Part shown: piece after piece, positions 1 through 64,000 of the stretch
How the letters are laid out: each line of letters starts with the position of its first letter
How positions within the stretch are numbered: the stretch's first letter is position 1
IMG/VR virus record: IMGVR_UViG_3300042154_004306
DNA: 64,000 nucleotides
Strand: one strand, 5' to 3'
Source: a virus
Taxonomy: Duplodnaviria > Heunggongvirae > Uroviricota > Caudoviricetes
Notes under the pieces: generated by a model
Told to the model about the DNA's origin: nothing
Database searches by the model: none
The model's input: the letters and a program-made list of their open reading frames with translations, nothing else
Translations under genes and position numbers: made by a program

Positions 1-1
1 T

Positions 2-184
2 GATCTAAAAGAAGATTTTTGGGATGATGACCATCCTAGAACGCCAGAAGAGCTTTTCTCAGGCGGAACCCATTCTGAGCAGGAATTTGGTGCAGTGCTA
101 TATAAGCTTTGGGAAGATCGATACTTGTTAACTAACGAGCAAAAGGCAAGAATTGGGGCCATAACAAAAGAATCATTTGTATGA
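2..184 (+). CDS. 3' end of a hypothetical protein (truncated by window start)
   Basis: Open frame from position 2 (DLKEDFW...KESFV) ending at TGA 182-184, with an ATGA overlap into the next gene. Confidence 0.65.
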   Translation, partial: DLKEDFWDDDHPRTPEELFSGGTHSEQEFGAVLYKLWEDRYLLTNEQKARIGAITKESFV

Positions 185-429
185 GAAAATACACCCTATT
201 AACACTGGCCTTTGGTATGCTTGCAAGTTGTGCTGGCCAGTCTTCAGTACAGGTCGAAAAACATGCGATCGTGAGAGTCTTTAAAAAGAGGCCAGTCAGT
301 ATTCATGATGAAATTTCACCAAGATACTATGCTGTGCTAGATAATGGCGATACCGTACCAGTTCACGAACGTGCTAGATCATGTGACACCGTAACCTATA
401 AATACTATCAATATGTGGAAAAGCGATAA
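181..429 (+). CDS. Small lipoprotein
   Basis: MRK + hydrophobic stretch + lipobox LASC; coupled to neighbours. Confidence 0.7.
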   Translation: MRKYTLLTLAFGMLASCAGQSSVQVEKHAIVRVFKKRPVSIHDEISPRYYAVLDNGDTVPVHERARSCDTVTYKYYQYVEKR

Positions 430-601
430 AGAACTATACAACGAATGCATCGAGGCTAGGGCACTAGACTACATTGCGAATCATTCCAGTAAATCAGTAA
501 TTGAGTATCTTGAGTTCAATGCAGGTCCTGTGTTGCAGACTTGGATGTTCAAGTGTGGCATACGGAAAGTAACTGAAGATCTTGAACTTAAAATAATTTA
601 A
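413..601 (+). CDS. Hypothetical protein
   Basis: ORF in a tightly packed + strand run. Confidence 0.55.
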   Translation: MWKSDKELYNECIEARALDYIANHSSKSVIEYLEFNAGPVLQTWMFKCGIRKVTEDLELKII

Positions 602-609
602 GAAAAATC

Positions 610-764
610 ATGAAAAATTTAATATTAATAATTGCGTGTTTGATTGCTCTTACCTCGCAAGCACAGACAAGATAGCTGAGATCAGCCTACCTGGAAGATG
701 GTTGGTTTATGAAACTGGTCAAGTATTTCAAATTGACTCACTAGATAACCGCAAAAAAAACTAA
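610..764 (+). pseudogene. Frameshifted small secreted protein (or single-base sequence error)
   Basis: MKNLILIIACLIALTSQAQT signal peptide hits TAG at 673-675; the shifted frame from 672 continues IAEISLPGRWLVYETGQVFQIDSLDNRKKN to TAA 762-764. Confidence 0.4.
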
Positions 765-769
765 ACTAT

Positions 770-1009
770 ATGGCAGCAGCAAGTAATCACAACGGGGACA
801 TTGGGATCTGGATAGAAAAGGTAATCAATTCTTGCGAGACTCGACAACAGGAGACTACTGCTCGAAAATTAGTAAGCCTCTTTGAAACACGCTTGCTAAG
901 AGAAGATAAAGGATTCCATAGCGAGTATACTAGATCGTTAAGAGGTTTATTGGATCAAAAGTTTTACACAAGACTTCAAAAAATACAAGAAGATGGCAAC
1001 TCTAATTAA
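770..1009 (+). CDS. Hypothetical protein
   Basis: ORF with A-rich upstream region, in operon-like run. Confidence 0.7.
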   Translation: MAAASNHNGDIGIWIEKVINSCETRQQETTARKLVSLFETRLLREDKGFHSEYTRSLRGLLDQKFYTRLQKIQEDGNSN

Positions 1010-1289
1010 AATACACGAAGATGGCCGCGAAGAGTTCAAGGAACAGGGCCAGCGGATCGAAGCGATCGCATGGAACGAAGATCGTACATTCAAAGAGATC
1101 GTTGATTCCAAGCCAGTCGTGGGCTGTTCATTACTAGTAGGGTCAGTCACCGCCAGAAGTTACTCAAGTCAAGACTATTGGCTAACGACTAAAGTAACTG
1201 AAATAGTTGAAGAGAAGAAGGATGCCGACGGCTATTACGAGCTAATTAGATTTAAAACAGAAAATTCAGTATATGAGCTCAGAAGATAA
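993..1289 (+). CDS. Hypothetical protein
   Basis: ORF overlapping neighbours at both ends. Confidence 0.7.
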   Translation: MATLIKIHEDGREEFKEQGQRIEAIAWNEDRTFKEIVDSKPVVGCSLLVGSVTARSYSSQDYWLTTKVTEIVEEKKDADGYYELIRFKTENSVYELRR

Positions 1290-1539
1290 AAGCATAATGG
1301 AAATCACTCACGGAATCGCGGCAGTAAAGCGAATCGGAGATTCGCAAGGAATTGATGTGCTACACTTTTGCGGGTATTTCGAAAAACCTAGCGCATCAGA
1401 TTACGATTCCCTATTAAAGGAATTGACCGAGGATCCTGAGTTTGGACTCATTGATCAAAAATTCGAATTGATTGAGGCTTCTCAGGACCTAATAGATCAA
1501 ATCAAGAAAGACTATGAAAGTAATATTCCTAGACCATGA
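1273..1539 (+). CDS. Hypothetical protein
   Basis: ORF overlapping neighbours. Confidence 0.65.
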   Translation: MSSEDKSIMEITHGIAAVKRIGDSQGIDVLHFCGYFEKPSASDYDSLLKELTEDPEFGLIDQKFELIEASQDLIDQIKKDYESNIPRP

Positions 1540-2110
1540 TGGTGTAATCTGCCTAGCAACCGAATGGGGCAGTCGATATAAAAAGCAGCGCTCGCACTTT
1601 ACTGAAGCCAATCCTAGACAGGGGCTTGCTCAGAACGGGCCAGTTGAGGTTAGATTCGATAATTTTAATCAAAAGGCAGTTGACGTTCTTAACTCAATCA
1701 TTGAAGAGACTGGTGCCGAAATCGTTGTAAGTTCGGATTGGACGAGATGGGCAACAGTTGAGGAGATGGGAGACTATTACGAGATGAAGGGCATTGTAAA
1801 GCGACCGATAGCATTCACACCTGACCTTAACGAGTGTACATGGTACAGCGAGAAAGTATTTGTATGGTCACCGAAATGGGATCTAGAACAAACTCGAGCT
1901 ATTGAGATTAGGCAATACCTAATCGATCATCCTGAAGTTACACATTGGGTAGCAATAGATGACCTTAATATGGGAGCACCTTACACTGATGAAACTTGGG
2001 GTGAAACTGATCGAGAATGGGGACTCACGAATTTGGTCTTGACGCCAAGATCTCGAGAAGGAATTAAACAAAGTGGAGTCAAGGATAAAATTTTGAAATT
2101 TTTACAATAA
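1514..2110 (+). CDS. HAD-superfamily phosphatase (Swiss-army-knife RNA-repair-like HAD)
   Basis: Motif I VIFLDHDGV, motif II IVVSSDW, motif IV WVAIDD. Confidence 0.8.
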   Translation: MKVIFLDHDGVICLATEWGSRYKKQRSHFTEANPRQGLAQNGPVEVRFDNFNQKAVDVLNSIIEETGAEIVVSSDWTRWATVEEMGDYYEMKGIVKRPIAFTPDLNECTWYSEKVFVWSPKWDLEQTRAIEIRQYLIDHPEVTHWVAIDDLNMGAPYTDETWGETDREWGLTNLVLTPRSREGIKQSGVKDKILKFLQ

Positions 2111-2135
2111 ACATAGTATAATAACTAAAAGAAAC

Positions 2136-2369
2136 ATGGAAACTCAAGGAATAATTGAAAAAATCGCGAGGGAAGCCGCTGAAGAAACGGTTCAGGCTCT
2201 GGCTTTAGCCCAACAAATGGGAATGGTCTCTTCTCAGGAAGAGCTAACTGTATTAATAGCTTCTGGAATAGAAACTGCTCTAGAAGAATACGTGATTCAA
2301 ATCGAAAACCAATCAAAGATAATTATAAATGAAACTGGAAGTATTCGAAAAGATAATAACTCTAATTAA
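2136..2369 (+). CDS. Hypothetical protein
   Basis: ORF preceded by TAGTATAAT (-10-like). Confidence 0.65.
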   Translation: METQGIIEKIAREAAEETVQALALAQQMGMVSSQEELTVLIASGIETALEEYVIQIENQSKIIINETGSIRKDNNSN

Positions 2370-2727
2370 GCAACATAGTGAACGCAGCTTTAAACTTGCG
2401 GAAATGGGAGTTGACCTAATCAACTACGAAGATGCATACTCTGGCGCAATAACTCTGTTGTTCAATGCATATTATGGAAGTGATGGAGAGGATTGGATAA
2501 GCTGGTACCTTTACGAAAGAGAAAGTTTTAGTGGTGAAATTTTGCAAGCTCGGGACAAGGACGGTAACGAGATTTGCTATGATATTCCAAGCCTATGGAA
2601 ATATGTTGAAGAGCTTAGATGCGCGGATGATTTCGTTGAGTACGAATTACCTGAGAAAAAACAGATCGATGAAAACTTCATAATTAATTTAATTGGCGGG
2701 TTTTTCAACGGAGAAGGTCAAAAGTAA
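2329..2727 (+). CDS. Hypothetical protein
   Basis: ORF; its TAA stop forms the left TAAC of the cassette-like element. Confidence 0.7.
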   Translation: MKLEVFEKIITLIKQHSERSFKLAEMGVDLINYEDAYSGAITLLFNAYYGSDGEDWISWYLYERESFSGEILQARDKDGNEICYDIPSLWKYVEELRCADDFVEYELPEKKQIDENFIINLIGGFFNGEGQK

Positions 2728-3013
2728 CGGTTTGCAGATACCCGAAGGAGGGGATTACGAATCACAAAATTTAATAAAATGGAAGAATATAAAAATTTAG
2801 AACAAAACTTGGATAAGAGTAATGAAAAATTACATATATCTGATGTTAGTGATAGTATTTCTTTTAAAACGAAGGATTACGAAACAGCTAGAGTAAAAGT
2901 TGGTGAAACTAATATAAGTATAAAAACAACAAAACGTAATGGAACTTTCAATACGATATACATCGAAGAAGGACAACAACTTTTTGACTACTTAAAGAAA
3001 TATTATCACTAAC
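2725..3013 (+). mobile_element. Integron attC-like gene cassette flanked by TAAC direct repeats
   Basis: TAAC 2725-2728 ... CAGATA 2735-2740 / TATCTG 2837-2842 ... GTTA 2845-2848 imperfect palindrome; GTTAGTGATAGTA (2845-2857) is the 12/13 reverse complement of TATTATCACTAAC (3001-3013). Confidence 0.6.
2779..3012 (+). CDS. Cassette-borne hypothetical protein
   Basis: 77-aa ORF starting inside the palindromic element and ending at the TAAC repeat. Confidence 0.65.
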   Translation: MEEYKNLEQNLDKSNEKLHISDVSDSISFKTKDYETARVKVGETNISIKTTKRNGTFNTIYIEEGQQLFDYLKKYYH

Positions 3014-3027
3014 TTATTAATATAAAC

Positions 3028-3477
3028 ATGAAATTTAAAAAACAATTTTCAGATAGTATTAAGAAATCTATCCATAGATTCAAAAGACTTTCTCAACAAA
3101 CTAGCATCAAGGCGTATAGGCTGTTAAATCCAACTAGTCCAGTTGAGACTATTTCAGGAGAAGCTGAAAGAGACGCAGCGTTCATTTTCAGAAAGATGAT
3201 TAAGCGCCAGGAAAGCGATCTATTAATAAGCCCAATCTCTCAGAACCAATACGTTAGAAACGATGAAAAGAAGATCTTACTAATTTTAGACAAGTATGAG
3301 CTGACTGTAATCAATAGCGTAGTTAGCTACAACATCCGAATCTCTCAAAGGACTAACAAAGCATTGAATGATGCATTTAATATTGAACTCGAAAAGCGTA
3401 GACTTGAAATGGAATTAAGTTTCAAAGAAAACGTTAAGCACTCTTTAAAAACGATATTAGTAAAAATAGATGAATAA
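3028..3477 (+). CDS. Hypothetical protein
   Basis: 149-aa ORF in operon-like run. Confidence 0.75.
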   Translation: MKFKKQFSDSIKKSIHRFKRLSQQTSIKAYRLLNPTSPVETISGEAERDAAFIFRKMIKRQESDLLISPISQNQYVRNDEKKILLILDKYELTVINSVVSYNIRISQRTNKALNDAFNIELEKRRLEMELSFKENVKHSLKTILVKIDE

Positions 3478-3787
3478 ATTTACACGACTCACGGCGTTCG
3501 GCTCAACAATACTAATCAGTATTGCAGTGCTGGCAATTTCAATAATATATTTTGGAATAAAGGAAGCGGTTGACAGCAAGCCGCTACTAAAAAAGGATCA
3601 ACCTACTGACGTAATCGACACGGTTAGAATTGAAAGAATTATTGAAAAACCAGTACATGATACTATCTGGATTGAGGTACCTTGTTCAAGGAGACACTGG
3701 GATAATACACAAATTATTAATAAGAGTCAATCGTTAAATCGATTAGATTCAATTCAAAAAGACACACAAATTAACAATGGATATTAA
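3470..3787 (+). CDS. Membrane-anchored hypothetical protein
   Basis: N-terminal hydrophobic helix (FGSTILISIAVLAISIIYFGI). Confidence 0.7.
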   Translation: MNKFTRLTAFGSTILISIAVLAISIIYFGIKEAVDSKPLLKKDQPTDVIDTVRIERIIEKPVHDTIWIEVPCSRRHWDNTQIINKSQSLNRLDSIQKDTQINNGY

Positions 3788-4382
3788 ATTCGAAGACTCT
3801 TTTTCAAAGAGCATAAAGACGCTAGTACGACACAATACGTGGTGGTACAAAACTTACGATATGATCAGATATGACATTCCTAGATTTGTTAGGAACGTCT
3901 GGTTATTTAGGAAAGCCCTATGGAATACTTATTGGTGGGACCATCACGGTCCGTTAATACATCTGCAAATCGCACTTGACCGAATGGCGGACCGATTTGA
4001 AACTCGAGGCCTTGAGGTTGACGAGAGTCGATTAAAAAAGGTCGCTAGCATGCGTAGAGCAGCACAACTTATCAAGAACTACAATGAGGATCTCTACATA
4101 GAAATGGCAGAGTCTGAACTTGGAGAATTAGTGTTACATGATATTGAATTTGAGCCTGCGCCTGATCATCCAAGCTGTTATCAATTGGTAGACAAGGACA
4201 CGCCCGAAGAAAAGGAACACAATCGTAAGGTTTTCGACAGAGCTCGTAAGATCGGAGAGGCGGAATGGGCTGAGCTTTGGGAAATATTAAAGGGCCAAGA
4301 CTACGAAAAATTCAAAAATAGCGAAGAAATGAGCTGGGATAGTCAGTTCGACGGTAGCGGGCTTCGCGGCTGGTGGGATTAA
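3777..4382 (+). CDS. Hypothetical phage protein
   Basis: 201-aa Trp-rich ORF. Confidence 0.75.
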   Translation: MDIKFEDSFSKSIKTLVRHNTWWYKTYDMIRYDIPRFVRNVWLFRKALWNTYWWDHHGPLIHLQIALDRMADRFETRGLEVDESRLKKVASMRRAAQLIKNYNEDLYIEMAESELGELVLHDIEFEPAPDHPSCYQLVDKDTPEEKEHNRKVFDRARKIGEAEWAELWEILKGQDYEKFKNSEEMSWDSQFDGSGLRGWWD

Positions 4383-4397
4383 AATTTAGTATAATAA

Positions 4398-6383
4398 TTG
4401 TATATGACAAAACAAGCGAATAAACCAGGAAAGACTCCAATGTTAGATTCATACGGTAAGGACTTAACTCAATTAGCAGTCGAGGACAAGTTGGATCCAG
4501 TAGTTGGTAGAGAAAAAGAAATTAAGCGATGCAGTCAAATTCTAGCTCGTAGAAAAAAGAATAATCCAATCCTGATTGGCGAACCCGGAGTCGGTAAGAC
4601 TGCTATCGTTGAAGGTTTGGCAAAGATGATAGTGGACAGAACTTGCCCACGAGTTCTTTTTGATAAAAAGATCATTTCGCTTGAACTTGCGAATCTTGTG
4701 GCAGGTACAAAGTATCGAGGTCAATTCGAAGAGCGAATGGAGCAGATAATTGATGAGGTTCAGCAGAATCCAAATATTATTCTATTCATTGATGAAATCC
4801 ATACCTTGATTGGCGCCGGTTCCGCAAGCGGTTCATTAGATGCAGCGAATATCCTAAAACCTGCACTTTCTCGAGGACAGATTCAATGTTTGGGAGCAAC
4901 GACTCTTGATGAGTTTAGAGGTTCAATTGAAAAAGATGGTGCGCTAAATCGTCGTTTTCAGCAAGTGATGGTAGAACCATCAACGCCGGAACAATCACGC
5001 CAGATCATCGAGAATATCCGATCTAAGTACGAAGATCATCACTCAGTCCAGTACACAGATGCGGCACTTGATGCATGTGTCAACTATAGTGATCGTTACC
5101 TACAGGACAGGTTCTTACCTGATAAAGCAATTGATTTGATGGATGAAGCTGGTTCAAGTGTTCACATTAACGGAGTAGTCGTACCCGATTCAATCAAAAA
5201 GCTTGAAGAAAAACTTGTTAAGGCTACTGCTCGAAAACAAAAGGCCGTCGATTCACAACAGTACGAAGAAGCTGCTAGATTAAGAGATGAGGCTCTTTCA
5301 GTACAAAAAGAAATAGATGAAGATAAGCTCAAATGGGAAGATTCGTTAAAGATTAATCGATTAACTGTTACTGAAGAAGATATCGCACAAGTGATCTCAA
5401 CTATGACAGGCATTCCAATCACTAGACTAACTGGCTCAGAATTGGAAAGACTTGCAACCATGGCAAAATGGTTAGAATCAAGAGTCATTGGCCAACCGGA
5501 AGCGGTGCTTAAATTAACTAAAGCAATTCAGCGCTCTAGAGCAGGCTTAAAATCCAAAAAGAGACCAGTTGGAACATTCATGTTCTTAGGCCCAACTGGA
5601 GTAGGTAAAACTGAATTAGCAAAGCAACTTTCCAAATTCATGTTCGGTTCAGAGGATGCAATGATTCGAATTGACATGTCAGAATACGGAGAAAAGTTCA
5701 ATGCTACTAAATTATTGGGAGCTCCTCCAGGCTACGTTGGTTACGAGGAGGGAGGTCAATTGACCGAGCGTGTAAAGCGCAAGCCTTACGCAGTTGTTTT
5801 ATTAGATGAAGTTGAAAAAGCTCATCCTGATATTTTCCACACTCTATTACAAGTATTGGACGAAGGTCACATGACTGACGGACTTGGCCGTAAGATTGAT
5901 TTTAAGAATACGGTGATCATCATGACTTCAAATCTAGGAGTTAAAGAGTTACACGAGTTTGGAAATGGAATCGGCTTCTCAACTGGCAGTAACTACGAAA
6001 AGCAAAAAGAAATTGCAGCTGGTGTTTTAAGAAAAGCGGTTAGCAAACAATTCGCGCCAGAATTCATAAATCGCTTGGACGATATTATTATATTCGAATC
6101 TCTTAAGAAGGACGATATTGCCAAAATCGTTGAGACTGAATTAGTTGATCTTTACGAAAGGGTAAAAGAAAACGGGTACTCGGTTGAATTAACGAAAACT
6201 GCAAAAGAGTTCTTGATTGAAAAAGGTTACGATGAAAAATTCGGAGCACGACCCCTAAAGAGAGCTATTCAAACCTATGTTGAGGATCTAATTGCTGAAG
6301 CCTACATTGACGGAAAAATCAAAGATGGTGATCACTTAGTGATCACATGTAAATCAAAAGAAGAAAAACTATCAATTAAGTAA
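4398..6383 (+). CDS. clpC: ClpC/ClpB-type AAA+ chaperone lacking the N-terminal Clp-repeat domain (ATG start at 4404 likely)
   Basis: Two Walker A motifs ([16 protein letters not shown]), Walker B FIDEIH and LLDEVEK, pore loops GTKYRG and GYVGY, UVR-like coiled coil, IGF loop. Confidence 0.95.
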
Positions 6384-7147
6384 TGAAGATATTAGTTATA
6401 GGAGAAGACTGCGCTGACGTATTTGAGTACGGTACCTGCACTCGACTTAATCCAGAAGCTCCAACTCCGATTTTCGTATCAGATAGAATGGTACAAAACC
6501 GAGGAATGGCAGGCAACGTATACACCAATCTGACCAGAATTTGCCCAATCTCTTGGAAAATCGAGTTCTGTCGTCAGCCTGCAGGCGATATAGTTAAGCA
6601 CAGGTTAGTTGACACCGCTTCCAATTATATTATATTAAGAGTCGATAAGGACGGTCCAGTTGATCCATTCAGGCTGACCCCGGATGTGATTACTCGAATA
6701 CATGAAGCGGACATTGTGGTTATCTCAGATTACAATAAGGGTTTCTTAACAGAAGAAGATCTATTGGATATTGCATGCATTGCAAAAGTAAGCTTCATTG
6801 ACACAAAGAAGCCCTTGGGCAAATGGGCAAAGGAATTTGACTACATTAAGATCAATAAAAAGGAATTTGCTAACCCAGCTCACGATAAAAAGTTCATCAA
6901 GGATAACTTGGATAAAATAATCGTTACTAAAGGAGAAGATGGCGCACAGTTAGGTAAAGTCACGGTGATGCAAACACGAAAAGTTGAAGTCAAGGACGTC
7001 TCTGGGGCAGGGGACACATTCTTAGCAGGTCTGGTTGCTAACTACGCTAAGACTTGGGACATAATTGAGGCAATTAAATTCGCAAATCAATGCGCAGGCG
7101 AAGCAGTTTCGCATAAGGGTGTCGTTTCTGTTGGCCTATCCATATAA
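6383..7147 (+). CDS. rfaE: RfaE/HldE domain I-type D-glycero-D-manno-heptose-7-phosphate kinase (PfkB family)
   Basis: RLNPEAPTPI, GMAGNV, ISDYNKG and DVSGAGDTF match the RfaE kinase signatures. Confidence 0.85.
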   Translation: MKILVIGEDCADVFEYGTCTRLNPEAPTPIFVSDRMVQNRGMAGNVYTNLTRICPISWKIEFCRQPAGDIVKHRLVDTASNYIILRVDKDGPVDPFRLTPDVITRIHEADIVVISDYNKGFLTEEDLLDIACIAKVSFIDTKKPLGKWAKEFDYIKINKKEFANPAHDKKFIKDNLDKIIVTKGEDGAQLGKVTVMQTRKVEVKDVSGAGDTFLAGLVANYAKTWDIIEAIKFANQCAGEAVSHKGVVSVGLSI

Positions 7148-7150
7148 ATA
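7143..7150 (+). promoter_or_regulatory. T4-type late promoter TATAAATA
   Basis: Exact T4 late consensus 22 nt upstream of the ATG at 7172. Confidence 0.7.
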
Positions 7151-7171
7151 ATCAAAAATATCCATAATTAA

Positions 7172-7909
7172 ATGGGAAAGTTTGGTAACAGGAGAATACC
7201 TAAATTCATGATGGGAGAGCCGATTCCAGAATCACACGAGGGAAGAGCAATTCATCCGACAATACTATCATTAAGTGGTCATGGCGATGATCATGCCATG
7301 ATCGTAATAAAAACACAGGACGGCCAAGAAGTTGAGTTAAGATTTGACTATGATGGCGATGGAATGTTAACCGCTCAACACGGAGATCACGAATACTCGA
7401 TTCCGGTTGAAGTTGAAATAGTTTCCGGCATGGACGAACTAGATGAAGCAAAGAAAGGTAAACCGGATCATCTAGATTTTGATCAAGATGGAGATGAAAA
7501 GGAATCCATGAAAAAAGCTCTTCAGGACAAGAAAAAAGGCAAGGCTGCAAAAACATTTGAAAGCTTTGTAACCGAATGCTGGAATCCAATGGAAGAAGGT
7601 TACAGTCCAGCAATGTCAGAAGAGGCAAAACAGGCCATCAAGAAAGTTTGCGAAAATATCTTGATTAAAGAGGCTCAAATGTGCGACGAAGATAAGGACA
7701 CAATGCATACGTACGAGAATTACTTAAACGAATGCGGCTCTTACATGACCGAGTGCATGATGGAATCTGCTGCAAACCTAAAGGTTAATGAATCTACTGC
7801 ATACTCTTGCGATACTTGCGGAGAACGTGCAGAACATGAAGAAATCGAAGAGAATCCTAGAATGAGATGCTCTAACTGTGGAGACAGTAACTGGAGCCCA
7901 GAATACTAA
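7172..7909 (+). CDS. Putative internal head protein with DxDxDG motif and C-terminal Zn ribbon
   Basis: KPDHLDFDQDGDEKESMKKA, internal KTFESFVTE motif, CDTC...CSNC. Confidence 0.7.
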   Translation: MGKFGNRRIPKFMMGEPIPESHEGRAIHPTILSLSGHGDDHAMIVIKTQDGQEVELRFDYDGDGMLTAQHGDHEYSIPVEVEIVSGMDELDEAKKGKPDHLDFDQDGDEKESMKKALQDKKKGKAAKTFESFVTECWNPMEEGYSPAMSEEAKQAIKKVCENILIKEAQMCDEDKDTMHTYENYLNECGSYMTECMMESAANLKVNESTAYSCDTCGERAEHEEIEENPRMRCSNCGDSNWSPEY

Positions 7910-7930
7910 CATTGACTAATTAAGTGAATG

Positions 7931-7953
7931 AGCCCGATTCGTCGGGCTTTTTT
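7931..7953 (+). terminator. Intrinsic terminator with UUCG loop
   Basis: AGCCCGA-TTCG-TCGGGCT followed by a T run. Confidence 0.85.
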
Positions 7954-7982
7954 ATTTTGGCTAGACCCGAATAAATAATCCT

Positions 7983-8258
7983 ATGAAAGAACATGCTACA
8001 AATATGGCAAGCAGCACAGGTACAGTACCGGCAGCGGCTTTCACCCAAAGTAATGATCCGAATATTCAACCGTCTCCGATTAATATTCACATGGGTGGAA
8101 TTCCGAATCACTGGTTATCGACCCAGCCAATTTCAAGAAGGGACATGAAAATGAATAATACTCCTGGGATTGGAGCGAACCCAAAGACCTCTAAAGTACT
8201 AACATTCAACGAATTCGTGGATGGAATATTTGAACCTGGTCCAAGCAATGATAAATAA
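7983..8258 (+). CDS. Hypothetical (putative head-targeted) protein
   Basis: Preceded by AATAAATA 7970-7977; C-terminal KVLTFNEFV motif. Confidence 0.65.
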   Translation: MKEHATNMASSTGTVPAAAFTQSNDPNIQPSPINIHMGGIPNHWLSTQPISRRDMKMNNTPGIGANPKTSKVLTFNEFVDGIFEPGPSNDK

Positions 8259-8264
8259 TAAAAA

Positions 8265-8645
8265 TTGACAAATACTATGAGTAATAAACTTTTAAACTTC
8301 GATTCATTCGTAAAAGGTTCTAAATTAGGTGAACCTAAAACTGCACTTGATGTTAAAGCGGCAGCTCCAGTAAAAAAGGAGAAATCAATTGACCAGGTTA
8401 AGCGCGCGAGCCTATCTACTGGAATAAAGTCAACTGAGCCAGATTACACCAAGACTAAGAGCGCTCCAATACAGGAAGCGGCAACTGACACCCAAGCTGA
8501 GATTGATGCAATCAATGCAACTCGTGAACTTAGAAAGGAGCTAGCGACTGCTGATACTGACGACAAACGCCTTTCGATCTTGAATAGAATTAAACAGGTG
8601 CAAACTCAAATAGAGCAAAAGAATAAGGCTAGTAAACCTATCTAA
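8265..8645 (+). CDS. Hypothetical (putative head-targeted) basic protein; ATG at 8277 likely
   Basis: Preceded by GATAAATA 8250-8257; N-terminal KLLNFDSFV motif. Confidence 0.7.
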   Translation: MTNTMSNKLLNFDSFVKGSKLGEPKTALDVKAAAPVKKEKSIDQVKRASLSTGIKSTEPDYTKTKSAPIQEAATDTQAEIDAINATRELRKELATADTDDKRLSILNRIKQVQTQIEQKNKASKPI

Positions 8646-8660
8646 AAATACACAGGTCAA

Positions 8661-9401
8661 ATGACTTTAGACGAACTAGTACTCGACATACAAGAGGAAT
8701 TAACATTTGCGAAAGCCTTACCGTATTCTATTCCTGAAAAGGAAATACAGCGTATCATCACTAATGCTGAGAGATACTTTCACGATAACTGGAGACATGC
8801 AGTTGAGGCCAGATACATGATGATTCCGACTGAAGTGTTTAGACACCCTCAGTTTAAGAAGGAGAGAACGATTCAGTTACCTGATTGCGTTGCATTCGTG
8901 CATGAAGTAAAAGAAGCAAAGGGCACAAGCTCAATGTTTGGAACAATGGATGCGGATTTCGCGGACAATAAGTTCATTGGCTCAGAAGTATTCTTATCGC
9001 CGTTCATTGGTGAATCTATCATGTACAGAACGGTAATATTTTCATTCTTGGATCTGGTTAAAGGATTCACGATTGATACATTAGCCTATGACTACAATAA
9101 GAACTCTAGAAAACTAATGATCTTAGGTAGAACTCCAGCATCTAATGCAGTAGTGTTACAAATTGCAAAAAAGGTTCCGTCTGAGGATCTTTACAATGAT
9201 GAACTATTTCAAAGATATGTGAGAGCTAAGGCAAAGTTAAGACTTGGAGATTTATTGACGACATTTGACTACAATTTGCCTGGTGGAATCAAGCCGAATT
9301 ACACGAATCTTGTGACTAAGGCTGAGAATGAGCTTAACCAGGTAATTGAAATGATGAAAGGTGAAAATACCGCGGACTTTTTGTTCTTCGCTAGATGGTA
9401 A
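8661..9401 (+). CDS. g13: Neck protein (T4 gp13-like)
   Basis: Size, context and C-terminal YVRAKAKLRLGDLL...NLPGGIKPN pattern of gp13-like neck proteins. Confidence 0.7.
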   Translation: MTLDELVLDIQEELTFAKALPYSIPEKEIQRIITNAERYFHDNWRHAVEARYMMIPTEVFRHPQFKKERTIQLPDCVAFVHEVKEAKGTSSMFGTMDADFADNKFIGSEVFLSPFIGESIMYRTVIFSFLDLVKGFTIDTLAYDYNKNSRKLMILGRTPASNAVVLQIAKKVPSEDLYNDELFQRYVRAKAKLRLGDLLTTFDYNLPGGIKPNYTNLVTKAENELNQVIEMMKGENTADFLFFARW

Positions 9402-9408
9402 TTAATAT

Positions 9409-9801
9409 ATGCTAACTACTCAACCAATAGGAAAAGACTTTTACTTAAGATCGCCAGGAGATCCTAACTACACAGCTGACACATTTGAATCAAATGATTC
9501 CCTAGAGAATGCGGTTCAACAGGTCAGAATGGTGTTGCTGACTAGAGCCGGCGAAGTGCTTGGTGAAGATATTGGATTCAACGCTGAAAAGTATCTCTTT
9601 GAGTTTGAATTTTCCAACCTAACCGAAATGGAGTCAGAGGCGAATGCTCAAATTGCTGAATTCGTCTTATTGGCAAAACCTTATAACATTGACGCTCGAG
9701 TATTCACTCTCGACGATATCGCAGATCCTTACAAAGTGGGACTTGGTCTTGACATTAAGATTAATGGCACGTCTGCATTCGCTACGCTATTTGACCTTTA
9801 A
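9409..9801 (+). CDS. g25: Baseplate wedge protein (gp25/GPW-like)
   Basis: QQVRMVLLTRAGEVLG...KYLFE pattern; 130 aa. Confidence 0.7.
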   Translation: MLTTQPIGKDFYLRSPGDPNYTADTFESNDSLENAVQQVRMVLLTRAGEVLGEDIGFNAEKYLFEFEFSNLTEMESEANAQIAEFVLLAKPYNIDARVFTLDDIADPYKVGLGLDIKINGTSAFATLFDL

Positions 9802-9940
9802 TCCATGCGGCTAAATCAGTACGGTCAAGGTGATCTAATGACTCCTAGACAGAAGTTAATTCGATTAAATAGAATACGCATTAAGATCCTTTTATCCTCG
9901 CCATGATCCTCTGGGGATCCTCGGTAATATTAAAGGTTAA

Positions 9941-11623
9941 TTATAATTGGCCCTTAGCTCCTACTTCTGATGAAGTTTCTCCAGAAGGAGCGGTCTCTGC
10001 TGCTGGGGCAGCAGCAGCACCAGCAGTTGAAGAACCGGTTGCGCCTCCGCCACCAGCAGCAGCTGCAGCTGCGCCTTCAGCCGTAGCTTGATAGCTCTTG
10101 TTCTTAGAGATATCCTCATCGCTAAGCTTCAAGTATTCCTTAATCAAATATTCGGTTGAGAAGTAAGGTTGGTTTTCATCATTAACTACAGCTTTCATTG
10201 CATTAAGGGTCGCAAGACGCTTGTTAAGTAGCTCTTGATTCTTGATTTCTTCAAATACATTATCATCATGCCATGTTAAACCAACAGCATTCGCGAATCG
10301 ATGATCGGACTTAAGGTCTTTCACGTCCAAACACATTTGCAAGTAAAGAGGTTTAGTCATAAGCTCTTTGAATGCTGAACGTAGACGTTTAATAAATTTG
10401 TTGTATCGGATTTCCTCTCTTGAGATTCCTTCAGCATTCATCGTGTAAGATCCTTGATTTTCAGACCAACGAGAATACGGCAATTTAGAATCAAGTTTTA
10501 ACTTATCTTGGAAGTACTTTAAGAGCTCAGAGCCTGATAAGTTTGGTCCAGGATATTCAAGTGCCTCAATCTCGATCGATTCACCACGATCGTTTTTAGG
10601 CAAAACGTAGTTCTTATAGAATAGGATATTTGGCTTACCGTCCACCATTAATTCTCCAGAACTTCCGTCAAACGAAATGTCTTCCTTTAGCGTGTTTGTG
10701 AATTCTCGAACGTCCTCTTTTGCCTTTTGCATTGACTTGGTTCCAACCGGAACAGTTGTCTTTAAACGAATTGGAGCATTCATTGTATGCCAAATGACTT
10801 TAGAATGCTCAATTAAACGTAATAGGTTAAATGAACGAATCAGACGCTCAACGAAACTAACTCGTTTTGTTCTAAATTCGTTTGAGTACGAGATGTAAAT
10901 GATCTGTGAATCGGTCAAGGTACGATTCATTCGATTGATTGGGTCACGTTGAGACCATTGTAGGTAAATACGACCGCTTGAGTCCTTTTTGACTTCTGGG
11001 TAAAGAGTGGATGGATCCAATTCTTTGAAACCAATAATATCCTTGGGGTTGGTCAAGTTATCGTAAATGATTTCAAAAGCCAAGTGACCTTCGATTAGCC
11101 ATTGATAAAAGTACTGCCATGCAGAAATACCTCGGTCAAAGCCCCATGCATTATAGATCTTTTCAAAATTCTCTTGGTACTTGTCCAAGATCTTTTGTTG
11201 GTAATTCAACCTTTCGTCCTTGTTCTTTCCACGATAGTTGATTTCCCCAACCAGGTCGTTTGGATAACAGAAACGATTATCTTGGTCAAATACGATTGCA
11301 TCATCCGCTATTGTTTCAATAATGAATTCAATCTCGCCGTTTGATGCAAGATCACGAAGACGTTCTCTTTTTTGAACGTAATCTAATTGAAAGAATGCAA
11401 TTGACTTGTTCTTGAGTGAAGACGTAGTGTCCGATAGAGCAAGAGTTGCTTTCATTAGGTCATCGCCTAGTGCATTGTTGAATCCAGTTAACTGACCCTC
11501 AATGTAACCAATTGCTTGGGAATTCTTAACGAGTAGATCATCGTACTTCATACCGAATCGGCTGAGTGCGGTTAAACCTGATCTAAGTCCTCTTACTGGA
11601 TTGCTATCTAAAAATCCTGCCAT
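9941..11623 (-). CDS. g20: Portal protein (T4 gp20-like) with Ala/Gly-rich C-terminal tail
   Basis: EIEFIIETIADDAIV, LRLIEHSKVIW, LKYFQDKLKLDSKLPYSR, ISREEIRYNKFIKRLRSAF. Confidence 0.9.
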   Translation of the reverse strand: MAGFLDSNPVRGLRSGLTALSRFGMKYDDLLVKNSQAIGYIEGQLTGFNNALGDDLMKATLALSDTTSSLKNKSIAFFQLDYVQKRERLRDLASNGEIEFIIETIADDAIVFDQDNRFCYPNDLVGEINYRGKNKDERLNYQQKILDKYQENFEKIYNAWGFDRGISAWQYFYQWLIEGHLAFEIIYDNLTNPKDIIGFKELDPSTLYPEVKKDSSGRIYLQWSQRDPINRMNRTLTDSQIIYISYSNEFRTKRVSFVERLIRSFNLLRLIEHSKVIWHTMNAPIRLKTTVPVGTKSMQKAKEDVREFTNTLKEDISFDGSSGELMVDGKPNILFYKNYVLPKNDRGESIEIEALEYPGPNLSGSELLKYFQDKLKLDSKLPYSRWSENQGSYTMNAEGISREEIRYNKFIKRLRSAFKELMTKPLYLQMCLDVKDLKSDHRFANAVGLTWHDDNVFEEIKNQELLNKRLATLNAMKAVVNDENQPYFSTEYLIKEYLKLSDEDISKNKSYQATAEGAAAAAAGGGGATGSSTAGAAAAPAAETAPSGETSSEVGAKGQL

Positions 11624-11624
11624 T

Positions 11625-11632
11625 TATTTATG
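11625..11632 (-). promoter_or_regulatory. Late promoter-like CATAAATA
   Basis: Immediately upstream of the portal ATG. Confidence 0.5.
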
Positions 11633-11639
11633 TGTTATG

Positions 11640-12272
11640 TTATTTCAAAAAGTCTGAAATTCGTGATCTTGTCGCAATAGATTCATCACGAGAGTAGTTA
11701 ACTTCTCCGATTTTTGGCACGGTCGGCCAATCTATTAAGCGCAAGTAGCGCATTTCTTCTCTGTTATATTTATCAACCAGGAACTCAAATTTAATACCTG
11801 AATATGGGCTGATGTTCATTATGAAGTCTTTATTCACCGAGCCAAAGGGATTCATTTCTGGCTGTCTGATTCTTTTTTGATACTCTATGAACTCTCCCTT
11901 ACTGTCAGTTAAGTTAGACAGTACCGGTAGAATTCGATTTAGGTAGGTCTGGATGAACTTTCGTCTTAATTGTTGTGGCATTACTTTGAGGTTCAAGCCG
12001 AATTGAATTGGCCCACTGTGCCCTAACGAAATGAATATTGGATAGTTATCGATGTAGGGTTTAACTTTATCACTTTGGCCGGACGTATAATCGTCTAGGC
12101 TCGGTAAGCCGTCATTTCCATTAACTGTTTTCGCAACAAACGTATAGACATGGCCGGGAATCAAGATTGGAACCTGCATGGATTCTTCAACGAATCTGTA
12201 ATTTGGACCAGCCTGAGTAAAATTCTCGACCTTGCCAGTTTTAATGTATTCTTTTATTTGCTGTATTGCCAT
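11640..12272 (-). CDS. g2: DNA end protector protein (T4 gp2-like)
   Basis: YIDNYPIFISLG...FGLNLKVMPQQLR resembles the gp2 YD.FPL...GINLHYLP..R core; adjacent to gp4. Confidence 0.6.
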   Translation of the reverse strand: MAIQQIKEYIKTGKVENFTQAGPNYRFVEESMQVPILIPGHVYTFVAKTVNGNDGLPSLDDYTSGQSDKVKPYIDNYPIFISLGHSGPIQFGLNLKVMPQQLRRKFIQTYLNRILPVLSNLTDSKGEFIEYQKRIRQPEMNPFGSVNKDFIMNISPYSGIKFEFLVDKYNREEMRYLRLIDWPTVPKIGEVNYSRDESIATRSRISDFLK

Positions 12273-12281
12273 TACTATCTT

Positions 12282-12788
12282 TTATATCGATTTGAACAGA
12301 AAGTTTTCGGTAATTATTCCGAATTTTAAACCTCTGACTGAAGCGAATTCTTTTGCTGCTTCGAATTTAGCCTGATTGACGATGTACTGCTTTGCTGCAT
12401 ACACATAACTTGCAGTTTGCTTATCAGTCATTCTGGCTGGGGCAGTTGGTGGTTTGGTGTATTTGTCAGGCTTGACCTCAATTAACCATGACTGTTCTCT
12501 ACTGTCGTTATCCTTTGTAACCACATAAAAATCAATGTAGTAGGTGTGGCCTCTCTTGTCTAATGGGCTGTAGTAAGGAATTCCAACGGGTTCACTGGAG
12601 TACTTGATTACGGTTGGGCTGTGATCGCACCATTTAAGAAACTTAAATTCCCAACTTGATCTAAATATGATTTGAGTTGGATCCCCGACGTATTTTTCAG
12701 GAAAGGCTGGTTTGAAATAGCCCTGTCTGATTTTTCCAGCTCGGGGTTTTAAGAAGGTCTTGATGCTCTTTTGCTCTTTAGGTTTCAT
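12282..12788 (-). CDS. g4: Head completion nuclease (T4 gp4, TnsA-like)
   Basis: PEKYVGDPTQIIFRSSWE, YSSEPVGIPY, YYIDF, IEVKP, NQAKFEAA, FGIITE. Confidence 0.9.
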   Translation of the reverse strand: MKPKEQKSIKTFLKPRAGKIRQGYFKPAFPEKYVGDPTQIIFRSSWEFKFLKWCDHSPTVIKYSSEPVGIPYYSPLDKRGHTYYIDFYVVTKDNDSREQSWLIEVKPDKYTKPPTAPARMTDKQTASYVYAAKQYIVNQAKFEAAKEFASVRGLKFGIITENFLFKSI

Positions 12789-12793
12789 ATAGT

Positions 12794-12801
12794 TATTTAT
12801 A
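12794..12801 (-). promoter_or_regulatory. T4-type late promoter TATAAATA
   Basis: Exact consensus overlapping the primase stop, upstream of g4-g2-g20. Confidence 0.7.
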
Positions 12802-13918
12802 GGTACGCCATGTCAAACACGGTTTCGCTAAAATAGCTATTGATCCATTGATTAAAATCACGTGGACTGTACTCAGAGTCCTTGGAATGAATGAATGAGT
12901 ACATATCATTGATGTCCTTGATTCTTTGAAGCTCTTTCATCTCTTCAGTTGAAGAATATTTCTTTTTTAGGTAGTCGATTGCCTTGTTCCACAGAAAAAC
13001 CGAGTAACCTTGCTTGATGAAGTTCATCATCTGTGTCTTACCTGCCTTATCTCGGTCAAACACCACTCGAGTTGCGCCCTTTGCTCCTAAATTAGCAAGA
13101 ATGCTACGTGCTTTTGACGCACCAGAAGTTGCAATACAATTCTCAAGCAACATCGAATCGAATTGACCCTCAGTCATTAGAATCGGCTTGGTGAAATCAA
13201 CGTTCAAGATATTAAAGTAGTTATTCAAGAAGTTAGCGTCCTCAACCAGGCCCTTATTCAATCCACGTTGAGCAAAAATAATTGAGAGATCGGTGTATGA
13301 CTTAATGATGTATTTTCGATCAGTGTTTGGATCTAGACTACGAATTGCAAATCCAAGCAGCTTACCGGACCTGCGATCAAAATTAAATATGTAGACTTTA
13401 TTATCGCTTGCATCAGTGTAGAGACAGTCTCCGAAATCCTCGATTAGGTTAAGATCCCTGGATTTGATGTATTGAAATGCAGTAGAGGTTTCCGGAACGA
13501 GGTCAAGTCGCTTTAATGAGAATCGGTTAATGATATCTGTGATGGTCACAAGCTGACTCGTATCAGAGGTTAAGAATCGTAAAAGCTGGTTCTCAACCCG
13601 TTTTACTTTCACAGGTTGATAATCTCCGTCCAGTAAGAAGCTTGGTAACATGATGCTGTGTTCCTTACTCATTCTGGCAATGAATTCACCGATTGGCAAG
13701 TACGCCATACACCCGTCATTAAAACACTTGTAGGCACCAGTGTCTAAATACAAGTTACCACGTTTCTTGGAGACCTTTTTATCAGAGTCTCCACAGATTG
13801 GACACGCAAAATTTAGCTTACGCGAACTATGCTCTTCAATCTTTTGTTTTTCAGGCACATCATGAAATCTCTTACGTAAGAGAATTTCCAAGAAGGCTGA
13901 TATTTCCTCAATTTTCAT
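12797..13918 (-). CDS. g61: DNA primase (T4 gp61-like)
   Basis: Zn finger CPICGDS...YKCFNDGC; TOPRIM motifs TEGQFDSM and FDRDKAG. Confidence 0.9.
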   Translation of the reverse strand: MKIEEISAFLEILLRKRFHDVPEKQKIEEHSSRKLNFACPICGDSDKKVSKKRGNLYLDTGAYKCFNDGCMAYLPIGEFIARMSKEHSIMLPSFLLDGDYQPVKVKRVENQLLRFLTSDTSQLVTITDIINRFSLKRLDLVPETSTAFQYIKSRDLNLIEDFGDCLYTDASDNKVYIFNFDRRSGKLLGFAIRSLDPNTDRKYIIKSYTDLSIIFAQRGLNKGLVEDANFLNNYFNILNVDFTKPILMTEGQFDSMLLENCIATSGASKARSILANLGAKGATRVVFDRDKAGKTQMMNFIKQGYSVFLWNKAIDYLKKKYSSTEEMKELQRIKDINDMYSFIHSKDSEYSPRDFNQWINSYFSETVFDMAYL

Positions 13919-15536
13919 CAGTTACTTTTATCTTCTTTTCAGCCTTTGGTTTTATTGCACTCTTATAGGCTCTATCAAGATCATATCCCATTTTGTAATA
14001 GTCCTTGCGCTGTTTTATGGCCTTTTCGTACTTATCAGTTTGTAGCCAAGCGCCTTTTCCATCAGGTGTATTCATGAGTTCAGACCAGCCATTTTCAACT
14101 AAATACGCTCGCATCACTTCAATTGGAATCGCGAAAGGATCTGATACTTCAATTCCTAATTTCTTTGCAACTCGATCTCTGTACTTAGTAAGTTCGTGTT
14201 TAGGCACAATTACCGTATTCAGACCAAATTTTGAAATGGATGAAATGTAGGTTGAGAAAAGATCTGGAGGAATCTGTCGATCAGGGTCACCTATGAAGTG
14301 TTGACAGCTTTCCGGAATTTCAGAGTAGTCTAGAGTAACTGAACTAACTGCATACAATGGGAATGTTTCTTCCGGTGTGAACTCCTTGCTGCGGCTTCTT
14401 GATTTAATTACATCGACCTTGCGAGCAAGTTGAGGAGTCAATTCAGAATAGCCCATTGCGACTAAGAGTTTATTAATAGGCTCAACAAGTAATCTAAAGA
14501 ATTGCTGGTCTCTATCCATCGGTACTGCAAACTCTTCAGGAAAAGCACCGGGTGCATAGGCAAAAATATCAAAATTATGTTCGTTAGTAGCAGCATAGTA
14601 GAATTTAATCTTTGAACCACTACGAATGAGATTGTACTTTTGGTTATTGGTCTTTTTGATTAGGTGATTGTGGTAAGCGGCGGCTCTGCCGTAAATTGGC
14701 ATTCCTGTTTCAAGCTGAAGCGGATTTAATTTCTTAACGTAATCTTCGTAAACTCTAACTGAAAAGTTAAAGGCAATCTCATCAATCGTAAGTTGATTGC
14801 ACTCTTCTTTAAGAGCGGCGAGCCAAGGAATTAGGTCTCTTTCAAGGTCTAGGCTGTAACCCAAGTCTAGGAGTTCCCAATAGAGATCCTGTAAATGCTT
14901 ACGTGCCCAAATTGGATATGATGCCTGAATTGCTTCAAGGCCCTTAATGATTAGTGATTCCTTGTCTAGGAGTCTTTCATGCTTATTATCTTTGTATGAA
15001 ACTTTTAGCACGTATTTTTTCTTTGCAAGCCAGATTCCAGCACGGGATAGATTCTCAAGCTCAAAGTTCTGACGGTTATCCGTGTTGAAATGAGATGCAT
15101 ACTTTTCAAAAGCCTGTTCAAAATAGTGTTTTAATCGATTACGATTGATTCCCAAGCAAAATTCAAGAGCTTCATGCTCAGATAATTCTAAACCTTCGAC
15201 TGATCGTATTGCAAAGTCAAAACACACGTAAACCGAGTCAGTATCAGTGTAAACAGCAGCTTCTCTCTCAATCTGATTGACCTGCATACCTGATATTCCA
15301 AGCTTTTCATGAAGCTCTGTGTCTAAATGCCACTTACTCGTGAAATAGTGGTTAACCGCCTTGATTGAGAACTTGATTAGATCTTGGCCTTGCAAAGTGA
15401 TTGACTGTGCAATATCATTGTTATGGAAATAAAAATATCGATTGCCGAAGGCTCCATAAAATGAGTTAATCAAGATCTTTATTGCATTCTGCTTTAGGTC
15501 GAGTGATTTGATTTGTTGTTCAAGTTGTTTTGACAT
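13908..15536 (-). CDS. g43: Family B DNA polymerase, C-terminal half (gp43B-like) with C-terminal extension
   Basis: Starts just before motif B (KILINSFYG); motif C YTDTDSVY; KKKY; KGLE. No exonuclease domain or motif A. Confidence 0.9.
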   Translation of the reverse strand: MSKQLEQQIKSLDLKQNAIKILINSFYGAFGNRYFYFHNNDIAQSITLQGQDLIKFSIKAVNHYFTSKWHLDTELHEKLGISGMQVNQIEREAAVYTDTDSVYVCFDFAIRSVEGLELSEHEALEFCLGINRNRLKHYFEQAFEKYASHFNTDNRQNFELENLSRAGIWLAKKKYVLKVSYKDNKHERLLDKESLIIKGLEAIQASYPIWARKHLQDLYWELLDLGYSLDLERDLIPWLAALKEECNQLTIDEIAFNFSVRVYEDYVKKLNPLQLETGMPIYGRAAAYHNHLIKKTNNQKYNLIRSGSKIKFYYAATNEHNFDIFAYAPGAFPEEFAVPMDRDQQFFRLLVEPINKLLVAMGYSELTPQLARKVDVIKSRSRSKEFTPEETFPLYAVSSVTLDYSEIPESCQHFIGDPDRQIPPDLFSTYISSISKFGLNTVIVPKHELTKYRDRVAKKLGIEVSDPFAIPIEVMRAYLVENGWSELMNTPDGKGAWLQTDKYEKAIKQRKDYYKMGYDLDRAYKSAIKPKAEKKIKVTDEN

Positions 15537-15605
15537 ATATGTGTTGTACTTTAAATACCCAATTTGGTTTAATTTACCAAATAAATAACCTAAAAGCTTT
15601 TACCG

Positions 15606-16214
15606 GTGAGAGAAATCACTACTGACAGAACCAAGATTAACCGAGCATTTCCATTCATGAAGAATTTTCCATTTGGAAATGAATTCTCGATGGAGGTCGC
15701 AGAGGCTCAGGTCATGGCAATGATGTTCGACGAAGAATTTTCAACTGCCAGCCGGTCCAACCCAAGTTTAATAAACTTTACGAATACTGGATCACCATCA
15801 AAAATGGTGATCTCAATGTATCCTGGTGAACTTGAATGGATAGGCGATGTTGCGGACTCAGTTAAGAATCTAGACAAGATTGCAAAACGAATAGACAAAG
15901 GATTAAAGGCCAAGGACATTTTTCTTAAACGAGATATAGTAATGGAGTCAGATTTATGGCTTAATGGAATCAAAGATAGATCCGCGACCCTAAGCAAGGA
16001 AACCTTTAATGATGTTATACAATCGTTATTGGGCGGAAAATCGCTAGACGAAGCGGTCTCTGTGATAAATTCAGTGAATAAGCTCTATACGAAAAAAGGA
16101 GTTGTTAAGATTTCGAAAGAAAACTTAAATGTAATATTCACATACTTTCATTTCAGGCTTGTTTATGCTAAATTAATACTTGGCATTGTAATTGCCTCAA
16201 AAATATCTCTGTAA
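15606..16214 (+). CDS. Hypothetical protein (GTG start)
   Basis: Preceded by AATAAATA 15580-15587. Confidence 0.7.
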   Translation: MREITTDRTKINRAFPFMKNFPFGNEFSMEVAEAQVMAMMFDEEFSTASRSNPSLINFTNTGSPSKMVISMYPGELEWIGDVADSVKNLDKIAKRIDKGLKAKDIFLKRDIVMESDLWLNGIKDRSATLSKETFNDVIQSLLGGKSLDEAVSVINSVNKLYTKKGVVKISKENLNVIFTYFHFRLVYAKLILGIVIASKISL

Positions 16215-16610
16215 ATGGAAAAAATTGACCAGTTTCTTGAGTATCTGTACATGATTGAAGAAAATACGACTGAACTAACTACTGTGCAGGTTCAAAAACT
16301 CGAGGTTATTAAGGATAGAGTAGCTGATATAGTTAAAAAAGTTGAGATATGCGCAGCAGCCTTAGGTAATTGTAGCACTGAGCCCCAACCAGCAGTCTTT
16401 GCTAAACAATTAGAATTGGCGATTCACGAAAATAAGGTTCATAGCTTTTCGGAGTTTAACGAGATAACTGAAAAGATCGTTAAGCACGGAGATAAATGGG
16501 AAGTAAAGAATAAAAAGGGAACTCAAGTATTGGGAACTCACACAAGTCGTAAAAAAGCAGTAAAGCAATTACAGGCGATTGAAATAAGTAAAGCAAAGAA
16601 TGCTAGGTAG
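16215..16610 (+). CDS. Putative head-targeted protein with basic C-terminal domain
   Basis: Internal KVHSFSEFNE then WEVKNKKG..LGTH.SRKKAVKQLQAIE. Confidence 0.7.
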   Translation: MEKIDQFLEYLYMIEENTTELTTVQVQKLEVIKDRVADIVKKVEICAAALGNCSTEPQPAVFAKQLELAIHENKVHSFSEFNEITEKIVKHGDKWEVKNKKGTQVLGTHTSRKKAVKQLQAIEISKAKNAR

Positions 16611-17364
16611 TAGAATATTTACATTTTCACAATTCATATTGGAGCGAGCGGATCGAGATCTTGGGTCCTACCGCTTGACCAAGCTATCTCAAATACAGGA
16701 CACTGAAGTCATTGATAAATTACAAGAGCTATCGAACGCTTTGAATGAGTTAGAGAACCTGTACTGGTACGCCCGCGAGGGACGCAACGCTCATTACGCG
16801 CTAAACATGAAAATTCATGCATATCCAGAGCTAGAAAAATGGGCAGAGGCAAAGGGTGAAGAAGACCTAGAGGAGGTTGATGATGAAATGATGTATGATG
16901 ACTGGGCTAGGTACATGGAAGAGACTTTTGAAATGCATGCCGAAGACTATAAAGAATCATTCTCATGGATAAGGAAAGTTGGTGCCGGAGGCAAGAGTGG
17001 AGGTTGGCTAATAATCTATCCAGAAACGACTCATGATGATATTGAAAACGATTCATATTTTCTAATTGAAGACTATTTAGACTACGATGAGTCTGCTCTT
17101 ACGCTAGTTAAAGACTTAATGACCAACCTGGATGATACTAATCGACTTGCTGAAATAGGCTTGATTGATGTTGACGACCTTGAGAATGGTAAAAAGGCAA
17201 TGACATTGAGACAGGCTTTACTAAAGCAGATCGATACAGATCTAACAACGCTTACTGAAGTTAAGGAAGACCTGGCAATGATAACTCGTGAAATTGAAAA
17301 CTTTAGAAAAACTGCAGACACTTATTTTTACGAGTGGGTTAGAGATATAAATAAGATAAAATAA
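16600..17364 (+). CDS. Acidic putative head-targeted protein
   Basis: N-terminal RIFTFSQFILE motif. Confidence 0.7.
   Translation: MLGSRIFTFSQFILERADRDLGSYRLTKLSQIQDTEVIDKLQELSNALNELENLYWYAREGRNAHYALNMKIHAYPELEKWAEAKGEEDLEEVDDEMMYDDWARYMEETFEMHAEDYKESFSWIRKVGAGGKSGGWLIIYPETTHDDIENDSYFLIEDYLDYDESALTLVKDLMTNLDDTNRLAEIGLIDVDDLENGKKAMTLRQALLKQIDTDLTTLTEVKEDLAMITREIENFRKTADTYFYEWVRDINKIK
17346..17353 (+). promoter_or_regulatory. T4-type late promoter TATAAATA
   Basis: Exact consensus upstream of 17376. Confidence 0.65.
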
Positions 17365-17375
17365 AACAACGATAA

Positions 17376-18065
17376 ATGAAACACGTTAGACTATTCGAAG
17401 AATTTATAGCTGAAAACCAGCTAGAATTCGATTTTGATAGCAAGCCTAAAGCGAATCGTGAATTTAACCCTGATGAAGTGGATAGGTTAACATCACTCGG
17501 TATGCCAATGAGTAAAACATTCAGATTCGAGTCACAAATATTCATTAGCTTGGACTACCAAAGCTGGTTTGAGAGCGCTTCACAATACGGAGTTGATGAA
17601 TTCGTGAGCCAGGCTCAGGATCTTGGATTTGATTTTAGTTACGAGTATAGACAATACCAAGATGAAGAAATTGATGAGGATGAATTCTTTGACGCAGCTG
17701 AAGAAGAAATTAGGAGAGCAGGCGATTTCAACGAGCCGTTATCTTACCAAGGAGTCGTTGAGGCTCGTGATTTTGAAGATGATCTAGTTAATGACTTTAA
17801 TGAATCTACACTTGAAGAGTATTCAGATGTTCCAGGAGTTGAAACGATTAGAGCAAAAGGAGTAACTAGGGAAGGTAATTTTGTAGTTGAAGTCGTTGCA
17901 CAATCTGATCTTGACATTGAGGCAATGAAAGAAGAATTAGCAGGCCAATACGCTGATGGTTGGGGAGAGGGCTATGAGCAGCGGGACCATGAGGTAGACG
18001 ACGTAACCTATTACGTTCATACCTGGAGAGATAGAGGCTTTGAAATAAAGTTAGTTAACCCTTAA
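17376..18065 (+). CDS. Acidic putative internal head protein
   Basis: N-terminus MKHVRLFEEFIAE resembles the T4 capsid targeting sequence MKTYQEFIAE. Confidence 0.75.
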   Translation: MKHVRLFEEFIAENQLEFDFDSKPKANREFNPDEVDRLTSLGMPMSKTFRFESQIFISLDYQSWFESASQYGVDEFVSQAQDLGFDFSYEYRQYQDEEIDEDEFFDAAEEEIRRAGDFNEPLSYQGVVEARDFEDDLVNDFNESTLEEYSDVPGVETIRAKGVTREGNFVVEVVAQSDLDIEAMKEELAGQYADGWGEGYEQRDHEVDDVTYYVHTWRDRGFEIKLVNP

Positions 18066-19605
18066 TCTTGCTTAGATCAAATTTGTGTTTAGACACAATG
18101 AATTTTTGACTCTTATAAATTTTCTCTCTAGCCTGACCGTGCTTAACGATGTATCCATTAAGATCATCAATTAGGTCATAAATAGTTACCTTAACTTTCC
18201 CTTTCAATCCACGCATACCCCTACCTATTGATTGACGTATTGTTACTTCAGACTTGTAACTCTCAGCTAGAATAATATGATTAACGTTTTTCAGGTCAAT
18301 TCCAGTCGAAAATGTTCCGTATGATGCAACTAGTGTAACACCTGGACCTGCTTCCATGATTCTTTGATACGTATCGCGATCGGAACTATTTACACCACCG
18401 TCAATATAATAAACATGCTCTCTCCACTCTTTTATTCGATCACAGATGCGTTGACCGTATTGGTCCTTTACGTTTATGTATAAAATTAGGGTATTTCCTT
18501 CAAGTTTCTTGACGAATGCAGAGATAAAGTCTATTCTAGGATCATACGAAACAATAAATGCCTTTTCGGAATCGTACATATCTTTACCAGACTTTCCTTC
18601 TTCCCTAAGTGCCATATACTTCTCAACAAACGGTTCAGTTTTAGGATATTCCAAGTAAACCATTTTAATATAGACGTCTGGTGAATAATTATTTTCAATT
18701 AGATGACTTGCTGAAAGAGTCATACTTAATGGACCTAAGAATTCTTGAATTCGGAAGAAGTCTGAATATTCTTCTTCTATTTTAATTGTGCCAGAAAGTC
18801 CCAATTTATATTCAGCATTAACTGACTGCAATAAAATATCCCTAACTGATTGTCCTCGTGATGTGTGAGCTTCATCAATACATACAATACTAAATTCCTT
18901 GAAAAATTCAGGAGATCTGTTAATTAGGCTTTGATAAGTTGAAATAACTATTTCTGAGTCGGCAAATGCTTTATCTGAATATTTACTCTTTCCGCCTATT
19001 GTCATTACGTTAAAGCTCATTAGGCCTGTATTATAGTCATCTGTGAATTTTTCAGCAGTTTGACTAACAAGTCCAGCTCGAGGAACGACGATTAGCGCTT
19101 TCTTACCGGCTCCTGCAAGAATACCCTTTCTTTTAAGAAACGCCAAATACAGAAAGAAAATAATTGTTTTACCAGCAGAGGTCGCAAGTTCAAGAGAACA
19201 GAACTTATATTTTAGGGCACGAAATACTGCCTCTAATTGATAGTCCCTGGCCTCAATGTTTGAACCGTCTAGCATAACTGACGTAAACTTCTCAAGCTGG
19301 TCCTTTGTGAACTTTAGGTTAAAAAGCTTTTCATAGTCTTCAATATGAACTTCATATTCAAATTTTTTACTGAAATTAAAAAGTTCTTTCCAAAGACCTA
19401 TTCCGATTTTGCGAACGCCTGTTTCTTTGTCAACAATAACAAAATGATCGTATCCATCCCATAGTTTTCGTTTATATAAACGATTGAATAGATAACCTTT
19501 TTGTCTCTTTTTAAAATAAAATTGCAAATCTTTGAGTTCGCTCTTAGTATCGTGATTTACTAATACAAGAAATTGTCGATCGTCTGATAGTTTGAAGCTT
19601 AGCAA
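18055..19605 (-). CDS. uvsW: SF2 DNA helicase UvsW
   Basis: RDYQ, ATSAGKT, IDEAH, GLSGT, TFSTGID, QSIGRGMR. Confidence 0.95.
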   Translation of the reverse strand: MLSFKLSDDRQFLVLVNHDTKSELKDLQFYFKKRQKGYLFNRLYKRKLWDGYDHFVIVDKETGVRKIGIGLWKELFNFSKKFEYEVHIEDYEKLFNLKFTKDQLEKFTSVMLDGSNIEARDYQLEAVFRALKYKFCSLELATSAGKTIIFFLYLAFLKRKGILAGAGKKALIVVPRAGLVSQTAEKFTDDYNTGLMSFNVMTIGGKSKYSDKAFADSEIVISTYQSLINRSPEFFKEFSIVCIDEAHTSRGQSVRDILLQSVNAEYKLGLSGTIKIEEEYSDFFRIQEFLGPLSMTLSASHLIENNYSPDVYIKMVYLEYPKTEPFVEKYMALREEGKSGKDMYDSEKAFIVSYDPRIDFISAFVKKLEGNTLILYINVKDQYGQRICDRIKEWREHVYYIDGGVNSSDRDTYQRIMEAGPGVTLVASYGTFSTGIDLKNVNHIILAESYKSEVTIRQSIGRGMRGLKGKVKVTIYDLIDDLNGYIVKHGQAREKIYKSQKFIVSKHKFDLSKIKG

Positions 19606-19620
19606 GCATTTAAGATATTT

Positions 19621-20061
19621 TTAATGCCCATCAAGGAGCTTTTGAACGTCTAGACGAGTTTTGATCCCAAAAAGGACAGCATCTATTGTTTTAATTGATT
19701 CTGCATAGAATCCTATCTGGTTTTCAACCTGTTCAATCTTTTCCTTGATAACGGCAGTTTTTCCATCAACGATTGTGTTCTTTTCGTTGGTACCATATCG
19801 AATTTGATGGTTCTTTGAAGCATCAACCCATTCTTCTCCCTTCTTTTCACGAAAGGTCTTTTTGAGTTGAGTAAAGTGCTCAATGAGAGTATGATTCTCT
19901 TCCAACATTCGTTGACGTAGACTTAAAAATGTTACTTGAGCCTCAGGTATTTTGCGAATGTTTTCAAGAAGTTTAATGCCAATATAAATTTCCCCAGAGA
20001 AAGACTCTCGCTTCTCTCTGAAGACTTCAGCAATCGTTCTTTTCGGTGCAGTTTCTTCCAT
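19621..20061 (-). CDS. uvsY: UvsY-like recombination mediator
   Basis: 146-aa coiled-coil protein directly upstream of uvsW, as in T4-like phages. Confidence 0.55.
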   Translation of the reverse strand: MEETAPKRTIAEVFREKRESFSGEIYIGIKLLENIRKIPEAQVTFLSLRQRMLEENHTLIEHFTQLKKTFREKKGEEWVDASKNHQIRYGTNEKNTIVDGKTAVIKEKIEQVENQIGFYAESIKTIDAVLFGIKTRLDVQKLLDGH

Positions 20062-20093
20062 CTTTATATTCTATCAAGATATTGACCTAAGTT

Positions 20094-20561
20094 TTATCTG
20101 ATAAAGCAATAATAGATGCCCTCGATTTGATAAAAATCGCTATTGAACTCCTGAATGCTACTACTTGCGTACAGAGAGCTTCCAATTTCATGGTGTTCGC
20201 CGTTCTTATAGAAAACTGATACGGCTCCATCGTATAGGCATACGATTGAGTCTAAGTTATAGTGCTTGATTGAGCCCTTAACCATTTCTTTGAATTGATC
20301 TAGGTTAATGTCAGTTCCTTCGTTTGTTACAAAAATACTTGGGAAGACTCTCCTAACTCGATTTGACATGTCAACTGAAGTAATTGTCTGCAAAACGTAG
20401 CTGAGCTTACCGTAGTTGTCCAAATCGTAAAGAAATTGGTTATATTGCTTGGAATTAGTGAAATTATAAATCGCGAAAGGTTTTTGAGCCTGCACGCATT
20501 CCCTAACTAGGTGATAGCGGTTGCCCATGTGTTCGCGCGTATGTCTGAGTACTCTGTTCAT
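20094..20561 (-). CDS. Hypothetical protein
   Basis: 155-aa ORF preceded by GATAAATA (minus strand 20592-20599). Confidence 0.7.
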   Translation of the reverse strand: MNRVLRHTREHMGNRYHLVRECVQAQKPFAIYNFTNSKQYNQFLYDLDNYGKLSYVLQTITSVDMSNRVRRVFPSIFVTNEGTDINLDQFKEMVKGSIKHYNLDSIVCLYDGAVSVFYKNGEHHEIGSSLYASSSIQEFNSDFYQIEGIYYCFIR

Positions 20562-20612
20562 TATTTAGTATATTAGATAAAACTGCTAAGTTATTTATCA
20601 GTAAAATATCGT

Positions 20613-21143
20613 ATGGAAAACGGACCACACATTAATATATTCGATTTTGACGAAACACTATTTAGGGTGCCAGGTTATACTTGCAGCGAAGCAAAGGGCA
20701 TGGAACCGTATCAATGGTTCGATTCGCCAGAATCGCTGTCAAAGAAGTTCAATATCAGGGGAATCGCCAACACAATCGAAAGAACTGGTGATGACTGTCT
20801 TAATTACTTGGTAACTCATCGAGTCAAAGAGTGTGAGTCGGCGGTTCTAGACCTACTTGCTGAGTATAATATTAGGTTCGATAAAACCTACTTTTTAGGA
20901 AGAGGCAGCGATAAAGCAGAGACGGTTATTGACCTAATAAGAACAGTTGGCGCTGAGTCAATTACGATATTTGAGGATTCTCTTTGGGAAATCATCCAGT
21001 ACACCTCTTACTTTTTAGATATTGGCCTAAACATTAAAGTCGATTTCGTGTTTATTGATAAGAGTAGAGTCATTAAAATAAATTTGGCTTCTGCAAAATC
21101 CCTAGCAGAATTTGCAGAATCAGAAAGATTAAAATTATTATGA
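20613..21143 (+). CDS. HAD-family phosphatase
   Basis: IFDFDETLF motif I, LVTHR motif II, IFEDS motif IV. Confidence 0.75.
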   Translation: MENGPHINIFDFDETLFRVPGYTCSEAKGMEPYQWFDSPESLSKKFNIRGIANTIERTGDDCLNYLVTHRVKECESAVLDLLAEYNIRFDKTYFLGRGSDKAETVIDLIRTVGAESITIFEDSLWEIIQYTSYFLDIGLNIKVDFVFIDKSRVIKINLASAKSLAEFAESERLKLL

Positions 21144-21748
21144 TATTATTTATAGAAGGCGCCAGGGGCTCAGGCAAAACGTTCCTAATTAATCAGTTCA
21201 TTGAAACTCACAAGGATCCTAGAATCGAGTACTATAAGTTCTATTTTGCGAATCACGTAAAGGAGCTTGATCTTGTTGATCTTGATGCAACTCCTGCACT
21301 ACACTATTTCAGCTTAGGTAACATCATGACCATTATGGAAATGAACCTAAGACCCGAATACAAGGATAAAATTTGGATATTTGATAGAGCTACTATATCT
21401 GCTTATACTTGGGCAATACTGAGAAAGCGACTAGACCGAAGTAACGCTGAGCTTGAGTTTCTTAAACTTGTAAGCTCTGACCTCTATAAAAATTCCAAGA
21501 CTTTGGTCGTGTCGGTCGCTGGTCAAACTGGCGATTCAAGCAGAGTCAAAGACGCTTGGGACGGCACTCACTCAACGGTTGAAGAACAGGAGCTAATGGC
21601 TAACTTAATAGAGTCCGGGCTAAGAGACCTTTCCGATACTACTAAAAATAACGGCCTAAGTTTCGTTTTCAATCACTTTGATCAAACGTCAGTAGTTTCA
21701 TTTAATCATGAATGCTGCAAGCTATTGGGCATTGAGCCTAATAAATAA
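21140..21748 (+). CDS. P-loop nucleoside monophosphate kinase (thymidylate kinase-like)
   Basis: FIEGARGSGKT Walker A and IFDR motif. Confidence 0.75.
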   Translation: MILFIEGARGSGKTFLINQFIETHKDPRIEYYKFYFANHVKELDLVDLDATPALHYFSLGNIMTIMEMNLRPEYKDKIWIFDRATISAYTWAILRKRLDRSNAELEFLKLVSSDLYKNSKTLVVSVAGQTGDSSRVKDAWDGTHSTVEEQELMANLIESGLRDLSDTTKNNGLSFVFNHFDQTSVVSFNHECCKLLGIEPNK

Positions 21749-21753
21749 CAAAT

Positions 21754-23646
21754 ATGGCAGGACTATCACATTTAAGAGACGTTTATGAAAAGCGTGGCAA
21801 GGAGTTCTTGGAGAATCTCCTTAATAAAACCGTCATCATTAACGAAAAAATAGAAGGCGCCTACTTTGGTGCAAAAAGAGATGCAAGTACAGATAAATTT
21901 AATTTCTTTAAAAAGGACAGCAAAATTAGCTACATCGACCGGGTTCTTAGTAAGTACTACGAACCGGGCGTTAAACATTTTGAGAGCCTTGGGAGTGATA
22001 CCGTAAAATCATTACCTGAAAATTATGTATTTGGATTCGATTATACCCCAGGTAGAGCGAATCCGCTAACAATAAGCCACATTAAAGTCCTAGATGAGAA
22101 CTATCAAACGGCTAGCGTAATTCACGACAGGGAAGAACTTAATAAATGGGCAGGCTCCCTAAACGTTAATCAGCCAGCGATTCTTTTCCAAGGAAAGTTG
22201 TCTGAAGATCAGCAAGTAAAGATCCAAGAGTTCATTTTTACCCCATTGGAAAAGCTATCGGAGAAGTTTAAGACCGAATCATTCACTAAGCATCTCATAT
22301 CGATACTTAGCCCAACAGTCGATGAAAATTCTCAAAATTCGGTGGACGATCGTTCGATCGATGAAGTTGTATTTAGATTCTACGATGCCGAATCAACAAT
22401 GGACGATTCGGCAGTACTGGCCAAATTAGTGGATCCAGTATTCTACGATAATTCAAAGAACTTACCTAAACCTCAAGTTGGTAAAAAGAGCGATGATTAC
22501 ATTTGGATAATCGTGAGCGACTTAATGAATTTCATTGAGAGTTACAGACTTTCGGACCTACGAGCATTCACCATTTCTGGAGAAACGGTTGAAGAGAGAT
22601 TTGTATCTCTGCTTAATCATCTATTCGTAGAATTCATTCATGAATATGGAGACAAGTACAGCGATCTTGATATTCAAGTTCCAGATTTCTTGAAACGTGA
22701 AGAATTTGACATTAACTCGGACTTAGTAAACGATCCGATCGTCATACCTATCCTACAAGAGAATCCTAACTACAAAGAAATATACAGAGTTTTTGTTAAT
22801 ACATTCCGTAAAAAGAAGGTTAAAATCAGCTCTCCGATATTTACGGAGTCAATGAAAGCTAATCTCATTTCCCAAATCGAGAAATTAAATCAGGTTGCAA
22901 TGGGAGAAAAACTATACGAGAATTACTTTCCGTCGTTTAGCGAATTCGTTGGAGATGAAAAGGCTCCAGGCTATTTCGAAACTTATGATTTAGAACAGGG
23001 AGAGCAGCGTAAAGTTAAAAAGGTAAATTTGTTAATCTCAGAATTTCAGCCAATCCACAAAGGCCATAGCAAAACAGCAAAGGCATTAACTGAAAAAACT
23101 GGAGTACCAACCCTTCTGGTCTGCATTCATCCAGGCAAACAGACAAAACAATTTCCATTTAAAAAGGAAACCCTAAATAATGCGCTTAATAAATTAGCAG
23201 CAAGCGATGCTCAGAATATTACAGGACACGTAGTGATCAGTGATGGAAACGTTGAGAGTATTCTTAAATCAATTAAACCTCAATACGAACCGCTGTCAAT
23301 TGCAGCAGAGCCTAGTAGAATAAAAGATATTGCTTTACAACTTGAATTGGCTAAGAAAAGATCAAGAAACTTGAATATTAAAAGAGATACTAAACTGATT
23401 GAAATTGCACTAGACTCAGTATCGGAGACAATCTTAAATTCAATAAAAGAAAAGAATTACGGTACCTATAAGGAATACACGCCGTCATCAGTCCATTCAG
23501 AATTCTATAACCTAAATAAGGATTTAATGGAATCAATAACTGAGAGTATTAATCATCCTAATGTGACTACTAATGAAACAGATGAATCCTATCCCGAACC
23601 AATAATACATATTGAAGCGCATAAAACATTTCAAAGAATACTATAA
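21754..23646 (+). CDS. Fusion of a ligase-like nucleotidyltransferase domain and a HIGH-motif cytidylyltransferase-like domain
   Basis: N-terminal INEKIEG (KxDG-like); C-terminal FQPIHKGH; internal SFSEFV motif between the domains; preceded by AATAAATA 21740-21747. Confidence 0.55.
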   Translation: MAGLSHLRDVYEKRGKEFLENLLNKTVIINEKIEGAYFGAKRDASTDKFNFFKKDSKISYIDRVLSKYYEPGVKHFESLGSDTVKSLPENYVFGFDYTPGRANPLTISHIKVLDENYQTASVIHDREELNKWAGSLNVNQPAILFQGKLSEDQQVKIQEFIFTPLEKLSEKFKTESFTKHLISILSPTVDENSQNSVDDRSIDEVVFRFYDAESTMDDSAVLAKLVDPVFYDNSKNLPKPQVGKKSDDYIWIIVSDLMNFIESYRLSDLRAFTISGETVEERFVSLLNHLFVEFIHEYGDKYSDLDIQVPDFLKREEFDINSDLVNDPIVIPILQENPNYKEIYRVFVNTFRKKKVKISSPIFTESMKANLISQIEKLNQVAMGEKLYENYFPSFSEFVGDEKAPGYFETYDLEQGEQRKVKKVNLLISEFQPIHKGHSKTAKALTEKTGVPTLLVCIHPGKQTKQFPFKKETLNNALNKLAASDAQNITGHVVISDGNVESILKSIKPQYEPLSIAAEPSRIKDIALQLELAKKRSRNLNIKRDTKLIEIALDSVSETILNSIKEKNYGTYKEYTPSSVHSEFYNLNKDLMESITESINHPNVTTNETDESYPEPIIHIEAHKTFQRIL

Positions 23647-23672
23647 CTTACTAAAATAATTACAACTTAAAT

Positions 23673-24002
23673 ATGTTTTCAGAAGGCGGAATTGTAATGA
23701 TAATGGGAATCCTATTGGGTTTGTGTGTAATAGGCGGGTCAGTCTATTACGTTAATAAAATGTTTGCAACACATACACAGGAAATATTGGTTCGATTTAT
23801 ACTACTAGTATTCACCTCGTTGGTTGCGTTGTTCGTTGTTGATAAGGTAATCGCTTGGCAGGTTAAGTTACTCAGTGACGAACAAAACGCTCAGTTATTC
23901 GATTTGATTAAAACATTGGTCCTTATGATTTTCTCTTATTACTTCGGAACAAAGGAAGGTGTTGAAACTAACGGAGACCAAAACAAAAAAGACAATAAAT
24001 AA
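23673..24002 (+). CDS. Three-TM membrane protein (holin candidate)
   Basis: Three hydrophobic segments ending in IFSYYFGT and a charged C-tail. Confidence 0.6.
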   Translation: MFSEGGIVMIMGILLGLCVIGGSVYYVNKMFATHTQEILVRFILLVFTSLVALFVVDKVIAWQVKLLSDEQNAQLFDLIKTLVLMIFSYYFGTKEGVETNGDQNKKDNK

Positions 24003-24091
24003 TGGAAACTAAAAATGAAACACTGGCTTCCCGATTTAATGTGGTTTATCTAGGACTTTTTTACGGGGGTTATCAAGAAGATATATATTAA
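24002..24091 (+). CDS. 29-aa small ORF
   Basis: TAATG-coupled to the upstream gene; METKNETLASRFNVVYLGLFYGGYQEDIY. Confidence 0.3.
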   Translation: METKNETLASRFNVVYLGLFYGGYQEDIY

Positions 24092-24096
24092 AAAAG

Positions 24097-24122
24097 AAAA
24101 AGCTCCTTTCGGAGCTTTTTTT
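24097..24122. terminator. Bidirectional intrinsic terminator
   Basis: AAAA-AGCTCC-TTTC-GGAGCT-TTTTTT between convergent genes. Confidence 0.8.
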
Positions 24123-24714
24123 ATGTGAATATGTAAATTTCAAAACGTTCAATGCACCATGGCGAAAGTGGATCCTCCTCTAGAATTCTAAGAATCTTTT
24201 CATAGAATTCCTTTGGTTTCTTATGGATGTGCTTTCGAGAAGCACAAAAATGGCCAGCAGCTACAAAGCCAAGGCTCTCTGGGCAAGGTTCAGAAAATAT
24301 TTTTGACCAAACCGGTTCTAGTTCTAAACCACCGATATGATGAGGATTTCCGAATTTATCTGTCTCCAAGATTCTTCTATACTCCGTATTAAAAAACCAA
24401 ATTTCCCCATTTTGATATATGGCATCGGCCGTCCAATTTAAAAAGTCTCCGTTAATTAAATCTATATAATTTACAACATGGTCGAATGGATAATCTTGAG
24501 CAAAGAAAGTGTAATCTGCAAGTGAATCGTACCGGTCAACTATATGATAGAAGAAAGAGTGAACGCATCTGCCAAGAATATCTCCCAAATGAATTTCAAG
24601 TGGGTGCCTAGGCTCAATTGATTTACTGTAAACTGAGACCCTAATTGATCGATCGAGTTGAGTAATCCAATGATAGTCTCTATCTCGAGTTGCAATAACT
24701 AATTCTTTTTGCAT
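24121..24714 (-). CDS. DUF3431-like putative glycosyltransferase-fold protein
   Basis: LVIATR, FFYHIVDRYDSLADYTFFAQDYPFDH, GHFCASRKHI, WCIER. Confidence 0.65.
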   Translation of the reverse strand: MQKELVIATRDRDYHWITQLDRSIRVSVYSKSIEPRHPLEIHLGDILGRCVHSFFYHIVDRYDSLADYTFFAQDYPFDHVVNYIDLINGDFLNWTADAIYQNGEIWFFNTEYRRILETDKFGNPHHIGGLELEPVWSKIFSEPCPESLGFVAAGHFCASRKHIHKKPKEFYEKILRILEEDPLSPWCIERFEIYIFT

Positions 24715-24729
24715 GACTGCAAGTCTTTT

Positions 24730-26301
24730 TTAGGATAGTGTCGTGAATTCGCCCTTAATGAAATTAACATGTTGCGCTTTACTATCATGATGAATGATTA
24801 CATGTGATTGGAGCCATCCGCTTGGGCCAACATTATAGTTAACTCTTAATTTAGTTGAAGTGCCGACAGCTAGCGCGCCGTCCTTACGACCAGGGGAATG
24901 GTAGTGACCAACGACTATTTTAGTATTCAACTTTCTAAACTGTAATAGAGAACCTCTAGAACCGTTTGATCCAACATCTCCGTGTTGAGCAAGTTCCCAA
25001 CCGTTAACCACTAAACTGTCGCTACGTCCCAAAGTTTTAAATTGCGGAAACTTACGATTGATTAGATAAGGAATGACTCCATTTGGCGCATCTCCCCTCA
25101 AGAGCAGAGCACTGTATTCCATGTATTCCAAAGAATTCTTTAGAGTGTTTGCTTTTCGCCAGTCAGTTGATTTTAACCAACGATCTAAGAAATCATCGTG
25201 ATTGCTGCGAACAACTGACACATTGTATTTTGAAAAAGCCTCTAGGCCAGTCAACATTGCATCAACTTCCTTCTTTAGGGAATTGGAGCCGTCCACTTCA
25301 CGTTGGTATTGAATGAATGGATCCTTGCTTTCGTGATGATTTATTGAAAGTCCGTCAAACACATCATGTAGAATAACGTTATCAGGTTGAAGTTTTTCAA
25401 AAAGTTCTAGTGTCTTTTTGATTACCCTCTCATCGTGTTGACCGTAGTGAAGGTCTCCAAGAATCGCTGCTGCCACCGACGTAACTTTTGAAATTTCACT
25501 CTGTTCACGGTCCTCATTGTAATTAACTCTGTTAAATAGGTCAGTAAAGTCTCCATCATCAGTTGCGGTCACTTGACGAGCAAAAAAGGTAGTTGAATCC
25601 TTTATCTCAACAACGACAAAACCGAGTGTATGGTGGAATTCTCCCTTTTTACCGGATTTCGAGTCGGTGTAATTCTTAACTGTGCAGGCACCAGTAGTCA
25701 TCATCATCTTCGGTAAGTTACCTTCCAAAACCGGAATAGTTTCCAAATGAACTTTAGGAGAGCCGAACACGCAAGAATTAATGCCGCTCATGCCCTGTAG
25801 GCCAGTCATTGGATCAACAGCAGTTGGCTGAATCTTAACGTCTGACATGATCCACATGTGCTTGTGAACTTCATGGCGATTTGCATCTAGGTAGGCAGAG
25901 ATTCTTTCTGACCAGGTTTCGTAATTCTTATCAGAGAATACTGAGGTTGGGTTTTTATATCTGCCAGCAATGACATGGATGTCTGCATCTATGTATTGAG
26001 CGTATACTTCAAGATTAGAAATGAATTCTTCATGAGCTGGGGTATCATTTTGAGCCCAGGTGATAATGAATCGTTTCTTTTTCTTATTGAACTTACGTTC
26101 GCGAGCCTTTATTAACTGCGGAGATTCTTGAACCGCGCTCTCGGTTATGCATAACTTAGCTAACCATTTTTGAACAGTTCTTTCGGATTTTCCAATGTAT
26201 TCGCTTAGCTGTTTCATTCGGGTATCCCAACTTAAATCTTTATTCCAGTAAAGGTCTGATATTGATTGGACTTCGTCCTTTGTTAATTCTTCAAACTTCA
26301 T
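24730..26301 (-). CDS. Phage T5 A1-like protein (N-terminal HTH + calcineurin-like metallophosphoesterase)
   Basis: KRFIITWAQNDT, TTGACTVKNY, GDLH, HDVFD, SNHD, HGDVGSNGSRG, GHYH, YNVGPSGW parallel T5 A1 as recalled. Confidence 0.85.
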   Translation of the reverse strand: MKFEELTKDEVQSISDLYWNKDLSWDTRMKQLSEYIGKSERTVQKWLAKLCITESAVQESPQLIKARERKFNKKKKRFIITWAQNDTPAHEEFISNLEVYAQYIDADIHVIAGRYKNPTSVFSDKNYETWSERISAYLDANRHEVHKHMWIMSDVKIQPTAVDPMTGLQGMSGINSCVFGSPKVHLETIPVLEGNLPKMMMTTGACTVKNYTDSKSGKKGEFHHTLGFVVVEIKDSTTFFARQVTATDDGDFTDLFNRVNYNEDREQSEISKVTSVAAAILGDLHYGQHDERVIKKTLELFEKLQPDNVILHDVFDGLSINHHESKDPFIQYQREVDGSNSLKKEVDAMLTGLEAFSKYNVSVVRSNHDDFLDRWLKSTDWRKANTLKNSLEYMEYSALLLRGDAPNGVIPYLINRKFPQFKTLGRSDSLVVNGWELAQHGDVGSNGSRGSLLQFRKLNTKIVVGHYHSPGRKDGALAVGTSTKLRVNYNVGPSGWLQSHVIIHHDSKAQHVNFIKGEFTTLS

Positions 26302-26405
26302 CAGTAATTACAGTTTTTAGTGTTTAGTAATTATATCGCTCCAACTGATAAAGTTTTAACCGGCTCTCTTGAAAGAATGATGGTGACGTTTAATAAATAA
26401 CCTAG

Positions 26406-26588
26406 ATGGAAAAATCGTTTAAAAATTTAGACAATTATCGTAAGGGCAAAGAACCTTTACGAAACGCTGTATTACAACACCCTGCCGGAAATGACGTTTA
26501 CGATTACTTGAAAAAGAACGTGAACCGGGATTTTTGGGTAACTCCATTTTCTAAATGGCAAAAGTCACAAAAAACACACAACAAATAA
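26406..26588 (+). CDS. Small hypothetical protein
   Basis: Preceded by AATAAATA 26392-26399. Confidence 0.55.
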   Translation: MEKSFKNLDNYRKGKEPLRNAVLQHPAGNDVYDYLKKNVNRDFWVTPFSKWQKSQKTHNK

Positions 26589-27010
26589 TGTTTGGACTAG
26601 AAGAACTACCTGGAGCTGGAGAATCTCAAAACGTATCAATTGCGTACTTCATGCTATCATTAATGCAAATTGCCGATCAGGCTAAAATAATTCACTGGCA
26701 GACTCGTTATGACAGAGAACACCGTCATTATGGTGAGTTTTACGAGGGTTTCATTGGTCAAATGGACACAATCGTTGAAGCGATTGCCGGTAAATACGGA
26801 AAGGACAAATTAAAATTCGGAGAAGCATCCATTGAAGTATGCGATTACGAAATGGCAGTTGGTGAATTTTTCGACATGGTAGAAGTTACTCTTAGAGGGA
26901 CTTTCTGCGAGCTATTCGATAGGGATAAAGATTCAGAACTATTCAATTTAACTGACGAAATACTTGATTCAGTTAACAAGACTAAATATTTACTACAATT
27001 TGAAGCCTAA
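26555..27010 (+). CDS. Ferritin/Dps-like four-helix protein (DUF5856-like)
   Basis: IIHWQT...EH..YGEFY....DTIVE.I.GKYG pattern. Confidence 0.65.
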   Translation: MAKVTKNTQQIMFGLEELPGAGESQNVSIAYFMLSLMQIADQAKIIHWQTRYDREHRHYGEFYEGFIGQMDTIVEAIAGKYGKDKLKFGEASIEVCDYEMAVGEFFDMVEVTLRGTFCELFDRDKDSELFNLTDEILDSVNKTKYLLQFEA

Positions 27011-28565
27011 TATGTTTTTAAAAGTAAAAAGACTGCAGTCAATTCAAAGCCTGATTCTAGAAGCGGATCTCATCCAAATCGGAGGTCAGATTGATAACTT
27101 GGTGGACAAGGATCGGAAATCCGGCAGCGAAGACGGCAAGAGCAAGGAGGATCCTAACGAAATGCTTAATAGATTATTGGACGCTCTTTTTGCAATGGGC
27201 GAGGACGATCTAAATTCGAAACTGGACGATCCGGCGTTTGACCGGTACTTCGGTAATCCAAAAATGAAAGCGGTTTTAGACAGTTATTTCGCTTACTTGA
27301 CCGAGAGAGTTGCAGAATTCCGTAAAAACCTAGAAGAGGCCCTATCTAAAAAGGAAGTCAATGAGGTTGAAATCGAAGAAATAAGTCGTAAGATTTTTAC
27401 GTTTGTTGCAAGGATTCATGTTCTTGAAAAGATTTATGCTAAGTTAGACAGCAAAGGCACAACTGATTTTAGCGGAGAAATTTACGAAACGATTAAAAAG
27501 GTGCAGGATGATTTAGCTGAGGCATTCTCTTTAAAGATTAAAATTCCAGCCAAAATAGCACAACAAGCCTATGCTAACTTTGAACAGGCCGAAACTGAGG
27601 AAGCCCAAAAAGAAGCAGCAACCGAAGTATTTGATGCAATTCACACAGCCGAGGTAATCACGGACGACATGTCTGATGAACTTACTTCAGGTATCCAAGC
27701 AGCAGACAAAGAATATGAGGCTAAAATAGACGCAAAATTGGGAGCTGGCACCTCAGCTGACCTAAAAAGCGGACTATTCATTAACAAGAACACTGCATCT
27801 ATAATTAGAAGAATCTTTCAATTTCAATACACAAACTGGACAAATGAAGCCGATATTATCCGAGAAGCAAATGCGCTAAAGGTGAGTATTAACGGATTTC
27901 CGGACGTATCTGACGAAGCTAAAGAATACTTAGTTAAAATGGTTGATGGAATTCAAAAGAGTCTTATCGAAAGAGCCAAAAGCAAAGAATTTGAAACCAA
28001 GAAATACAAGGGAATTCATTATGATTTCGATAAGAAATTACCATTATATGAAAGAACTGCTCTACCGGTTACAGGAAAGCAGATCGCAGATGATACAAAG
28101 ATAATGAAGTTCAGAAAAGCTTCTCAAGCACTAATGGGACTTGTATTTGGAGAAGATACTACAGGAAATACGGCAGCCGGTCAAGCGTTTGCTAAAACCG
28201 GTAAACACCTACATACGCTGTATGCTAAAACTTTGAATACTACAGCGAAGGCAGTAGGTAAAGCGGTTAAGGGCAGAGAAGGCGAAATGAAAGCGGATGC
28301 TTACTCTAGACTCTTTATCTTAGACACATCGGTAGTTGACGAACCCAAACCTAAAGCAGTTACTGAGGAAGGCGAAGCCCCTGGAGTTACTCCACAGGTT
28401 CCAGGCTCAATAGGCTCAATGGGACCAATCACTCCACCGACTCAAAATACGATAGGCTCAGGCGATAAATTCGTTTCGCTTGGTGGCAATACTAAAAAGA
28501 AAAAGAAGAAGTCTTCATCCGTATTGGGATTCGCAGATTTTATAAAAGAACAAAATAACAGATAA
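26964..28565 (+). CDS. Large helical putative virion protein (ATG at 27011 more likely)
   Basis: Long ORF with C-terminal Pro/Gly segment, poly-Lys and VLGFADFIKE motif. Confidence 0.75.
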   Translation: MIQLTRLNIYYNLKPNMFLKVKRLQSIQSLILEADLIQIGGQIDNLVDKDRKSGSEDGKSKEDPNEMLNRLLDALFAMGEDDLNSKLDDPAFDRYFGNPKMKAVLDSYFAYLTERVAEFRKNLEEALSKKEVNEVEIEEISRKIFTFVARIHVLEKIYAKLDSKGTTDFSGEIYETIKKVQDDLAEAFSLKIKIPAKIAQQAYANFEQAETEEAQKEAATEVFDAIHTAEVITDDMSDELTSGIQAADKEYEAKIDAKLGAGTSADLKSGLFINKNTASIIRRIFQFQYTNWTNEADIIREANALKVSINGFPDVSDEAKEYLVKMVDGIQKSLIERAKSKEFETKKYKGIHYDFDKKLPLYERTALPVTGKQIADDTKIMKFRKASQALMGLVFGEDTTGNTAAGQAFAKTGKHLHTLYAKTLNTTAKAVGKAVKGREGEMKADAYSRLFILDTSVVDEPKPKAVTEEGEAPGVTPQVPGSIGSMGPITPPTQNTIGSGDKFVSLGGNTKKKKKKSSSVLGFADFIKEQNNR

Positions 28566-28569
28566 TAAA

Positions 28570-29181
28570 ATGAAAATTATTAAAACATTTGAAAGCTTTT
28601 TTAGTGAGCCAAACGATCATGAAATGATGCCGCACCAATTCTCAACCGATAAAGTCGATCATGATGATCACCATAAAGTTGAGAACTACATGCTTTTCGG
28701 AAACTTGGAAACAATCCAAAGATTGACTGAGATCATGTTAAAAATGGATCCAAGAAAAGTAGATCAAATTTTAAAGAACGGGCATAGTTGGGCGGTAGAT
28801 CATATTGCTACATCAAAGGATGATATTGAAGAAGTTGCTAACTTTCTAATTGGTGAAATGAATGAGAATATTGAAGAAGGTATTCACGATAGAGATATTA
28901 CAGCAGCCTCTCATACAAACGTAAAAGGAACGATGGGAGATTATGATCCTAAGGCCAGAGCAGAGAATTTAGCTAAGTTAAAAAACTTTGGGCCTAAGGG
29001 AAAATACTCTGACCGTAAACGCCGTTCTGAACATAATGACAGAATGTCTGATAATCCAGAGAATGAAGAGTACATGGCCGAAGGTAGTTACACATGCAAT
29101 GAATGTGGAACCTCTTATGAAGCGGCTGTTATAAATGAAGGTGACGTATGCGAGTGCGGAGGTTCACTAAATAAAGAATAA
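28570..29181 (+). CDS. Putative internal head protein with C-terminal Zn ribbon
   Basis: MKIIKTFESFFSE; CNEC...CECG. Confidence 0.7.
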   Translation: MKIIKTFESFFSEPNDHEMMPHQFSTDKVDHDDHHKVENYMLFGNLETIQRLTEIMLKMDPRKVDQILKNGHSWAVDHIATSKDDIEEVANFLIGEMNENIEEGIHDRDITAASHTNVKGTMGDYDPKARAENLAKLKNFGPKGKYSDRKRRSEHNDRMSDNPENEEYMAEGSYTCNECGTSYEAAVINEGDVCECGGSLNKE

Positions 29182-29184
29182 TAT

Positions 29185-29748
29185 ATGCAAAGACTCGTAA
29201 AATCATTTAGTCAATTTAATGAATCTCTGGTATCAGAGAGCCTACTCTATCATATAGATGAAGGTATTTCAATAGCTGAGTCAGTATATCGTCCAGCAAG
29301 TCAAGCTCATTTTGAGCTCCTGGCTGAAGCTAGAACAGCCTACTCCAGAGGAGAGATTAAACTTACTGGAATTGATCAGATTTTATTTGAAGAGACTGAC
29401 CTTGGAAGATTTGGAGAATATCGAGGTGAGATTGTGCCGTTGGACTTTTTATTTGAAGCAGAGTATCACGGAAAGACCGTTGAGACTGGCAAGCCAATGA
29501 GAGGCGGAACAAAAAAGTATTACGTTTACGTCGTTAATCCAAAAACTAAAAAGGTTAAAAAAATTGCATTCGGAGACGTCCATGGTGGATTAACTGCAAA
29601 AGTAAGCAATCCTAAAGCTCGTAAAAGTTTTGCAGCAAGACATCAATGTCATCTAAAAAATGACAGAACCACTGCCGGTTACTGGGCATGCAGAATTAAC
29701 AGATACGCTCATCTATGGGGCGGTAAAACATATCCAGGATTTTGGTAA
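29185..29748 (+). CDS. Putative internal head protein with basic Cys/His C-terminal domain
   Basis: MQRLVKSFSQFNE; ARKSFAARHQC...GYWAC. Confidence 0.7.
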   Translation: MQRLVKSFSQFNESLVSESLLYHIDEGISIAESVYRPASQAHFELLAEARTAYSRGEIKLTGIDQILFEETDLGRFGEYRGEIVPLDFLFEAEYHGKTVETGKPMRGGTKKYYVYVVNPKTKKVKKIAFGDVHGGLTAKVSNPKARKSFAARHQCHLKNDRTTAGYWACRINRYAHLWGGKTYPGFW

Positions 29749-29749
29749 T

Positions 29750-30019
29750 ATGCAAAAGCCGTACACTAATCTTAATGAAGAGAATGGGGTTCTAATTAGA
29801 GAATTTTCTCAAGCCCTTGATCCAATAGAGTTAAAGTGGCATCGTGATGATGAGACTAGAGAAATAATTTCAGAAAATGAGACGGACTGGATGATCCAGT
29901 TGGATAATGCACTACCTGTCTCGTTAAATAATAATATACGGATTCCAAGACATGAATGGCATCGTCTAATTAAGGGAACCGGAACACTAACATTAAAAAT
30001 TAAAAAGGAACCAGTATGA
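29750..30019 (+). CDS. Small cupin-fold protein (start trimmed from the 29660 ORF call)
   Basis: WHRD and WHRLIKG His motifs; ATG at 29750 follows the stop of the upstream gene. Confidence 0.6.
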   Translation: MQKPYTNLNEENGVLIREFSQALDPIELKWHRDDETREIISENETDWMIQLDNALPVSLNNNIRIPRHEWHRLIKGTGTLTLKIKKEPV

Positions 30020-30360
30020 AATTCTCAATCGGAGACAGAATTATGATTAAAGCGGACGCGGAAGAGCTACAAAACGGCGTCATTGAAATGGTAGACGGTA
30101 CAACCGGTACCATTTCTGAGATTTATCAAAACAGCTATGAGCCCGATGTCGATCGATTTGAAGTTGAACTGGATGAACCGATTGAATATAATGGAGATCG
30201 AATTAGAATTGTGCCGGGTCTGTATTCTGACAATATTGAATTGATCAAGAGCAGAAAGACTGCTGCTGAAAAAACAGGCAGATCTAGCAAAAAGAGAATT
30301 AACGAGAGATATGCAATGTCTTTCGCGGATCTAGTAAAAAAAGAAGGTCTAAAGAAGTAA
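30016..30360 (+). CDS. KOW/SH3-like protein
   Basis: KFSIGDRIMIK...GTTGTISEI; C-terminal AMSFADLV motif. Confidence 0.6.
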   Translation: MKFSIGDRIMIKADAEELQNGVIEMVDGTTGTISEIYQNSYEPDVDRFEVELDEPIEYNGDRIRIVPGLYSDNIELIKSRKTAAEKTGRSSKKRINERYAMSFADLVKKEGLKK

Positions 30361-30911
30361 TGGAAAAGGCAATTGAATCTTTCAAGTCTTACTTAATAAC
30401 TGAGTCATATAAGGGCCCAGAGCAACTTAGGCTGGCACAGAACCTGTATCAAAGGCCTGAAATTTTTAAAACGGAATTTGACTATCGCGGAATTAATCTG
30501 TATGACAATCCTGATACAATAGATGATAAAGATACTGGAATGTCAGAGGAGGATCATGCTCAACTTAAAGCAATAGGCTTGGTCAATTCAACCGAGATTG
30601 AATACCTATCAGGTCGCAAGCTAGAGCTTGAATACGATATGATAGTCGATTGGACGTCGGTTGGGATTGACCGAATAATATTCATTCCAAAAAGAATGAA
30701 ATTGGTGATTGAGGTTGAGACCTGGAATGAGGTTAAAAATGAGACGGTAACAACGACAATTGAAATCATTGATGATAATATCGGGGACCGGTTTGAATGG
30801 GACTTTACTCGGCAGTATTTTCCGATTGAGCCGACTAGCGTGGAAATTCACATGAATGAGTCATTTGACACTAGCCAATTCAGGTATGAGTTCATGATTG
30901 GTGAATGGTGA
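30360..30911 (+). CDS. Acidic putative head-targeted protein
   Basis: MEKAIESFKSYLITE. Confidence 0.7.
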   Translation: MEKAIESFKSYLITESYKGPEQLRLAQNLYQRPEIFKTEFDYRGINLYDNPDTIDDKDTGMSEEDHAQLKAIGLVNSTEIEYLSGRKLELEYDMIVDWTSVGIDRIIFIPKRMKLVIEVETWNEVKNETVTTTIEIIDDNIGDRFEWDFTRQYFPIEPTSVEIHMNESFDTSQFRYEFMIGEW

Positions 30912-30939
30912 TAATCGGCCTCTCAATAGTACTAAATGC

Positions 30940-30967
30940 AGGAAGACACAGTGTCTTCCTTTTTTAT
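30940..30967 (+). terminator. Intrinsic terminator
   Basis: AGGAAGACA-CAG-TGTCTTCCT followed by a T run. Confidence 0.85.
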
Positions 30968-30993
30968 TTTCTGCGATAAATAAACTAAAATGA

Positions 30994-32997
30994 TTGCAAT
31001 TAATGGCAGAAGGAATTAATACGCTAACGACAGCGCTGGCGTTCGCGGGAGTGAACTATATGCAAAAGCTAGCTGGCGAAGAAACGAAGACTCCGTTTAA
31101 CGTCGATTTACTTGGTGCAAACGATCAAGGTTTTTTACAGCACAATGTAAGTTCAATAATGAACAAGTTCACGGTATTCCAATATGCACCGTTGAACGCC
31201 GGCGCCTCGTATAGAGCAGAGGGGCATTTCATTGGCTTTACAAATAATCTCAAAAAAGATGAGGACTATGTAGGAGACTCTGGGGCATATACTTTGATCC
31301 GAACGAAGGCCCTAACCGACTCGTTAGCGTCGGCTAAGGCACAGGGAAAGGATGCTCTAGTAAAAAAGATCGAAGAACGAATTAAATTTTATCGGAATGG
31401 CGAAGACGCGATTACTCGATCTGCTAGAAATTTCAGGAACACATCGACAGATACCTTATCTAATCCAACGGCTGGTCGATTAATCAAATGGGGAGCCGAT
31501 GTTTCAGCAGCTACAAATATAGGTTTTCAACCCTATTCGCATACTGATTTTATGTACTGTAAGCATTACGGAAAGATTCCAAATAACCGATTAATAACTT
31601 TACGTAGGTATCCTTTTCCAATAGGCGACTCTTTAAGATTGGGTGGAAATGGCAGAAATGCGATACCGGTAGCCCAAGCCGTTACCTGGTTCGGAGGAGA
31701 GACCGCCAATACCCTAAATAGTCTTGGAGTTTTTAATTGGGACATTCCATGGGAACCAATAAATGCAGTAGATGGAGCAACTGGCCAAACAATTGAAGGT
31801 AATGAAATTACGCTAAATGAACTATTAAAGTTGGTCACTGGTGTACCCGGAGGAGACCAAATAAAGTCAGCAATCACAGCAGCTTACGTTGCAACGGTCG
31901 GAACTGATGAGCAAATGTCGCAGGCCTCAGGATTCGATGAAAAAATTCAAAAGTATCAAAAAAATCTATACGATCAGACCAGCGGCCCTTATTGGAATAG
32001 AATATACGGACCGGTGAATGTGATAACTAAATCAAGTAGACGACAAAGAGGCGTTCAGTCACTTTGGGACAGTAATGTGATCTCTCTAAAATTTCATTAC
32101 GTATTTAGATCGTTTAATGGAATGAGCCCAAAGATTGCAGCTCTTGATATTATTTCAAATTTCATGAATTTAACATATCAAGATGCACAATTCTTAGGCC
32201 AATTGGCAAGGTACTTTCCTAAGACTGGTGTAAAGTTTGATCCTACTACAACTGAGGCAATTGGTAATATCCTAACGAGCTGGGGTACTACTAGCGCCGG
32301 AAATAACTCATCTGAGTTTGGTACTCTATTCGCAAATCTAATCGGTGCAGTAAAACTAGCAGGTAGTAACATAGTGTCAGACCCTCTTGGAACTGGCCTA
32401 AAAGCTTTACAGGCAGGCCTAATGCGGCCGGACATGTTGGGAAATGCTATTCCTGACCTAATCTCAATTAAATCGGCACTTTCGGATAGACCCGTTGGAG
32501 AATGGCATATAGTCGTTGGAAATCCAATGAATCCTATATTTGTGATGGGGGATCTACTTTGTCAAGACGTCAAAATGGCATGGGACGATGAAATTGGGCC
32601 GGACGATTTTCCGACTGGTGTAACATTCTCAGTTACTTTAAAACAAGGAAAACCTAGGGATAAGACAGCAATCGAACGAATGTTAAACCACGGTCAAACC
32701 AAAATAACCGCTGGAGCTCTTAGAACTTCATCAGAGTCAGATACATTTGGTGAAGTCAATAATACTGCTTGGAATCAATTGACGAGTACTGAATCTACTC
32801 CAGACAGACTAGCAGCCATTTATGAAGGCCTTAGTGCTAATAAAAAGGACACATATCAGTCGTTCAGGGACAGATTTTTAACGGGTTATGGTTTTGCAAA
32901 AGTAGGTAACTCATTCACAGCGACCGGCCAAGACAAGAGTAAATTAGATGATAGCTTATTATTACTATACTATCAACGTCAATATGGAAATAATTAA
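30994..32997 (+). CDS. Baseplate/tail-tube-initiator-like structural protein (ATG at 31003 likely)
   Basis: Heads the baseplate cluster after GATAAATA 30975-30982; beta-rich C-terminal region GEWHIVVGNPMNP...FSVTLKQG. Confidence 0.55.
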   Translation: MQLMAEGINTLTTALAFAGVNYMQKLAGEETKTPFNVDLLGANDQGFLQHNVSSIMNKFTVFQYAPLNAGASYRAEGHFIGFTNNLKKDEDYVGDSGAYTLIRTKALTDSLASAKAQGKDALVKKIEERIKFYRNGEDAITRSARNFRNTSTDTLSNPTAGRLIKWGADVSAATNIGFQPYSHTDFMYCKHYGKIPNNRLITLRRYPFPIGDSLRLGGNGRNAIPVAQAVTWFGGETANTLNSLGVFNWDIPWEPINAVDGATGQTIEGNEITLNELLKLVTGVPGGDQIKSAITAAYVATVGTDEQMSQASGFDEKIQKYQKNLYDQTSGPYWNRIYGPVNVITKSSRRQRGVQSLWDSNVISLKFHYVFRSFNGMSPKIAALDIISNFMNLTYQDAQFLGQLARYFPKTGVKFDPTTTEAIGNILTSWGTTSAGNNSSEFGTLFANLIGAVKLAGSNIVSDPLGTGLKALQAGLMRPDMLGNAIPDLISIKSALSDRPVGEWHIVVGNPMNPIFVMGDLLCQDVKMAWDDEIGPDDFPTGVTFSVTLKQGKPRDKTAIERMLNHGQTKITAGALRTSSESDTFGEVNNTAWNQLTSTESTPDRLAAIYEGLSANKKDTYQSFRDRFLTGYGFAKVGNSFTATGQDKSKLDDSLLLLYYQRQYGNN

Positions 32998-33003
32998 TTA
33001 AAT

Positions 33004-33603
33004 ATGATAGAACTTGCAATATTTGGAAAAAAAGGAAATTTTACCAAAACAAACGGAGATTCAGTAGTTGACCTGATTAGGCGAAGCGTTTCGTTTAGAG
33101 GAGTAACTGTGAATCAAGGTAAATCTTACATAGTTGAAGAAGGTTTACAAATGAGAGGCGACCTGATCTCTAAGACATTTTATCAAACTTCAGGTTTTTT
33201 GTGTCTTCTGTTAAAATACAATGGAATTTCAAATCCATTTGCGATTGATGTTAACGATATTCTTAAAATGCCAGACGGCTCAGTGTTATCATCAATGCTA
33301 GCAACGCCGGATAAAATAAACGGATCAGATAATAACTGGATTACCTCAACTAGAAAGAAGAAGAAACCTCAGTTCATTAGCCCTGCGACAAAACAGGATC
33401 AAAAACGACTTGCCTATTTGACTACCAAATACGGAACAGCGGTGGCTCCGACTACGGCAGCTAAGGATACGTCAGTTAAGATAGCAAACGGAAAAGTTGT
33501 ATTTGGTTCAGGAGTTACGTCAATCAAAAAGGAGGACTGCCCTGATCCAATTTCAAGAACCAAGCTTTTGACTACCTTATTAAAAAATAAAATTAATGGC
33601 TAA
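33004..33603 (+). CDS. Baseplate wedge gp53-like / LysM-type protein
   Basis: RGDLISKTFY...LLKYNGISNPF...DILKMP. Confidence 0.7.
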   Translation: MIELAIFGKKGNFTKTNGDSVVDLIRRSVSFRGVTVNQGKSYIVEEGLQMRGDLISKTFYQTSGFLCLLLKYNGISNPFAIDVNDILKMPDGSVLSSMLATPDKINGSDNNWITSTRKKKKPQFISPATKQDQKRLAYLTTKYGTAVAPTTAAKDTSVKIANGKVVFGSGVTSIKKEDCPDPISRTKLLTTLLKNKING

Positions 33604-35102
33604 TGGGATTAGAGAGCATAATTCTTACTAAGATTGAACCTAAGCTGACTCCTCCAAGTCTTGACATCCTTGATTTGGAAAAACCGGACGGCGAAGTTCA
33701 AAGAACTCCAGATCGCACAGGTTACGCATCTCAACTTGGAAAGAAATCGCCTTTGGTTAAAATAGGTAATGCTAGAATTCCATCAACTGATATTATATCG
33801 GCTTCAATATACTATGATGAATTGATTCCTAAAATACATGTGAGCATTTTTGATTCATCTGGAACATTCACGTCAGTTACGTTTCCTAAAAAGAATCCAC
33901 TATTGACAATCTACATCGCAAGGAGTCATTCAAAATTAAATGAGCTTTGTCAAACGTTTTTAATAACGGATATTCAGTCAATGCCAATGGGTCAATCGAT
34001 AACTCGATATGATTTTTATGGCGAGCTGTACATTCCTAAACTGAACGGTAATTTCGTGAAATCCTATTCTAACATGACGTCTCAAGAAGCTTTACAAAAA
34101 ATAGCTAGGGAACTTCAAATTGGATACGCGTCAAATGAAGAAGCTTTTGATGATAAAATGACATGGATTAATCCAAACTTGAATTATAAAGCCTTCATTA
34201 AAATGATCGCTGATCATAGTTTCAAAAACAAAGACACGTTTTTTGAATGTTTCATTGATCGATACTATACACTCTGCTTGGTAAATGTAGAAAATCAATT
34301 TAAGCCGTTTGATAGTGATAAGGATATTCCGCTAGGCTATGCAGCAACCTCAACCGAATACGCAGATTTAAGTTTAGCAAAAGATGCGGCAGATAGCCTT
34401 AGTATTGATTCGCAAGTTCCAATAATCTTGACGAACGGCTCAAATCTTGGAGCTGGCTCAGACTTTACGATAGTAGAGTACTCAATGATAAGCGAAAACG
34501 GCAGTATTTTACAAAGATCAGGTTTTAGAAAGCGACTACAAATGTACCAGCAAGGAGAAGAAGAGGCTCTTAAAGACTGGTTCGTTGAACCTCTTTCAAC
34601 GATATCGCCAAACGGTGATCAAGTTCACCAAACGCCAGATCTCACTGACTATACGGATGCCGGTAACGAGATTGTTAAATGGATGGGAACTGACTATGGT
34701 AATAGTCATCTAAGCTATAAGTACGCAAAGCTGGTGAATCACCATAATCGTGAAGAGACTGAAAAGAACCTGTTAAGAGTCAAGCTTGACGGTATTAATC
34801 ACAATATCAGTAGAGGTGCTAGATTGGCAGTTGACATCTATGGAGATCGTTTAAAAAGAGCAAGTGATGACTCGGCTAAAGACGAGCTGGCAACTGAAGA
34901 TAGTCAGCAGGACAGAGAAAAAACGGGCAGAGATACAGCGTCCGCTCAAATCAAGGATGAGTATTTAAGCGGTGCATATTACGTAAAGAGCATTTCATAT
35001 CATTACAATGCAGCAGCTGAACCACGTCAGAAATTTTCAACGGTAATGATGTTAAGCCGTCGTAGTTGGTTTCCTGAACCTAAAATGGAAAATAAAATTT
35101 AA
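33603..35102 (+). CDS. Baseplate hub protein (gp27/GPD-like)
   Basis: WINPN, FFECFIDRYY, C-terminal LSGAYYVKSISYHY...MMLSRR; position before gp5. Confidence 0.65.
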   Translation: MGLESIILTKIEPKLTPPSLDILDLEKPDGEVQRTPDRTGYASQLGKKSPLVKIGNARIPSTDIISASIYYDELIPKIHVSIFDSSGTFTSVTFPKKNPLLTIYIARSHSKLNELCQTFLITDIQSMPMGQSITRYDFYGELYIPKLNGNFVKSYSNMTSQEALQKIARELQIGYASNEEAFDDKMTWINPNLNYKAFIKMIADHSFKNKDTFFECFIDRYYTLCLVNVENQFKPFDSDKDIPLGYAATSTEYADLSLAKDAADSLSIDSQVPIILTNGSNLGAGSDFTIVEYSMISENGSILQRSGFRKRLQMYQQGEEEALKDWFVEPLSTISPNGDQVHQTPDLTDYTDAGNEIVKWMGTDYGNSHLSYKYAKLVNHHNREETEKNLLRVKLDGINHNISRGARLAVDIYGDRLKRASDDSAKDELATEDSQQDREKTGRDTASAQIKDEYLSGAYYVKSISYHYNAAAEPRQKFSTVMMLSRRSWFPEPKMENKI

Positions 35103-35107
35103 TAATA

Positions 35108-36217
35108 ATGGCTCAATTAATAAATGGACCTAAGCGGTATAAACAATTCGTAAAGAGTGCACTAAATGATGTACAGGACCCGATTTTTCTAACATTTGAT
35201 CTTGATTTTTTTCCAAATCAAGCCACTCCCGAGAGTGAATGGTTAAACACAGTACCCTCAACTACCGGAGACGGTTTATTTTGGGACAATTTATTTAGAC
35301 CCGCCAGAGCGGCAACTGATGTTGACACAAATTACGTTAACGTTGAATGGCCTGCGCAAGATTGGTTAGCAATATATGGTTCACCGTGGACGAAATACCA
35401 TGATGACAAATTACCGGAAGCAATTAAGCAGTTGCGAAAACTACAGGAGTCTCCATGGTACTTTCAATCAATTCAAGGAGTCGATCAGTTATGGAAGGCG
35501 GCAATGCGAGTGAAGGACGGAGATAAGAAAGCTGAAATTACGGTTAACTGCCTCGATTCAATTGAACAACCTCTACTTAAGTTCGCAGAATACTATCGTA
35601 AAGCAATTTATGATTCAGATAAAATGTGTTACACTCTACCGGATAACTTAAGAACATTTGACATGACAATCACGCTATTTGAAATTAGGGATATTGATGA
35701 TCGATCGGCTAATTTAGCAAGCGGACTACACCAAATAAAGTACAGACTGCAAAGATGCGAATTTGATTTTTCGGAGACGCTCGGAGGAGCAATTAGCGGT
35801 AGTGAAATTAAAGCCTACACTGAGGATAAACCGTTCGCGACGTCTTTCAAGATACGAGCAGGCTGGGTGTTAGAAGAGTCAGAAGAGTCATCGGAGTCAG
35901 ATTACCATTCACTAGGTATTTTTTCAGGCCTTGCGAGTTCACTCGAGGGTAGAGCTCAAAGGTTCTTATCTAGTGCAGCACGACTTCCAGCTAGACTAGT
36001 CGGAGACCTAACTAACCGATTACAGACTGGCCTTGAAACCGTGTTAGCGCAAAATGTGTATAATAGAAGTACGGAAGTTCTTGGATCAGGTCAACTCTTA
36101 GGAAGGCGATCGCCAGTTGGGCCGGTTGGAGGTCAAGGAGTCAATGATGATGTTTATCCGGGAGCTGACACTAGTAAAATAATTAAAGACGGAGCACTAG
36201 GAGACGTTTACCCATAA
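35108..36217 (+). CDS. Tail-tube-fold baseplate protein (gp48/gp54-like)
   Basis: WYFQSIQGVDQLW...ITVNCLDS...FDMTITLFE pattern; baseplate context. Confidence 0.5.
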   Translation: MAQLINGPKRYKQFVKSALNDVQDPIFLTFDLDFFPNQATPESEWLNTVPSTTGDGLFWDNLFRPARAATDVDTNYVNVEWPAQDWLAIYGSPWTKYHDDKLPEAIKQLRKLQESPWYFQSIQGVDQLWKAAMRVKDGDKKAEITVNCLDSIEQPLLKFAEYYRKAIYDSDKMCYTLPDNLRTFDMTITLFEIRDIDDRSANLASGLHQIKYRLQRCEFDFSETLGGAISGSEIKAYTEDKPFATSFKIRAGWVLEESEESSESDYHSLGIFSGLASSLEGRAQRFLSSAARLPARLVGDLTNRLQTGLETVLAQNVYNRSTEVLGSGQLLGRRSPVGPVGGQGVNDDVYPGADTSKIIKDGALGDVYP

Positions 36218-36224
36218 TTAATAT

Positions 36225-37028
36225 ATGATAACTTCAAATAATGAAATTGTAAAAGATCAAAGCGGTGCAGAATTAATTGTTACCAAGTACTTGGGAGAGG
36301 TGGTTGATGTGAAGGATCCATTGAGAGAAGGCCGTTGCCGGGTCAGGGTTTTCAGCATATTTGATAATTTGCCGGTTGAGGATATTCCATGGGCAACACA
36401 AATGAAAAAGCCCACTTTCTTTGGGCAGTATGCAAAGGCTGGATCAATTTCAATTCCCAAGAAAGGTTCAATTGTTGAAGTTGTTTTCAATAATGGAAAT
36501 CTCTACTCACCAGAATACGGTCAAATCCAAGAGATTGGAGACGATATCAAGGAGGCTCTGCAGTCTAGCACGGATTACGAGTATGAGGGAGCTCACTATA
36601 TTCTATTTGATGGAGATGAACATATCAAAATATACTTCACTAAAGGTAGGGGACTAACCTTGGAAATGAAGGACTCCTACTTGACAATTGATCAAAATTC
36701 AAAGATTGAAATTTATCATAAGGACGGACTGTCATCAATGGAATTTGATGGAAACGTTATCAACGTACAAAGTTCATCTCAAGTGAACGTCACGTCTAAT
36801 GTAGTAACCCTAGAGGGTCAAACCGTAAATATTAACGGTCAATTAACGAATATCGGTGCAAATGCAAAGGCCGAACATGCCGTAATGGGAAATACTCTAT
36901 TTGAAATATTGGTGACTCTAGCCTCGGCACTCGATGCTAAAATGCCAAGCACACCTGGTGCAAACTCAGCATACGTTACTTCTATGTTACCTAAATTATT
37001 ATCGGGTACCGTTACGGTAGGAATGTAA
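36225..37028 (+). CDS. g5: Baseplate spike gp5-like protein (OB fold + beta-helix, no lysozyme)
   Basis: YLGEVVDVKDPLREGRCRVRVF...IPWA...SIPKKGSIVEVVF. Confidence 0.85.
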   Translation: MITSNNEIVKDQSGAELIVTKYLGEVVDVKDPLREGRCRVRVFSIFDNLPVEDIPWATQMKKPTFFGQYAKAGSISIPKKGSIVEVVFNNGNLYSPEYGQIQEIGDDIKEALQSSTDYEYEGAHYILFDGDEHIKIYFTKGRGLTLEMKDSYLTIDQNSKIEIYHKDGLSSMEFDGNVINVQSSSQVNVTSNVVTLEGQTVNINGQLTNIGANAKAEHAVMGNTLFEILVTLASALDAKMPSTPGANSAYVTSMLPKLLSGTVTVGM

Positions 37029-37850
37029 GTCGAAAAGATCTTCGCATTCAGTTAATACCAACTCCTTATTTAAACCGCTTAGTGAATCTCCAAAATGAAT
37101 TGCTCTAAATCTGAGCTCGCCTGTTTTCTTTGCATGAGTAATATCCTCAGCAAGAGTCGGCAAGTCTTCCCTTTTTCTAAAATATCGACTTGAGGCTTGG
37201 TACTTGCCGAGCAGGTCTTCCCTAACCATTTCCATGTGGTGCATCGTTATTAGATCACGTTCAAAAACTCTGGATCGTGTGTAAGAATCGTCTGTGATTC
37301 CACGAGTTGGATCGACATCAGAGAACATGAACTGCACCGAATGATGGCGACTCGTTGGACCAATCTCATAAATGAACGGCACCTTGAATCTGGAGTAACC
37401 TTGATGTAGAGTTGGAGTCAAGTAATTTATGTAGCGAACTGCAGTTGCCTGTAACTTATCTTGTATGATTTGGCGCTTGGCCTCTTCAAACTGTTCCTTA
37501 ATATAGAACTCATCCGCATCCATTGAGGTATAATGAGTTGCTCCAAGTTCAAGAGCTTTATCTAAACAACTCTGCCTCTTATCACATTCGTATTTTTTAG
37601 CTCGGATCACATCGTCCGGTTTAGTTAGGGATGACGGGGCAAATTTTGTGAATTCCATTATTACATCAATTAGGCCATTCTCCTTGAGACTCTCTAGTGT
37701 GGGTACCAGCAATGGTGAACACTGAGTATTTCCCCATGATACTGTCTGGTAAGAGACAATCACGATATCGACACATTCTCTAATTGATCTAATTGAGGCT
37801 TCTAGGGTTTCAAGCCCATCAAAGACTACGTAACCTACTGCAAGTTTCAT
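36999..37850 (-). CDS. GT-A (GT2-like) glycosyltransferase
   Basis: LEASIRSIRECVD, MDADEF. Confidence 0.75.
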   Translation of the reverse strand: MKLAVGYVVFDGLETLEASIRSIRECVDIVIVSYQTVSWGNTQCSPLLVPTLESLKENGLIDVIMEFTKFAPSSLTKPDDVIRAKKYECDKRQSCLDKALELGATHYTSMDADEFYIKEQFEEAKRQIIQDKLQATAVRYINYLTPTLHQGYSRFKVPFIYEIGPTSRHHSVQFMFSDVDPTRGITDDSYTRSRVFERDLITMHHMEMVREDLLGKYQASSRYFRKREDLPTLAEDITHAKKTGELRFRAIHFGDSLSGLNKELVLTECEDLFDLHSYRNGTR

Positions 37851-37858
37851 TTACGTAA

Positions 37859-38386
37859 TTATTTTTTAATGACTAAAACTAAATCATCCCATCTGCCCTT
37901 AAGATGTCTCAAATCAAACACTTCAAATTCTAAGCCAGCTGGGATTGTTGATATTAATCCATTTAATACTTCTGTACTAGAAATGTCTTCAATCACAAGT
38001 ATTCCTCCAGGTTTGACCTTCGGTAAATACAGTTCAATGCAACATTGTTGACTGTGGCCGCAATGAGGACCATCGTCTATTATTATATCGAAATTGTCAT
38101 GAAATAGGTCGGCTGTGATTTGAGAATAAGCATCGGCAATGATTTGCGTTATTCTATCATCTTCAATGTCTACTCTCTTGAACGTTTCGAGTCCATATAT
38201 TTTGGCATTTGTGAAATATTCTTTCCACATGAATAACGAGCCTCCCTCATAGGTGCCGATTTCTAGAATAGAGTTAGCAGTCTCTCTGTATTTTTTAAAA
38301 AGGTCCTCATATACGTGCTCAATATAGCTGTGATTGGTTCCTTTGTCACTAGTAGTTGGATCATATATTTCCAATAAAGTTTTCAT
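37859..38386 (-). CDS. Class I SAM-dependent (sugar O-) methyltransferase
   Basis: SDKGTNHSY, ILEIG...GGS, DIIIDDGPH, GGILVIED. Confidence 0.85.
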   Translation of the reverse strand: MKTLLEIYDPTTSDKGTNHSYIEHVYEDLFKKYRETANSILEIGTYEGGSLFMWKEYFTNAKIYGLETFKRVDIEDDRITQIIADAYSQITADLFHDNFDIIIDDGPHCGHSQQCCIELYLPKVKPGGILVIEDISSTEVLNGLISTIPAGLEFEVFDLRHLKGRWDDLVLVIKK

Positions 38387-38971
38387 TTAGTTATTATAAT
38401 TATTTTTAAATTCATCTTCACTTTTAAGATTTAAAATTTCTAACTTGAGGCTATCAAAGACAGAATATGATATTTCTGGACCGACTTGGATCGGGGTCAT
38501 ATCTCCTTCTCTGAGTACGCCAACTCCGTGATCATCGTCTAGTGTACAAATGCTCCAACCTGACTCAGATCTAATTTCGCAAACTGCTTTCCAAACCGTT
38601 CCATTTAAAAATGGATTTGTTCCATGATTTTCGTCAAGCGGTCGACAATCGTGAAGAACAATTGAACCGCCTGGGTTCAAACAGGATTTAGCATTTCTAA
38701 TGTCCGTTATTACTTGTTCGTAGTTATGATCACCGTCAATAAAAATTATGTCGAATTTTTCTGAGTTATGATTAAAAAATTCGTCACTGTACAGTTTTTT
38801 GATTCTAGGATCTTCATGCTGGTGGATTGGTTCAACTCCGACCTTGTGTTGACAATTTATTTTTTCCCAAGCAACACCATATTGCAAGCCTATTTCTAAA
38901 TAGGTTTTATAGTTAAACTTTTCGATTAAGAAGTTGATTACATCAAACCTCATAAATTTCATTTGGTTCAT
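38387..38971 (-). CDS. Class I SAM-dependent methyltransferase (Methyltransf_24-like)
   Basis: YLEIG, FDIIFIDGDH, LNPGGSIVLHD. Confidence 0.85.
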   Translation of the reverse strand: MNQMKFMRFDVINFLIEKFNYKTYLEIGLQYGVAWEKINCQHKVGVEPIHQHEDPRIKKLYSDEFFNHNSEKFDIIFIDGDHNYEQVITDIRNAKSCLNPGGSIVLHDCRPLDENHGTNPFLNGTVWKAVCEIRSESGWSICTLDDDHGVGVLREGDMTPIQVGPEISYSVFDSLKLEILNLKSEDEFKNNYNN

Positions 38972-39021
38972 TTGTTTATAGATTTTTTTCTTGAAAATTT
39001 TATTTTCATCAGTATTTTTAT

Positions 39022-39723
39022 TTATTCTAAAAAATATCCGTCTAGTGTAACAGAATTTGGCAAATCGGTTAGATTAACCTCAGGAATTGGTAACCACGGC
39101 TTAAATGTAAATACTTTTTCTGGATTACCAATAAATGCAGCCCACCAACAAAAAGTGCTATTACTACAAATAATTTTTTTGTGTGATGCTATTAATTCAA
39201 AGTCGTCCTTAACTGAACCGCTATGGACTATTGGATTATAGTCTTTAAGTGCAGTAATATATTCGTGGTCAATCGGATTCATAACTAAGTGTAGGTTTTC
39301 ATAAGATTCACTATCTAAAATTTTTTTATACCAATCTGGGTGTATTCTATGTGCTCTACCATAATCGCCGGCTCGTACATGAGCAACAATATCATTGGTC
39401 TCGCGTGTAAGATATTGAGTTTTTAACCACGATCTAATAATTGATCTATTTGGTAAATATCGATTAGATTGTTGAAAGTATCCACTAAAACATACATTTG
39501 CATCAATTGGTAAATGAAATAAATTATCTATAGTAGGTTCATCAATTGTTAAATCAGGTTCACTAAATATTGCACCAGGTAATGGATCAATTATACCGAC
39601 AATAGATTGATGAATCCATGGAGTTATAAGAGCACGATTGTGAGCCTCCGCGTATAATCTAGCAATTGAATATTGAAATAAATTATTTCCAAAGTTACCG
39701 CCGTATGCGATAGTTACACTCAT
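39022..39723 (-). CDS. GT11 alpha-1,2-fucosyltransferase-like
   Basis: GNFGNNLFQY, GYFQ, HVRAGDY, NSTFCWWAAF. Confidence 0.85.
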   Translation of the reverse strand: MSVTIAYGGNFGNNLFQYSIARLYAEAHNRALITPWIHQSIVGIIDPLPGAIFSEPDLTIDEPTIDNLFHLPIDANVCFSGYFQQSNRYLPNRSIIRSWLKTQYLTRETNDIVAHVRAGDYGRAHRIHPDWYKKILDSESYENLHLVMNPIDHEYITALKDYNPIVHSGSVKDDFELIASHKKIICSNSTFCWWAAFIGNPEKVFTFKPWLPIPEVNLTDLPNSVTLDGYFLE

Positions 39724-40523
39724 AATTCTAATAGTTTTTTAGTATATAAATAATCATCGAGTAAATTCATAGAAGTAAGAGCATCTAACCATACTGGATT
39801 ATTAATATCAATAAAGGTTCTAACGTCATTATGTGATTCAGTTAGGTATTTGCCCATTTCTAAAATAAATCGGTCTTTATCAGTTTCATACAGAGTCTGT
39901 TGAGCTAAGCCGGCCTCACTATTCCAAGTTAGTCTATGCTGTTTTATTTTCTTATACCAAATATCAGATGACATGTATCCAATATCTATAAATCCAGCAG
40001 ATTCCCCATAGGTATCAGGGTTTGGTGACAAATACGCTCCATCACCAATATACCGATTTATTGCATTTATCTCAATTAAATCAGCGCCCCAATTAGTAGT
40101 GTATGTCTCAATATATAATTTAACGTGCTGTGTAATAAATGAAATTGCTGGACCAGTTGGATTAGCAATCCACTCCAATATATACTGTTTACCGGCTGGG
40201 GTTATTTGAGTATCCGCTTGTAATATTAAAATATAGCCAGTATTTACCTTTTTCTTAGTTAATTCAATACACATATTTTGAGCGATTGCAATATCATCAG
40301 GTTGTCTAATTTTAAAATTAATGATTTCAATTGTAATACGTGGATCCTTTACTAACTGTTGTATAATATCATGACTAATTTGATCGCCACAATATATAAA
40401 AATATAGTCTATAAAGTCTAGTTTTTGTATAATTTCATAAATCGGATAATTAATTATTTCCTGATTATCAACGTATATATTACAAGAAATCATAATTAAA
40501 TTAGATTTTTTACAGTTTCCCAA
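39720..40523 (-). CDS. Putative GT-A glycosyltransferase
   Basis: AQNMCIE...LILQADTQ; island context. Confidence 0.55.
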   Translation of the reverse strand: MGNCKKSNLIMISCNIYVDNQEIINYPIYEIIQKLDFIDYIFIYCGDQISHDIIQQLVKDPRITIEIINFKIRQPDDIAIAQNMCIELTKKKVNTGYILILQADTQITPAGKQYILEWIANPTGPAISFITQHVKLYIETYTTNWGADLIEINAINRYIGDGAYLSPNPDTYGESAGFIDIGYMSSDIWYKKIKQHRLTWNSEAGLAQQTLYETDKDRFILEMGKYLTESHNDVRTFIDINNPVWLDALTSMNLLDDYLYTKKLLEL

Positions 40524-41143
40524 ATCACTTTATCTTCCTCAATTATGTCAGTATAGTTAGGTAAATTAAAAATACTACGGCTACCTCCATTAATATGAAT
40601 TACCTCCATTTCTGAATAGATATTTAATGAGTAATTTAATTTTTTAAGTTTACCAAAAATCCAGTCATCTCCAAACCATAATTTTAAGCCAGTTGGAATT
40701 GGATAAACTGCTTTACACATTTCTTTTGATAAAACGATCATAATTCCAGGAAAACCTCCAGGAATTTCATCAACGGTATTAGGCGGATTAACTGAAAATT
40801 CATTAACTGGATTTGGCAGCATAATGGTTTTTTCATAATCAATATCAGTTTCTCTAATTTTATTTAGAATTCCAGGCTTTAAAACCAAATCTGAATTTAA
40901 TATGATTAAGTAATCGTGGGCTGAGGTTAAAAACTTTTCCATTATTTGATTCCATGCCGGATTAACAAATACATTAGTAGAATTAGTTAAAACATTTTTA
41001 CCTGAAATTATTTCTTTAATACCGATTGTTGAATTATTATCAATAATAAAAACTTCATCAGCTTGTGGTTCTACTGCGTTAATACATCGGTAAACACAAT
41101 CTTCACAATAAATTACTGGAATTCCAACTAATATACTTCTCAT
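40496..41143 (-). CDS. GT2 glycosyltransferase
   Basis: IIDNNS, NVFVNPAWNQ, ILNSDL, WFGDDW. Confidence 0.8.
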   Translation of the reverse strand: MRSILVGIPVIYCEDCVYRCINAVEPQADEVFIIDNNSTIGIKEIISGKNVLTNSTNVFVNPAWNQIMEKFLTSAHDYLIILNSDLVLKPGILNKIRETDIDYEKTIMLPNPVNEFSVNPPNTVDEIPGGFPGIMIVLSKEMCKAVYPIPTGLKLWFGDDWIFGKLKKLNYSLNIYSEMEVIHINGGSRSIFNLPNYTDIIEEDKVIWETVKNLI

Positions 41144-41159
41144 AAGTTAAATTATTTTT

Positions 41160-41894
41160 TTATGATATTATTTCTTTATTAAAATTTGGATGGGCTTTCA
41201 AAACATCAGGCAGGGTATTTTTATCGAAAGCAACGGCTTCTCCCCATACTGTACACGTTGGATGTATATCTTTATCTCCAGGTTGCCAAGCGTAATAAGT
41301 ATTATCTAACCAGCCTGGTTTTATTTCGTTTTTATGCCCGTGAATTTCAAATTTGTAATCCATTATTTTTTTAGATTGAGCATATCCGAAATGATAGATT
41401 GTTCCATTAATAGATTCTTCAATTTGATTATTTTTATTTATGTTAAATAGTCTAGCTGGTTGAAACCCATCATAACATGCCCAATCAAAAGATTTCCAAA
41501 AGTTGACAAAACCGTTTACGTTTCGCCTCCAAGACGTACCTTCATACGTTTCCTTGATGCATTGTTCCAAAGAGGAAGGTTCCCAAACTTCATCAGCATC
41601 GACCGCTAGCATAACATCATACCCTGGAGCAAAGTTCCAAGCCAAACCTCGATGTTGACCTTCATTACCTAAGCCATCAGTGTTGATCCAATGGACTTTA
41701 GTTGAGGCAGCTTGTGCAATTTCACGAATTTCTGACTCGGTCTCTGGGCAAACCAATTGGGTTCCATAGCCATAACTGGGCTTGGGAGTGTATAGAATTA
41801 CAATTTTATCAACGTGATCGTTAATTGATTTTATTGAAGCATCCAAATATTCTGCTCCATAATGAATTGGATAGTAAGCTAAAGTCTTTATCAT
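41160..41894 (-). CDS. GT2-like glycosyltransferase
   Basis: YLDASIKSI, AVDADEVW, IYHFGYA. Confidence 0.75.
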   Translation of the reverse strand: MIKTLAYYPIHYGAEYLDASIKSINDHVDKIVILYTPKPSYGYGTQLVCPETESEIREIAQAASTKVHWINTDGLGNEGQHRGLAWNFAPGYDVMLAVDADEVWEPSSLEQCIKETYEGTSWRRNVNGFVNFWKSFDWACYDGFQPARLFNINKNNQIEESINGTIYHFGYAQSKKIMDYKFEIHGHKNEIKPGWLDNTYYAWQPGDKDIHPTCTVWGEAVAFDKNTLPDVLKAHPNFNKEIIS

Positions 41895-42583
41895 AGTTTT
41901 TGTTTTATTTTTTCGAGGGCTAAGTCCATTTTATTTTTTGCATGAAATCCAAAAACGGTGTGGAGTCCATGGTCAGAAGTCATTTCATTTTCAACCGAGA
42001 AGCGAGTTGCAACTTCGACTGGTGCAATCTTAAGACCGTTTGATTCAAGCACTGATTTTTTTGAACTTACGATGAAGGCGTCTTCATTCTGACCTGCCCA
42101 ATCTGTGAAAGTTGAAGTTAATTCCAATAGTCTTTTGCTTCTTAACGAAAATCCGCCGTTTCCTACTTGATGGCCAATCGTTGGCCAACCCATGTAAAGT
42201 GGCCATGGAGAACCTATCCAATCGTAATTGTAAAAATCATCATCCCAAAGTTCAGGATTTACAACGAATCCATCGTCCTGAAAAATGAGACAGTATTCAG
42301 AATCTACAAATTTTACTAAATCAAATATGCAAAATTTAGAGTATCCTTCAATGCTCATTTGATCGATTTTAGTGAAATTTAGTCCTGGAATTTCCGGGTC
42401 GACCGTTCCGAAAAACTTAATTTCGTAAAAATCAATAGTCGACATCATGTAGTTTATGATGATTCGGTATTTGTCGATAATTGCCGGCTCCATTTGACGG
42501 CCGTCTATGCAGATCGCGGTAACTTTATGTAAGTCAAGTTTCATATTATTCAGTTGGGCTAATAAATTTATATGGAGGTTCAA
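41891..42583 (-). CDS. DUF5672-like GT-A fold protein
   Basis: YCLIFQDDG, WDDDFYNYDWIGSPW, VGNGGFSLRSK, EDAF, FGFH. Confidence 0.75.
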   Translation of the reverse strand: MNLHINLLAQLNNMKLDLHKVTAICIDGRQMEPAIIDKYRIIINYMMSTIDFYEIKFFGTVDPEIPGLNFTKIDQMSIEGYSKFCIFDLVKFVDSEYCLIFQDDGFVVNPELWDDDFYNYDWIGSPWPLYMGWPTIGHQVGNGGFSLRSKRLLELTSTFTDWAGQNEDAFIVSSKKSVLESNGLKIAPVEVATRFSVENEMTSDHGLHTVFGFHAKNKMDLALEKIKQKL

Positions 42584-43211
42584 TTCGAACAGTTGAATTC
42601 GAATATGTTCTAAAATCAGTCAGGTGTAAATGTTTGGTAATGAGGCTCTTTGCTGGATTTATGACACGGTATTTGCTAACGGATAACTCATGAGCAAGTC
42701 GATTATCACAGCCAGGAATCCCAATCTTAAACTTAAAGTTTCCGCGCTTTATTTGATTAAGAAAAAACCAGGAGTCTTGACTATCCCAACAGTCATGCAA
42801 TTCTGCGTCAATCGTAAGATCTGAAGTAAGAGTTAAATTCCATCTAGATAAAGCAATTGCAATATTCTTTCCAATCCTAGAAAAGGCCTTAGAGATAACA
42901 GCTTCATCGAAGATGATGTCACCGTTTGCGACGATTATTAAGCAGTTAGAAGCCCTTTTAATCTTTCTTTTTCTATAACGTTGGGATATTGTAAAAGCTT
43001 CATGATAAGTAGGTCGGGCCTTTAATATTTTTATCACAATTTTTGGATCATTTAATATGTCTATATTCGATGGAGGAGTTTCACAGAGTAAAATTATTAC
43101 ATCAATCGCTGGATTATTTATATTGTGTTCTAAACATATTAGGAATTCACGATTTCGAAGATTCGATATAGATTTAAAATACGGTATTGTTAAAATACAG
43201 TTAATCATCAT
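42546..43211 (-). CDS. GT-A-like hypothetical protein
   Basis: IVANGDIIFD, ALSRW, SQDSWFF, GIPGCDNRLA. Confidence 0.6.
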   Translation of the reverse strand: MMINCILTIPYFKSISNLRNREFLICLEHNINNPAIDVIILLCETPPSNIDILNDPKIVIKILKARPTYHEAFTISQRYRKRKIKRASNCLIIVANGDIIFDEAVISKAFSRIGKNIAIALSRWNLTLTSDLTIDAELHDCWDSQDSWFFLNQIKRGNFKFKIGIPGCDNRLAHELSVSKYRVINPAKSLITKHLHLTDFRTYSNSTVRIEPPYKFISPTE

Positions 43212-44097
43212 TTTTACCTAAGGCCTGTATTTTTGAAAAGAGAAAGTCGTCCGCTGATTCAAGGCTTTTTACTATTGCTAGATTCTCTTGTATGTAAGGT
43301 AATTTAGATTCATATAATTCTGAGGTTAACGAGTCGACTCCCTTAAATTCATCCCAAAAGATTATTCCTTCTGGATTAAAATCTTCACTAACTTTCCTAG
43401 TTCCCCAATAAATTGGAACCGTTCCAGTAGCAAAACAGTCTGTTATTTTTTCAGTGTAATACTTATCGTAAACCGCATTTTCAAAAACTACTGAAAATTT
43501 ATATTCTTTCAAGGCTGGCAATTTCGATCTCCACCAGTCGCCAGTTGGCCCAGAACCTTCACCTATTCTTTGAGAGCCGTGGGCTCCTCCAAAAAGATCT
43601 AGGTGATTCTGTAGTTGAGCTGCGACCTGTAACCTAATCATGTGGCCTTGGGTTCTAGCCTTTGGCGAACATATCATTGAACAGACCTTAGTCTTTTCGT
43701 AAAGCTTCATCTCTTCCGGCTTTGTCCACGGTAAATTGGAACCAGGTGGGCAGTAAACAAAAAATGGATCACCTAAAAGGGATTCATCGCATGTAAATAT
43801 TTTGTGAAAGCTCTTTTTGTATTTTGGCAAATCATTTAATATTTTTGAATGGATTGAATCACAAATTTGCCTAGATTCACATAGCCATCCGTATTTTCCA
43901 ACGGCAGATGGAGTAAGGAGCCCTTGTTCAATTGAATCGTCTATATAGACTACAGTATTTGAGTCTGAGGTTGTCCACTCAAACTTAGCGGTTGATAAAT
44001 TTGAACATGATGAGTATTCGGCTGGAAATGGAAGTCCGATTCCTTTAATGTGCATATAGTTTATCCCAATTTTTTTGTAAATTTGAATTGGCGTCAA
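43201..44097 (-). CDS. GT10 alpha-1,3-fucosyltransferase-like
   Basis: YKFSVVFENAVYDKYYTEKITDCFATGTVPIYWG is the GT10 signature. Confidence 0.9.
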   Translation of the reverse strand: MTPIQIYKKIGINYMHIKGIGLPFPAEYSSCSNLSTAKFEWTTSDSNTVVYIDDSIEQGLLTPSAVGKYGWLCESRQICDSIHSKILNDLPKYKKSFHKIFTCDESLLGDPFFVYCPPGSNLPWTKPEEMKLYEKTKVCSMICSPKARTQGHMIRLQVAAQLQNHLDLFGGAHGSQRIGEGSGPTGDWWRSKLPALKEYKFSVVFENAVYDKYYTEKITDCFATGTVPIYWGTRKVSEDFNPEGIIFWDEFKGVDSLTSELYESKLPYIQENLAIVKSLESADDFLFSKIQALGKNDD

Positions 44098-46150
44098 TGT
44101 TTATTAAAACCTCATTTTCAGATAAAGAGGCTTGGCCATAATAAATCGCGCCACCTGACTCAATTTTTAAACGAGTAATTTCGTCACTTGATTGAGTTAA
44201 CTGTTGGATTGGCAAGTATATCTTTAGTCGACTATGATTTGAAAAATTAAGTAAAGCAGAATAGGCTAACTTAATTGGATCAGGTTCAGACTCAGATATT
44301 TTGATCACAACAGTTTTGACAGATTTTGATAGATTCCATCTAGCCTGATGAGTTAGGCTCTGAACTGCTTGGTGGATTTTGTCCTTTCCTGGAATTTCAC
44401 TATTACCGTTATTTATGTATTTGCCATTTACAAAATCCAGCCAATTATCAGAAAGTAAGAATACACTATATTGTCCATTTAATTTCTCAAGAACATAGTG
44501 TTTCAGAGCATCATGATCTAGTTCAGGAATTCCTTTCTCAAACGCGGAATTGCAGTGTACGATCCACTCTCTTACGATTTTAAAAGCATCCTCTGTGTAA
44601 TTTAAAAAAACCGGAGATGCCTGTATTCCATTCATATCTCCGCTGTGAGTAGCTAATCCAATATCTTGAAAAAGATTATTGAATTCGCTGAACGGCTCCC
44701 TAAAATCAGTATCGCAATCCATCCATATAACGCCTCTTTTATGAGTCATCATTTTAGCCAAAATGAATTCAGGTTTCATGAGACAGTTTGCTGCATATCC
44801 GCCTCGAGGAGAGAGCTCAGAAATATCAAAACTAATCTTAAACTCGTCACATTTCTTAATGAGCTGCATTGCAAACGCTCGGTAATATCCACTCGATGTA
44901 AAATCAGAGTAATAACTAATCAGTAGTTGAGATAATGATTTTCGTTCTTCTGATTTTTTAATTTTTGATAAAAATTGAAAATTAGAAGTTTTGGTTTCTA
45001 CCGCAGGTGCTTCAGTTAGGTCGACTGAATTTGATTGAGGTTTTGTCGTTTTATTAAATGATGATATTGAATTAAGGTAGCTGTGTCGAATTTCCGTATC
45101 AAATCCTTTGGTCAAGGGCCCGGTCGAACTAGATAAATCGTAGACAATGTCCCAAGTCTTTCCAGAAGTTTCCAATTCATCTAACGATCGTATCATCTTA
45201 TCCGAGTCAATTGATGAAATTTGATTAGAAAATTCCACAAATAGAGGATCACTTGACTTCATGTTTCCAACTATCCAATATTCATGACAGCTACAGTTTT
45301 CAATTATTTCTAAAATGCGAGCCTTAGTAGATTGGATTTCGCCGTTTGGAAAATACTTAAATAGAATGGTTGGATTAAGTTCGGTTAAATCTGGTGAATC
45401 TGATTTTATATCTTGCCTGAATGCTGCAAATATAGTATCGGTCGCTTTTGTTTTTATCTTAGTTAGGGTGGATACTTTAGGAAGCCCAGTCTTTCGGACC
45501 GCAAACATCTGCTTGTGAATGTCTTGAGAGGTTGAAGTTTCTCTAAAATTTAAGGCAAGCAGCCGATCTACAAGTAATGGATCTGACTGATCCGGGTTAT
45601 CGAAGACTACAAACTTGTCATAGATTGAATCTGAACTGAACCGTACTCCATTTGTTAGAGTGTAAGTGAACTTTTTAATTCCAATATCGCTAACTAGATC
45701 TGGTCCAGTAATAGCAGCAGATATCAGTTTGGAAGTAGCCTCAGTATTAACGATTGTGAAAAGATGAGGGCATATTAAGCCGTTGTGCGTTCGATAAAAA
45801 ATATTTCGGTCAGAATATGCTGGAATTGATTTAAGTATGAATAGGTGAGGATCGAACACAGTAACGATCGCGTCCATGTAGGAAAGCGCACTAAATATGA
45901 AAGGGTCGATTTTGTACTGATTGGATTGTGAGTTTTCCTTTTTTATTTGTTGAGACATGTAGTTTGGAAAAACTCTAGTTACTTTACATTTTTTAGATAA
46001 AAAAATTACAAGCTTCAAAGGCACTTCAATTTGAGAACAAATCACAAGTTCATCGTAATCTGTCTGACTGTTCCTAAGGATAGACTCGACATTCTCTAGA
46101 AAAATATCCTGTACAGGATTTGAATAATATGTAAATAATACGGTTTTCAC
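44045..46150 (-). CDS. Multidomain nucleotide-diphospho-sugar transferase (GTG start)
   Basis: C-terminal CLMKPEFI...VIWMDCDTDF...ASPVFL...DHDAL (GT77-like); degenerate GT-A-like N-terminal region. Confidence 0.65.
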   Translation of the reverse strand: MKTVLFTYYSNPVQDIFLENVESILRNSQTDYDELVICSQIEVPLKLVIFLSKKCKVTRVFPNYMSQQIKKENSQSNQYKIDPFIFSALSYMDAIVTVFDPHLFILKSIPAYSDRNIFYRTHNGLICPHLFTIVNTEATSKLISAAITGPDLVSDIGIKKFTYTLTNGVRFSSDSIYDKFVVFDNPDQSDPLLVDRLLALNFRETSTSQDIHKQMFAVRKTGLPKVSTLTKIKTKATDTIFAAFRQDIKSDSPDLTELNPTILFKYFPNGEIQSTKARILEIIENCSCHEYWIVGNMKSSDPLFVEFSNQISSIDSDKMIRSLDELETSGKTWDIVYDLSSSTGPLTKGFDTEIRHSYLNSISSFNKTTKPQSNSVDLTEAPAVETKTSNFQFLSKIKKSEERKSLSQLLISYYSDFTSSGYYRAFAMQLIKKCDEFKISFDISELSPRGGYAANCLMKPEFILAKMMTHKRGVIWMDCDTDFREPFSEFNNLFQDIGLATHSGDMNGIQASPVFLNYTEDAFKIVREWIVHCNSAFEKGIPELDHDALKHYVLEKLNGQYSVFLLSDNWLDFVNGKYINNGNSEIPGKDKIHQAVQSLTHQARWNLSKSVKTVVIKISESEPDPIKLAYSALLNFSNHSRLKIYLPIQQLTQSSDEITRLKIESGGAIYYGQASLSENEVLINIDANSNLQKNWDKLYAH

Positions 46151-46169
46151 TTGAGGATTTTACTTTTTC

Positions 46170-46178
46170 TTATTTATA
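46170..46178 (-). promoter_or_regulatory. T4-type late promoter TATAAATA(A) heading the glycan island
   Basis: Exact consensus about 20 nt upstream of the GTG at 46150. Confidence 0.7.
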
Positions 46179-46241
46179 GACACGATAAACTTGTTGGAGG
46201 TATTTAGTATTATACTGTAAATATCATACTAGATTTAACCA

Positions 46242-47135
46242 TTGAAAAATTATTATGAAACGTTGGGAGTTGCAGAAACTGCTTCGCCAGATGAAATTAA
46301 AAAGGCTTATCGTAAGCTTGTGACCGAACATCATCCTGACAAAAACGGCGGAAGTAAGGAATCTGAAGATAAGTTCAAAGAGATTGCAGAAGCCTATGAA
46401 ACTCTAGGTAATGCAACTAAACGTAAGCAGTATGATGCTGGTCGTGGACCGAGAGGCCAGCACAATAGCTTCTATGATAGTTTTCATGATTTTTCGTTTG
46501 GCGGAAATCGTTCTAATTTCAAGAATCTAACTCATACTGTTGATAAATGGGCTTCAATCAAAGAGGTAATGGAAGGAACCTCTTTTGAAGTTCAGTATTC
46601 AATAACTAAAAACGTGGGAGGTTCAACTGGCACAGAAATGAAGACGGTAAAGGTATTAGTAAACCTAGCAGAGAACGGCTATCCAATCACCGTTGAAAAT
46701 GGCAGGTACTGCATTTTACTAAAGGTTAGGGGCGGAGGTTCTGTACAAGAGACAAACGAAACTGATTTTTTCGGCAGGGCTAGAAAAATGGTGGTAACTG
46801 GAGATCTTATTGTTAGAGTAAATATTGACATGTTAGGGATTGCGATTGACCAAAGCGACCTTATTCAACGAATTGAACTGTCTTTACATGATGTACTATT
46901 TAATGAAGAGACCTTACTTGAGAGTCAATTAGGTAAGAAATATCGAATAAAATCATTCAATCGGGATACCCTTAATGACATTACTGTCAGAATACCCAAT
47001 CAGGGACTGGTTTCAGCCTTCGGCAATAGGGGCAATTACGTATTCAAGATAATTGTGACCAAGCCGGATTTTTCAAAAATTAGTGAAGAAAAACTACAGA
47101 TTTTAAAAGACTTGCTACTCGACTTTAATAAATAA
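46242..47135 (+). CDS. dnaJ: DnaJ (Hsp40) co-chaperone without Zn finger (TTG start)
   Basis: [31 protein letters not shown]. Confidence 0.9.
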
Positions 47136-47170
47136 TGATAGTACTGCTCACCTTATATGAAAGGAGCACG

Positions 47171-47178
47171 TATAAATA
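47171..47178 (+). promoter_or_regulatory. T4-type late promoter TATAAATA
   Basis: Exact consensus upstream of the protease gene. Confidence 0.75.
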
Positions 47179-47199
47179 ATCAAAAAAAGTCGAATTAAG

Positions 47200-49191
47200 T
47201 TGAGTAGTACTAAAATCGCTAACCTAAACCAAACGGTCATTCCTGAAAATTCGGTGTTTATCATTGAAAGAATTAACGAGGCCGTTACTGTAACCAAAGA
47301 ATCTAACGGTGACGTTATTCTTGAAGGTACTGCTGCCGTTTTTGGAGTCGTAAACGAAAATAACCGTGTATACGAAAAGAATGAGTACTTACCTCACCTA
47401 CAGTATCTAAACAAGAAGATTGAAGAGCGCAGACTCTTTGGTGAACTTGATCATCCACAAAAATTTGATATTTCCTTAGCTAACGTATCTCACGTAATCG
47501 AAAGTCTTAGTTACGATGAAGGTTCCAACAGCGTAAAGATTAGACTACGACTTCTTGATACTCCATGCGGAAAGATCGCAAAGACTTTAGTTGAAGCTGG
47601 CTGTACAACATCAGTATCATCTAGAGCAGCAGGTAATGTTGATCAGAACGGTAAGGTTAAACTACATAAGATATTCACTTACGATCTAGTAGCTGAACCC
47701 GGTTTCTCACAAGCTTCGTTATCTCAGGTATCTGAAAGCCTACAAGGAAGTTTCTCAGCGATTTTTGAATCTTTAGATAATCTAAAGACTACGGCAATTA
47801 CCAACAAATTAATGGATATTTCTGAAAACTTCAATTTTGAAGATTCTGTGAGAATCTATAAAATAAATAATTCTGAAACAACCCCTAAACAAAATAATAC
47901 ACAGCAAATGGCTAATGAGTTTGTAACAAAAGACGAGATGAACCAATACTCTGAATTGGTTAAAAAGAAGTTTTCAACTTTACAAGAGAGCATCTCCAAA
48001 AACAATAAAGGTCTTCAAAAGATCTCTGAAAACGCTTCAACTGATGAATCACCAGTAGTTTCGAAAATGGTTGAGTACGTAAACTACTTAGCTGGCGAAA
48101 TGGAAAGCCTAGTTGAATACACTAACTATCTTTCAACTATGATGAATCAGGGTGTTAATTACACTGAGCATGTTGCAGAAAAAGTAAACAATGTAATTGA
48201 CTACTCTGACTACTTGGGAGACAAAGTTCAAAAGAACATTGCCTACTCTGATTACTTAGGTAAAAAAGTAAATGAAACAGCTAACTATGCTGAATACGTT
48301 GCAGAAAACGTTGAAAAAACAGTAGAGTACACAAACTACTTAGCTGAGAACGTTGACCTAAGCATTCAATATGCTGAGCACGTTGCAGAACACGCTGAAA
48401 ATGGAATCAAATTCTCTAACTACTTAGCTGAGAATCTTGATGCAACAATCCAATACTCTAACTACTTAGGAGAAAACTTAGATAAAGGTATCAAGTATTC
48501 TAGCTATATTGCTGAATCTTTAAATGAAAAAATGATTCCTGGAGCAACCGCTAAAACACGTTCTCTATTGGGAGAGGTTAAAAAATTAAATGAAAGTGCT
48601 AATTTTGAAATCTCTGAAACTTCATCAGTAGATGATCTAGTTAATGCAGTTGACGGTATCTTAACTCATATTAAATCCAATACAGCTCACGCAATTTTAG
48701 AAAGCAAATATCCTTTCTTGAAGCTGTTAAGCGAATCTAGAAAACAGGCTTTCTATAACTTAGATCAAACGTCTAAAACCGCAATCGTTGAGACAATGAG
48801 AGGTGCTATCTTCTTCACAGAAGACGAAGTAGTTAATATCATGGAAGCGGTTCTTAACAAGCAGGTTGAAAACACTCCTAACTACGTTAAATTCATGCCT
48901 GCTCAATACAAAGAAGTATACGAAAGCATGACAGACGGTGAAAAAAATTGGATTTCAGCACAAGCTAATAATATGGCGTTGAACACTCCATACCAAGTTA
49001 AAGCCTTCTGGGATTCACGTAATCTTAGAGGAATTAGTGAAAGAATTGCGACTCAAGCAAATATAAATAATCAAACAATTAACGAAAACCAAGGTAAAGA
49101 AGGTTATGTCTCGTTAAAACAAGTCAATGAAGGACTAAGAGGCTACTCTAATTCTTACATTGAAATGCTCCAAAGAAGAGCACAAAACTAA
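47200..49191 (+). CDS. g21: Prohead protease (gp21-like) fused to scaffold/core protein (gp22-like)
   Basis: NENNRVY, GELDHP, VSSRAAG, TYDLVAEPG followed by a long repeat coiled coil. Confidence 0.9.
   Translation: MSSTKIANLNQTVIPENSVFIIERINEAVTVTKESNGDVILEGTAAVFGVVNENNRVYEKNEYLPHLQYLNKKIEERRLFGELDHPQKFDISLANVSHVIESLSYDEGSNSVKIRLRLLDTPCGKIAKTLVEAGCTTSVSSRAAGNVDQNGKVKLHKIFTYDLVAEPGFSQASLSQVSESLQGSFSAIFESLDNLKTTAITNKLMDISENFNFEDSVRIYKINNSETTPKQNNTQQMANEFVTKDEMNQYSELVKKKFSTLQESISKNNKGLQKISENASTDESPVVSKMVEYVNYLAGEMESLVEYTNYLSTMMNQGVNYTEHVAEKVNNVIDYSDYLGDKVQKNIAYSDYLGKKVNETANYAEYVAENVEKTVEYTNYLAENVDLSIQYAEHVAEHAENGIKFSNYLAENLDATIQYSNYLGENLDKGIKYSSYIAESLNEKMIPGATAKTRSLLGEVKKLNESANFEISETSSVDDLVNAVDGILTHIKSNTAHAILESKYPFLKLLSESRKQAFYNLDQTSKTAIVETMRGAIFFTEDEVVNIMEAVLNKQVENTPNYVKFMPAQYKEVYESMTDGEKNWISAQANNMALNTPYQVKAFWDSRNLRGISERIATQANINNQTINENQGKEGYVSLKQVNEGLRGYSNSYIEMLQRRAQN
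48073..48534 (+). repeat. 11 x 14-aa coding repeat (xYxxYLAExxxxxx)
   Basis: EYVNYLAGEMESLV ... KYSSYIAESLNEKM, with a 42-nt period. Confidence 0.9.
49062..49069 (+). promoter_or_regulatory. Internal late promoter TATAAATA for the major capsid gene
   Basis: Exact consensus inside the scaffold gene, about 140 nt upstream of the capsid ATG. Confidence 0.55.
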
Positions 49192-49210
49192 AAAAACATT
49201 TTAAAACAAA

Positions 49211-50932
49211 ATGGCAACAAAAATTTTCAAAAGATTGAACGATGCTTCAATCAAAGAAACATGGGCTCCAGTTTTAGAAGGTTATGGCGCAGACATTAAA
49301 GCTCGTCCTTGGTTAGTTGACTTAGCTCACAACCATGCTATCTTCGATAACGCAGGTTCATTAAACGAGGCATTAGCTTCAGGTTCAGCTCCAGGTTTGT
49401 TCCTGCAACAACCGGGTTCAATCAGCGCAATGGGTGCAATCTCTGCTCCTACTAGCGGAATGACTCCGTTCACTGGTGGTGGTGCTACTAAAGCAGGTTA
49501 CGGCGCAAGCGTATCAGGTTCTGGTGATAAATTCCCAAGCCTTTTACCGGTGGCTATCCAAGTTGCTGCTAAAACTATTGGTTTCGACCTAGTTGGTGTA
49601 GTTCCTATGGATTCTCCAGTAGGTTTCTTACCTTATTTGGATTATGTATACCAAGGTGGTAATTTAGACACTCAATATGAGCCGTTCTTAGTTAAATTAT
49701 CTTCTGCAGTCAATACAGGTATCACAATAGGTGATTATATCCAAGGTGATACTGGTAATGCGGCTGCTGCATTCAAATTCCAATACGTTGGAAAATCTCG
49801 TGTAGACGGTTTACCAATCCTTAAAGTGGTTCAAGGTGGAACAACTGATTCATCTACTACTACAGTAGCTGATGCGGTTGCTGCTCTTGATAACGTTACT
49901 CGCACAGGTACTCGTACTGATACTAGTGCCGCTGCTGCTGGTACAACGGCTAATCCTTGGTTAGGATTCGGAGGTGCTGATGGTATGACAGTTACTTTGG
50001 TATCTGCACTAGAAAACCATATCTCTGGTTTCACTTCAGAAAGTGATGCTGACTATGCATCAACTGCATTTGATGGTCCTTTCTTAGGAGCTACTGGTTC
50101 TCAAGCTAACTTCGATGGAATGACTCGTGCTACAGCTGAGGTTTCTAAATTCCGTCAAATGGGTCTTCGTATGTTCACTAAGTTCATCGAGGCTAAAGGC
50201 GACCAAATTGCTATCTCTGCAACAGTTGAGCAAATCCAAGATCTTAACAGAGTTTGGAACTTCGATGTAATCTCTATGTTGGAAAACGTAGCAGTTAACG
50301 AACTTGCTCAATCTATCAACAAGAAATTGGTTGACAGAGTATTAACTTTAGGAGCTACTCACAAAACTTCTCTTGAAGCGGTTGAAGGTGCTGACATCTG
50401 TACCCTTAACCTAACTGTAGGTTCAACTGGTTTCGAGAACATCTCAACACTACAACGTCGTGTTGTAACCAAAATTCTTGAAATGGCTAACTTGATTTAT
50501 CATAGAGGTCGTTTTGGTGCTGGTACTTACATCGTGACTAATGGTCGTGTTGCATCTGCTCTTGCTGATGTTGCTGGTTACTCTTTTGCTCCATTCAATA
50601 ATGATCTACCTTCTACTCCAGGTCAATTATATCCTGCAGGTAAAGTACACGGTTTAACCATCTACGTAGATCCTAACTTGAAGTTCAGCGATAACCGTAT
50701 CCACATCGGACGTAAAGGTGCTGACGAAGAACCAGGTGTTAAATTCTTACCTTACATCATGGCTGAGTCTCTTCAAACTATCGCAGAGGGAACTTTCTCT
50801 CCTAAGATCGGTATGAAGTCTCGTTATGCAATCACTGAGGCTGGATGGCACCCTGAAACACAATACATCACATTGACTGTTGACGGTCTAGGTGTATTGA
50901 CTGGTTCAAACCGTCCTTCTGCTTCTTACTAA
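49211..50932 (+). CDS. g23: Major capsid protein (T4 gp23-like)
   Basis: WAPVLE, IGFDLVGVVPM, ELAQSINKKLV, GRFGAGTYIV, FLPY, PKIGMKSRY. Confidence 0.95.
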   Translation: MATKIFKRLNDASIKETWAPVLEGYGADIKARPWLVDLAHNHAIFDNAGSLNEALASGSAPGLFLQQPGSISAMGAISAPTSGMTPFTGGGATKAGYGASVSGSGDKFPSLLPVAIQVAAKTIGFDLVGVVPMDSPVGFLPYLDYVYQGGNLDTQYEPFLVKLSSAVNTGITIGDYIQGDTGNAAAAFKFQYVGKSRVDGLPILKVVQGGTTDSSTTTVADAVAALDNVTRTGTRTDTSAAAAGTTANPWLGFGGADGMTVTLVSALENHISGFTSESDADYASTAFDGPFLGATGSQANFDGMTRATAEVSKFRQMGLRMFTKFIEAKGDQIAISATVEQIQDLNRVWNFDVISMLENVAVNELAQSINKKLVDRVLTLGATHKTSLEAVEGADICTLNLTVGSTGFENISTLQRRVVTKILEMANLIYHRGRFGAGTYIVTNGRVASALADVAGYSFAPFNNDLPSTPGQLYPAGKVHGLTIYVDPNLKFSDNRIHIGRKGADEEPGVKFLPYIMAESLQTIAEGTFSPKIGMKSRYAITEAGWHPETQYITLTVDGLGVLTGSNRPSASY

Positions 50933-50960
50933 TCGTAACAACGAAACAGGACAATAATAG

Positions 50961-50988
50961 AAGGCTCTCCATTGGAGAGCCTTTTTTT
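50961..50988 (+). terminator. Intrinsic terminator after the capsid gene
   Basis: AAGGCTCTCC-ATT-GGAGAGCCTT plus T run. Confidence 0.9.
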
Positions 50989-51051
50989 GTTTTTATGATT
51001 TGAGCTCAAATAAATAATATTCCTAAAGACACTATAAAATAATAAAACACA

Positions 51052-51417
51052 ATGAGCAAATCAGTTTTAAGCTACGGCGAATTTCTTTTTGAAAAGAAGT
51101 CAATCGATCAACACATGGCAGACATGCCTAAAGGTAAAGGTTCTAAGTTTAACAAGTCAGTAGACGCTAAAACTTCAGATCTTCCTAAAGGAAATGGTCG
51201 AGCAATCAGCAAATCAGTTAAACCGGAAATGGCAGGCCTGCCTAAAGGTAAAGGTAAAGCAATCAGCAAATCAGTTGATGTAAAAACTTCTAAATTACCT
51301 ACTTCTAAAGGTAGTTCGATTAATAAACAAGTTGAACCTAAGATGGCTAAATTGGTTATCAAAGGAAAGGCTATCAACAAGAAAGTTGAGCCTAGCATGG
51401 CTAAAATGCCTAAGTAA
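51052..51417 (+). CDS. Lys-rich 19-aa repeat protein, putative packaged DNA-binding protein
   Basis: N-terminal SVLSYGEFLFE then about 6 repeats of KSVxxxxxxLPKGKGxxxx; preceded by AATAAATA 51009-51016. Confidence 0.75.
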   Translation: MSKSVLSYGEFLFEKKSIDQHMADMPKGKGSKFNKSVDAKTSDLPKGNGRAISKSVKPEMAGLPKGKGKAISKSVDVKTSKLPTSKGSSINKQVEPKMAKLVIKGKAINKKVEPSMAKMPK

Positions 51418-51435
51418 TAAAAAAGCGATCCTGAA

Positions 51436-51741
51436 ATGAAAGATCAAAACAAGCATAAGGTTCAGTCCTTTCAAGCTTACCTGATTCAGGAAAATTCTAT
51501 CAAAGACTTGGTCGGAAAGACTGAAGATGAGGAATTGGACTTGGATGATGCGCGAAGCATTGGAAAGAAAATCTCTAAAATGAAGGGTGCAGACCGTAAG
51601 AAGTACGTTGGAATCGTTAATTTCATGGGGGCTTCTTGCAGAATCTATAATGAAATTTGGGCCAACTACAAACCGGTCGACCCAACTAGAAAGAAATCTA
51701 ACCGTGGAAAAGAATTTCAGGGAGAAAAAGAAATTGGATAA
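51436..51741 (+). CDS. Putative head-targeted protein
   Basis: KVQSFQAYLIQE near the N-terminus. Confidence 0.7.
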   Translation: MKDQNKHKVQSFQAYLIQENSIKDLVGKTEDEELDLDDARSIGKKISKMKGADRKKYVGIVNFMGASCRIYNEIWANYKPVDPTRKKSNRGKEFQGEKEIG

Positions 51742-51744
51742 GAA

Positions 51745-52869
51745 TTGGCAGAACAAGGCGTAATAGCAGAATCAATAATTAGTTTCGCAATCACTTGGAA
51801 GAATCCTGGAAAAGGGCAACAACCCCTATGGGATCAGACCAAGCAATCGATTGAGATTCATGAAACCGACGTGTATCCTGACCTAAAGTACAGTTCAGCA
51901 TACGGCGCTCCACAATACGTGAAGTACACATCCGGGTCTCTCTTAAATGATCTAATTGTTGAAATTGATAAGATAATTGATGCAAGGATAGCAATGACGG
52001 ACAAGGACAAGAAAAAGGCTGACCCTGCTAAGAACGAGGCAGCACTGCCTCCAGGCCCTAAAGCTCCAAAGGCACTAGGATCCGGAGAAGAAGATGACGA
52101 TGATGACCTTACTCAAAAAGCACTGCCTACTGGCCCTAAAGCTCCAAAGGCACTAGGATCCGGAGAAGAAGATGACGATGATGACCTTACTCAAAAAGCA
52201 CTGCCTACTGGGCCAGCTGCTCCTAATCAATTAGGTCAAGGCTCTTCTGGAGGTGCTCTGGTTAAGTACGATCAACCTCAACCGCCTGCTGTGATAGACA
52301 ATAAGCCCAAGGATAATGATGAACCTGATGTGAAAGATGAGGAACCTAAATCGGATGTATCTGGAGAATATGCTTACACAGTAGTGGTTCGTGGAGACAA
52401 GTTAAGATTTATTGAAGGTCAGCAAGAACGCGGTGCCTATTCTGGTGGAGTTAAGTTTCTGTATAAAGTATCGAATAACTTAACTAAACAGACCGCTGGA
52501 GAACAAATTGATAATAAGCCTAAAATCTGGGCAGAAATTACAATGGCTGGCGCGTTCGGTGGCAAATTTAAAATGGCATTTGACGAATTTAACGAAAAGG
52601 ACTTTAGATTCGGTGGAAATTTGCTGGCTCAAATACTTCCTTCTATTGAATTAAGTTTCACTCCTGAAATTAATTCAGTATACTCAAAAGAAAAAACTGA
52701 ACTTGATCTAGCTGATGTTATTAAGGCAACTAATATAACGTTGGGCAGTAAGTCTACTTCTGAAATCATGTCAATTCAAAAACAAATACAGAAAGAGCTG
52801 AGCGCTAGAGAACCTGATCAAAAAGAAAAGGCCTCTGGTAAACAAGTGGATCAGGATCAGAATAAATAA
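51745..52869 (+). CDS. Hypothetical virion protein with low-complexity linker
   Basis: Long ORF in the late cluster, with an internal 26-aa tandem repeat. Confidence 0.75.
   Translation: MAEQGVIAESIISFAITWKNPGKGQQPLWDQTKQSIEIHETDVYPDLKYSSAYGAPQYVKYTSGSLLNDLIVEIDKIIDARIAMTDKDKKKADPAKNEAALPPGPKAPKALGSGEEDDDDDLTQKALPTGPKAPKALGSGEEDDDDDLTQKALPTGPAAPNQLGQGSSGGALVKYDQPQPPAVIDNKPKDNDEPDVKDEEPKSDVSGEYAYTVVVRGDKLRFIEGQQERGAYSGGVKFLYKVSNNLTKQTAGEQIDNKPKIWAEITMAGAFGGKFKMAFDEFNEKDFRFGGNLLAQILPSIELSFTPEINSVYSKEKTELDLADVIKATNITLGSKSTSEIMSIQKQIQKELSAREPDQKEKASGKQVDQDQNK
52042..52211 (+). repeat. 78-bp tandem duplication (2 full + 1 partial copy)
   Basis: Copies start at 52042, 52120 and 52198; copies 1 and 2 differ at 2 nt. 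Confidence 0.95.
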
Positions 52870-52889
52870 CTAAAAAATAAAGACATAAG

Positions 52890-53474
52890 ATGGCAGGTCT
52901 ACCACATTTTAAAAATTCAACAGCAGGTCCAGGTAAGTACGAACCTATTTACCTTAACCAGTTCGAGGTTATCATTACCCCGCCGCCTGCAGTGTCTGGA
53001 AAAATCGGTTTCGGTAATAATCTAATGCTTGAACACGTATTGAAAGTAACAAGTTTACCAGAATACGCAGGTTCAGGATCAGCCGTAGTTATTCAAAACT
53101 ATAAATTCTCACAAAGAACTTACGCACCATCAAAACCATCGCAAACATATCATCAGTTCACAATTGAGTTTGAGGTTAACTTAAACAATAGTAACGATAT
53201 GTACATTTACAACGCGTTAAGATCATGGGCGGATTTAATCTATAATCCATTAACTGGTCGTCAAGGACTAAAAACTGACTATGCGGATGCAAGCATTCAA
53301 GTAACTCAGTTCAACCGAGCAGGTTTAATCTTTAGAGATTTCATGTTCTCTCCAGTATTCATTGGACCAGCTAAAATGACTGAAACTGCACTTGATTACA
53401 CAAGTGAAGGTATCTATAAGTTAACTGCACAGTTCACAGCGGATTCTTACACCGAATCAAGAATTGGACAGTAA
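52890..53474 (+). CDS. g19: Tail tube protein (T4 gp19-like)
   Basis: 194 aa; EPIYLNQFEVII, FTIEFEVNL, LRSWADLIY; preceded by AATAAATA 52861-52868. Confidence 0.8.
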   Translation: MAGLPHFKNSTAGPGKYEPIYLNQFEVIITPPPAVSGKIGFGNNLMLEHVLKVTSLPEYAGSGSAVVIQNYKFSQRTYAPSKPSQTYHQFTIEFEVNLNNSNDMYIYNALRSWADLIYNPLTGRQGLKTDYADASIQVTQFNRAGLIFRDFMFSPVFIGPAKMTETALDYTSEGIYKLTAQFTADSYTESRIGQ

Positions 53475-53494
53475 AAATAATCATCTATAAAAAT

Positions 53495-54160
53495 ATGGAC
53501 ATGTTCAACACTAAAGACCGACGTAATCCTTCGATGGATGATTACATGGATCCTAAGAAACCTAGTTTCGGAGGTCCAACATCAAAGAAAGACTTTGATA
53601 CATCAAAACGAGAAACACTAAAAGGCTATCAACGAGTTATTGACCGAAATGCCGATTTTGAAGGTGGAAAATTCAACCACAATTATGACCCAACATGGAA
53701 GGCGGTAACTCGTGACCTAATTTCAAGAACGGCAAAGAAAAAACCATTTAACCCAATGTACGCAAAACAAACAATTGCAACGGTTAGCGCTGTTGAAGAA
53801 GGAAGAATACTTCGCTTTGACCAATTCGTTAACGAAGATTTTAACATGTTCGCTGAGGCAGAAGAAGAAATGCCAGAAACCGATGACTCTATGCTGTCTG
53901 ACGACGATATGCCGTCTGATGAGCCAGTAATCGACGAAGAACAATTAGCCACTTTAATGGAAGAATTTGGAGATGACATTAACGATGTCATTGAAGATAT
54001 CGCTGAAAAGATGGAAATGACAAAAGAAGACATTTGCGACCTAGTATGCGCAGCCGTTAAGAAACTTTGCACAGAAGAAAGCGATGATGACGAAAATGAA
54101 GAAGATGATGACGCTATCGGAGACGACGCAGAAAACAACGAAGACGAAGAAAACTCATAA
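53495..54160 (+). CDS. Putative head core protein with highly acidic C-terminal half
   Basis: Internal RILRFDQFVNE motif followed by an Asp/Glu-rich tract. Confidence 0.7.
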   Translation: MDMFNTKDRRNPSMDDYMDPKKPSFGGPTSKKDFDTSKRETLKGYQRVIDRNADFEGGKFNHNYDPTWKAVTRDLISRTAKKKPFNPMYAKQTIATVSAVEEGRILRFDQFVNEDFNMFAEAEEEMPETDDSMLSDDDMPSDEPVIDEEQLATLMEEFGDDINDVIEDIAEKMEMTKEDICDLVCAAVKKLCTEESDDDENEEDDDAIGDDAENNEDEENS

Positions 54161-54167
54161 TTAGAGA

Positions 54168-54506
54168 ATGATCAAGTTATTTGAACAATGGTTAGCTGAG
54201 GAAGCTATGGAGACTGCTCAAAACACTGAGGAGCCTACTAAGACTGGGTCATATACTCTAGACATCACAGTTGACGGAGAATCTTTTGAAGTTGAAGGAA
54301 CTAGTGATAGTGAATTCACAAATAAGGAGATGATTTCTTTTAATGTGATCAAATCAACTAATCCGAGCATCAACCCTGGTGCACTCATTTCGATTTCGCC
54401 AAAAGCGGATAAGGATGGAGATTTTGACATTGTTGCGGTTAATGACCAGAACAAACCAGAAGATGCATTAATTTATTCAGGAAAGGTTGAGAAATCTAAA
54501 ATGTAA
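54168..54506 (+). CDS. Putative head-targeted protein
   Basis: MIKLFEQWLAEE. Confidence 0.7.
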   Translation: MIKLFEQWLAEEAMETAQNTEEPTKTGSYTLDITVDGESFEVEGTSDSEFTNKEMISFNVIKSTNPSINPGALISISPKADKDGDFDIVAVNDQNKPEDALIYSGKVEKSKM

Positions 54507-54526
54507 TTCTAATCTAATAAAACTTC

Positions 54527-54552
54527 AAAAGGGGCTTAATGCCCCTTTTTTA
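54527..54552. terminator. Bidirectional intrinsic terminator
   Basis: AAAAGGGGC-TTAAT-GCCCCTTTTTT between convergent genes. Confidence 0.85.
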
Positions 54553-54937
54553 TTGTCTCTACTCCAGAAAGTTCTCCAATTTCAAAATCTCCGTCTATTA
54601 ATTTAGGAACGAATTCTATTGTTGCATACGCAGTATTTAGAAACTTGATTGTGTTGTTTATATTGCTGACACTGAGGCCGGCATTAACGTAAATTATTCG
54701 ATTGTACTTACGATTCCTAACATTGATTGCTTTATCAATTAATTTCTTGATCTCATAGTTTATTAGGAATGCCTGGATTTTATTTGGCACAAGAATTTCA
54801 TGGTCGAACTTTTCCTTTATTATTTTATTTACATTCAGTAAATAATCGCATTTCTGCTTTTTATTAAAAGCCTGAATGAATTGTTTTTGATCTCTTACAA
54901 AAACAATTTCAAGCCTTCTTTCTAATATATCGATCAT
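54536..54937 (-). CDS. Hypothetical protein
   Basis: 133-aa ORF coupled (ATGA-type overlap) to the deaminase gene. Confidence 0.7.
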   Translation of the reverse strand: MIDILERRLEIVFVRDQKQFIQAFNKKQKCDYLLNVNKIIKEKFDHEILVPNKIQAFLINYEIKKLIDKAINVRNRKYNRIIYVNAGLSVSNINNTIKFLNTAYATIEFVPKLIDGDFEIGELSGVETIKKGH

Positions 54938-55407
54938 AGGGTTTCTAGGTCAATTTTTTTAACTTCAATGCCAGCCCTTCTTAAGAAGTCAAGGCCGGCA
55001 ATATCTCGGTATTCTTCTAAATACACAACTCGCTTGATTCCTGCCTGTAAAATTAATTTGCTGCAATCTGTGCATGGAGAGTAAGTAATATAGAGAGTAG
55101 CTCCGTCGCTACTTTGTGTTGATTTGGCAACCTTGGCTAAGGCATTTGACTCGGCATGCAAAACATACCATTTAGTTTGATATTCTTTAAATGAGCCATC
55201 CTCATGGTTTATCGCAATCTCACATTCATTTTCAAAACCGGAAGGGGTTCCATTGTAGCCATCAGCAATGATTGTGTTATTCTTTACGATTAGGGCTCCA
55301 ACCTTTTTACGAATTGCATGAGAAAGACCTGACCAGGTTTGGGCCATCTTGATGTAGGCAATATCGATTAGGTGTTGGCGCTGTGCTCTAGTTAAATTAA
55401 ATGACAT
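54934..55407 (-). CDS. cd: dCMP deaminase
   Basis: KVGALIV, GYNG, HAESNAL, SPCTDC. Confidence 0.95.
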   Translation of the reverse strand: MSFNLTRAQRQHLIDIAYIKMAQTWSGLSHAIRKKVGALIVKNNTIIADGYNGTPSGFENECEIAINHEDGSFKEYQTKWYVLHAESNALAKVAKSTQSSDGATLYITYSPCTDCSKLILQAGIKRVVYLEEYRDIAGLDFLRRAGIEVKKIDLETL

Positions 55408-56290
55408 CGTTATCTTCTTTTAGTTTTTCAAAAATCCATTTCAAAAGATCGTTATCTTGTTGAAAAAGTATAAGTTCATCAGTTTTTCCAGTGGACGCTG
55501 CGAACACAATATTAAAATCTTGACTTGAAGATCCGTCTATGTCTATCAAATCAGTAGTTATCGAAGGTAATGTAACTGGAATAAAATCGGAAGCAAGCAT
55601 TCTTTGAGCTAGATCATAATGCCTATCGTAAACATGATACGAATTTGCAACATGAGTATAGGTACCAAGTTCAAGATCCGGATAAATTTCCTTTAGGTGA
55701 GCATGGATCTGCATTTGTAAAGAGCAAAAGAATGCAACATCAGTTGGAGTACCCCAAATTGCATCATTACTTCTCATGTAGACGCTCATGTATAACTTAT
55801 TTTGACGAATATGCAGATTTGCATACATGGTACATACAAAATCCTTATTGGTCAAATACTGGTGAGCGGGTTTGTTAAAATGAAGAATCGCCTGTCTTGT
55901 ACTAGAATCATTCATTAAACTTTGAATTGCCCATTGGTACTGAGTAAACCTGTATTGGTTCTTTTCATTGAAAATCAGGTTGCCGTATGCTGAGTTTGCT
56001 GTGCCATCTGGGTTTTGAATGGTTTCCCAGAACTTTGCCCATTTTGAAATGAAAGCTACATCATTTCGGCCAGCATAGTACCATAAAAATTCGGCAGCAA
56101 TATACTTTTGCTGAGAACCTCTAACTTCATTATCATATAGACACTGAGTTGGATCCTCAACTACTATCGCAACATCAAGTAATTCTTTATTTGTTGTGCC
56201 CCTAGCATTGTTAACCATGCCGTTTGCCAATAGATATTCTATTGAATGTTTATATGCTTGTGCAAAAGTGTGCCCTGTAAATGTAATCAT
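55397..56290 (-). CDS. g42: Thymidylate synthase homolog with cytosine-specific Asp (dCMP hydroxymethylase gp42-like)
   Basis: DFVCT catalytic Cys, RSNDAIWGTPTD (Asp at the Asn177-equivalent position), NSAYG, HVYDRH. Confidence 0.8.
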   Translation of the reverse strand: MITFTGHTFAQAYKHSIEYLLANGMVNNARGTTNKELLDVAIVVEDPTQCLYDNEVRGSQQKYIAAEFLWYYAGRNDVAFISKWAKFWETIQNPDGTANSAYGNLIFNEKNQYRFTQYQWAIQSLMNDSSTRQAILHFNKPAHQYLTNKDFVCTMYANLHIRQNKLYMSVYMRSNDAIWGTPTDVAFFCSLQMQIHAHLKEIYPDLELGTYTHVANSYHVYDRHYDLAQRMLASDFIPVTLPSITTDLIDIDGSSSQDFNIVFAASTGKTDELILFQQDNDLLKWIFEKLKEDNDVI

Positions 56291-56345
56291 AATTCGGAAA
56301 TAATACTATTCAAATATAATACTAAGAAAATGAAAAAAGGTTAGC

Positions 56346-58007
56346 CTAAACGATTGTTAGGTCAGAAAAATGATCCGTATTTTCAACCTGGATCTTGGTA
56401 TCAAAATACTCTTCAGGTAAAGGATCATGAGAAATCACGAATACTGTCATATTGTACTTTTTGGCAAAAGTTTTCAAAAGGTCAACTACTCTAAATATTG
56501 AATCAACGTCTAATGATGAGAATACCTCGTCCAAGAAGAGAAGATTCACCTTGTTGTGCTTTAATTTAATTAGCTCTAATATGCAGAGTAAAACAATTAG
56601 ATTCATTTTCTTTTGTTCACCAGCGGATAATGAGTCTGGCGAAACTTGCATGCCTAAGTGAGTTATTATTGGATTGAACTCTAGATCAAACTCGAATGAA
56701 AATTTAAACTCTAAGACTTTAGCAGTCTTTAGTATTTTTTTATTCAACAATGGAATGATTTGACTCATTAGCATCTGTTTCATACCGTTATCTGATAAGA
56801 TCATTTCCATCTCTTGGGAAACTTTTAACTTTTCCTGTCTTTCAGATAGACTAGCGCTAGATGTCTGGATCTCTGCCTTGATATTGTTAATGACCTCAGT
56901 TAAATGCGTGTCTGATGTCCGGTTACCCTGTCTGCTTAGATCAGCAATTTCACGCTTAACCGAAGTTATTTGAGCATCAATTTGATAGTACTTGCCCTTT
57001 ACTTCGCTAGATTCAGTTTCTACTAACGATAAGTCTTTTTCATGAGATTTAATTCTTTCTGAAATTGCAGGAAACGCTGATTCCTGTTCAGTTTTTTTTG
57101 CAACAAGCTTATCTTTGATTTGAGAATGAACCTCATCAGTTAAATCAGAAAGACAATGCGGACACTTGTTCTTATTGTAAATGTCCAACTTCTTTTGAAT
57201 TTCAGAAATGTTAACTCTAACTGTGCTCAGTTTATCCTGTTCAGCTCTAACACTCTGCCTAATTTCAGAAATTTTACCTGAAAAACTACTTGCTACGGTA
57301 TGCGCCTCTTTTTTATCAGTAGCTAACTGCTCAAGTGCCTCGTTTAATTCTGAAATTTTTGCATCATTACTCGTTTTTATTTCAGACTTTAGGGCTTCAA
57401 GTTGAGAGATTGAGGATTCTAATAGTCGTTGGTTACTCGAAATAGCTGATTCAAGAGGTGCAATATCGCCCTTAATCTTTTTAGACTCTTCCTTTGCAAC
57501 CTTAGCCATATCATTAACAATATCTAGTCCAAATATCTTATCGATGATTTGACGTTTATCGGCTGGACTAAGTTTAACAAAGCTCTTAAAATCATTAACT
57601 GATAAGCTAATAGTATTTGAGAAAACGTTAAACGGTATCTTAGTCAATTCGTCTTCAATAAATTCATCGACTCTACGTTTATCAGGCAAGTTATATTCAA
57701 CTCCATCAATCGAAAGCTTGGAAAAGTTAGGTTCAAGGCCTCTTTCGATATCAATAAGTTGACCATTTCCGGTAACGAATTTAATTTGAGTATAGGCATT
57801 CTTGTTGATTCGATTAGGGATTTCCTTGGTCTTGCGGATTGCAGATTTACCGTATAGTGACACAGTCAAAGCATCCGAGATTGAAGATTTGCCACTACCG
57901 TTTTTACCCTGAACTAGGATTAGTCGAGGCTCGTCTGTAAACTTGAATGTTTGTAATTTATTGCCGTATGAGCAGATGTTTCTAAAGGAAAATTCTTGTA
58001 TCTTCAT
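56346..58007 (-). CDS. g46: Rad50/SbcC-like ATPase (T4 gp46)
   Basis: GKNGSGKSS, CPHC hook, LSAGEQ, LFLDEVF, VISH. Confidence 0.95.
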   Translation of the reverse strand: MKIQEFSFRNICSYGNKLQTFKFTDEPRLILVQGKNGSGKSSISDALTVSLYGKSAIRKTKEIPNRINKNAYTQIKFVTGNGQLIDIERGLEPNFSKLSIDGVEYNLPDKRRVDEFIEDELTKIPFNVFSNTISLSVNDFKSFVKLSPADKRQIIDKIFGLDIVNDMAKVAKEESKKIKGDIAPLESAISSNQRLLESSISQLEALKSEIKTSNDAKISELNEALEQLATDKKEAHTVASSFSGKISEIRQSVRAEQDKLSTVRVNISEIQKKLDIYNKNKCPHCLSDLTDEVHSQIKDKLVAKKTEQESAFPAISERIKSHEKDLSLVETESSEVKGKYYQIDAQITSVKREIADLSRQGNRTSDTHLTEVINNIKAEIQTSSASLSERQEKLKVSQEMEMILSDNGMKQMLMSQIIPLLNKKILKTAKVLEFKFSFEFDLEFNPIITHLGMQVSPDSLSAGEQKKMNLIVLLCILELIKLKHNKVNLLFLDEVFSSLDVDSIFRVVDLLKTFAKKYNMTVFVISHDPLPEEYFDTKIQVENTDHFSDLTIV

Positions 58008-58009
58008 GA

Positions 58010-58510
58010 TTAAAAGTATGTAAGTTCGCGGTTTGCAGCGATATCCTGAGTTGTATAAAACTTATACAACTTAGAATCACTATCGTATTCCCAAGTAATG
58101 TTAGGCATGTCGCTTCGACGATAAAGAGACCCGAATCCCAACAGGATTGCATGCGAAACCACACTCAATAGTTTAGTTGGATTGGCAACCTCAATCAGAA
58201 GCGCTTTAAATTGTTCAGTAGTTATTAGGCCTCGGTCCAGTCTCTCCTGTAAATCAAGATCGGCAATCTTAGCTGCGAATTGTCTCTCCTTTTCAATGCC
58301 GTCTGGGTTAATGAATAGTCTTTGACCTAGGCTTGCATCGTTCTTGTCAATTAGGATTTGAATCCTTTGGCTTACTGGCAACCAGGCACAAAATTCAACG
58401 ATTGAATCTCGATATAGTGGAGCATTCGTAAATACGCCAAACTCCTTATCGTTGATTGGCTTTACGCAAATGGTATTTAAGATTTTTGGAGCTTTACTCA
58501 TGTGATCCAT
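58010..58510 (-). CDS. SET-domain protein with a divergent active-site motif
   Basis: FGVFT...IVEFC, LGFGSLYRRSDMPN (NHS replaced by RRS), FYTTQDIAANRELTYF. Confidence 0.7.
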   Translation of the reverse strand: MDHMSKAPKILNTICVKPINDKEFGVFTNAPLYRDSIVEFCAWLPVSQRIQILIDKNDASLGQRLFINPDGIEKERQFAAKIADLDLQERLDRGLITTEQFKALLIEVANPTKLLSVVSHAILLGFGSLYRRSDMPNITWEYDSDSKLYKFYTTQDIAANRELTYF

Positions 58511-59606
58511 CCTGTTTTACTAAGTTATGAATTTCAACGAACTTTCGGGCAAGGTCAGTCTTAAATGTTTGAGAATACGCCTTTGATTTAATAAAGCTCT
58601 TGAAAATATCGATTATGTTGAATTGATCTTCTGGATTAAAATTTGAGCCGGTCGCGTCTTCTTTAACTTGGTCAACGTAAGTAAAGAATTCAATCTTTCT
58701 GTGAGTTGACTTAGAGACAGCTTCAATGAATCTGGTAACTGGAAATTTATTTACAAAATTAACGCTTATCATTACATCAACAAAAGCATTATTTAGGTTT
58801 GAGACCACTTGTTCTACTGGCATCTCTAGCAATTCGTAAATATCAAACTTCTTGTAAACTGGTGATTGTGTATTCTCAATGAATCTTTCAGCAATTGAGT
58901 CCTTAGTAAGGGTCAATTCATAAAAGCCTTTAACATTGTCTCTATCGCCTCGATCCATTTGATATGGAGTGCCGGTGTAGAGTACGTTTTTAAATTCTTG
59001 ACGATGGTGAATGTGTCCAGCATAAACTCTTTTATATGAGCCTAGCATATCCACCTCAATTCCGTGTTCGACCTTTGTCCATTTGTTGAAACGGAGTCCC
59101 TTAATGTCTGCATGGCAAACAATATACTCGCAAAGATCTTGATGATCAGTTATGATTTGATTTATTCGGCGAACGTCCTCAACCCAAGGTAACATTAAGA
59201 AATTATGAGTTCCGTTGATTGTTAGAATTTCAGGATTTTCAAAAACATGAATGTTGTCAGCGATATGAGATATTGACTTAAGTGAGTGAACTGCATTTCT
59301 ATCTTTGTAATACACATCATGGTTTCCAATAATGATGTAGATTCCGCGCTTAAACTTCTTAGCCAATGCCTTAAATATGGTTAAGGCCTCATCGTGAATT
59401 CTAACATTAATTGATTCTCTAGAATGGAAAATGTCCCCTTCTAAAAAGAGGATGTCTCGGTCTTCGTCAAAATCTTCATCGATCTTTGTTAATAAAAAGT
59501 CCAATAGAAAGTCCTTTTGTATTTGAAGCCATTCTACTGAATTGTTTTTTATACCAAGATGAAGATCTCCAACTAACGTTATTTTTCGAATATTTGTGAG
59601 TTTCAT
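58494..59606 (-). CDS. g47: Mre11/SbcD-like nuclease (T4 gp47)
   Basis: GDLHLG, GDIFH, GNHD, CHAD, AGHIH, YTGTPYQ. Confidence 0.95.
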   Translation of the reverse strand: MKLTNIRKITLVGDLHLGIKNNSVEWLQIQKDFLLDFLLTKIDEDFDEDRDILFLEGDIFHSRESINVRIHDEALTIFKALAKKFKRGIYIIIGNHDVYYKDRNAVHSLKSISHIADNIHVFENPEILTINGTHNFLMLPWVEDVRRINQIITDHQDLCEYIVCHADIKGLRFNKWTKVEHGIEVDMLGSYKRVYAGHIHHRQEFKNVLYTGTPYQMDRGDRDNVKGFYELTLTKDSIAERFIENTQSPVYKKFDIYELLEMPVEQVVSNLNNAFVDVMISVNFVNKFPVTRFIEAVSKSTHRKIEFFTYVDQVKEDATGSNFNPEDQFNIIDIFKSFIKSKAYSQTFKTDLARKFVEIHNLVKQDGSHE

Positions 59607-60281
59607 TTAGAATATTTTATAGTTCTTGCCTGTGTTGTCTAAGAATCCGTACTTATTGTTTAATTCTACCAATAGAATCTCCTTATTATCATAAGTTAAC
59701 TGGTCAAATATCTTTTTGTACTCCATGTTTATTAAGGAAGAGATTGAATCAAGCACATGGATTGAATTTATGAAGACGTTTCCAGTTGCACCAGTCGCCA
59801 ACCCTAAATTTAGAATTTCAAACAGTTCGTTGATTTCAGGTTTAGTGAATTTCTTTTTGTCTGGTTCATTTCCGAGGATGTCCTTCACCCTTAGATTGGT
59901 TTTAATGAATTCATATATGTCTCGCTGAACGATCTTAAGGTCGAGGCTCTCTGCGAACCTTTTTGGATCGTACATGTGGTAATCTGGAGATCCGCTATCT
60001 AGTTTTAGCTCAGAAGTACTGGCTCTTGGAGCACCTTCTTCTTCATCGTCGGTTGTGTCTAGTCCAAGATTATATGTGTTATTAAAGATCTTATCAGTCT
60101 TCTTTAGATCCGCGTAAGCAGACCTACGTCTTTCAAGTTCATCATCATCATACTCATCAGTTAACAGATGGTCGTCTGATAGTTCAGCATCTCTTTCAAA
60201 TAAGAAGTCTTCATCTTCATGATAATTTAATGACTTGTCATCGTCATCGTCTAAGTGGTCTTCATGTTGTCTAGGTATCAC
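59607..60281 (-). CDS. Hypothetical protein with acidic N-terminus
   Basis: 224-aa ORF within the replication/recombination run. Confidence 0.7.
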   Translation of the reverse strand: MIPRQHEDHLDDDDDKSLNYHEDEDFLFERDAELSDDHLLTDEYDDDELERRRSAYADLKKTDKIFNNTYNLGLDTTDDEEEGAPRASTSELKLDSGSPDYHMYDPKRFAESLDLKIVQRDIYEFIKTNLRVKDILGNEPDKKKFTKPEINELFEILNLGLATGATGNVFINSIHVLDSISSLINMEYKKIFDQLTYDNKEILLVELNNKYGFLDNTGKNYKIF

Positions 60282-60295
60282 AGTATTTGTGTTTT

Positions 60296-61819
60296 TTAAA
60301 TTGAATTTAGCAAGTCATCGTAATCGCTTGGCGATTTATATTGAGGTGCAGGTCTGCTTAGTGCCTCTTCCATTGTAATTAAGTTTGGAGGTAAAGTTGT
60401 TGTATGGACTGTATTGTATTGAGTTCTCATTTGATTTTCAAGAGACTGAGTATCATCATCATCCGAATAGAATTCAGAAGCTGGATCGTTTTCTTCAGTT
60501 AACTTAGCAAATTCATAACTCATTCGGTACATTTTAAAACTTTCGGTGTATCCTCCATCTCGATTCGCAATTAACTTAATCTTCATACGCTTCTCCATTG
60601 GGCCTCTAATCAAGCCGAATAGAGAATCTACTGTATGCACTAAACCGAAAGATTCGGCAATGTCTGACATGCTTAAGTCTTGATCATCTACTGCATCTCG
60701 TTTGATTTGAGTTGCGGTAATAATACACCACTCGTTTCGGATTGCAACGGCTCTTAACTCTTCTGAGATTACTTTAATCTTTTCATAAGTGTTTCCCTGT
60801 TCTCTCATAGGTCTCATCAAGTTGATGTAGTCAACCACGATTACCGTGAATTTCTTTCCAGTATTTTGTTGAACTTTTAGAAAGTAGTTTTCAACATCAA
60901 TTGCTGAAGCGGTTCCAGTAGGAAATTCTTTTACGACTAGCTTGCCAAGAGTTGGAACGGCCTTCTTTAAATTAGCCATTTTACTTGCAACATCCGCGGT
61001 TTGAGTATTATCCAACATTGAGTCGTAATCCTTAAACGGAATTTCCAAGATCATAGAGCCTAGGCGTTTCATGTACTTTCGGTCAGATAATTCAAGTGTC
61101 GCGATTCCAACATTACAACCGGCCATGAATGCTCTACCTGCAATATTTGAAAGTACCATCGATTTACCAACTTTAGGTCGACCTTGAAAAACGACTAGTG
61201 TTTTTGGGTTCCAGCCTCCGCCTAGCGTCTTATCCAAAAATTTGAAGCCGGTTGGATTACCGATCTTTGATAATTGAACGTGATCTACTGGATTAAAAAA
61301 ATCTAGGCCAGATTCGGCATTTGTAAATGATACGTTTAATTTTTCATTGAATTTTTCTCTAACTTCATTAGTGATTAGTTCAACGTTTTCTGGATTAATT
61401 TCAGTTGTTTTTAAATAAGAAAGTACGTCAATTACTGAAGCATTTAGATTCTTGTAAAATATAAAGGCTTTTGTGTATTTGAATAGAAAATCGTAATTAT
61501 AACTAGAAAGATCAACCGCAAATAGAGAATTAAACTTTGCGTCTGGAATGTCCAAGTTTGAAAGATTGCAAAGCTCGCGAAGTTCATTTCGAGTTGGAAG
61601 ATTTGAATATTCAACAAAAAACTTTTTTGCAACTCGATAGACTCTCTGTAGCGTATCATCATTGAAATAATGAGCCTTAACTAACGGAAGGATTTCGCGC
61701 TTGTCCAGTGAATCATAGTTCTTTGGCTTTATCACGACATCGCCGTCATCATCAGTCAAAATAAAGTTAAAGATTATTCTTTCAAGAACCTCAATGTTCT
61801 CTTTAAAGTCTATCGTCAT
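60296..61819 (-). CDS. g41: Replicative DnaB-like helicase (T4 gp41)
   Basis: GRPKVGKS, TLEL, KEFPTG, VVDYINL, TATQ, AESFG, ANRDG. Confidence 0.95.
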   Translation of the reverse strand: MTIDFKENIEVLERIIFNFILTDDDGDVVIKPKNYDSLDKREILPLVKAHYFNDDTLQRVYRVAKKFFVEYSNLPTRNELRELCNLSNLDIPDAKFNSLFAVDLSSYNYDFLFKYTKAFIFYKNLNASVIDVLSYLKTTEINPENVELITNEVREKFNEKLNVSFTNAESGLDFFNPVDHVQLSKIGNPTGFKFLDKTLGGGWNPKTLVVFQGRPKVGKSMVLSNIAGRAFMAGCNVGIATLELSDRKYMKRLGSMILEIPFKDYDSMLDNTQTADVASKMANLKKAVPTLGKLVVKEFPTGTASAIDVENYFLKVQQNTGKKFTVIVVDYINLMRPMREQGNTYEKIKVISEELRAVAIRNEWCIITATQIKRDAVDDQDLSMSDIAESFGLVHTVDSLFGLIRGPMEKRMKIKLIANRDGGYTESFKMYRMSYEFAKLTEENDPASEFYSDDDDTQSLENQMRTQYNTVHTTTLPPNLITMEEALSRPAPQYKSPSDYDDLLNSI

Positions 61820-61825
61820 ATTTTT

Positions 61826-62170
61826 TTAGTTATTCGAAATTATATAAATTTTTAAAAATTCAGTTTTGGAAATTACTAGATTTTCTCCAGCCTTTGTTAA
61901 ACTACCATCTTCTATCATATCTTTTATAATAAGTTTTATTTTATCACGAAATTCATCATCGTTTATCTTATCGTTGAAAACGTACTTTAGAGTTTTGGTT
62001 GAAAACTTTAGATCCTCTGGGTCCAATTTTCTGGACTTACTTTCGGAAACTCTAATTAGGTATGACACAATATCAAAAACAAAGTCCTGCCGAGTTGGAT
62101 AGTTCGGCAAGGCAATGTGAGATTCAAGGTAATATTTAAGAGGAGCTAATGCGCTCAGATTATAGGTCAT
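61826..62170 (-). CDS. Hypothetical protein
   Basis: ORF between uvsX and g41. Confidence 0.7.
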   Translation of the reverse strand: MTYNLSALAPLKYYLESHIALPNYPTRQDFVFDIVSYLIRVSESKSRKLDPEDLKFSTKTLKYVFNDKINDDEFRDKIKLIIKDMIEDGSLTKAGENLVISKTEFLKIYIISNN

Positions 62171-63350
62171 GGTCAGTATCAGTTAAGTCTTCTAATTCTT
62201 CGGTTTCCATATTATCAATTCCATCCTGAGTTTCTGGAAACTTAAAGGTTGGTTTAATTATCTTTTCGTCTAATTCAGTTAACACCTCTTTAGTGAAAAG
62301 TCTTGCTGAGAAAAATTCCTTAACTGGAACAGCATCGCCGTTATGTCTAATGATGTAAGTTTTACCTAATTTTTTGGGTAAGAAATAGAAAGTCTCACCA
62401 GCCACTTCAAATTTAGAGCATAGTTCAGATTCGTCAGGTTTAAGTTTAGAGAATTCCTTTTCTGTTAACTTATTACCTCTACCGACTCCACAGTTTTCCC
62501 AGTTTACGTATTGTTCAAGCCCAACAAATTGATTCATACCCTTATGGAAAGAGATGTGAAATTCAATATCAATTGGTCTTGCCAAACGATTCTTTTTGGT
62601 TTTGGAGCGAACAATAATTCCAGTAGTGGTTTTAGCCTCATCTCTTAGGGTTCCTTTACTTAACATTAAGATAATTGAGGCAGAGAATTCTGGACCTCCA
62701 CCACCTGACATACCCTTTGGAGTGTATTGATCCATTGAAGCATACGTGTGATTTGTAAAGATGAATGGCACTTTGTAATTTGAAAGATCTAGAGTCAATG
62801 ACTTGAATAAAGATCTCATCTCTTTTGCACGAAGACCCATATCTGCAGCATTCTTACCGGCTTCCATATCACGTTGACTTTTATCAGTATCTAGCATGCC
62901 TACTGAATCTACGAATAGCGCAAGCTTAAGTCCTGGATTTTCCTTAATTGTTTCAATTAGGTCGTGGACGTAAAATTTAACTTCACTAATAAGACCCATA
63001 CGTAAATACTTTAATTTGGTTAGGTCTACTCCAAATTTAACATAGTCGTTTGAGTCGATTGCACCCTCGGTGTCAATGTAGATTACCATGTAATCCATTT
63101 GCTGCAATTCTCTAACTGCATTTAAGCATAAGAAGGTTTTACCTGAACCTGAATCTCCAGCAATTCCAATACTTCTAGTGTTTGGATAACCTCCAAAAAG
63201 GGATCCTGACATTTGAGCATTTAATAAGTAGTTTCCAGTTGGAATGTACTCTTCGATGTCTGAGAATCCTCGGATCTCAATTTTAGATTTGACTTTCTTT
63301 TCGAGCAAGTCGTTAAACTTGGCGAATGCGTCCATTGTTGATTTTGCCAT
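62160..63350 (-). CDS. uvsX: RecA-like recombinase UvsX
   Basis: PTGNYLLNAQMSG, GDSGSGKT, DTEGA, FVDSVGML, MSGGGG. Confidence 0.95.
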   Translation of the reverse strand: MAKSTMDAFAKFNDLLEKKVKSKIEIRGFSDIEEYIPTGNYLLNAQMSGSLFGGYPNTRSIGIAGDSGSGKTFLCLNAVRELQQMDYMVIYIDTEGAIDSNDYVKFGVDLTKLKYLRMGLISEVKFYVHDLIETIKENPGLKLALFVDSVGMLDTDKSQRDMEAGKNAADMGLRAKEMRSLFKSLTLDLSNYKVPFIFTNHTYASMDQYTPKGMSGGGGPEFSASIILMLSKGTLRDEAKTTTGIIVRSKTKKNRLARPIDIEFHISFHKGMNQFVGLEQYVNWENCGVGRGNKLTEKEFSKLKPDESELCSKFEVAGETFYFLPKKLGKTYIIRHNGDAVPVKEFFSARLFTKEVLTELDEKIIKPTFKFPETQDGIDNMETEELEDLTDTDHDL

Positions 63351-63401
63351 GTGTATAAAAATTAATATTTAGTATCTTTTACAAAGGATACTGAATTGGG
63401 T

Positions 63402-63965
63402 TTAGTTGAAATATGAAACTAATAAAAATGACCCTGCTAAAATAGTAGAGTCCGGAAAGTCGCCATTTACCACTTGGTGAAAGCCTACCTTTTTAATGGA
63501 TGAGCTGTCCTTTGTGAAATGATCCTTTGATAAATTTCTTGTGAATTCAAGAACTGATTTGCTTGTAATATCGATTCCATAACAGTGCATTTTATATGAC
63601 ATTGGAGCACTCATTTGAATGTCTCCCAAATAGTAAATACTATTCTCAGTCAGTCCTAGCTCGTCAATGTTTAGTCCAGCTTCTTCAACTAGAGCACGAC
63701 AAACGCTGTCGTATGGAGTTTTATCAAGATCTGGATTGACTGTGTCAACTATCAAAGATTCGGTTTGAGAATCCGTTGCAGGATTAAGATAATCCAATAC
63801 ATATATTGACTTGATTGAGTTCTCTGAAGACTTTTCAAATGGAATCAAGCAGATGTACTCAAGATCGTCGGCTAAATATTGATTCGAATGCTGGTCCTTA
63901 GTTAAGGTCAACACGTTAAATCTACCGAGCTTACTAGCTTCTTTTGAGATTAAAGGCTTATTCAT
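63402..63965 (-). CDS. Degenerate NUDIX-fold protein
   Basis: RALVEEAGL resembles the C-terminal half of the Nudix box. Confidence 0.55.
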   Translation of the reverse strand: MNKPLISKEASKLGRFNVLTLTKDQHSNQYLADDLEYICLIPFEKSSENSIKSIYVLDYLNPATDSQTESLIVDTVNPDLDKTPYDSVCRALVEEAGLNIDELGLTENSIYYLGDIQMSAPMSYKMHCYGIDITSKSVLEFTRNLSKDHFTKDSSSIKKVGFHQVVNGDFPDSTILAGSFLLVSYFN

Positions 63966-64000
63966 TTGTAGTTGTCTTCTTTTTAGTGTCTCCAGCTAAT

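Follow-up and report, generated by a model that had tools for sequence, protein, structure and literature searches.

In a window of 64,000 nucleotides from a phage genome, we have identified a precisely inserted 285-bp unit that we interpret, with a probability of about 0.78 and on the basis of sequence comparison, as a mobile gene cassette that belongs to an integron-like platform of a T4-like phage. The unit resides between two phage genes and contains one small gene as cargo. The assignment of the phage follows from its Gp23-type capsid protein (140.7 bits). Its record comprises 180 kb, is about 67% complete and was reoriented to place the window on the plus strand. Coordinates of the cassette and its surroundings are collected in Table 1; those cited in a preceding sequence-only reading of this DNA were all correct, as were the bases (TAAC at 2725-2728 and 3010-3013, CAGATA at 2735-2740, TATCTG at 2837-2842 and the open reading frame 2779..3012).

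Table 1. Features of the cassette and its surroundings, with positions in the window
Feature	Position	Strand	Remarks
Upstream resident gene	2329..2727	+	132 aa; homologs in 35 viral contigs
Left junction TAAC	2725..2728	+	empty-site alignment, 8 contigs; outer (R-box) core of the hairpin site; the same TAAC opens every family element
attC-like element	2725..2848	+	family alignments
attC-like element, 5' part	2725-2740	+	TAAC core 2725-2728, 6-nt spacer 2729-2734, inner-stem 5' arm CAGATA 2735-2740
attC-like element, middle		+	variable region holding the 5'UTR and start codon
attC-like element, 3' part	2837-2848	+	inner-stem arm TATCTG 2837-2842, 2-nt spacer AT, GTTA core 2845-2848
Inserted cassette	2729..3013	+	missing from 8 close relatives and from more distant ones
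Passenger ORF	2779..3012	+	77 aa
Left arm, cassette-specific extended R box	2845..2864	+	pairs with 2994-3013
Right arm, extended R box	2994..3013	+	ends in CTAAC; forms the right junction
Pseudo-attI target TAAC-N6-ATATAAAC	3010..3027	+	uninterrupted in the empty-site relative L006
Downstream resident gene	3028..3477	+	149 aa; intact despite the insertion

The insertion is illustrated by relatives that were fetched from IMG/VR with the two flanking genes as queries. In eight related contigs, whose upstream gene is 83-97% identical to that of the window (with identities of the two flanking genes reaching 97% and 94%), only a short spacer separates the stop of the 132-aa gene from the ATG of the 149-aa gene. 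The empty site of the closest relative reads ...AAAAGTAAC|TTATTAATATAAAC-ATG, and all eight contigs contain this sequence or close variants of it. In the alignment, the window exceeds these sites by exactly 285 bases bounded by TAAC, a clean difference that matches the empty site predicted from the sequence. Since the 4-bp repeat is found at both ends, the boundaries of the cassette could equally be drawn as 2725-3009, and the crossover would be located somewhere within the four bases of TAAC. On the minus strand, these junctions correspond to G|TTA, in agreement with the crossover of integrons at G|TT of the R' box. The TAA stop codon of the upstream gene (2725-2727) falls inside the left junction. 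A Pfam scan of this 132-aa gene found no match. The upstream gene and the cassette ORF (2329-3012) share the same reading frame and are separated by only this TAA, whose read-through would fuse the two, an arrangement that is probably due to chance. Further upstream, a 198-aa protein (1514-2110) scores 77 bits against PF18143, the HAD domain found in 'Swiss Army Knife' RNA repair proteins.

A defining property of the cassette concerns the complementarity of its own ends. An inverted repeat reaching the far end had been proposed with 12 of 13 matching positions, and it turned out to be longer, with a repeat finder defining two arms that are complementary at 19 of 20 positions and whose sole mismatch, at position 11, is a G.T wobble on the plus strand. 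The 20-mer has no second copy in the window, where 0.02 matches would be expected by chance, and its right arm at the same time encodes the C-terminal residues K-K-Y-Y-H and the stop codon of the passenger ORF. The same relationship is found in 14 of 17 distinct leader cassettes, where 15-23 bases starting from GTTA are the reverse complement of the bases ending in the 3' TAAC, with exactly one mismatch that always resides at position 11 and places a left-arm G opposite a right-arm T. The sequences of the arms vary between cassettes, and in 44 cassettes from five arrays, left and right arms of the same cassette match on average at 8.7 of 12 positions beyond the core, compared to 4.4 (sd 1.8) in mismatched pairs; 10 or more matches are found in 20 of the 44 own pairs but in only 5 of 1892 mismatched ones.

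Upon closure of a circle, both arms would come to flank the 5' element and thus form one long hairpin. This is reflected in the predicted folding of the window cassette, which as circle junction reaches -19.0 kcal/mol (z -4.4) compared to -9.1 kcal/mol (z -0.46) in its integrated form, whereas an intact homolog reaches -23.3 kcal/mol (z -5.9) as circle junction. The original description of the first ~124 bp as imperfect palindrome holds with respect to its boxes, and its homology to elements with inner stems of 17-24 bp is clear, but the fold of the integrated 124 nt of this copy is no better than that of shuffled controls (z -1.08 and -0.29), and folding of both strands of 2715-2860 as DNA yielded no significant structure. 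The weak integrated fold is a consequence of an outer stem that is split by the integration and an inner stem that is chimeric and comprises 6 bp compared to 17-24 bp in intact homologs. Across 48 elements, a strand-neutral scoring of stem mismatches revealed 89 G.T on the plus strand and 13 A.C, which identifies the plus strand as the one selected to fold, although this bias could alternatively originate from folding of RNA, for which the plus strand is also the mRNA strand. Together, the complementarity of its own ends, the junctions at TAAC and its membership in a family support the assumption that the unit is an attC-like cassette that would once have been a circle.

The members of this family share a common form consisting of TAAC, a spacer of 4-6 nt, a stem, a loop, the returning stem, a spacer of 1-3 nt and GTTA, combined with complementary ends that are specific to each cassette. 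The same cassette, encoding a protein of 92% identity, is found between different genes in another phage (the 120-kb contig G002), and the stretch that is homologous to the window again extends from TAACGGT to CACTAAC. In ten further viral contigs, the 5' module is present together with 23-37 codons from the start of the ORF, but the C-terminal parts that follow are unrelated. With our own scanner, in place of attC covariance models, the attC-type structure was detected in 18 elements of the home array and in 48 across five arrays. A scan of 2400-3300 against Rfam, which contains no attC covariance model, returned only chance snoRNA-like matches far below threshold. A hammerhead-like CUGAUG in the conserved core was considered and rejected, as by eye the required A9 is missing and Rfam found nothing. 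A leader cassette is also located at about 3017-3196 of LR756500.1 (L001), a 462-kb uncultured phage, where the DNA of the module is 84% identical but the complementary 3' arm is absent; recombinase resemblance in this phage is confined to an 88-aa fragment of 43% identity, and these, together with a locus in L059, may be decayed remnants.

The copy in the window is itself a composite. The 5' arm, TAACGGTTTGCAGATACCCGAAGG..., agrees with an element of the home array of this phage, a counterpart of the subtype CCGAAGG-GGGG at 41181-41304 of the reoriented genome, about 25.5 kb upstream of the cassette (as compared with window positions 2725-2790), whereas from the 5'UTR onward the element is of the KLHISDV type, for which the 92% identical copy shows the proper partner arm. 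Since an exchange at TAAC alone cannot yield such a chimera, homologous recombination must also act on these elements, and the resulting chimerism may have reduced the mobility of the cassette.

The passenger ORF consists of a leader that is part of the mobile site and a separate cargo domain. Its start codon is located between the two boxes, and residues 1-22 constitute the leader MEEYKNLEQNLDKSNEKLHISD encoded within the hairpin element, so the cassette does supply its own translation start as had been proposed. The cargo domain extends over about residues 26-77. In a structure model, the leader (residues 1-23) shows a pLDDT below 50 and is predicted to be disordered, while the cargo is predicted to fold into four strands and a helix (pLDDT 80-86). 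A Foldseek search of the cargo against the PDB returned no match below an E-value of 0.1, and Pfam offered no family for the cargo or the neighbouring genes; the model only weakly resembles small repeats of four strands plus a helix, as in Pur-alpha, from which we do not claim a function. In a large protein collection, the same leader precedes at least 40 different small cargo proteins, and the same cargo is found with three other leaders or without any. At the protein level, a C-terminal YH accompanies the leader DVSDS and a C-terminal YN the leader DVSCS.

The conservation of the leader reflects a constraint on DNA, since its codons ATA TCT GAT GTT are invariant and complementary to the upstream box. 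Within the leader, ATATCTGATGTTA is unchanged in 29 copies from 14 records, and its codons are kept where the rest of the leader has diverged, which equally points to the DNA. A shared N-terminal motif had been anticipated and was found, with leaders ending in ...ISDV in four ORFs of the record; yet L-x-I-S-D-V results from translating the boxes of the DNA site that form inner stem and core, and it need not be a functional peptide. A role of the leader as capsid-targeting or leader peptide and of the upstream motif as promoter were both rejected, as was the interpretation of the unit as invertible segment, where inversion between the 20-bp arms would give a truncated product of 44 aa.

Further elements of this family are found elsewhere in this genome. 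When the 180-kb record was searched at the DNA level, the expected further copies of the left end were detected as partial copies outside the window. A home array of 18 elements, all on one strand, is located at 40.9-47.9 kb of the reoriented genome, about 19-26 kb upstream of the cassette. Between 40.6 and 47.9 kb, 16-23 kb before the start of the window, nearly every intergenic gap is filled with an element with stems of 11-24 bp and a loop of 9-140 nt; the equivalent search in simulated genomes returned between zero and three weak matches. Minimal elements of 48 nt with the identical loop TCGTTTTAATG are located at 40882, 41460 and 47244 and just before the attI-like site described below (47904-47932). 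The last unit before that site consists only of GTTATGGCA-loop-TGCCATAAC and has the appearance of an empty cassette. In two array cassettes (43760..44098 and 44947..45258), the hairpin-encoded leaders begin with MKDLKHIKRFNE and resemble T4 capsid-targeting-like tags.

Directly after the array resides a gene encoding a recombinase of 268 aa of the Xer/IntI type, the only tyrosine recombinase of the record, which contains Phage_integrase and Phage_int_SAM_4 domains. Array and recombinase are located about 15-23 kb before the start of the window and 18-26 kb upstream of the cassette. The window itself encodes no integrase, as had been noted, but the assumption that such an enzyme would act from elsewhere finds its candidate in this recombinase, which the phage encodes some 18 kb upstream of the cassette. 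The best NCBIfam models remain below their cut-offs, with a XerA-type model reaching 176 bits compared to a cut-off of 220, and lower scores for the integron integrase TIGR02249 (151 of 265 bits), XerD (139 of 330) and XerC (135 of 335). In an alignment with VchIntIA (2a3v), residues 20-179 of the query cover 17-180 of the chain and residues 211-264 cover 260-313, thus leaving 31 residues where IntI has 79, which implies that the IntI-specific insertion is absent. A search of the 180-kb record, at its completeness of ~67%, found neither a Y1 transposase (PF01797) nor a serine recombinase.

The linkage of array and recombinase is not confined to this phage. Homologs of the recombinase with 72-91% identity are found in three other phage records, in two of which an array of the same elements is located immediately upstream on the same strand, while the third contig ends after one upstream element. 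Bacterial homologs are 40-66% identical and mostly stem from Bacteroidota, and those of Flavobacterium and Desulfitobacterium adjoin arrays of the same kind of element on the strand opposite to the one used in phages. In one Desulfitobacterium (L110) and two Flavobacterium sequences (L137, L171), homologs of 43-47% identity are followed by 4-6 TAAC...GTTA elements, which in Flavobacterium are about 126 nt long. Several contigs that bear cassettes are devoid of the recombinase, including G002, which is rated complete.

The strongest single argument for an involvement of this recombinase comes from the site that the cassette occupies. At the array end, 40-60 nt before the start of the recombinase gene, four phages share the conserved sequence (T/C)AAC|TAT-N-ATATAT, which we regard as candidate attI. 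In the window phage, this site reads TAAC-TATCAT-ATATAAAC, and the target of the insertion reads TAAC-TTATTA-ATATAAAC. Counting both strands, the 180-kb record contains the motif TAAC-N6-ATATAAAC exactly two times, once in the attI-like site and once at this insertion, and zero times in 40 simulated genomes; the cassette thus occupies the only look-alike of the platform's docking site, which argues that it was placed there by the recombinase. The initial proposal of a system that targets TAAC stop codons is therefore better replaced by the description of the target as pseudo-attI, and the overlap of the insertion with a stop codon is incidental. This is further illustrated by a second hot spot in relatives of G002 (L070-L092), where a 233-aa gene ends in ...AACCGC-TAAC, with the insertion TAAC located 4 nt after the stop; the neighbouring gene resembles, by eye, a DNA cytosine methyltransferase. 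The sequences of the relatives diverge right after this TAAC, and at least six of them carry different hairpin cassettes, while one cassette-free relative continues with TATCTTATAT..., which resembles the attI-like site. An empty site with exact flanks for the 92% identical copy in G002 was not found among these relatives, all of which diverge exactly after the same TAAC.

In a mechanism that would account for these properties, the cassette circle would bring its two ends together and the joined ends would, in conjunction with the 5' element, fold into a long imperfect hairpin of the plus strand. Besides an outer stem of 20 bp with CTAAC/GTTAG at its end, this hairpin would contain an internal loop that is asymmetric, the inner stem and a variable loop. 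A tyrosine recombinase of the Xer/IntI type, presumably the one encoded beside the array, would then exchange strands within TAA|C between the folded single-stranded site and a double-stranded attI-like site. The partner in this case would not have been the true attI beside the recombinase gene but the genome's only look-alike, which happens to be intergenic and to overlap a stop codon. Since the hairpin element would bring its own 5'UTR, ATG and 22-residue leader, the cargo would be expressed in the direction of transcription of the phage.

Among alternative explanations, the least improbable would assign the hairpins a role in RNA, where they would serve the processing or stabilisation of transcripts or act as weak terminators in a series of small early genes. 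Cassettes would then be shuffled by general homologous or microhomology-mediated recombination between the repeats, as has been proposed for the PeSL regulatory cassettes of T4-type phages, and the neighbouring recombinase would be unrelated to the process. Such a role would be in line with the facts that the folding strand is the transcribed strand, that nearly every intergenic gap of the small-gene cluster contains an element that the element of the window combines two subtypes, for which homologous exchange inside it is required, and that the phage is T4-like. T4-like phages recombine avidly. However, the target shares only four bases with the left end of the cassette, and with the attI-like site only five plus an interrupted stretch of eight, and both junctions are found at the same core position of the site. 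Complementary ends that are specific to each cassette are expected from a circle that recombines at a fixed point and not from a function in RNA, nothing else in the genome resembles the site next to the recombinase gene as the target does, and the linkage between array and recombinase recurs in phages and bacteria. We thus consider this explanation unlikely.

A second alternative, in which an ancestor already carried the gene and the relatives have lost it by deletion between the TAAC repeats, would leave the polymorphism uninformative with respect to insertion, and it appears very improbable. Precise deletions can arise at direct repeats of 4 bp and the direction of the change is defined by parsimony only, but the latter favours a recent insertion in the lineage of the window since none of the sampled relatives contains the unit. 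This extends from contigs of 97% identity to more distant ones, whose upstream gene is down to ~42% identical and which also carry no cassette at this junction, and loss would thus require either many independent identical deletions or an odd phylogeny. Moreover, the two TAACs are the exact core boxes of a family of mobile elements and the same cassette is found in an unrelated context in another phage. A precise excision by a recombinase would leave the same empty site and, if it had occurred in the relatives, would imply the same mechanism, and it is thus compatible with a mobile integron-like cassette. The weakest alternative, a miniature element with 20-bp terminal inverted repeats (2845-3013) or an IS200/IS605-type element inserting 3' of a tetranucleotide, was rejected and is hardly credible, since despite the presence of such repeats and of a unit that follows one TAAC and ends in another, the empty-site alignment places the boundaries at 2725/2729 and 3009/3013 instead of 2845, the arms have no other copies, local subterminal hairpins are absent and the record (~67% complete) contains no Y1 transposase.

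The described integron-like cassette shares pronounced features with integrons and in particular with sedentary chromosomal ones. Both contain arrays of single-ORF cassettes that are split by imperfect palindromes with AAC/GTT cores (CTAAC...GTTAG), consisting of two paired boxes, an unpaired spacer and a variable loop, and in both, one strand is favoured for folding, which is the 'bottom' strand in a minus-strand reading of the phage system. Equally shared is the complementarity of the cassette start to the far box of its own site and the location of a conserved attI-like site, in the phage a candidate attI, at one array end, adjoining the 5' end of the recombinase gene. In a minus-strand view, the direction of the recombinase gene is away from the array and the attI-like sequence is located on its side of the G|TTA crossover, and cassettes begin with TTAG... 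and end with the hairpin site and a G as in classical integrons.

The differences are equally distinct. An insertion in the catalytic domain was reported to be essential for the function of integron integrases (PMC8138268), whereas the phage recombinase lacks this IntI-specific insertion and scores below the integron integrase cut-off, and we thus describe the system as integron-like and not as canonical integron. Its outer box is cassette-specific, extends over 15-23 bp and contains a fixed G.T at position 11, compared to 7 bp in integrons, and many of its sites carry a start codon and leader for the cargo. In integrons, promoterless cassettes are expressed from a common Pc promoter next to attI. 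The ORFs of the phage system are antisense to the classical direction and face the attI-like site and the recombinase gene, which precludes the use of such a promoter. Finally, the host is a phage of the lytic T4-like type. With respect to Xer resolvases (XerC, XerD and XerA), all models remain below their cut-offs and the context is a cassette array instead of a dif site, and IS200/IS605 elements and their miniature derivatives differ by the PF01797 protein, which has no match in the record (~67% complete), and by local end hairpins, which are absent from the unit.

The insertion outside of the array has a counterpart in the secondary or attG sites of integron integrases, which are widespread and share only the consensus GWT (Loot et al., bioRxiv 10.1101/2022.09.11.507474). 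In both cases a single cassette enters double-stranded genomic DNA outside of its platform at a short site containing G-W-T, which in the window is the GTT on the minus strand of TAAC that is abutted by the end of the cassette. In contrast to attG, the target described here copies 12 fixed positions of the platform's attI-like site, is unique in the genome and would be used by a different enzyme. Cassettes and attC-type sites were also described in phages, including virulent ones and a Polaribacter (Bacteroidota) phage, although these are mostly fragments of bacterial integrons or clusters of at least two attC sites devoid of an integrase, which were tested with the bacterial IntI1 (Qi et al. 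2023, PMC9892861), whereas the phage investigated here contains its own recombinase, an attI-like site and an array of 18 elements. Our literature searches, including the latter study, returned no description of a phage integron-like platform of this type. What our analysis adds is the insertion outside of the array and its pseudo-attI target. In T4-type phages, small genes of hyperplastic regions are flanked by repeated promoter/stem-loop modules, and these PeSL cassettes are thought to move as circles, with their shuffling attributed to homologous recombination between the repeats. A dedicated recombinase, AAC/GTT cores and complementary ends that are specific to each cassette are not part of the PeSL description.

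Collectively, our analysis suggests that large T4-like phages of the Bacteroidota type probably run their own integron-like gene capture with a short Xer-type recombinase that lacks a domain supposed to be indispensable for the recombination of folded attC sites, that their cassettes may also jump to pseudo-attI sites and that the recombination sites would double as expression modules, which provide a start codon and a common leader for unrelated cargos. Integrons have been regarded as bacterial devices that rely on a specialised integrase domain, and the present finding points to a platform of phages that has a simpler recombinase, hairpin sites that contain translation starts and cassettes that are common to many uncultured huge phages. 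The insertion in the window constitutes a natural experiment, for which both states of the site, filled and empty, are available along with the cassette, its presumed enzyme and what is presumably the authentic docking site, and these provide the exact substrates for a direct recombination assay. If true, this platform would give phages a new way to acquire small accessory genes and to exchange them.

Follow-up and report, generated by a model that had tools for sequence, protein, structure and literature searches.

In bacteriophage T4, proteins are loaded into the head by means of a capsid targeting sequence (CTS) of 10–20 residues (PMC5694885), and its ten-residue CTS is sufficient for packaging foreign proteins (PMC8442874, PMC3012670). 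The T4 prohead protease gp21, with a catalytic His and Ser, prefers I/L-x-E as its cleavage site (PMC12991175). In the giant phages phiKZ, 201phi2-1 and SPN3US, head and ejection proteins carry long N-terminal propeptides that are cut after x-x-Glu by gp21-related proteases; these propeptides, at more than 100 residues, are thought to act in a CTS-like manner (PMC5694885). Phages of the phiKZ/SPN3US type have a short A/S/G-x-E site and no common leader sequence.

We analysed a window of 64,000 nucleotides from a large, uncultured, T4-related virus of the Caudoviricetes (IMG/VR record IMGVR_UViG_3300042154_004306), part of a 180-kb contig that encodes 214 proteins. As with the T4 CTS, unrelated proteins of this phage begin with a leader of the form h-x-x-Ar-x-x-Ar-[IL]-x-E, ending in a gp21 I/L-x-E site, and like T4 the phage encodes a homologous S77 protease and a Gp23 capsid protein. 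In contrast to T4, where only a handful of proteins are tagged, we count approximately 25 carriers in the 180-kb contig (about 12% of its genes, or one protein in eight), 10 of them in the window. They include enzymes and acidic proteins and are not mainly small basic proteins, as in T4. The motif is probably this lineage's version of the T4 CTS joined to a gp21-type cleavage site, greatly expanded. Since about one protein in eight carries what in T4 is a peptide for head loading and trimming, the tag probably marks an unusually large packaged set, although a number so far above T4's handful also counts against the T4-type reading.

Enrichment of the motif and its likeness to the T4 CTS

The expression [VILM]..[FY]..[FYW][VILFN] was applied to the first 22 residues of all 214 proteins of the contig. 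Within these residues, 23 proteins match h-x-x-[FY]-x-x-[FYW]-h, as opposed to 2.75 in shuffled sequences (maximum 7) and 2–4 in other 22-residue windows; a stricter expression yields 20 matches against 4.2 expected and 2 in reversed proteins. The motif is usually found at the extreme N-terminus, with a few conserved cases in mid-protein or near the C-terminus. Leaders are 11–19 residues long and most of them end in Glu, as [VILF]-x-E or [VIL]-x-x-E; those of the genes at 8265 and -1034 lack the standard terminal Glu motif.

The genome is AT-rich and many of its proteins begin with MK, so the motif might be suspected of being spurious, a product of composition or paralogy, of some DNA element that recurs, or of genes called in the wrong frame. 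We give this explanation almost no credence, as it is refuted by the shuffling and reversal controls and by several others. Similarity beyond the motif is seen in only 2 of 37 carriers, which are thus not paralogues, and codon sharing among the leaders (0.484 versus 0.476 expected) is at the chance level set by codon usage. Together, these two results indicate that selection acts on the protein. In T4, ipII has the same 30-nt leader as ipIII; in contrast, the leaders of this phage show no identity at the DNA level. The AT-rich Tenacibaculum phage PTm1, a phage of Bacteroidota, has a single match of at least 12 bits, and orthologues of the tagged proteins retain the motif.

The initial annotation had proposed that about 16 proteins of the window share the motif, and all 16 of the strings that it quoted are present in the respective open reading frames at N-terminal, internal or C-terminal positions. 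To score them we used an independent PWM, trained solely on 13 leaders encoded outside the window and then applied to the window proteome. Nine of the 16 sites (17376, 28570, 16600, 29185, 53495, 7172, 16215, 54168 and 7983) reach at least 11.6 bits, with at most 0.6 windows expected by chance in the whole window proteome. Four are borderline, namely 51052 (9.9 bits), 26964 (9.3), 21754 (8.9) and 8265 (7.7), and the sites at 30360, 51436 and 30016 score at chance level. Because 30360 and 51436 are N-terminal and conserved despite their scores, they can be retained, leaving 30016 as the sole outright failure of the 16. That C-terminal string, AMSFADLVKKE (30313–30345, + strand) of a 114-residue protein, scores -1.6 bits and is lost or altered in orthologues of 48–59% identity. 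Also unsupported is PSFSEFVGDE (22930–22959, + strand) in a 630-residue protein with a cytidylyltransferase-like domain (21754), which had been described as a tagged enzyme fusion: 4.2 windows with its 8.9 bits are expected by chance, and the available orthologues are all at least 92% identical.

The likeness to the T4 CTS can be given in numbers. The leader PWM of this phage assigns 18.7 bits to MKTYQEFIAE, the start of IPII and IPIII, and 12.3 bits to that of IPI, placing IPIII, IPII and IPI at ranks 2, 3 and 5 of 1580 T4 ORF starts. Its top T4 match, which speaks against a T4-type tag, is gp61.1; this uncharacterised ORF lies near the primase gene region and is not known to encode a head protein. 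In T4 gp23 its best match is residues 56–65, the end of the known 65-residue propeptide and hence the cleavage site.

N-terminal leaders and their gene context

All leaders described in this section are on the + strand. The highest score (19.9 bits, independent PWM) belongs to MKHVRLFEEFIAE (17376–17414), which starts a 229-residue protein (17376–18065), is conserved in 8 orthologues and has its final five residues identical to the end of the T4 CTS; an ATAAATA box lies 22 nt upstream of the gene. Two leaders score 17.6 bits: MLGSRIFTFSQFILE (16600–16644), at the start of a 254-residue protein (16600–17364) in whose family M1, F9, F12 and E15 do not vary even at 24% identity (alignment A2), and MKIIKTFESFFSE (28570–28608), which starts a 203-residue protein (28570–29181) and is kept in orthologues down to 45% identity. 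The leader MQRLVKSFSQFNE (29185–29223; 16.8 bits) of a 187-residue protein (29185–29748) is likewise kept in orthologues, where a domain of about 150 residues is inserted immediately after it. MIKLFEQWLAE (54168–54200; 12.4 bits) starts an acidic protein of 112 residues and is the most conserved window of that protein (99th percentile).

Downstream of the capsid gene and adjoining it, a basic protein of 121 residues starts with MSKSVLSYGEFLFE (51052–51093), which scores 9.9 bits with the independent PWM and 15.9 bits with the full PWM, is kept by 33 orthologues with identities as low as 38%, and is preceded by ATAAATA 35 nt upstream of the gene. The 183-residue protein at 30360–30911 starts with MEKAIESFKSYLITE (30360–30404), which scores poorly with the independent PWM, a small one, and reaches 11.7 bits with the full PWM; its aromatic pair is retained in 80% of distant orthologues. 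In the case of MKDQNKHKVQSFQAYLIQE (51436–51492), the start of a 101-residue protein, the pair is retained in all 13 distant orthologues, and some relatives place the leader after an N-terminal extension or split it by an insertion. The protein at 8265–8645 has its true start at the ATG at 8277, the Met at which its orthologues begin; its N-terminal MSNKLLNFDSFVKG (8277–8318) has an invariant aromatic pair, a PWM score of only 7.7–12.5 bits and no Glu following the motif. A leader-like sequence, MEKIDQFLEYLYMIE (16215–16259), is found at the start of a 131-residue protein that also carries an internal copy of the motif.

In most families, including those with internal (7172, 16215, 53495) and near-C-terminal (7983) sites, the aromatic pair is kept in 94–100% of orthologues of no more than 75% identity, compared with 59–92% for most other aromatic residues. 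The residues upstream of I/L-x-E are as conserved as the I/L-x-E site itself.

The observation that many motif genes lie downstream of ATAAATA holds up in the full gene set: 11 of 24 leader genes (46%) have the box in the 80 nt that precede them, compared with 29 of 190 other genes (15%; Fisher p = 0.001). It is also found upstream of the genes for the protease-scaffold protein and tail sheath and of a weakly head-closure-like gene. Leader genes are arranged in tight tandem arrays, and tagged genes adjoin the capsid and portal genes. In agreement with the initial annotation, none of the replication and glycosyltransferase-like genes of the window has a match of at least 9 bits (independent PWM).

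Not all of the gene context fits a head protein signal. Two of the strongest leaders of the contig, those of a 5'-3' deoxyribonucleotidase (69866–70483) and of the protein at 73633–74358, belong to a nucleotide-metabolism cluster and have no ATAAATA upstream, which argues against a T4-type tag. The tag could instead address another phage machine, as a degron or chaperone-recruitment helix unrelated to the capsid. The contig encodes candidates for such a machine, a ClpA/Lon-like AAA+ ATPase (4398–6383), a DnaJ-domain protein (46242–47135) and a GroEL-like chaperonin; the tagged proteins include enzymes from clusters that look early, and T4 gp61.1, which has the motif, is from an early gene region. 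We consider this quite improbable, given the strong quantitative match with the experimentally defined T4 CTS, the enrichment before leader genes of a box common to structural genes and the proximity of tagged genes to those for capsid and portal; nothing found here ties the motif to the AAA+ ATPase, the DnaJ protein or the chaperonin.

Internal and near-C-terminal instances

Unlike T4, this phage has conserved internal and near-C-terminal copies of the motif, in the families 53495, 7172, 16215 and 7983 only; all instances below are on the + strand and were scored with the independent PWM. RILRFDQFVNE (53804–53836; 16.8 bits) occupies residues 104–114 of the 221-residue 53495 protein, at the junction of a basic N-terminal part (pI 9.5) and an acidic tail (pI 4.05, with 46 Asp/Glu in 107 residues). 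It is predicted to form a short helix in a protein that is otherwise mostly disordered, also by prediction. In this family 30 orthologues, with identities as low as 40%, all have the motif at residue 108, with scores of 12.7–22 bits, and F108, F111, N113 and E114 show little or no variation. AKTFESFVTE (7547–7576; 15.7 bits), residues 126–135 of 245 in the 7172 protein, separates an N-terminal part of variable length from a conserved Cys-rich C-terminal domain of 110 residues; it is present in 94% of distant orthologues, whose N-terminal parts span approximately 125 to 284 residues, and ATAAATA is located 21 nt upstream of the gene. KVHSFSEFNE (16434–16463; 12.5 bits), residues 74–83 of 131 in the 16215 protein, lies between a variable coiled-coil-like N-terminal part and a conserved 50-residue C-terminal domain (phrog_3684, the match to which starts at residue 71), and its aromatic pair is invariant in 12 distant orthologues.

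The 91-residue product of the gene at 7983–8258 carries KVLTFNEFVDG (8193–8225; 11.6 bits) at residues 71–81, without Glu in this phage. In all orthologues the motif is 8–24 residues from the C-terminus, scoring up to 20.1 bits, and in relatives the same 80-residue module forms the end of an enzyme-like protein of 264–488 residues; in this family the motif ends a conserved C-terminal module. A second C-terminal instance, SVLGFADFIKE (28518–28550), follows a poly-Lys run at residues 519–529 of the 533-residue 26964 protein. It is borderline, as 3.2 windows with its 9.3 bits are expected by chance, and is unchanged in a single orthologue of 64% identity.

As a class, internal sites are modestly enriched, with 9 matches of at least 12 bits versus 1.4 expected; one of the nine is actually N-terminal, its TTG start having been mis-called. 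C-terminal sites as a class are not enriched (5 versus 2–4), which is a further point against the T4-type reading. The position independence put forward in the initial annotation therefore stands in part: with three internal sites and one near-C-terminal site conserved across orthologues, the motif is not strictly N-terminal, but it does not extend to a C-terminal class.

These instances could be relics of gene fusions that followed stop-codon loss between packed genes, no longer serving as signals. The tight tandem arrays of leader genes, the widely differing lengths of the parts that precede internal motifs, the presence of the motif at the N-terminus in some relatives of the 51436 family and internally in others, and the lack of C-terminal enrichment are all in line with this explanation. 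We nevertheless find it doubtful for the internal and C-terminal sites, to which alone it applies, in view of the excess of internal matches and of the 53495 motif, which holds its position with near-invariant key residues. An internal module (53495, 7172, 16215) would most likely be a processing junction, either at the end of a long propeptide or between the halves of a two-part polyprotein. The terminal Glu residues of the three motifs are at positions 83, 114 and 135 (16215, 53495 and 7172, respectively), and internal motifs at residues 75–130 would give propeptides of a length similar to those of phiKZ and SPN3US. Unlike in those phages, a defined 10-residue motif is common to all carriers, and most of the predicted propeptides are short.

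The protease-scaffold fusion and the proposed docking mechanism

In contrast to T4, protease and scaffold are fused in this phage, in a 663-residue protein (47200–49191, + strand) that consists of an S77 (gp21-type) domain at approximately residues 24–173, a helical repeat region and a C-terminal helical domain. The S77 assignment is based on Pfam Peptidase_S77 (40.6 bits versus a cut-off of 27) and on similarity to T4 gp21 (BLASTP E = 2e-11), with His85 and Ser140 aligned to the gp21 catalytic residues and invariant in 23 orthologues. The AF2 model is of low confidence (pLDDT 51) and has long helices at residues 285–443. Just downstream, on the same strand, is the gene for the major capsid protein of the Gp23 family (49211–50932; Pfam Gp23, E = 3e-42), whose closest GenBank relatives are from huge phages (26–37% identity). 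A portal protein is encoded on the - strand at 9941–11623 (phrog_213, E = 3.5e-65).

The scaffold part contains eleven tandem 14-residue repeats (48064–48537, + strand) of the form [IV]-x-Y-[ST]-[NED]-Y-[LV]-[AG]-E-x-[VL], with invariant Tyr positions (alignment A1). Also unlike T4, these repeats share with the leaders a core of aromatic-x-x-aromatic-aliphatic-x-Glu. Their scores with the leader PWM range from -8 to +7.3, where the background is -12.1 ± 5.2, and all eleven lie 0.8–3.7 SD above it. Upstream of the core, the repeats have their hydrophobic residue at -2 and the leaders at -3. The reverse comparison, with a PWM made from the repeats, fails to recover the leaders (4 of its top 40). 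T4 gp22 has no such motif, its best score with the leader PWM being 3.3 bits. Both results count against the T4-type reading, and they leave the short shared core as the basis for the idea that the leader copies the scaffold.

Another interpretation is that the motif is only an extended S77 recognition and cleavage site (P7 aromatic, P4 aromatic, P3 aliphatic, P1 Glu) and no targeting signal; some other route would bring the proteins to the prohead, or processing in the cytoplasm would activate them, and the internal sites would be polyprotein junctions. The coincidence of the leader PWM's top gp23 match with the gp23 maturation site, the L-[AG]-E ending of the shared core in scaffold repeats that are expected to be degraded, the location of internal sites at domain junctions and the ability of gp21 expressed alone to cut non-capsid substrates (PMC12991175) agree with this interpretation. 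It is unlikely, however, since in T4 ten residues suffice to package a foreign protein, the residues before I/L-x-E are conserved equally with the site, and the 8265 and 7983 proteins retain the aromatic pair without Glu, an absence that is awkward for the T4-type reading as well.

Under that preferred reading, of a CTS joined to a cleavage site, we infer docking, cleavage, packaging and injection of the tagged proteins. The tag would be an amphipathic helix of 11–19 residues (h-x-x-Ar-x-x-Ar-[VIL]-x-E) that, when N-terminal, would dock otherwise unrelated proteins in the scaffold core while the prohead assembles. Cleavage after the tag Glu, by the S77 domain of the fusion, would follow; the leader would leave, and the cargo would remain with the DNA and may be injected alongside it. 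A more general proposal, which we offer tentatively and hold to be possible rather than probable, is that one portable helix of about 10 residues serves huge T4-related phages of Bacteroidota as an address label for the capsid interior, whether N-terminal, internal or near the C-terminus, and docks on the repeats of the protease-scaffold, the same protein that cuts it, so that at least one-tenth of the phage's proteins, enzymes among them, would enter the head, undergo trimming and be delivered along with the DNA. If this is true, the genome sequence of an uncultured phage would be enough to tell which proteins it injects. Short peptides likewise suffice to load an HK97-fold shell in encapsulins, with their cargo-loading peptides, and in phage HK97, where the maturation protease has a C-terminal targeting tail. 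Those tags, which may be N- or C-terminal on the cargo, bind the shell protein, and no Glu-specific protease takes them off; their sequences are unrelated to the motif of this phage, and no homology is claimed.

This phage probably belongs to the same broad lineage as the 'moraphages' (PMC12619734), a group of large aquatic phages of Bacteroidota, and the huge phages described by Al-Shayeb et al. 2020, of which LR756500.1 is one. Like this phage, they encode a prohead core protease, DnaJ, a Clp-type ATPase and T4-like structural genes; the term 'N-terminal' is absent from the text of the moraphage paper (PMC12619734). Complete genomes of relatives are 250–270 kb in size. The distant huge phage LR756500.1 has 20 such leaders, counted as matches of at least 12 bits, with the consensus MKYIKEYEEFLNE.

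The leader motif and its conservation

The window represents the reverse strand of bases 52100–116099 of a 180,030-bp IMG/VR virus record (estimated completeness, 67%), on which gene calling by codon-usage score predicted 214 genes. The pattern [VILM]..[FY]..[FYW][VILFN], the core of a short N-terminal leader, was found within the N-terminal 22 residues of 23 of the 214 encoded proteins, as opposed to 2.75 (maximum 7) in shuffled sequences and 2–4 in other 22-residue stretches of these proteins. When the pattern was tightened to end in Glu, it gave 20 matches versus 4.2 expected and 2 in reversed sequences. Tenacibaculum phage PTm1, which was sought as a cultured relative, lacks the F-x-x-F leader family and has a single match to the leader weight matrix, compared to five in T4. 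Taken together, the shuffles, the reversed sequences, the other windows and the PTm1 control rule out amino acid composition as the source of the motif. Approximately 25 called proteins of the contig carry an N-terminal leader at ≥11.6 bits, and a scan of all Met-initiated ORF starts produced 22 matches at ≥12 bits among 1291 candidates. The tagged proteins are mostly of unknown function: Pfam and PHROGs searches assigned no function to the ten encoded in the window, and a protein atlas search with the 16600 and 17376 proteins (proteins are designated here by ORF start in the window) returned nothing usable.

The initial annotation listed 16 proteins with the motif at N-terminal, internal or C-terminal positions, and all 16 quoted strings are present in the respective ORFs. 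To avoid circularity, these claims were scored with a 10-column matrix derived from 13 leaders encoded outside the window only. Nine of them reach at least 11.6 bits (≤0.6 windows expected in the whole window proteome), including six at ≥15.7 bits (expectation 0.01), four (51052, 26964, 21754 and 8265) are borderline, and three (30360, 51436 and 30016) score at chance level. Despite these scores, 30360 and 51436 were accepted because their motifs are N-terminal and conserved in orthologues; 21754 and 30016 were not accepted as instances of the motif. As a group, internal positions show a modest enrichment (nine matches at ≥12 bits versus 1.4 expected, one of the nine being an N-terminal leader masked by a mis-called TTG start), and C-terminal positions show none.

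Orthologues were aligned from 172 loci of relatives, taken from around the genes for the capsid, the portal and the 26964 protein. Among orthologues with no more than 75% identity, the aromatic pair of the motif is retained in 94–100% of sequences in 12 of the 13 testable families (a figure that takes in the 26964 family, represented by one sequence) and in 80–90% in the 30360 family, compared to 59–92% retention of other aromatic residues of the same proteins in most families. M1, F9, F12 and E15 are unchanged in the 16600 family even at 24% identity. Such per-column retention is informative, unlike conservation of the whole motif window relative to the rest of each protein, which has a median percentile of about 0.5. 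Selection acts on the peptide. Leader pairs share codons for the same residue at a frequency of 0.484, with 0.476 predicted by codon usage, which rules out a DNA-level repeat or recombination site; likewise, paralogy of the carriers is ruled out, since similarity outside the motif is limited to two pairs among the 37 carriers.

The protein bodies behind conserved leaders have been exchanged or enlarged by inserts. Orthologues of 29185–29748 at six loci (L168, L170, L174 and L176–L178) contain an extra domain of ~150 aa directly after the leader and retain both the N-terminal leader and the C-terminal body, a case of domain shuffling at the leader boundary. In two orthologues of 51436–51741 (L046 and L048), an insertion of ~60–70 aa separates the aromatic pair from the conserved ENSLKDLVGK block, and in others a 60-aa N-terminal extension places the motif inside the protein.

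Correspondence with the T4 capsid targeting sequence

In T4, the capsid targeting sequence (CTS) MKTYQEFIAE is removed by cleavage, and foreign proteins fused to it are packaged (PMC8442874, PMC3012670, PMC5694885). The likeness to this signal proposed in the initial annotation is borne out by the leader matrix of this phage, which gives the IPII/IPIII leader 18.7 bits. When every Met-initiated T4 ORF of at least 40 aa was scanned (1580 candidates), the internal proteins IPIII, IPII and IPI ranked 2, 3 and 5, the remaining two of the top five being gp61.1 (MKTFKEFIKE) and an internal Met of uvsW. The best match in gp23, residues 56–65, coincides with the end of its 65-residue propeptide (PMC5694885). 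The T4 matches, including this cleavage end, therefore equate the motif with the T4 pattern of an aromatic residue at P7 and P4, an aliphatic one at P3 and Glu at P1; the T4 protease gp21 prefers I/L-x-E and employs H85 and S140 as catalytic residues (PMC12991175). With 20.0 bits, gp61.1 is the best single T4 match, above IPII and IPIII, so that the motif draws attention to it as a candidate CTS protein; it may be an unrecognised one or else a sign that the motif also occurs outside head proteins. It is a 54-aa hypothetical protein adjoining the primase gene (NC_000866, 18966–19130; L186).

The phage of this contig encodes the corresponding protease, scaffold and capsid. A Gp23-family major capsid protein (49211–50932) is preceded by a gene for a 663-aa protease-scaffold fusion (47200–49191), whose N-terminal Peptidase_S77 domain aligns with T4 gp21 at E = 2e-11 and retains His85 and Ser140, both of which are invariant in 23 orthologues. 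Directly 5′ of the fusion gene lies a gene for a DnaJ-domain protein (46242–47135; Pfam DnaJ, E = 2e-26). We conclude that the motif is a real peptide module under selection and that it matches the signal for capsid targeting and cleavage in T4. In the likeliest mechanism, which we regard as probable though well short of certain, the tagged proteins would be loaded into the prohead core and then trimmed after the Glu. A less likely rival reading, in which the motif is a cleavage site only, with no targeting role, has the gp23 propeptide end in its favour and the packaged T4 fusions against it.

Residues 290–445 of the fusion protein, following the protease domain, comprise eleven tandem 14-residue repeats of the form [IV]-x-Y-[ST]-[NED]-Y-[LV]-[AG]-E, with invariant Tyr positions. 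An AlphaFold2 model of low confidence, used for secondary structure only, predicts this region to be helical (pLDDT 51). The repeats and the leaders have the core aromatic-x-x-aromatic-aliphatic-x-Glu in common, and every repeat scores above background with the leader matrix. The core that they share could stem from a common protease site, from a common packing helix, or from both. That the leader is a copy of a scaffold unit is considered here as a hypothesis only, because a matrix built from 324 repeat units, when used to scan the proteome, neither enriched nor retrieved the leaders. The leader matrix detected no such motif in T4 gp22. The PTm1 genome also encodes a prohead protease-scaffold fusion (AP019524.1, 217853–219547; L188), but its repeats are Trp-based (E-x-W-I...F-T-K-E-L-S-E-G-I-E-K-W).

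Internal and near-C-terminal copies

In the 53495 family, the internal motif is fixed at residue 108 in 30 orthologues (12.7–22 bits), with F108, F111, N113 and E114 invariant or almost so. A basic, largely disordered N-terminal part (pI 9.5) is followed by the motif, predicted as a short helix, and by an acidic tail (pI 4.05), the secondary structure being taken from a low-confidence AlphaFold2 model (pLDDT 58) used for that purpose only; the most distant orthologues terminate just past the motif. In 7172, an N-terminal part variable in both sequence and length (125–284 aa) precedes the motif and a conserved Cys-rich domain. In 16215, the motif lies between a variable coiled-coil-like N-terminal part, which itself opens with a leader-like sequence, and a conserved 50-aa domain. 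These three layouts fit cleavage junctions such as those of phiKZ-type long propeptides (PMC5694885). Processing junctions are the best reading of the internal copies, although a tentative one that we would put at somewhat under even chances; the rival view of these copies as fusion relics, which we put a little lower, is favoured by the variable length of the N-terminal parts ahead of the motif and countered by the fixed position in the 53495 family.

In the 7983 family, the motif is located 8–24 residues before the C-terminus and closes a conserved 80-aa module. The 91-aa product of 7983–8258 corresponds to the C-terminal 80 aa of far larger proteins (264–488 aa) in some relatives, encoded on the minus strand at L140:14113–15534, L138:17931–19397 and L148:4683–5477. 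The L140 and L138 proteins begin with a DxDxT (HAD-like) sequence, and the body of the former (473 aa) contains a cytidylyltransferase-like domain (Pfam, 23.1 bits). These proteins look like enzymes with a C-terminal module that ends in the motif. An "enzyme plus tag" arrangement with the tag at the C-terminus thus occurs in this lineage, though not in 21754, the gene for which the initial annotation proposed an enzyme fusion, and BLAST comparison of the cytidylyltransferase-like fusion with the 21754 protein detected no similarity. The 26964 protein ends with six consecutive Lys residues and, after them, the borderline motif. As called, this gene (26964–28565, 533 aa) has a TTG start and overlaps the preceding ORF (26555–27010) by 47 nt; its true start probably lies further downstream.

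Expression context, distribution and implications

An ATAAATA box, which resembles the T4 late promoter TATAAATA, occurs in the 80 nt preceding 11 of 24 leader genes versus 29 of 190 others (p = 0.001), in agreement with the late-promoter association proposed earlier. The box also occurs at 17–29 nt 5′ of the genes for the protease-scaffold, the tail sheath and a protein with a weak head-closure (Hc2) match, as well as upstream of 7172 and 7983. Several leader genes lie directly 3′ of another leader gene and may be co-transcribed with it.

Tagged proteins encoded outside the window include an AAA+ ATPase and a 5′-3′ deoxyribonucleotidase (69866–70483, minus strand; G000:C1:45617–46234; phrog_2643). 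The leader of the latter, MSSNLKSFTQFVNE, has the highest score on the contig (23.9 bits), and a second strong leader is encoded nearby (73633–74358, minus strand; G000:C1:41742–42467). The deoxyribonucleotidase gene has no ATAAATA upstream and, judging from the N-terminal sequences of its neighbours, looks to be part of a ribonucleotide-reductase cluster. The absence of the box from this gene warns against viewing the tagged genes simply as late head genes. A rival reading of the motif as a tag for some other machine could draw on this gene and on gp61.1, but is judged unlikely.

Of the listed papers that contain the term "capsid targeting sequence", none deals with huge, jumbo or mega-phages of this kind, and the moraphage paper (PMC12619734) makes no mention of leaders. 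Should the tag act as it does in T4, one could list from sequence alone the proteins that uncultured huge phages package and probably inject. Such a set, with ~25 proteins per 180 kb and with an AAA+ ATPase and a deoxyribonucleotidase among its members, would by far exceed that of any studied phage in size and variety, and would constitute a direct list of candidate first-minute effectors, e.g. anti-defence or takeover proteins. The CTS concept, hitherto a peculiarity of T-even phages, would come to describe a system found across a lineage, and the conserved internal copies would make the signal a portable module beyond an N-terminal propeptide. The leaders would also be usable directly as tags for bringing cargo into large capsids.

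A megablast search with the window region returned no match among GenBank phages. The closest GenBank relatives of the capsid protein belong to uncultured huge phages (LR756500.1, 37%), Lak megaphages, Sphingomonas phage PAU and PTm1, and IMG/VR holds many relatives at 61–92% capsid identity, among which complete genomes measure 250–271 kb. The lineage fits the aquatic "moraphages" of Bacteroidota (PMC12619734). LR756500.1 has 20 leader matches in 398 kb, with the consensus MKYIKEYEEFLNE; in this published 462-kb huge phage genome (GC 24%; L202–L221), several MKYIKEYEEFLNE-like leaders are arranged in tandem around 313–323 kb. The window also encodes a portal protein (9941–11623, minus strand), a split DNA polymerase, a helicase and a Clp/Lon-like AAA+ ATPase (4398–6383), and a GroEL-like protein, recognised by its N-terminal sequence, is encoded outside it (84272–85855, minus strand). 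Between the AAA+ ATPase gene and the tagged portal-side genes lies a gene for a PfkB-family sugar kinase-like protein (6383–7147; Pfam, E = 2.7e-17).

Follow-up and report, generated by a model that had tools for sequence, protein, structure and literature searches.

A predicted T4-type dCMP hydroxymethylase gene coupled to a dCMP deaminase gene in an uncultured lake jumbo phage

Replacement of cytosine by hydroxymethylcytosine is a known anti-restriction strategy of phages. The thymidylate synthase (TS)-like enzymes that modify pyrimidine nucleotides differ at a few diagnostic positions. In E. coli ThyA numbering dCMP is selected by N177D, a product other than the methyl one is correlated with L143D/E, and 5-hydroxy-dCMP synthases are recognised by D169N (PMC13326640). 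In MilA, K133 and A176 set the ribose preference (PMC5175136). Of 149 deaminases on modified contigs, 104 lie no more than 3 kb from a TS, and a supply of dTTP from 5mdCTP, bypassing ThyA, has been proposed for phages of the Xp12 type (10.1101/2024.12.05.627091). Thus the strategy, the residue markers, the pairing of an Asp-type TS with a deaminase and the cytosine-first route to thymine are all known or published and not new. Here we report a phage locus with a 297-aa TS-fold enzyme, which is likely a T4-type dCMP hydroxymethylase accompanied by an ordinary deaminase. Because the predicted chemistry is that of T4, the surprise is low.

The locus and its surroundings

The stretch of 64,000 nucleotides that was analysed (the window) is part of a T4-like lake phage. 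It belongs to a linear record of 180 kb (G000) which is 67% complete. Complete relatives have about 270 kb and are syntenic with G000, which is without the part corresponding to 167-271 kb of the relative G002. The window phage is an uncultured lake jumbo phage of roughly 270 kb.

The open reading frames of 297 and 157 aa were both present (Table 1), with an 11-nt overlap between the end of the hydroxymethylase gene and the beginning of the deaminase gene. They lie in a replication block with gp46, gp47, a helicase, UvsX and polymerase, in the order gp47, gp46, the 297-aa TS-fold gene, deaminase, a 133-aa orphan and a hairpin. A promoter-like element occupies the 55-nt gap after gp46. The gene overlap, this conserved box upstream and the terminator after the third gene suggest that the hydroxymethylase and the deaminase are co-transcribed.

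Table 1. Positions in the window of the features discussed in the text
Feature	Position	Strand	Remarks
Predicted dCMP hydroxymethylase, T4 gp42/MilA class, 297 aa	55397..56290	(-)	residues, Pfam, fold
Predicted dCMP deaminase, 157 aa	54934..55407	(-)	GYNG, HAE and PCxxC motifs; no other gene of this kind in any genome
133-aa protein specific to the clade and without known family, third gene of the unit	54536..54937	(-)	overlaps the deaminase gene at ATGA
Bidirectional terminator-like hairpin of 9 pairs	54527..54549	(.)	closes the unit against a convergent gene
Conserved promoter-like element, TAAMC, 11-16 nt, TAGTA	56320..56343	(-)	putative function
gp46/SbcC-like recombination ATPase	56346..58007	(-)	fixed upstream neighbour
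Asp184 codon (E. coli N177, T4 D179)	55739..55741	(-)	cytosine selection
Asp150 codon (E. coli L143, T4 D145)	55841..55843	(-)	non-methyl product
Asp176 codon (E. coli D169)	55763..55765	(-)	Asn expected here in 5-hydroxy-dCMP synthases
P-loop dTMP/dNMP-kinase-like protein, 202 aa	21140..21748	(+)	candidate hm-dCMP kinase

The unit was conserved in the clade. gp46 preceded the hydroxymethylase in 67 of 67 loci with room for it, and the deaminase followed within 100 nt in 78 of 78. The arrangement persisted, at times with small inserts, in relatives whose gp46 is 43% identical. The 133-aa protein likewise keeps its place after the deaminase throughout the clade, with identities of 50-99%.

Four of seven genome matches to TAAMC...TAGTA were located upstream of open reading frames, where 0.2 were expected, with a pattern drawn from these same loci. 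Besides the copy in Table 1 it recurs upstream of 46242 and at two more sites, and may be a middle promoter of the phage. Late boxes (ATAAATA) were found upstream of 35 open reading frames (2.4 expected). A Bacteroidota TAnnTTTG promoter box is present upstream of the unit, but was rejected as it occurred at 5 of 36 loci with no genome-wide enrichment; a sigma-70 scan gave chance-level results. Between gp47 and gp46 lies a degenerate SET-domain protein (58010-58510 (-), PF00856, E 2e-4), which is fast-evolving and has other small genes in its place in distant relatives. The family-B DNA polymerase is apparently split into two distant genes at 13908-15536 (-) and G000 C1:50081-51457.

Active site and predicted product

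The 297-aa enzyme matched PF00303 (E 7e-22) and the deaminase PF00383 (E 4e-22). By sequence the closest solved structures were those of MilA (1e-18) and T4 gp42 (4e-14), followed by E. coli ThyA (1e-7). The AlphaFold model (pLDDT 93) also had MilA as top match with a TM of 0.79. Identity to the closest enzymes of characterised function is low (about 28%), and a TS tree gave no resolved join with T4 gp42, its deep nodes being open and its branches long.

The four motifs listed in an earlier note on this DNA were all found, i.e. NSAYG at residues 99-103, DFVCT at 150-154, RSNDAIWGTPTD at 173-184 and HVYDRH at 219-224. The catalytic set of the TS fold is present with C153 as the nucleophile and E67, Y102, R173, S174, H219 and Y221. 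Alignment with enzymes of known product showed identity with T4 gp42 at the equivalents of E58, W80, Y94, L143, C146, H147, R166, S167, D169, G173, N177, H207 and Y209, a pattern unlike that of Xp12, RB69 gp48, SPO1 gp29 and ThyA. The three diagnostic residues are D150, D176 and D184 compared to D145, D171 and D179 in T4 gp42. They set the protein apart from the Xp12 methylase (N162), the RB69 hydroxylase (N186), the SPO1 dUMP hydroxymethylase (N194) and ThyA. D184 aligned with D179 of T4 gp42 and N177 of E. coli ThyA, as stated in the earlier note; the Asn of canonical ThyA and dUMP hydroxymethylases is absent there.

D184 and D176 were invariant in 121 of 121 aligned homologues and D150 was found in 120 of them. 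Contigs of runs X5 and X6 from other studies had no change at the diagnostic codons. Compared with G002 the enzyme gene differs at 147 third codon positions versus 58 and 26 at the other two.

The combination of D150 and D176 narrows the product from 'hydroxymethyl, methyl or related', as first proposed, to hydroxymethyl. The predicted product is 5-hydroxymethyl-dCMP and not the methyl or hydroxy derivative, L143D being a correlate of product type, no proof. R132 and S174 at the positions of K133 and A176 in MilA point to a deoxy substrate. By analogy to T4 gp42, C153 would add to C6 of dCMP, methylene-THF would supply the carbon at C5 and D150 would admit water to yield 5-hydroxymethyl-dCMP.

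An enzyme of the RB69 type, i.e. a flavin-dependent dCMP hydroxylase leading to 5-hydroxycytosine, would also have N177D and L143D/E. Yet all such enzymes tested carry D169N, while the corresponding D176 is Asp throughout the homologues, and with 22% identity RB69 gp48 is the farthest removed of the dCMP-type references. We consider this reading extremely improbable.

Nucleotide supply and entry into DNA

Each genome has one deaminase. That of the window shares 53% identity with the enzyme of cyanophage S-TIM5, 56% with its counterpart in the ThyX-bearing crAssphage cr271_1 and 29% with the Xp12 enzyme; G029 falls within the range of 53-56%. By sequence it appears closer to ordinary dCMP deaminases than to the Xp12 enzyme.

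A second, canonical ThyA distant from the locus was present in all six relative records that are near-complete (90% or more) and in G008, G011 and G043. Since four of the six are one near-identical strain, they represent three lineages. The second TS of the relatives has Leu143, Asn177 and the LPPCH and PFN motifs and is encoded in the genome part missing from G000. A search for a separate thyA or thyX and for a dCTPase, as suggested in the earlier note, was thus positive for ThyA in the near-complete relatives and for a gp56-like enzyme in G000 (see below), but yielded neither ThyX nor a second ThyA in the 67% of the genome that G000 covers. No contigs of near-identical strains were long enough to bridge the missing part. 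G021, which has both ThyA and the glycosyltransferase (GT) described below, comes from a sample that also contains a 97%-identical TS, with no tie between G021 and the strain of that TS. No DHFR was detected in the genomes tested.

Three side observations concern the thyA region. The canonical ThyA is in two pieces in G036 (L382/L389) and has a large in-frame insert in G038 (L383/L390), where the frame comprises 631 aa. Next to thyA, G002 C1:223222-229469 contains a repair cluster of a UvsE-like UV endonuclease, an Fpg/Nei-like glycosylase (both judged by eye) and a 2OG-Fe(II) oxygenase.

The data bear on two ways in which the deaminase could act on a modified nucleotide. In a module of the Xp12 type the TS-like enzyme would make 5-methyl-dCMP and the deaminase would turn part of it into a thymine nucleotide. 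Gene order and overlap are the same as in Xp12, modified contigs typically show the pairing, and selectivity for 5mC is polyphyletic (10.1101/2024.12.05.627091), which limits the power of sequence to argue against such a module. On the other hand, Xp12 has N162 and P166 where D150 and T154 are found here, all near-complete relatives possess a canonical ThyA, the DHFR which Xp12 has in cis was not found, and the deaminase resembles the ordinary enzymes rather than that of Xp12. We regard such a module as decidedly unlikely. Alternatively, hm-dCMP might be deaminated to hm-dUMP, with hydroxymethyluracil taking the place of some of the thymine. The tight coupling in 78 of 78 loci and the conversion of 5hmdC to 5hmdU in vivo by certain TS-linked deaminases would suit this idea. 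However, ThyA is kept in every near-complete relative and needs dUMP, for which the genome has only the one deaminase, and this is of the ordinary type. Formation of hydroxymethyluracil is therefore very unlikely.

The simplest reading is the arrangement of T4, where the deaminase would be an ordinary branch point at which some of the dCMP is diverted to dUMP, the substrate of a separate canonical ThyA. Hydroxymethylase and deaminase genes would then be coupled because of their common substrate. Of the earlier interpretation, the dCMP-specific enzyme, modified cytosine and possible glycosylation were upheld in view of D150, D176 and D184. The cytosine-first route to thymine or hydroxymethyluracil was not supported; it does not fit the canonical Leu143/Asn177 ThyA of the near-complete relatives, an ordinary-type deaminase and the missing DHFR, and is not needed here.

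Two kilobases past the window G000 encodes a gp56-like dCTPase/dUTPase (C1:49583-50062, E 3e-23 to T4 gp56) with predicted dCTP activity, and three of three near-complete relatives have a homologue. Instead of this dimeric type of enzyme, G008 and G031 carry a trimeric dUTPase at the gp56 position (C1:139459-140028 and C1:54617-55138, respectively), and both retain the Asp-type enzyme. Removal of dCTP is thus not evident clade-wide and substitution may be partial. A gp56 is also encoded by JSE, an RB49-type phage whose DNA is not known to be modified. For both reasons gp56 is not diagnostic of hydroxymethylcytosine. PRA-PH/MazG as a stand-in dCTPase was rejected, as the only MazG-like gene, of 98 aa, is private to G031.

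A phage kinase would phosphorylate 5-hydroxymethyl-dCMP; the TMPK-like protein of the window is a weak candidate for this enzyme, and G002 has a guanylate-kinase-like gene that might also serve. The gp56-like enzyme would convert dCTP and dUTP to the monophosphates. Polymerase would then incorporate hydroxymethylcytosine into DNA, perhaps only in part, and most restriction enzymes would be blocked. Neither a C5 DNA methylase nor a carbamoyltransferase was found in the genomes tested.

Restriction-site words were counted against a Markov expectation in G000, G002, G007, G008 and G031. Four other large phages, without the Asp-type enzyme in the parts covered, served as controls; they have other hosts and a lower GC content than the clade (29% versus 36-43%). 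The test was devised post hoc, after seeing the data, and the clade genomes are related. C-containing 4-bp palindromes amounted to 0.98-1.03 of expectation in the five clade genomes versus 0.74-0.77 in the four controls. Of 56 C-containing 6-bp palindromes in G000, CATATG (1 seen, 27.5 expected) and GATATC (27 seen, 58.8 expected) were the lowest, and both were also the top two depleted words in G002 and G031. CATATG was counted 0 times in G002 (29.6 expected), 0 times in G007 (31.8) and 5 times in G031 (23.5), and was normal in G008 and more distant relatives, while GATATC was low in the controls, too. The sole CATATG of G000 is located at C1:119388.

NdeI and EcoRV were the only non-degenerate cutters of C-containing 6-bp palindromes in a panel that fully cut T4gt (5hmC) DNA; glucosylated T4 DNA is cut by NdeI as well (PMC7653180). 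Loss of NdeI and EcoRV sites with other C sites kept is the expected outcome of selection if modified C blocked the other enzymes. T4 itself fits poorly, with 0.80 for 4-bp sites in the part tested and no avoidance of CATATG, and the near-absence of CATATG could be due to an NdeI-type enzyme of a common host or to a nuclease of the phages. The word statistics indirectly support modified C, not its kind.

The enzyme might also make hm-dCMP or hm-CMP that enters DNA only partially or not at all, i.e. with partial substitution or a role in free nucleotides or RNA like MilA. MilA is the best match in sequence and fold, gp56 is replaced in G008 and G031, and no DenA/DenB-type nuclease was identified. 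The deoxy-type residues R132 and S174, the position of the gene in the replication block, the gp56 of G000 and the word statistics argue against this reading, which we judge quite unlikely. Taken together, cytosine is probably replaced by 5-hydroxymethylcytosine in the DNA of this phage.

A candidate for further modification is a conserved core trio of overlapping genes among structural genes (L092:2694-4941, G002 C1:211694-213941), which encode an FkbM methyltransferase, an MBD4-like HhH-GPD glycosylase and an unclassified GT-B protein. The G002 GT-B protein has 352 aa, no Pfam family and a predicted GT-B fold (pLDDT 94), and was present in four of four near-complete records. It is beside the FkbM methyltransferase in 72 of 80 loci and beside the glycosylase in 31 of 80. 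In fold comparisons T4 AGT and BGT reached Z 14.5 and 14.0, with other GT-Bs higher (up to Z 16), and language-model neighbours included BGT clusters at 0.95. Sequence profiles of the family matched neither T4 BGT/AGT nor vipetofem BGT, and PF09198 was unmatched in six genomes, so that the apparent likeness to BGT/AGT lies in fold and language-model features only. Tentatively, the trio might act on hydroxymethylcytosine in DNA and yield a cytosine with both glycosylation and O-methylation, a base not described so far, whose deamination product the glycosylase would repair; we hold this to be unlikely. The GT is unlinked to the hydroxymethylase, about 100 kb away, and the phage has many glycan genes, which may serve virion fibres. 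Separately, 36999-46150 (-) harbours about eleven glycosyltransferase- or methyltransferase-like genes that are much reduced in G002 and more likely concern virion glycans than DNA.

Comparison with known systems

A widespread clade of lake jumbo phages, with more than 400 matched IMG/VR stretches, probably carries modified cytosine, which bears on host restriction, virome recovery and enzyme mining. Selective loss of NdeI and EcoRV sites is a sequence-only signature that could flag genomes with modified C, and the GT-B protein is a candidate for a new DNA glycosyltransferase family with an O-methylase as its partner.

The active-site signature is that of T4 gp42 (PDB 1B5D/1B49), which acts with gp56, Cd, Td and alpha/beta-GT. 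The clade parallels T4 in its predicted hydroxymethylase, a gp56-like dCTPase, a dCMP deaminase, the separate ThyA of the near-complete relatives and a protein of predicted GT-B fold. However, identity to T4 gp42 is 28% and the window enzyme is 50 aa longer. Hydroxymethylase and deaminase genes are coupled here and unlinked in T4. In contrast to T4, DHFR is missing from the clade genomes tested, gp1, DenA, DenB and a member of the BGT/AGT family could not be recognised, and one sub-branch has lost gp56.

The CMP hydroxymethylase MilA (PDB 5JNH, 5B6D; PMC5175136) shares Asp at the 143 and 177 positions, but prefers CMP, serves antibiotic synthesis and differs at the two ribose-setting residues. 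RB69 gp48 and DLP3 gp80, the 5-hydroxy-dCMP synthases (PMC13326640), share the TS fold, N177D and an acidic residue at 143, whereas their diagnostic D169N is missing here. In the Xp12 and mSCD-B5 modules (10.1101/2024.12.05.627091; PMC8670742) an N177D TS homologue likewise adjoins a PF00383 deaminase. Yet the product in Xp12 is 5mC and a DHFR is encoded in cis, while residues of the hydroxymethyl type, a canonical ThyA elsewhere and a deaminase of ordinary type are found here.

The 462-kb phage LR756500.1 (145603-158478, L239) has a 48%-identical Asp-type enzyme that is without a deaminase neighbour; a 418-aa protein, BGT-like by eye, is encoded 1.4 kb away. The nearest cultured homologues (33-37% identity), with products assigned by annotation, are Bacillus phage G gp319 and those of Enterococcus phage vipetofem and Xanthomonas phage Xp15. 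All three have the same Asp/Asp/Asp pattern, and in phage G and Xp15 a deaminase is close by, too. The homologues adjoin an alpha-GT in phage G, a beta-GT in vipetofem and a carbamoyltransferase in Xp15, in contrast to the distant candidate GT of the clade. Because these transferases need a hydroxyl group, their presence counts in favour of a hydroxymethyl product.
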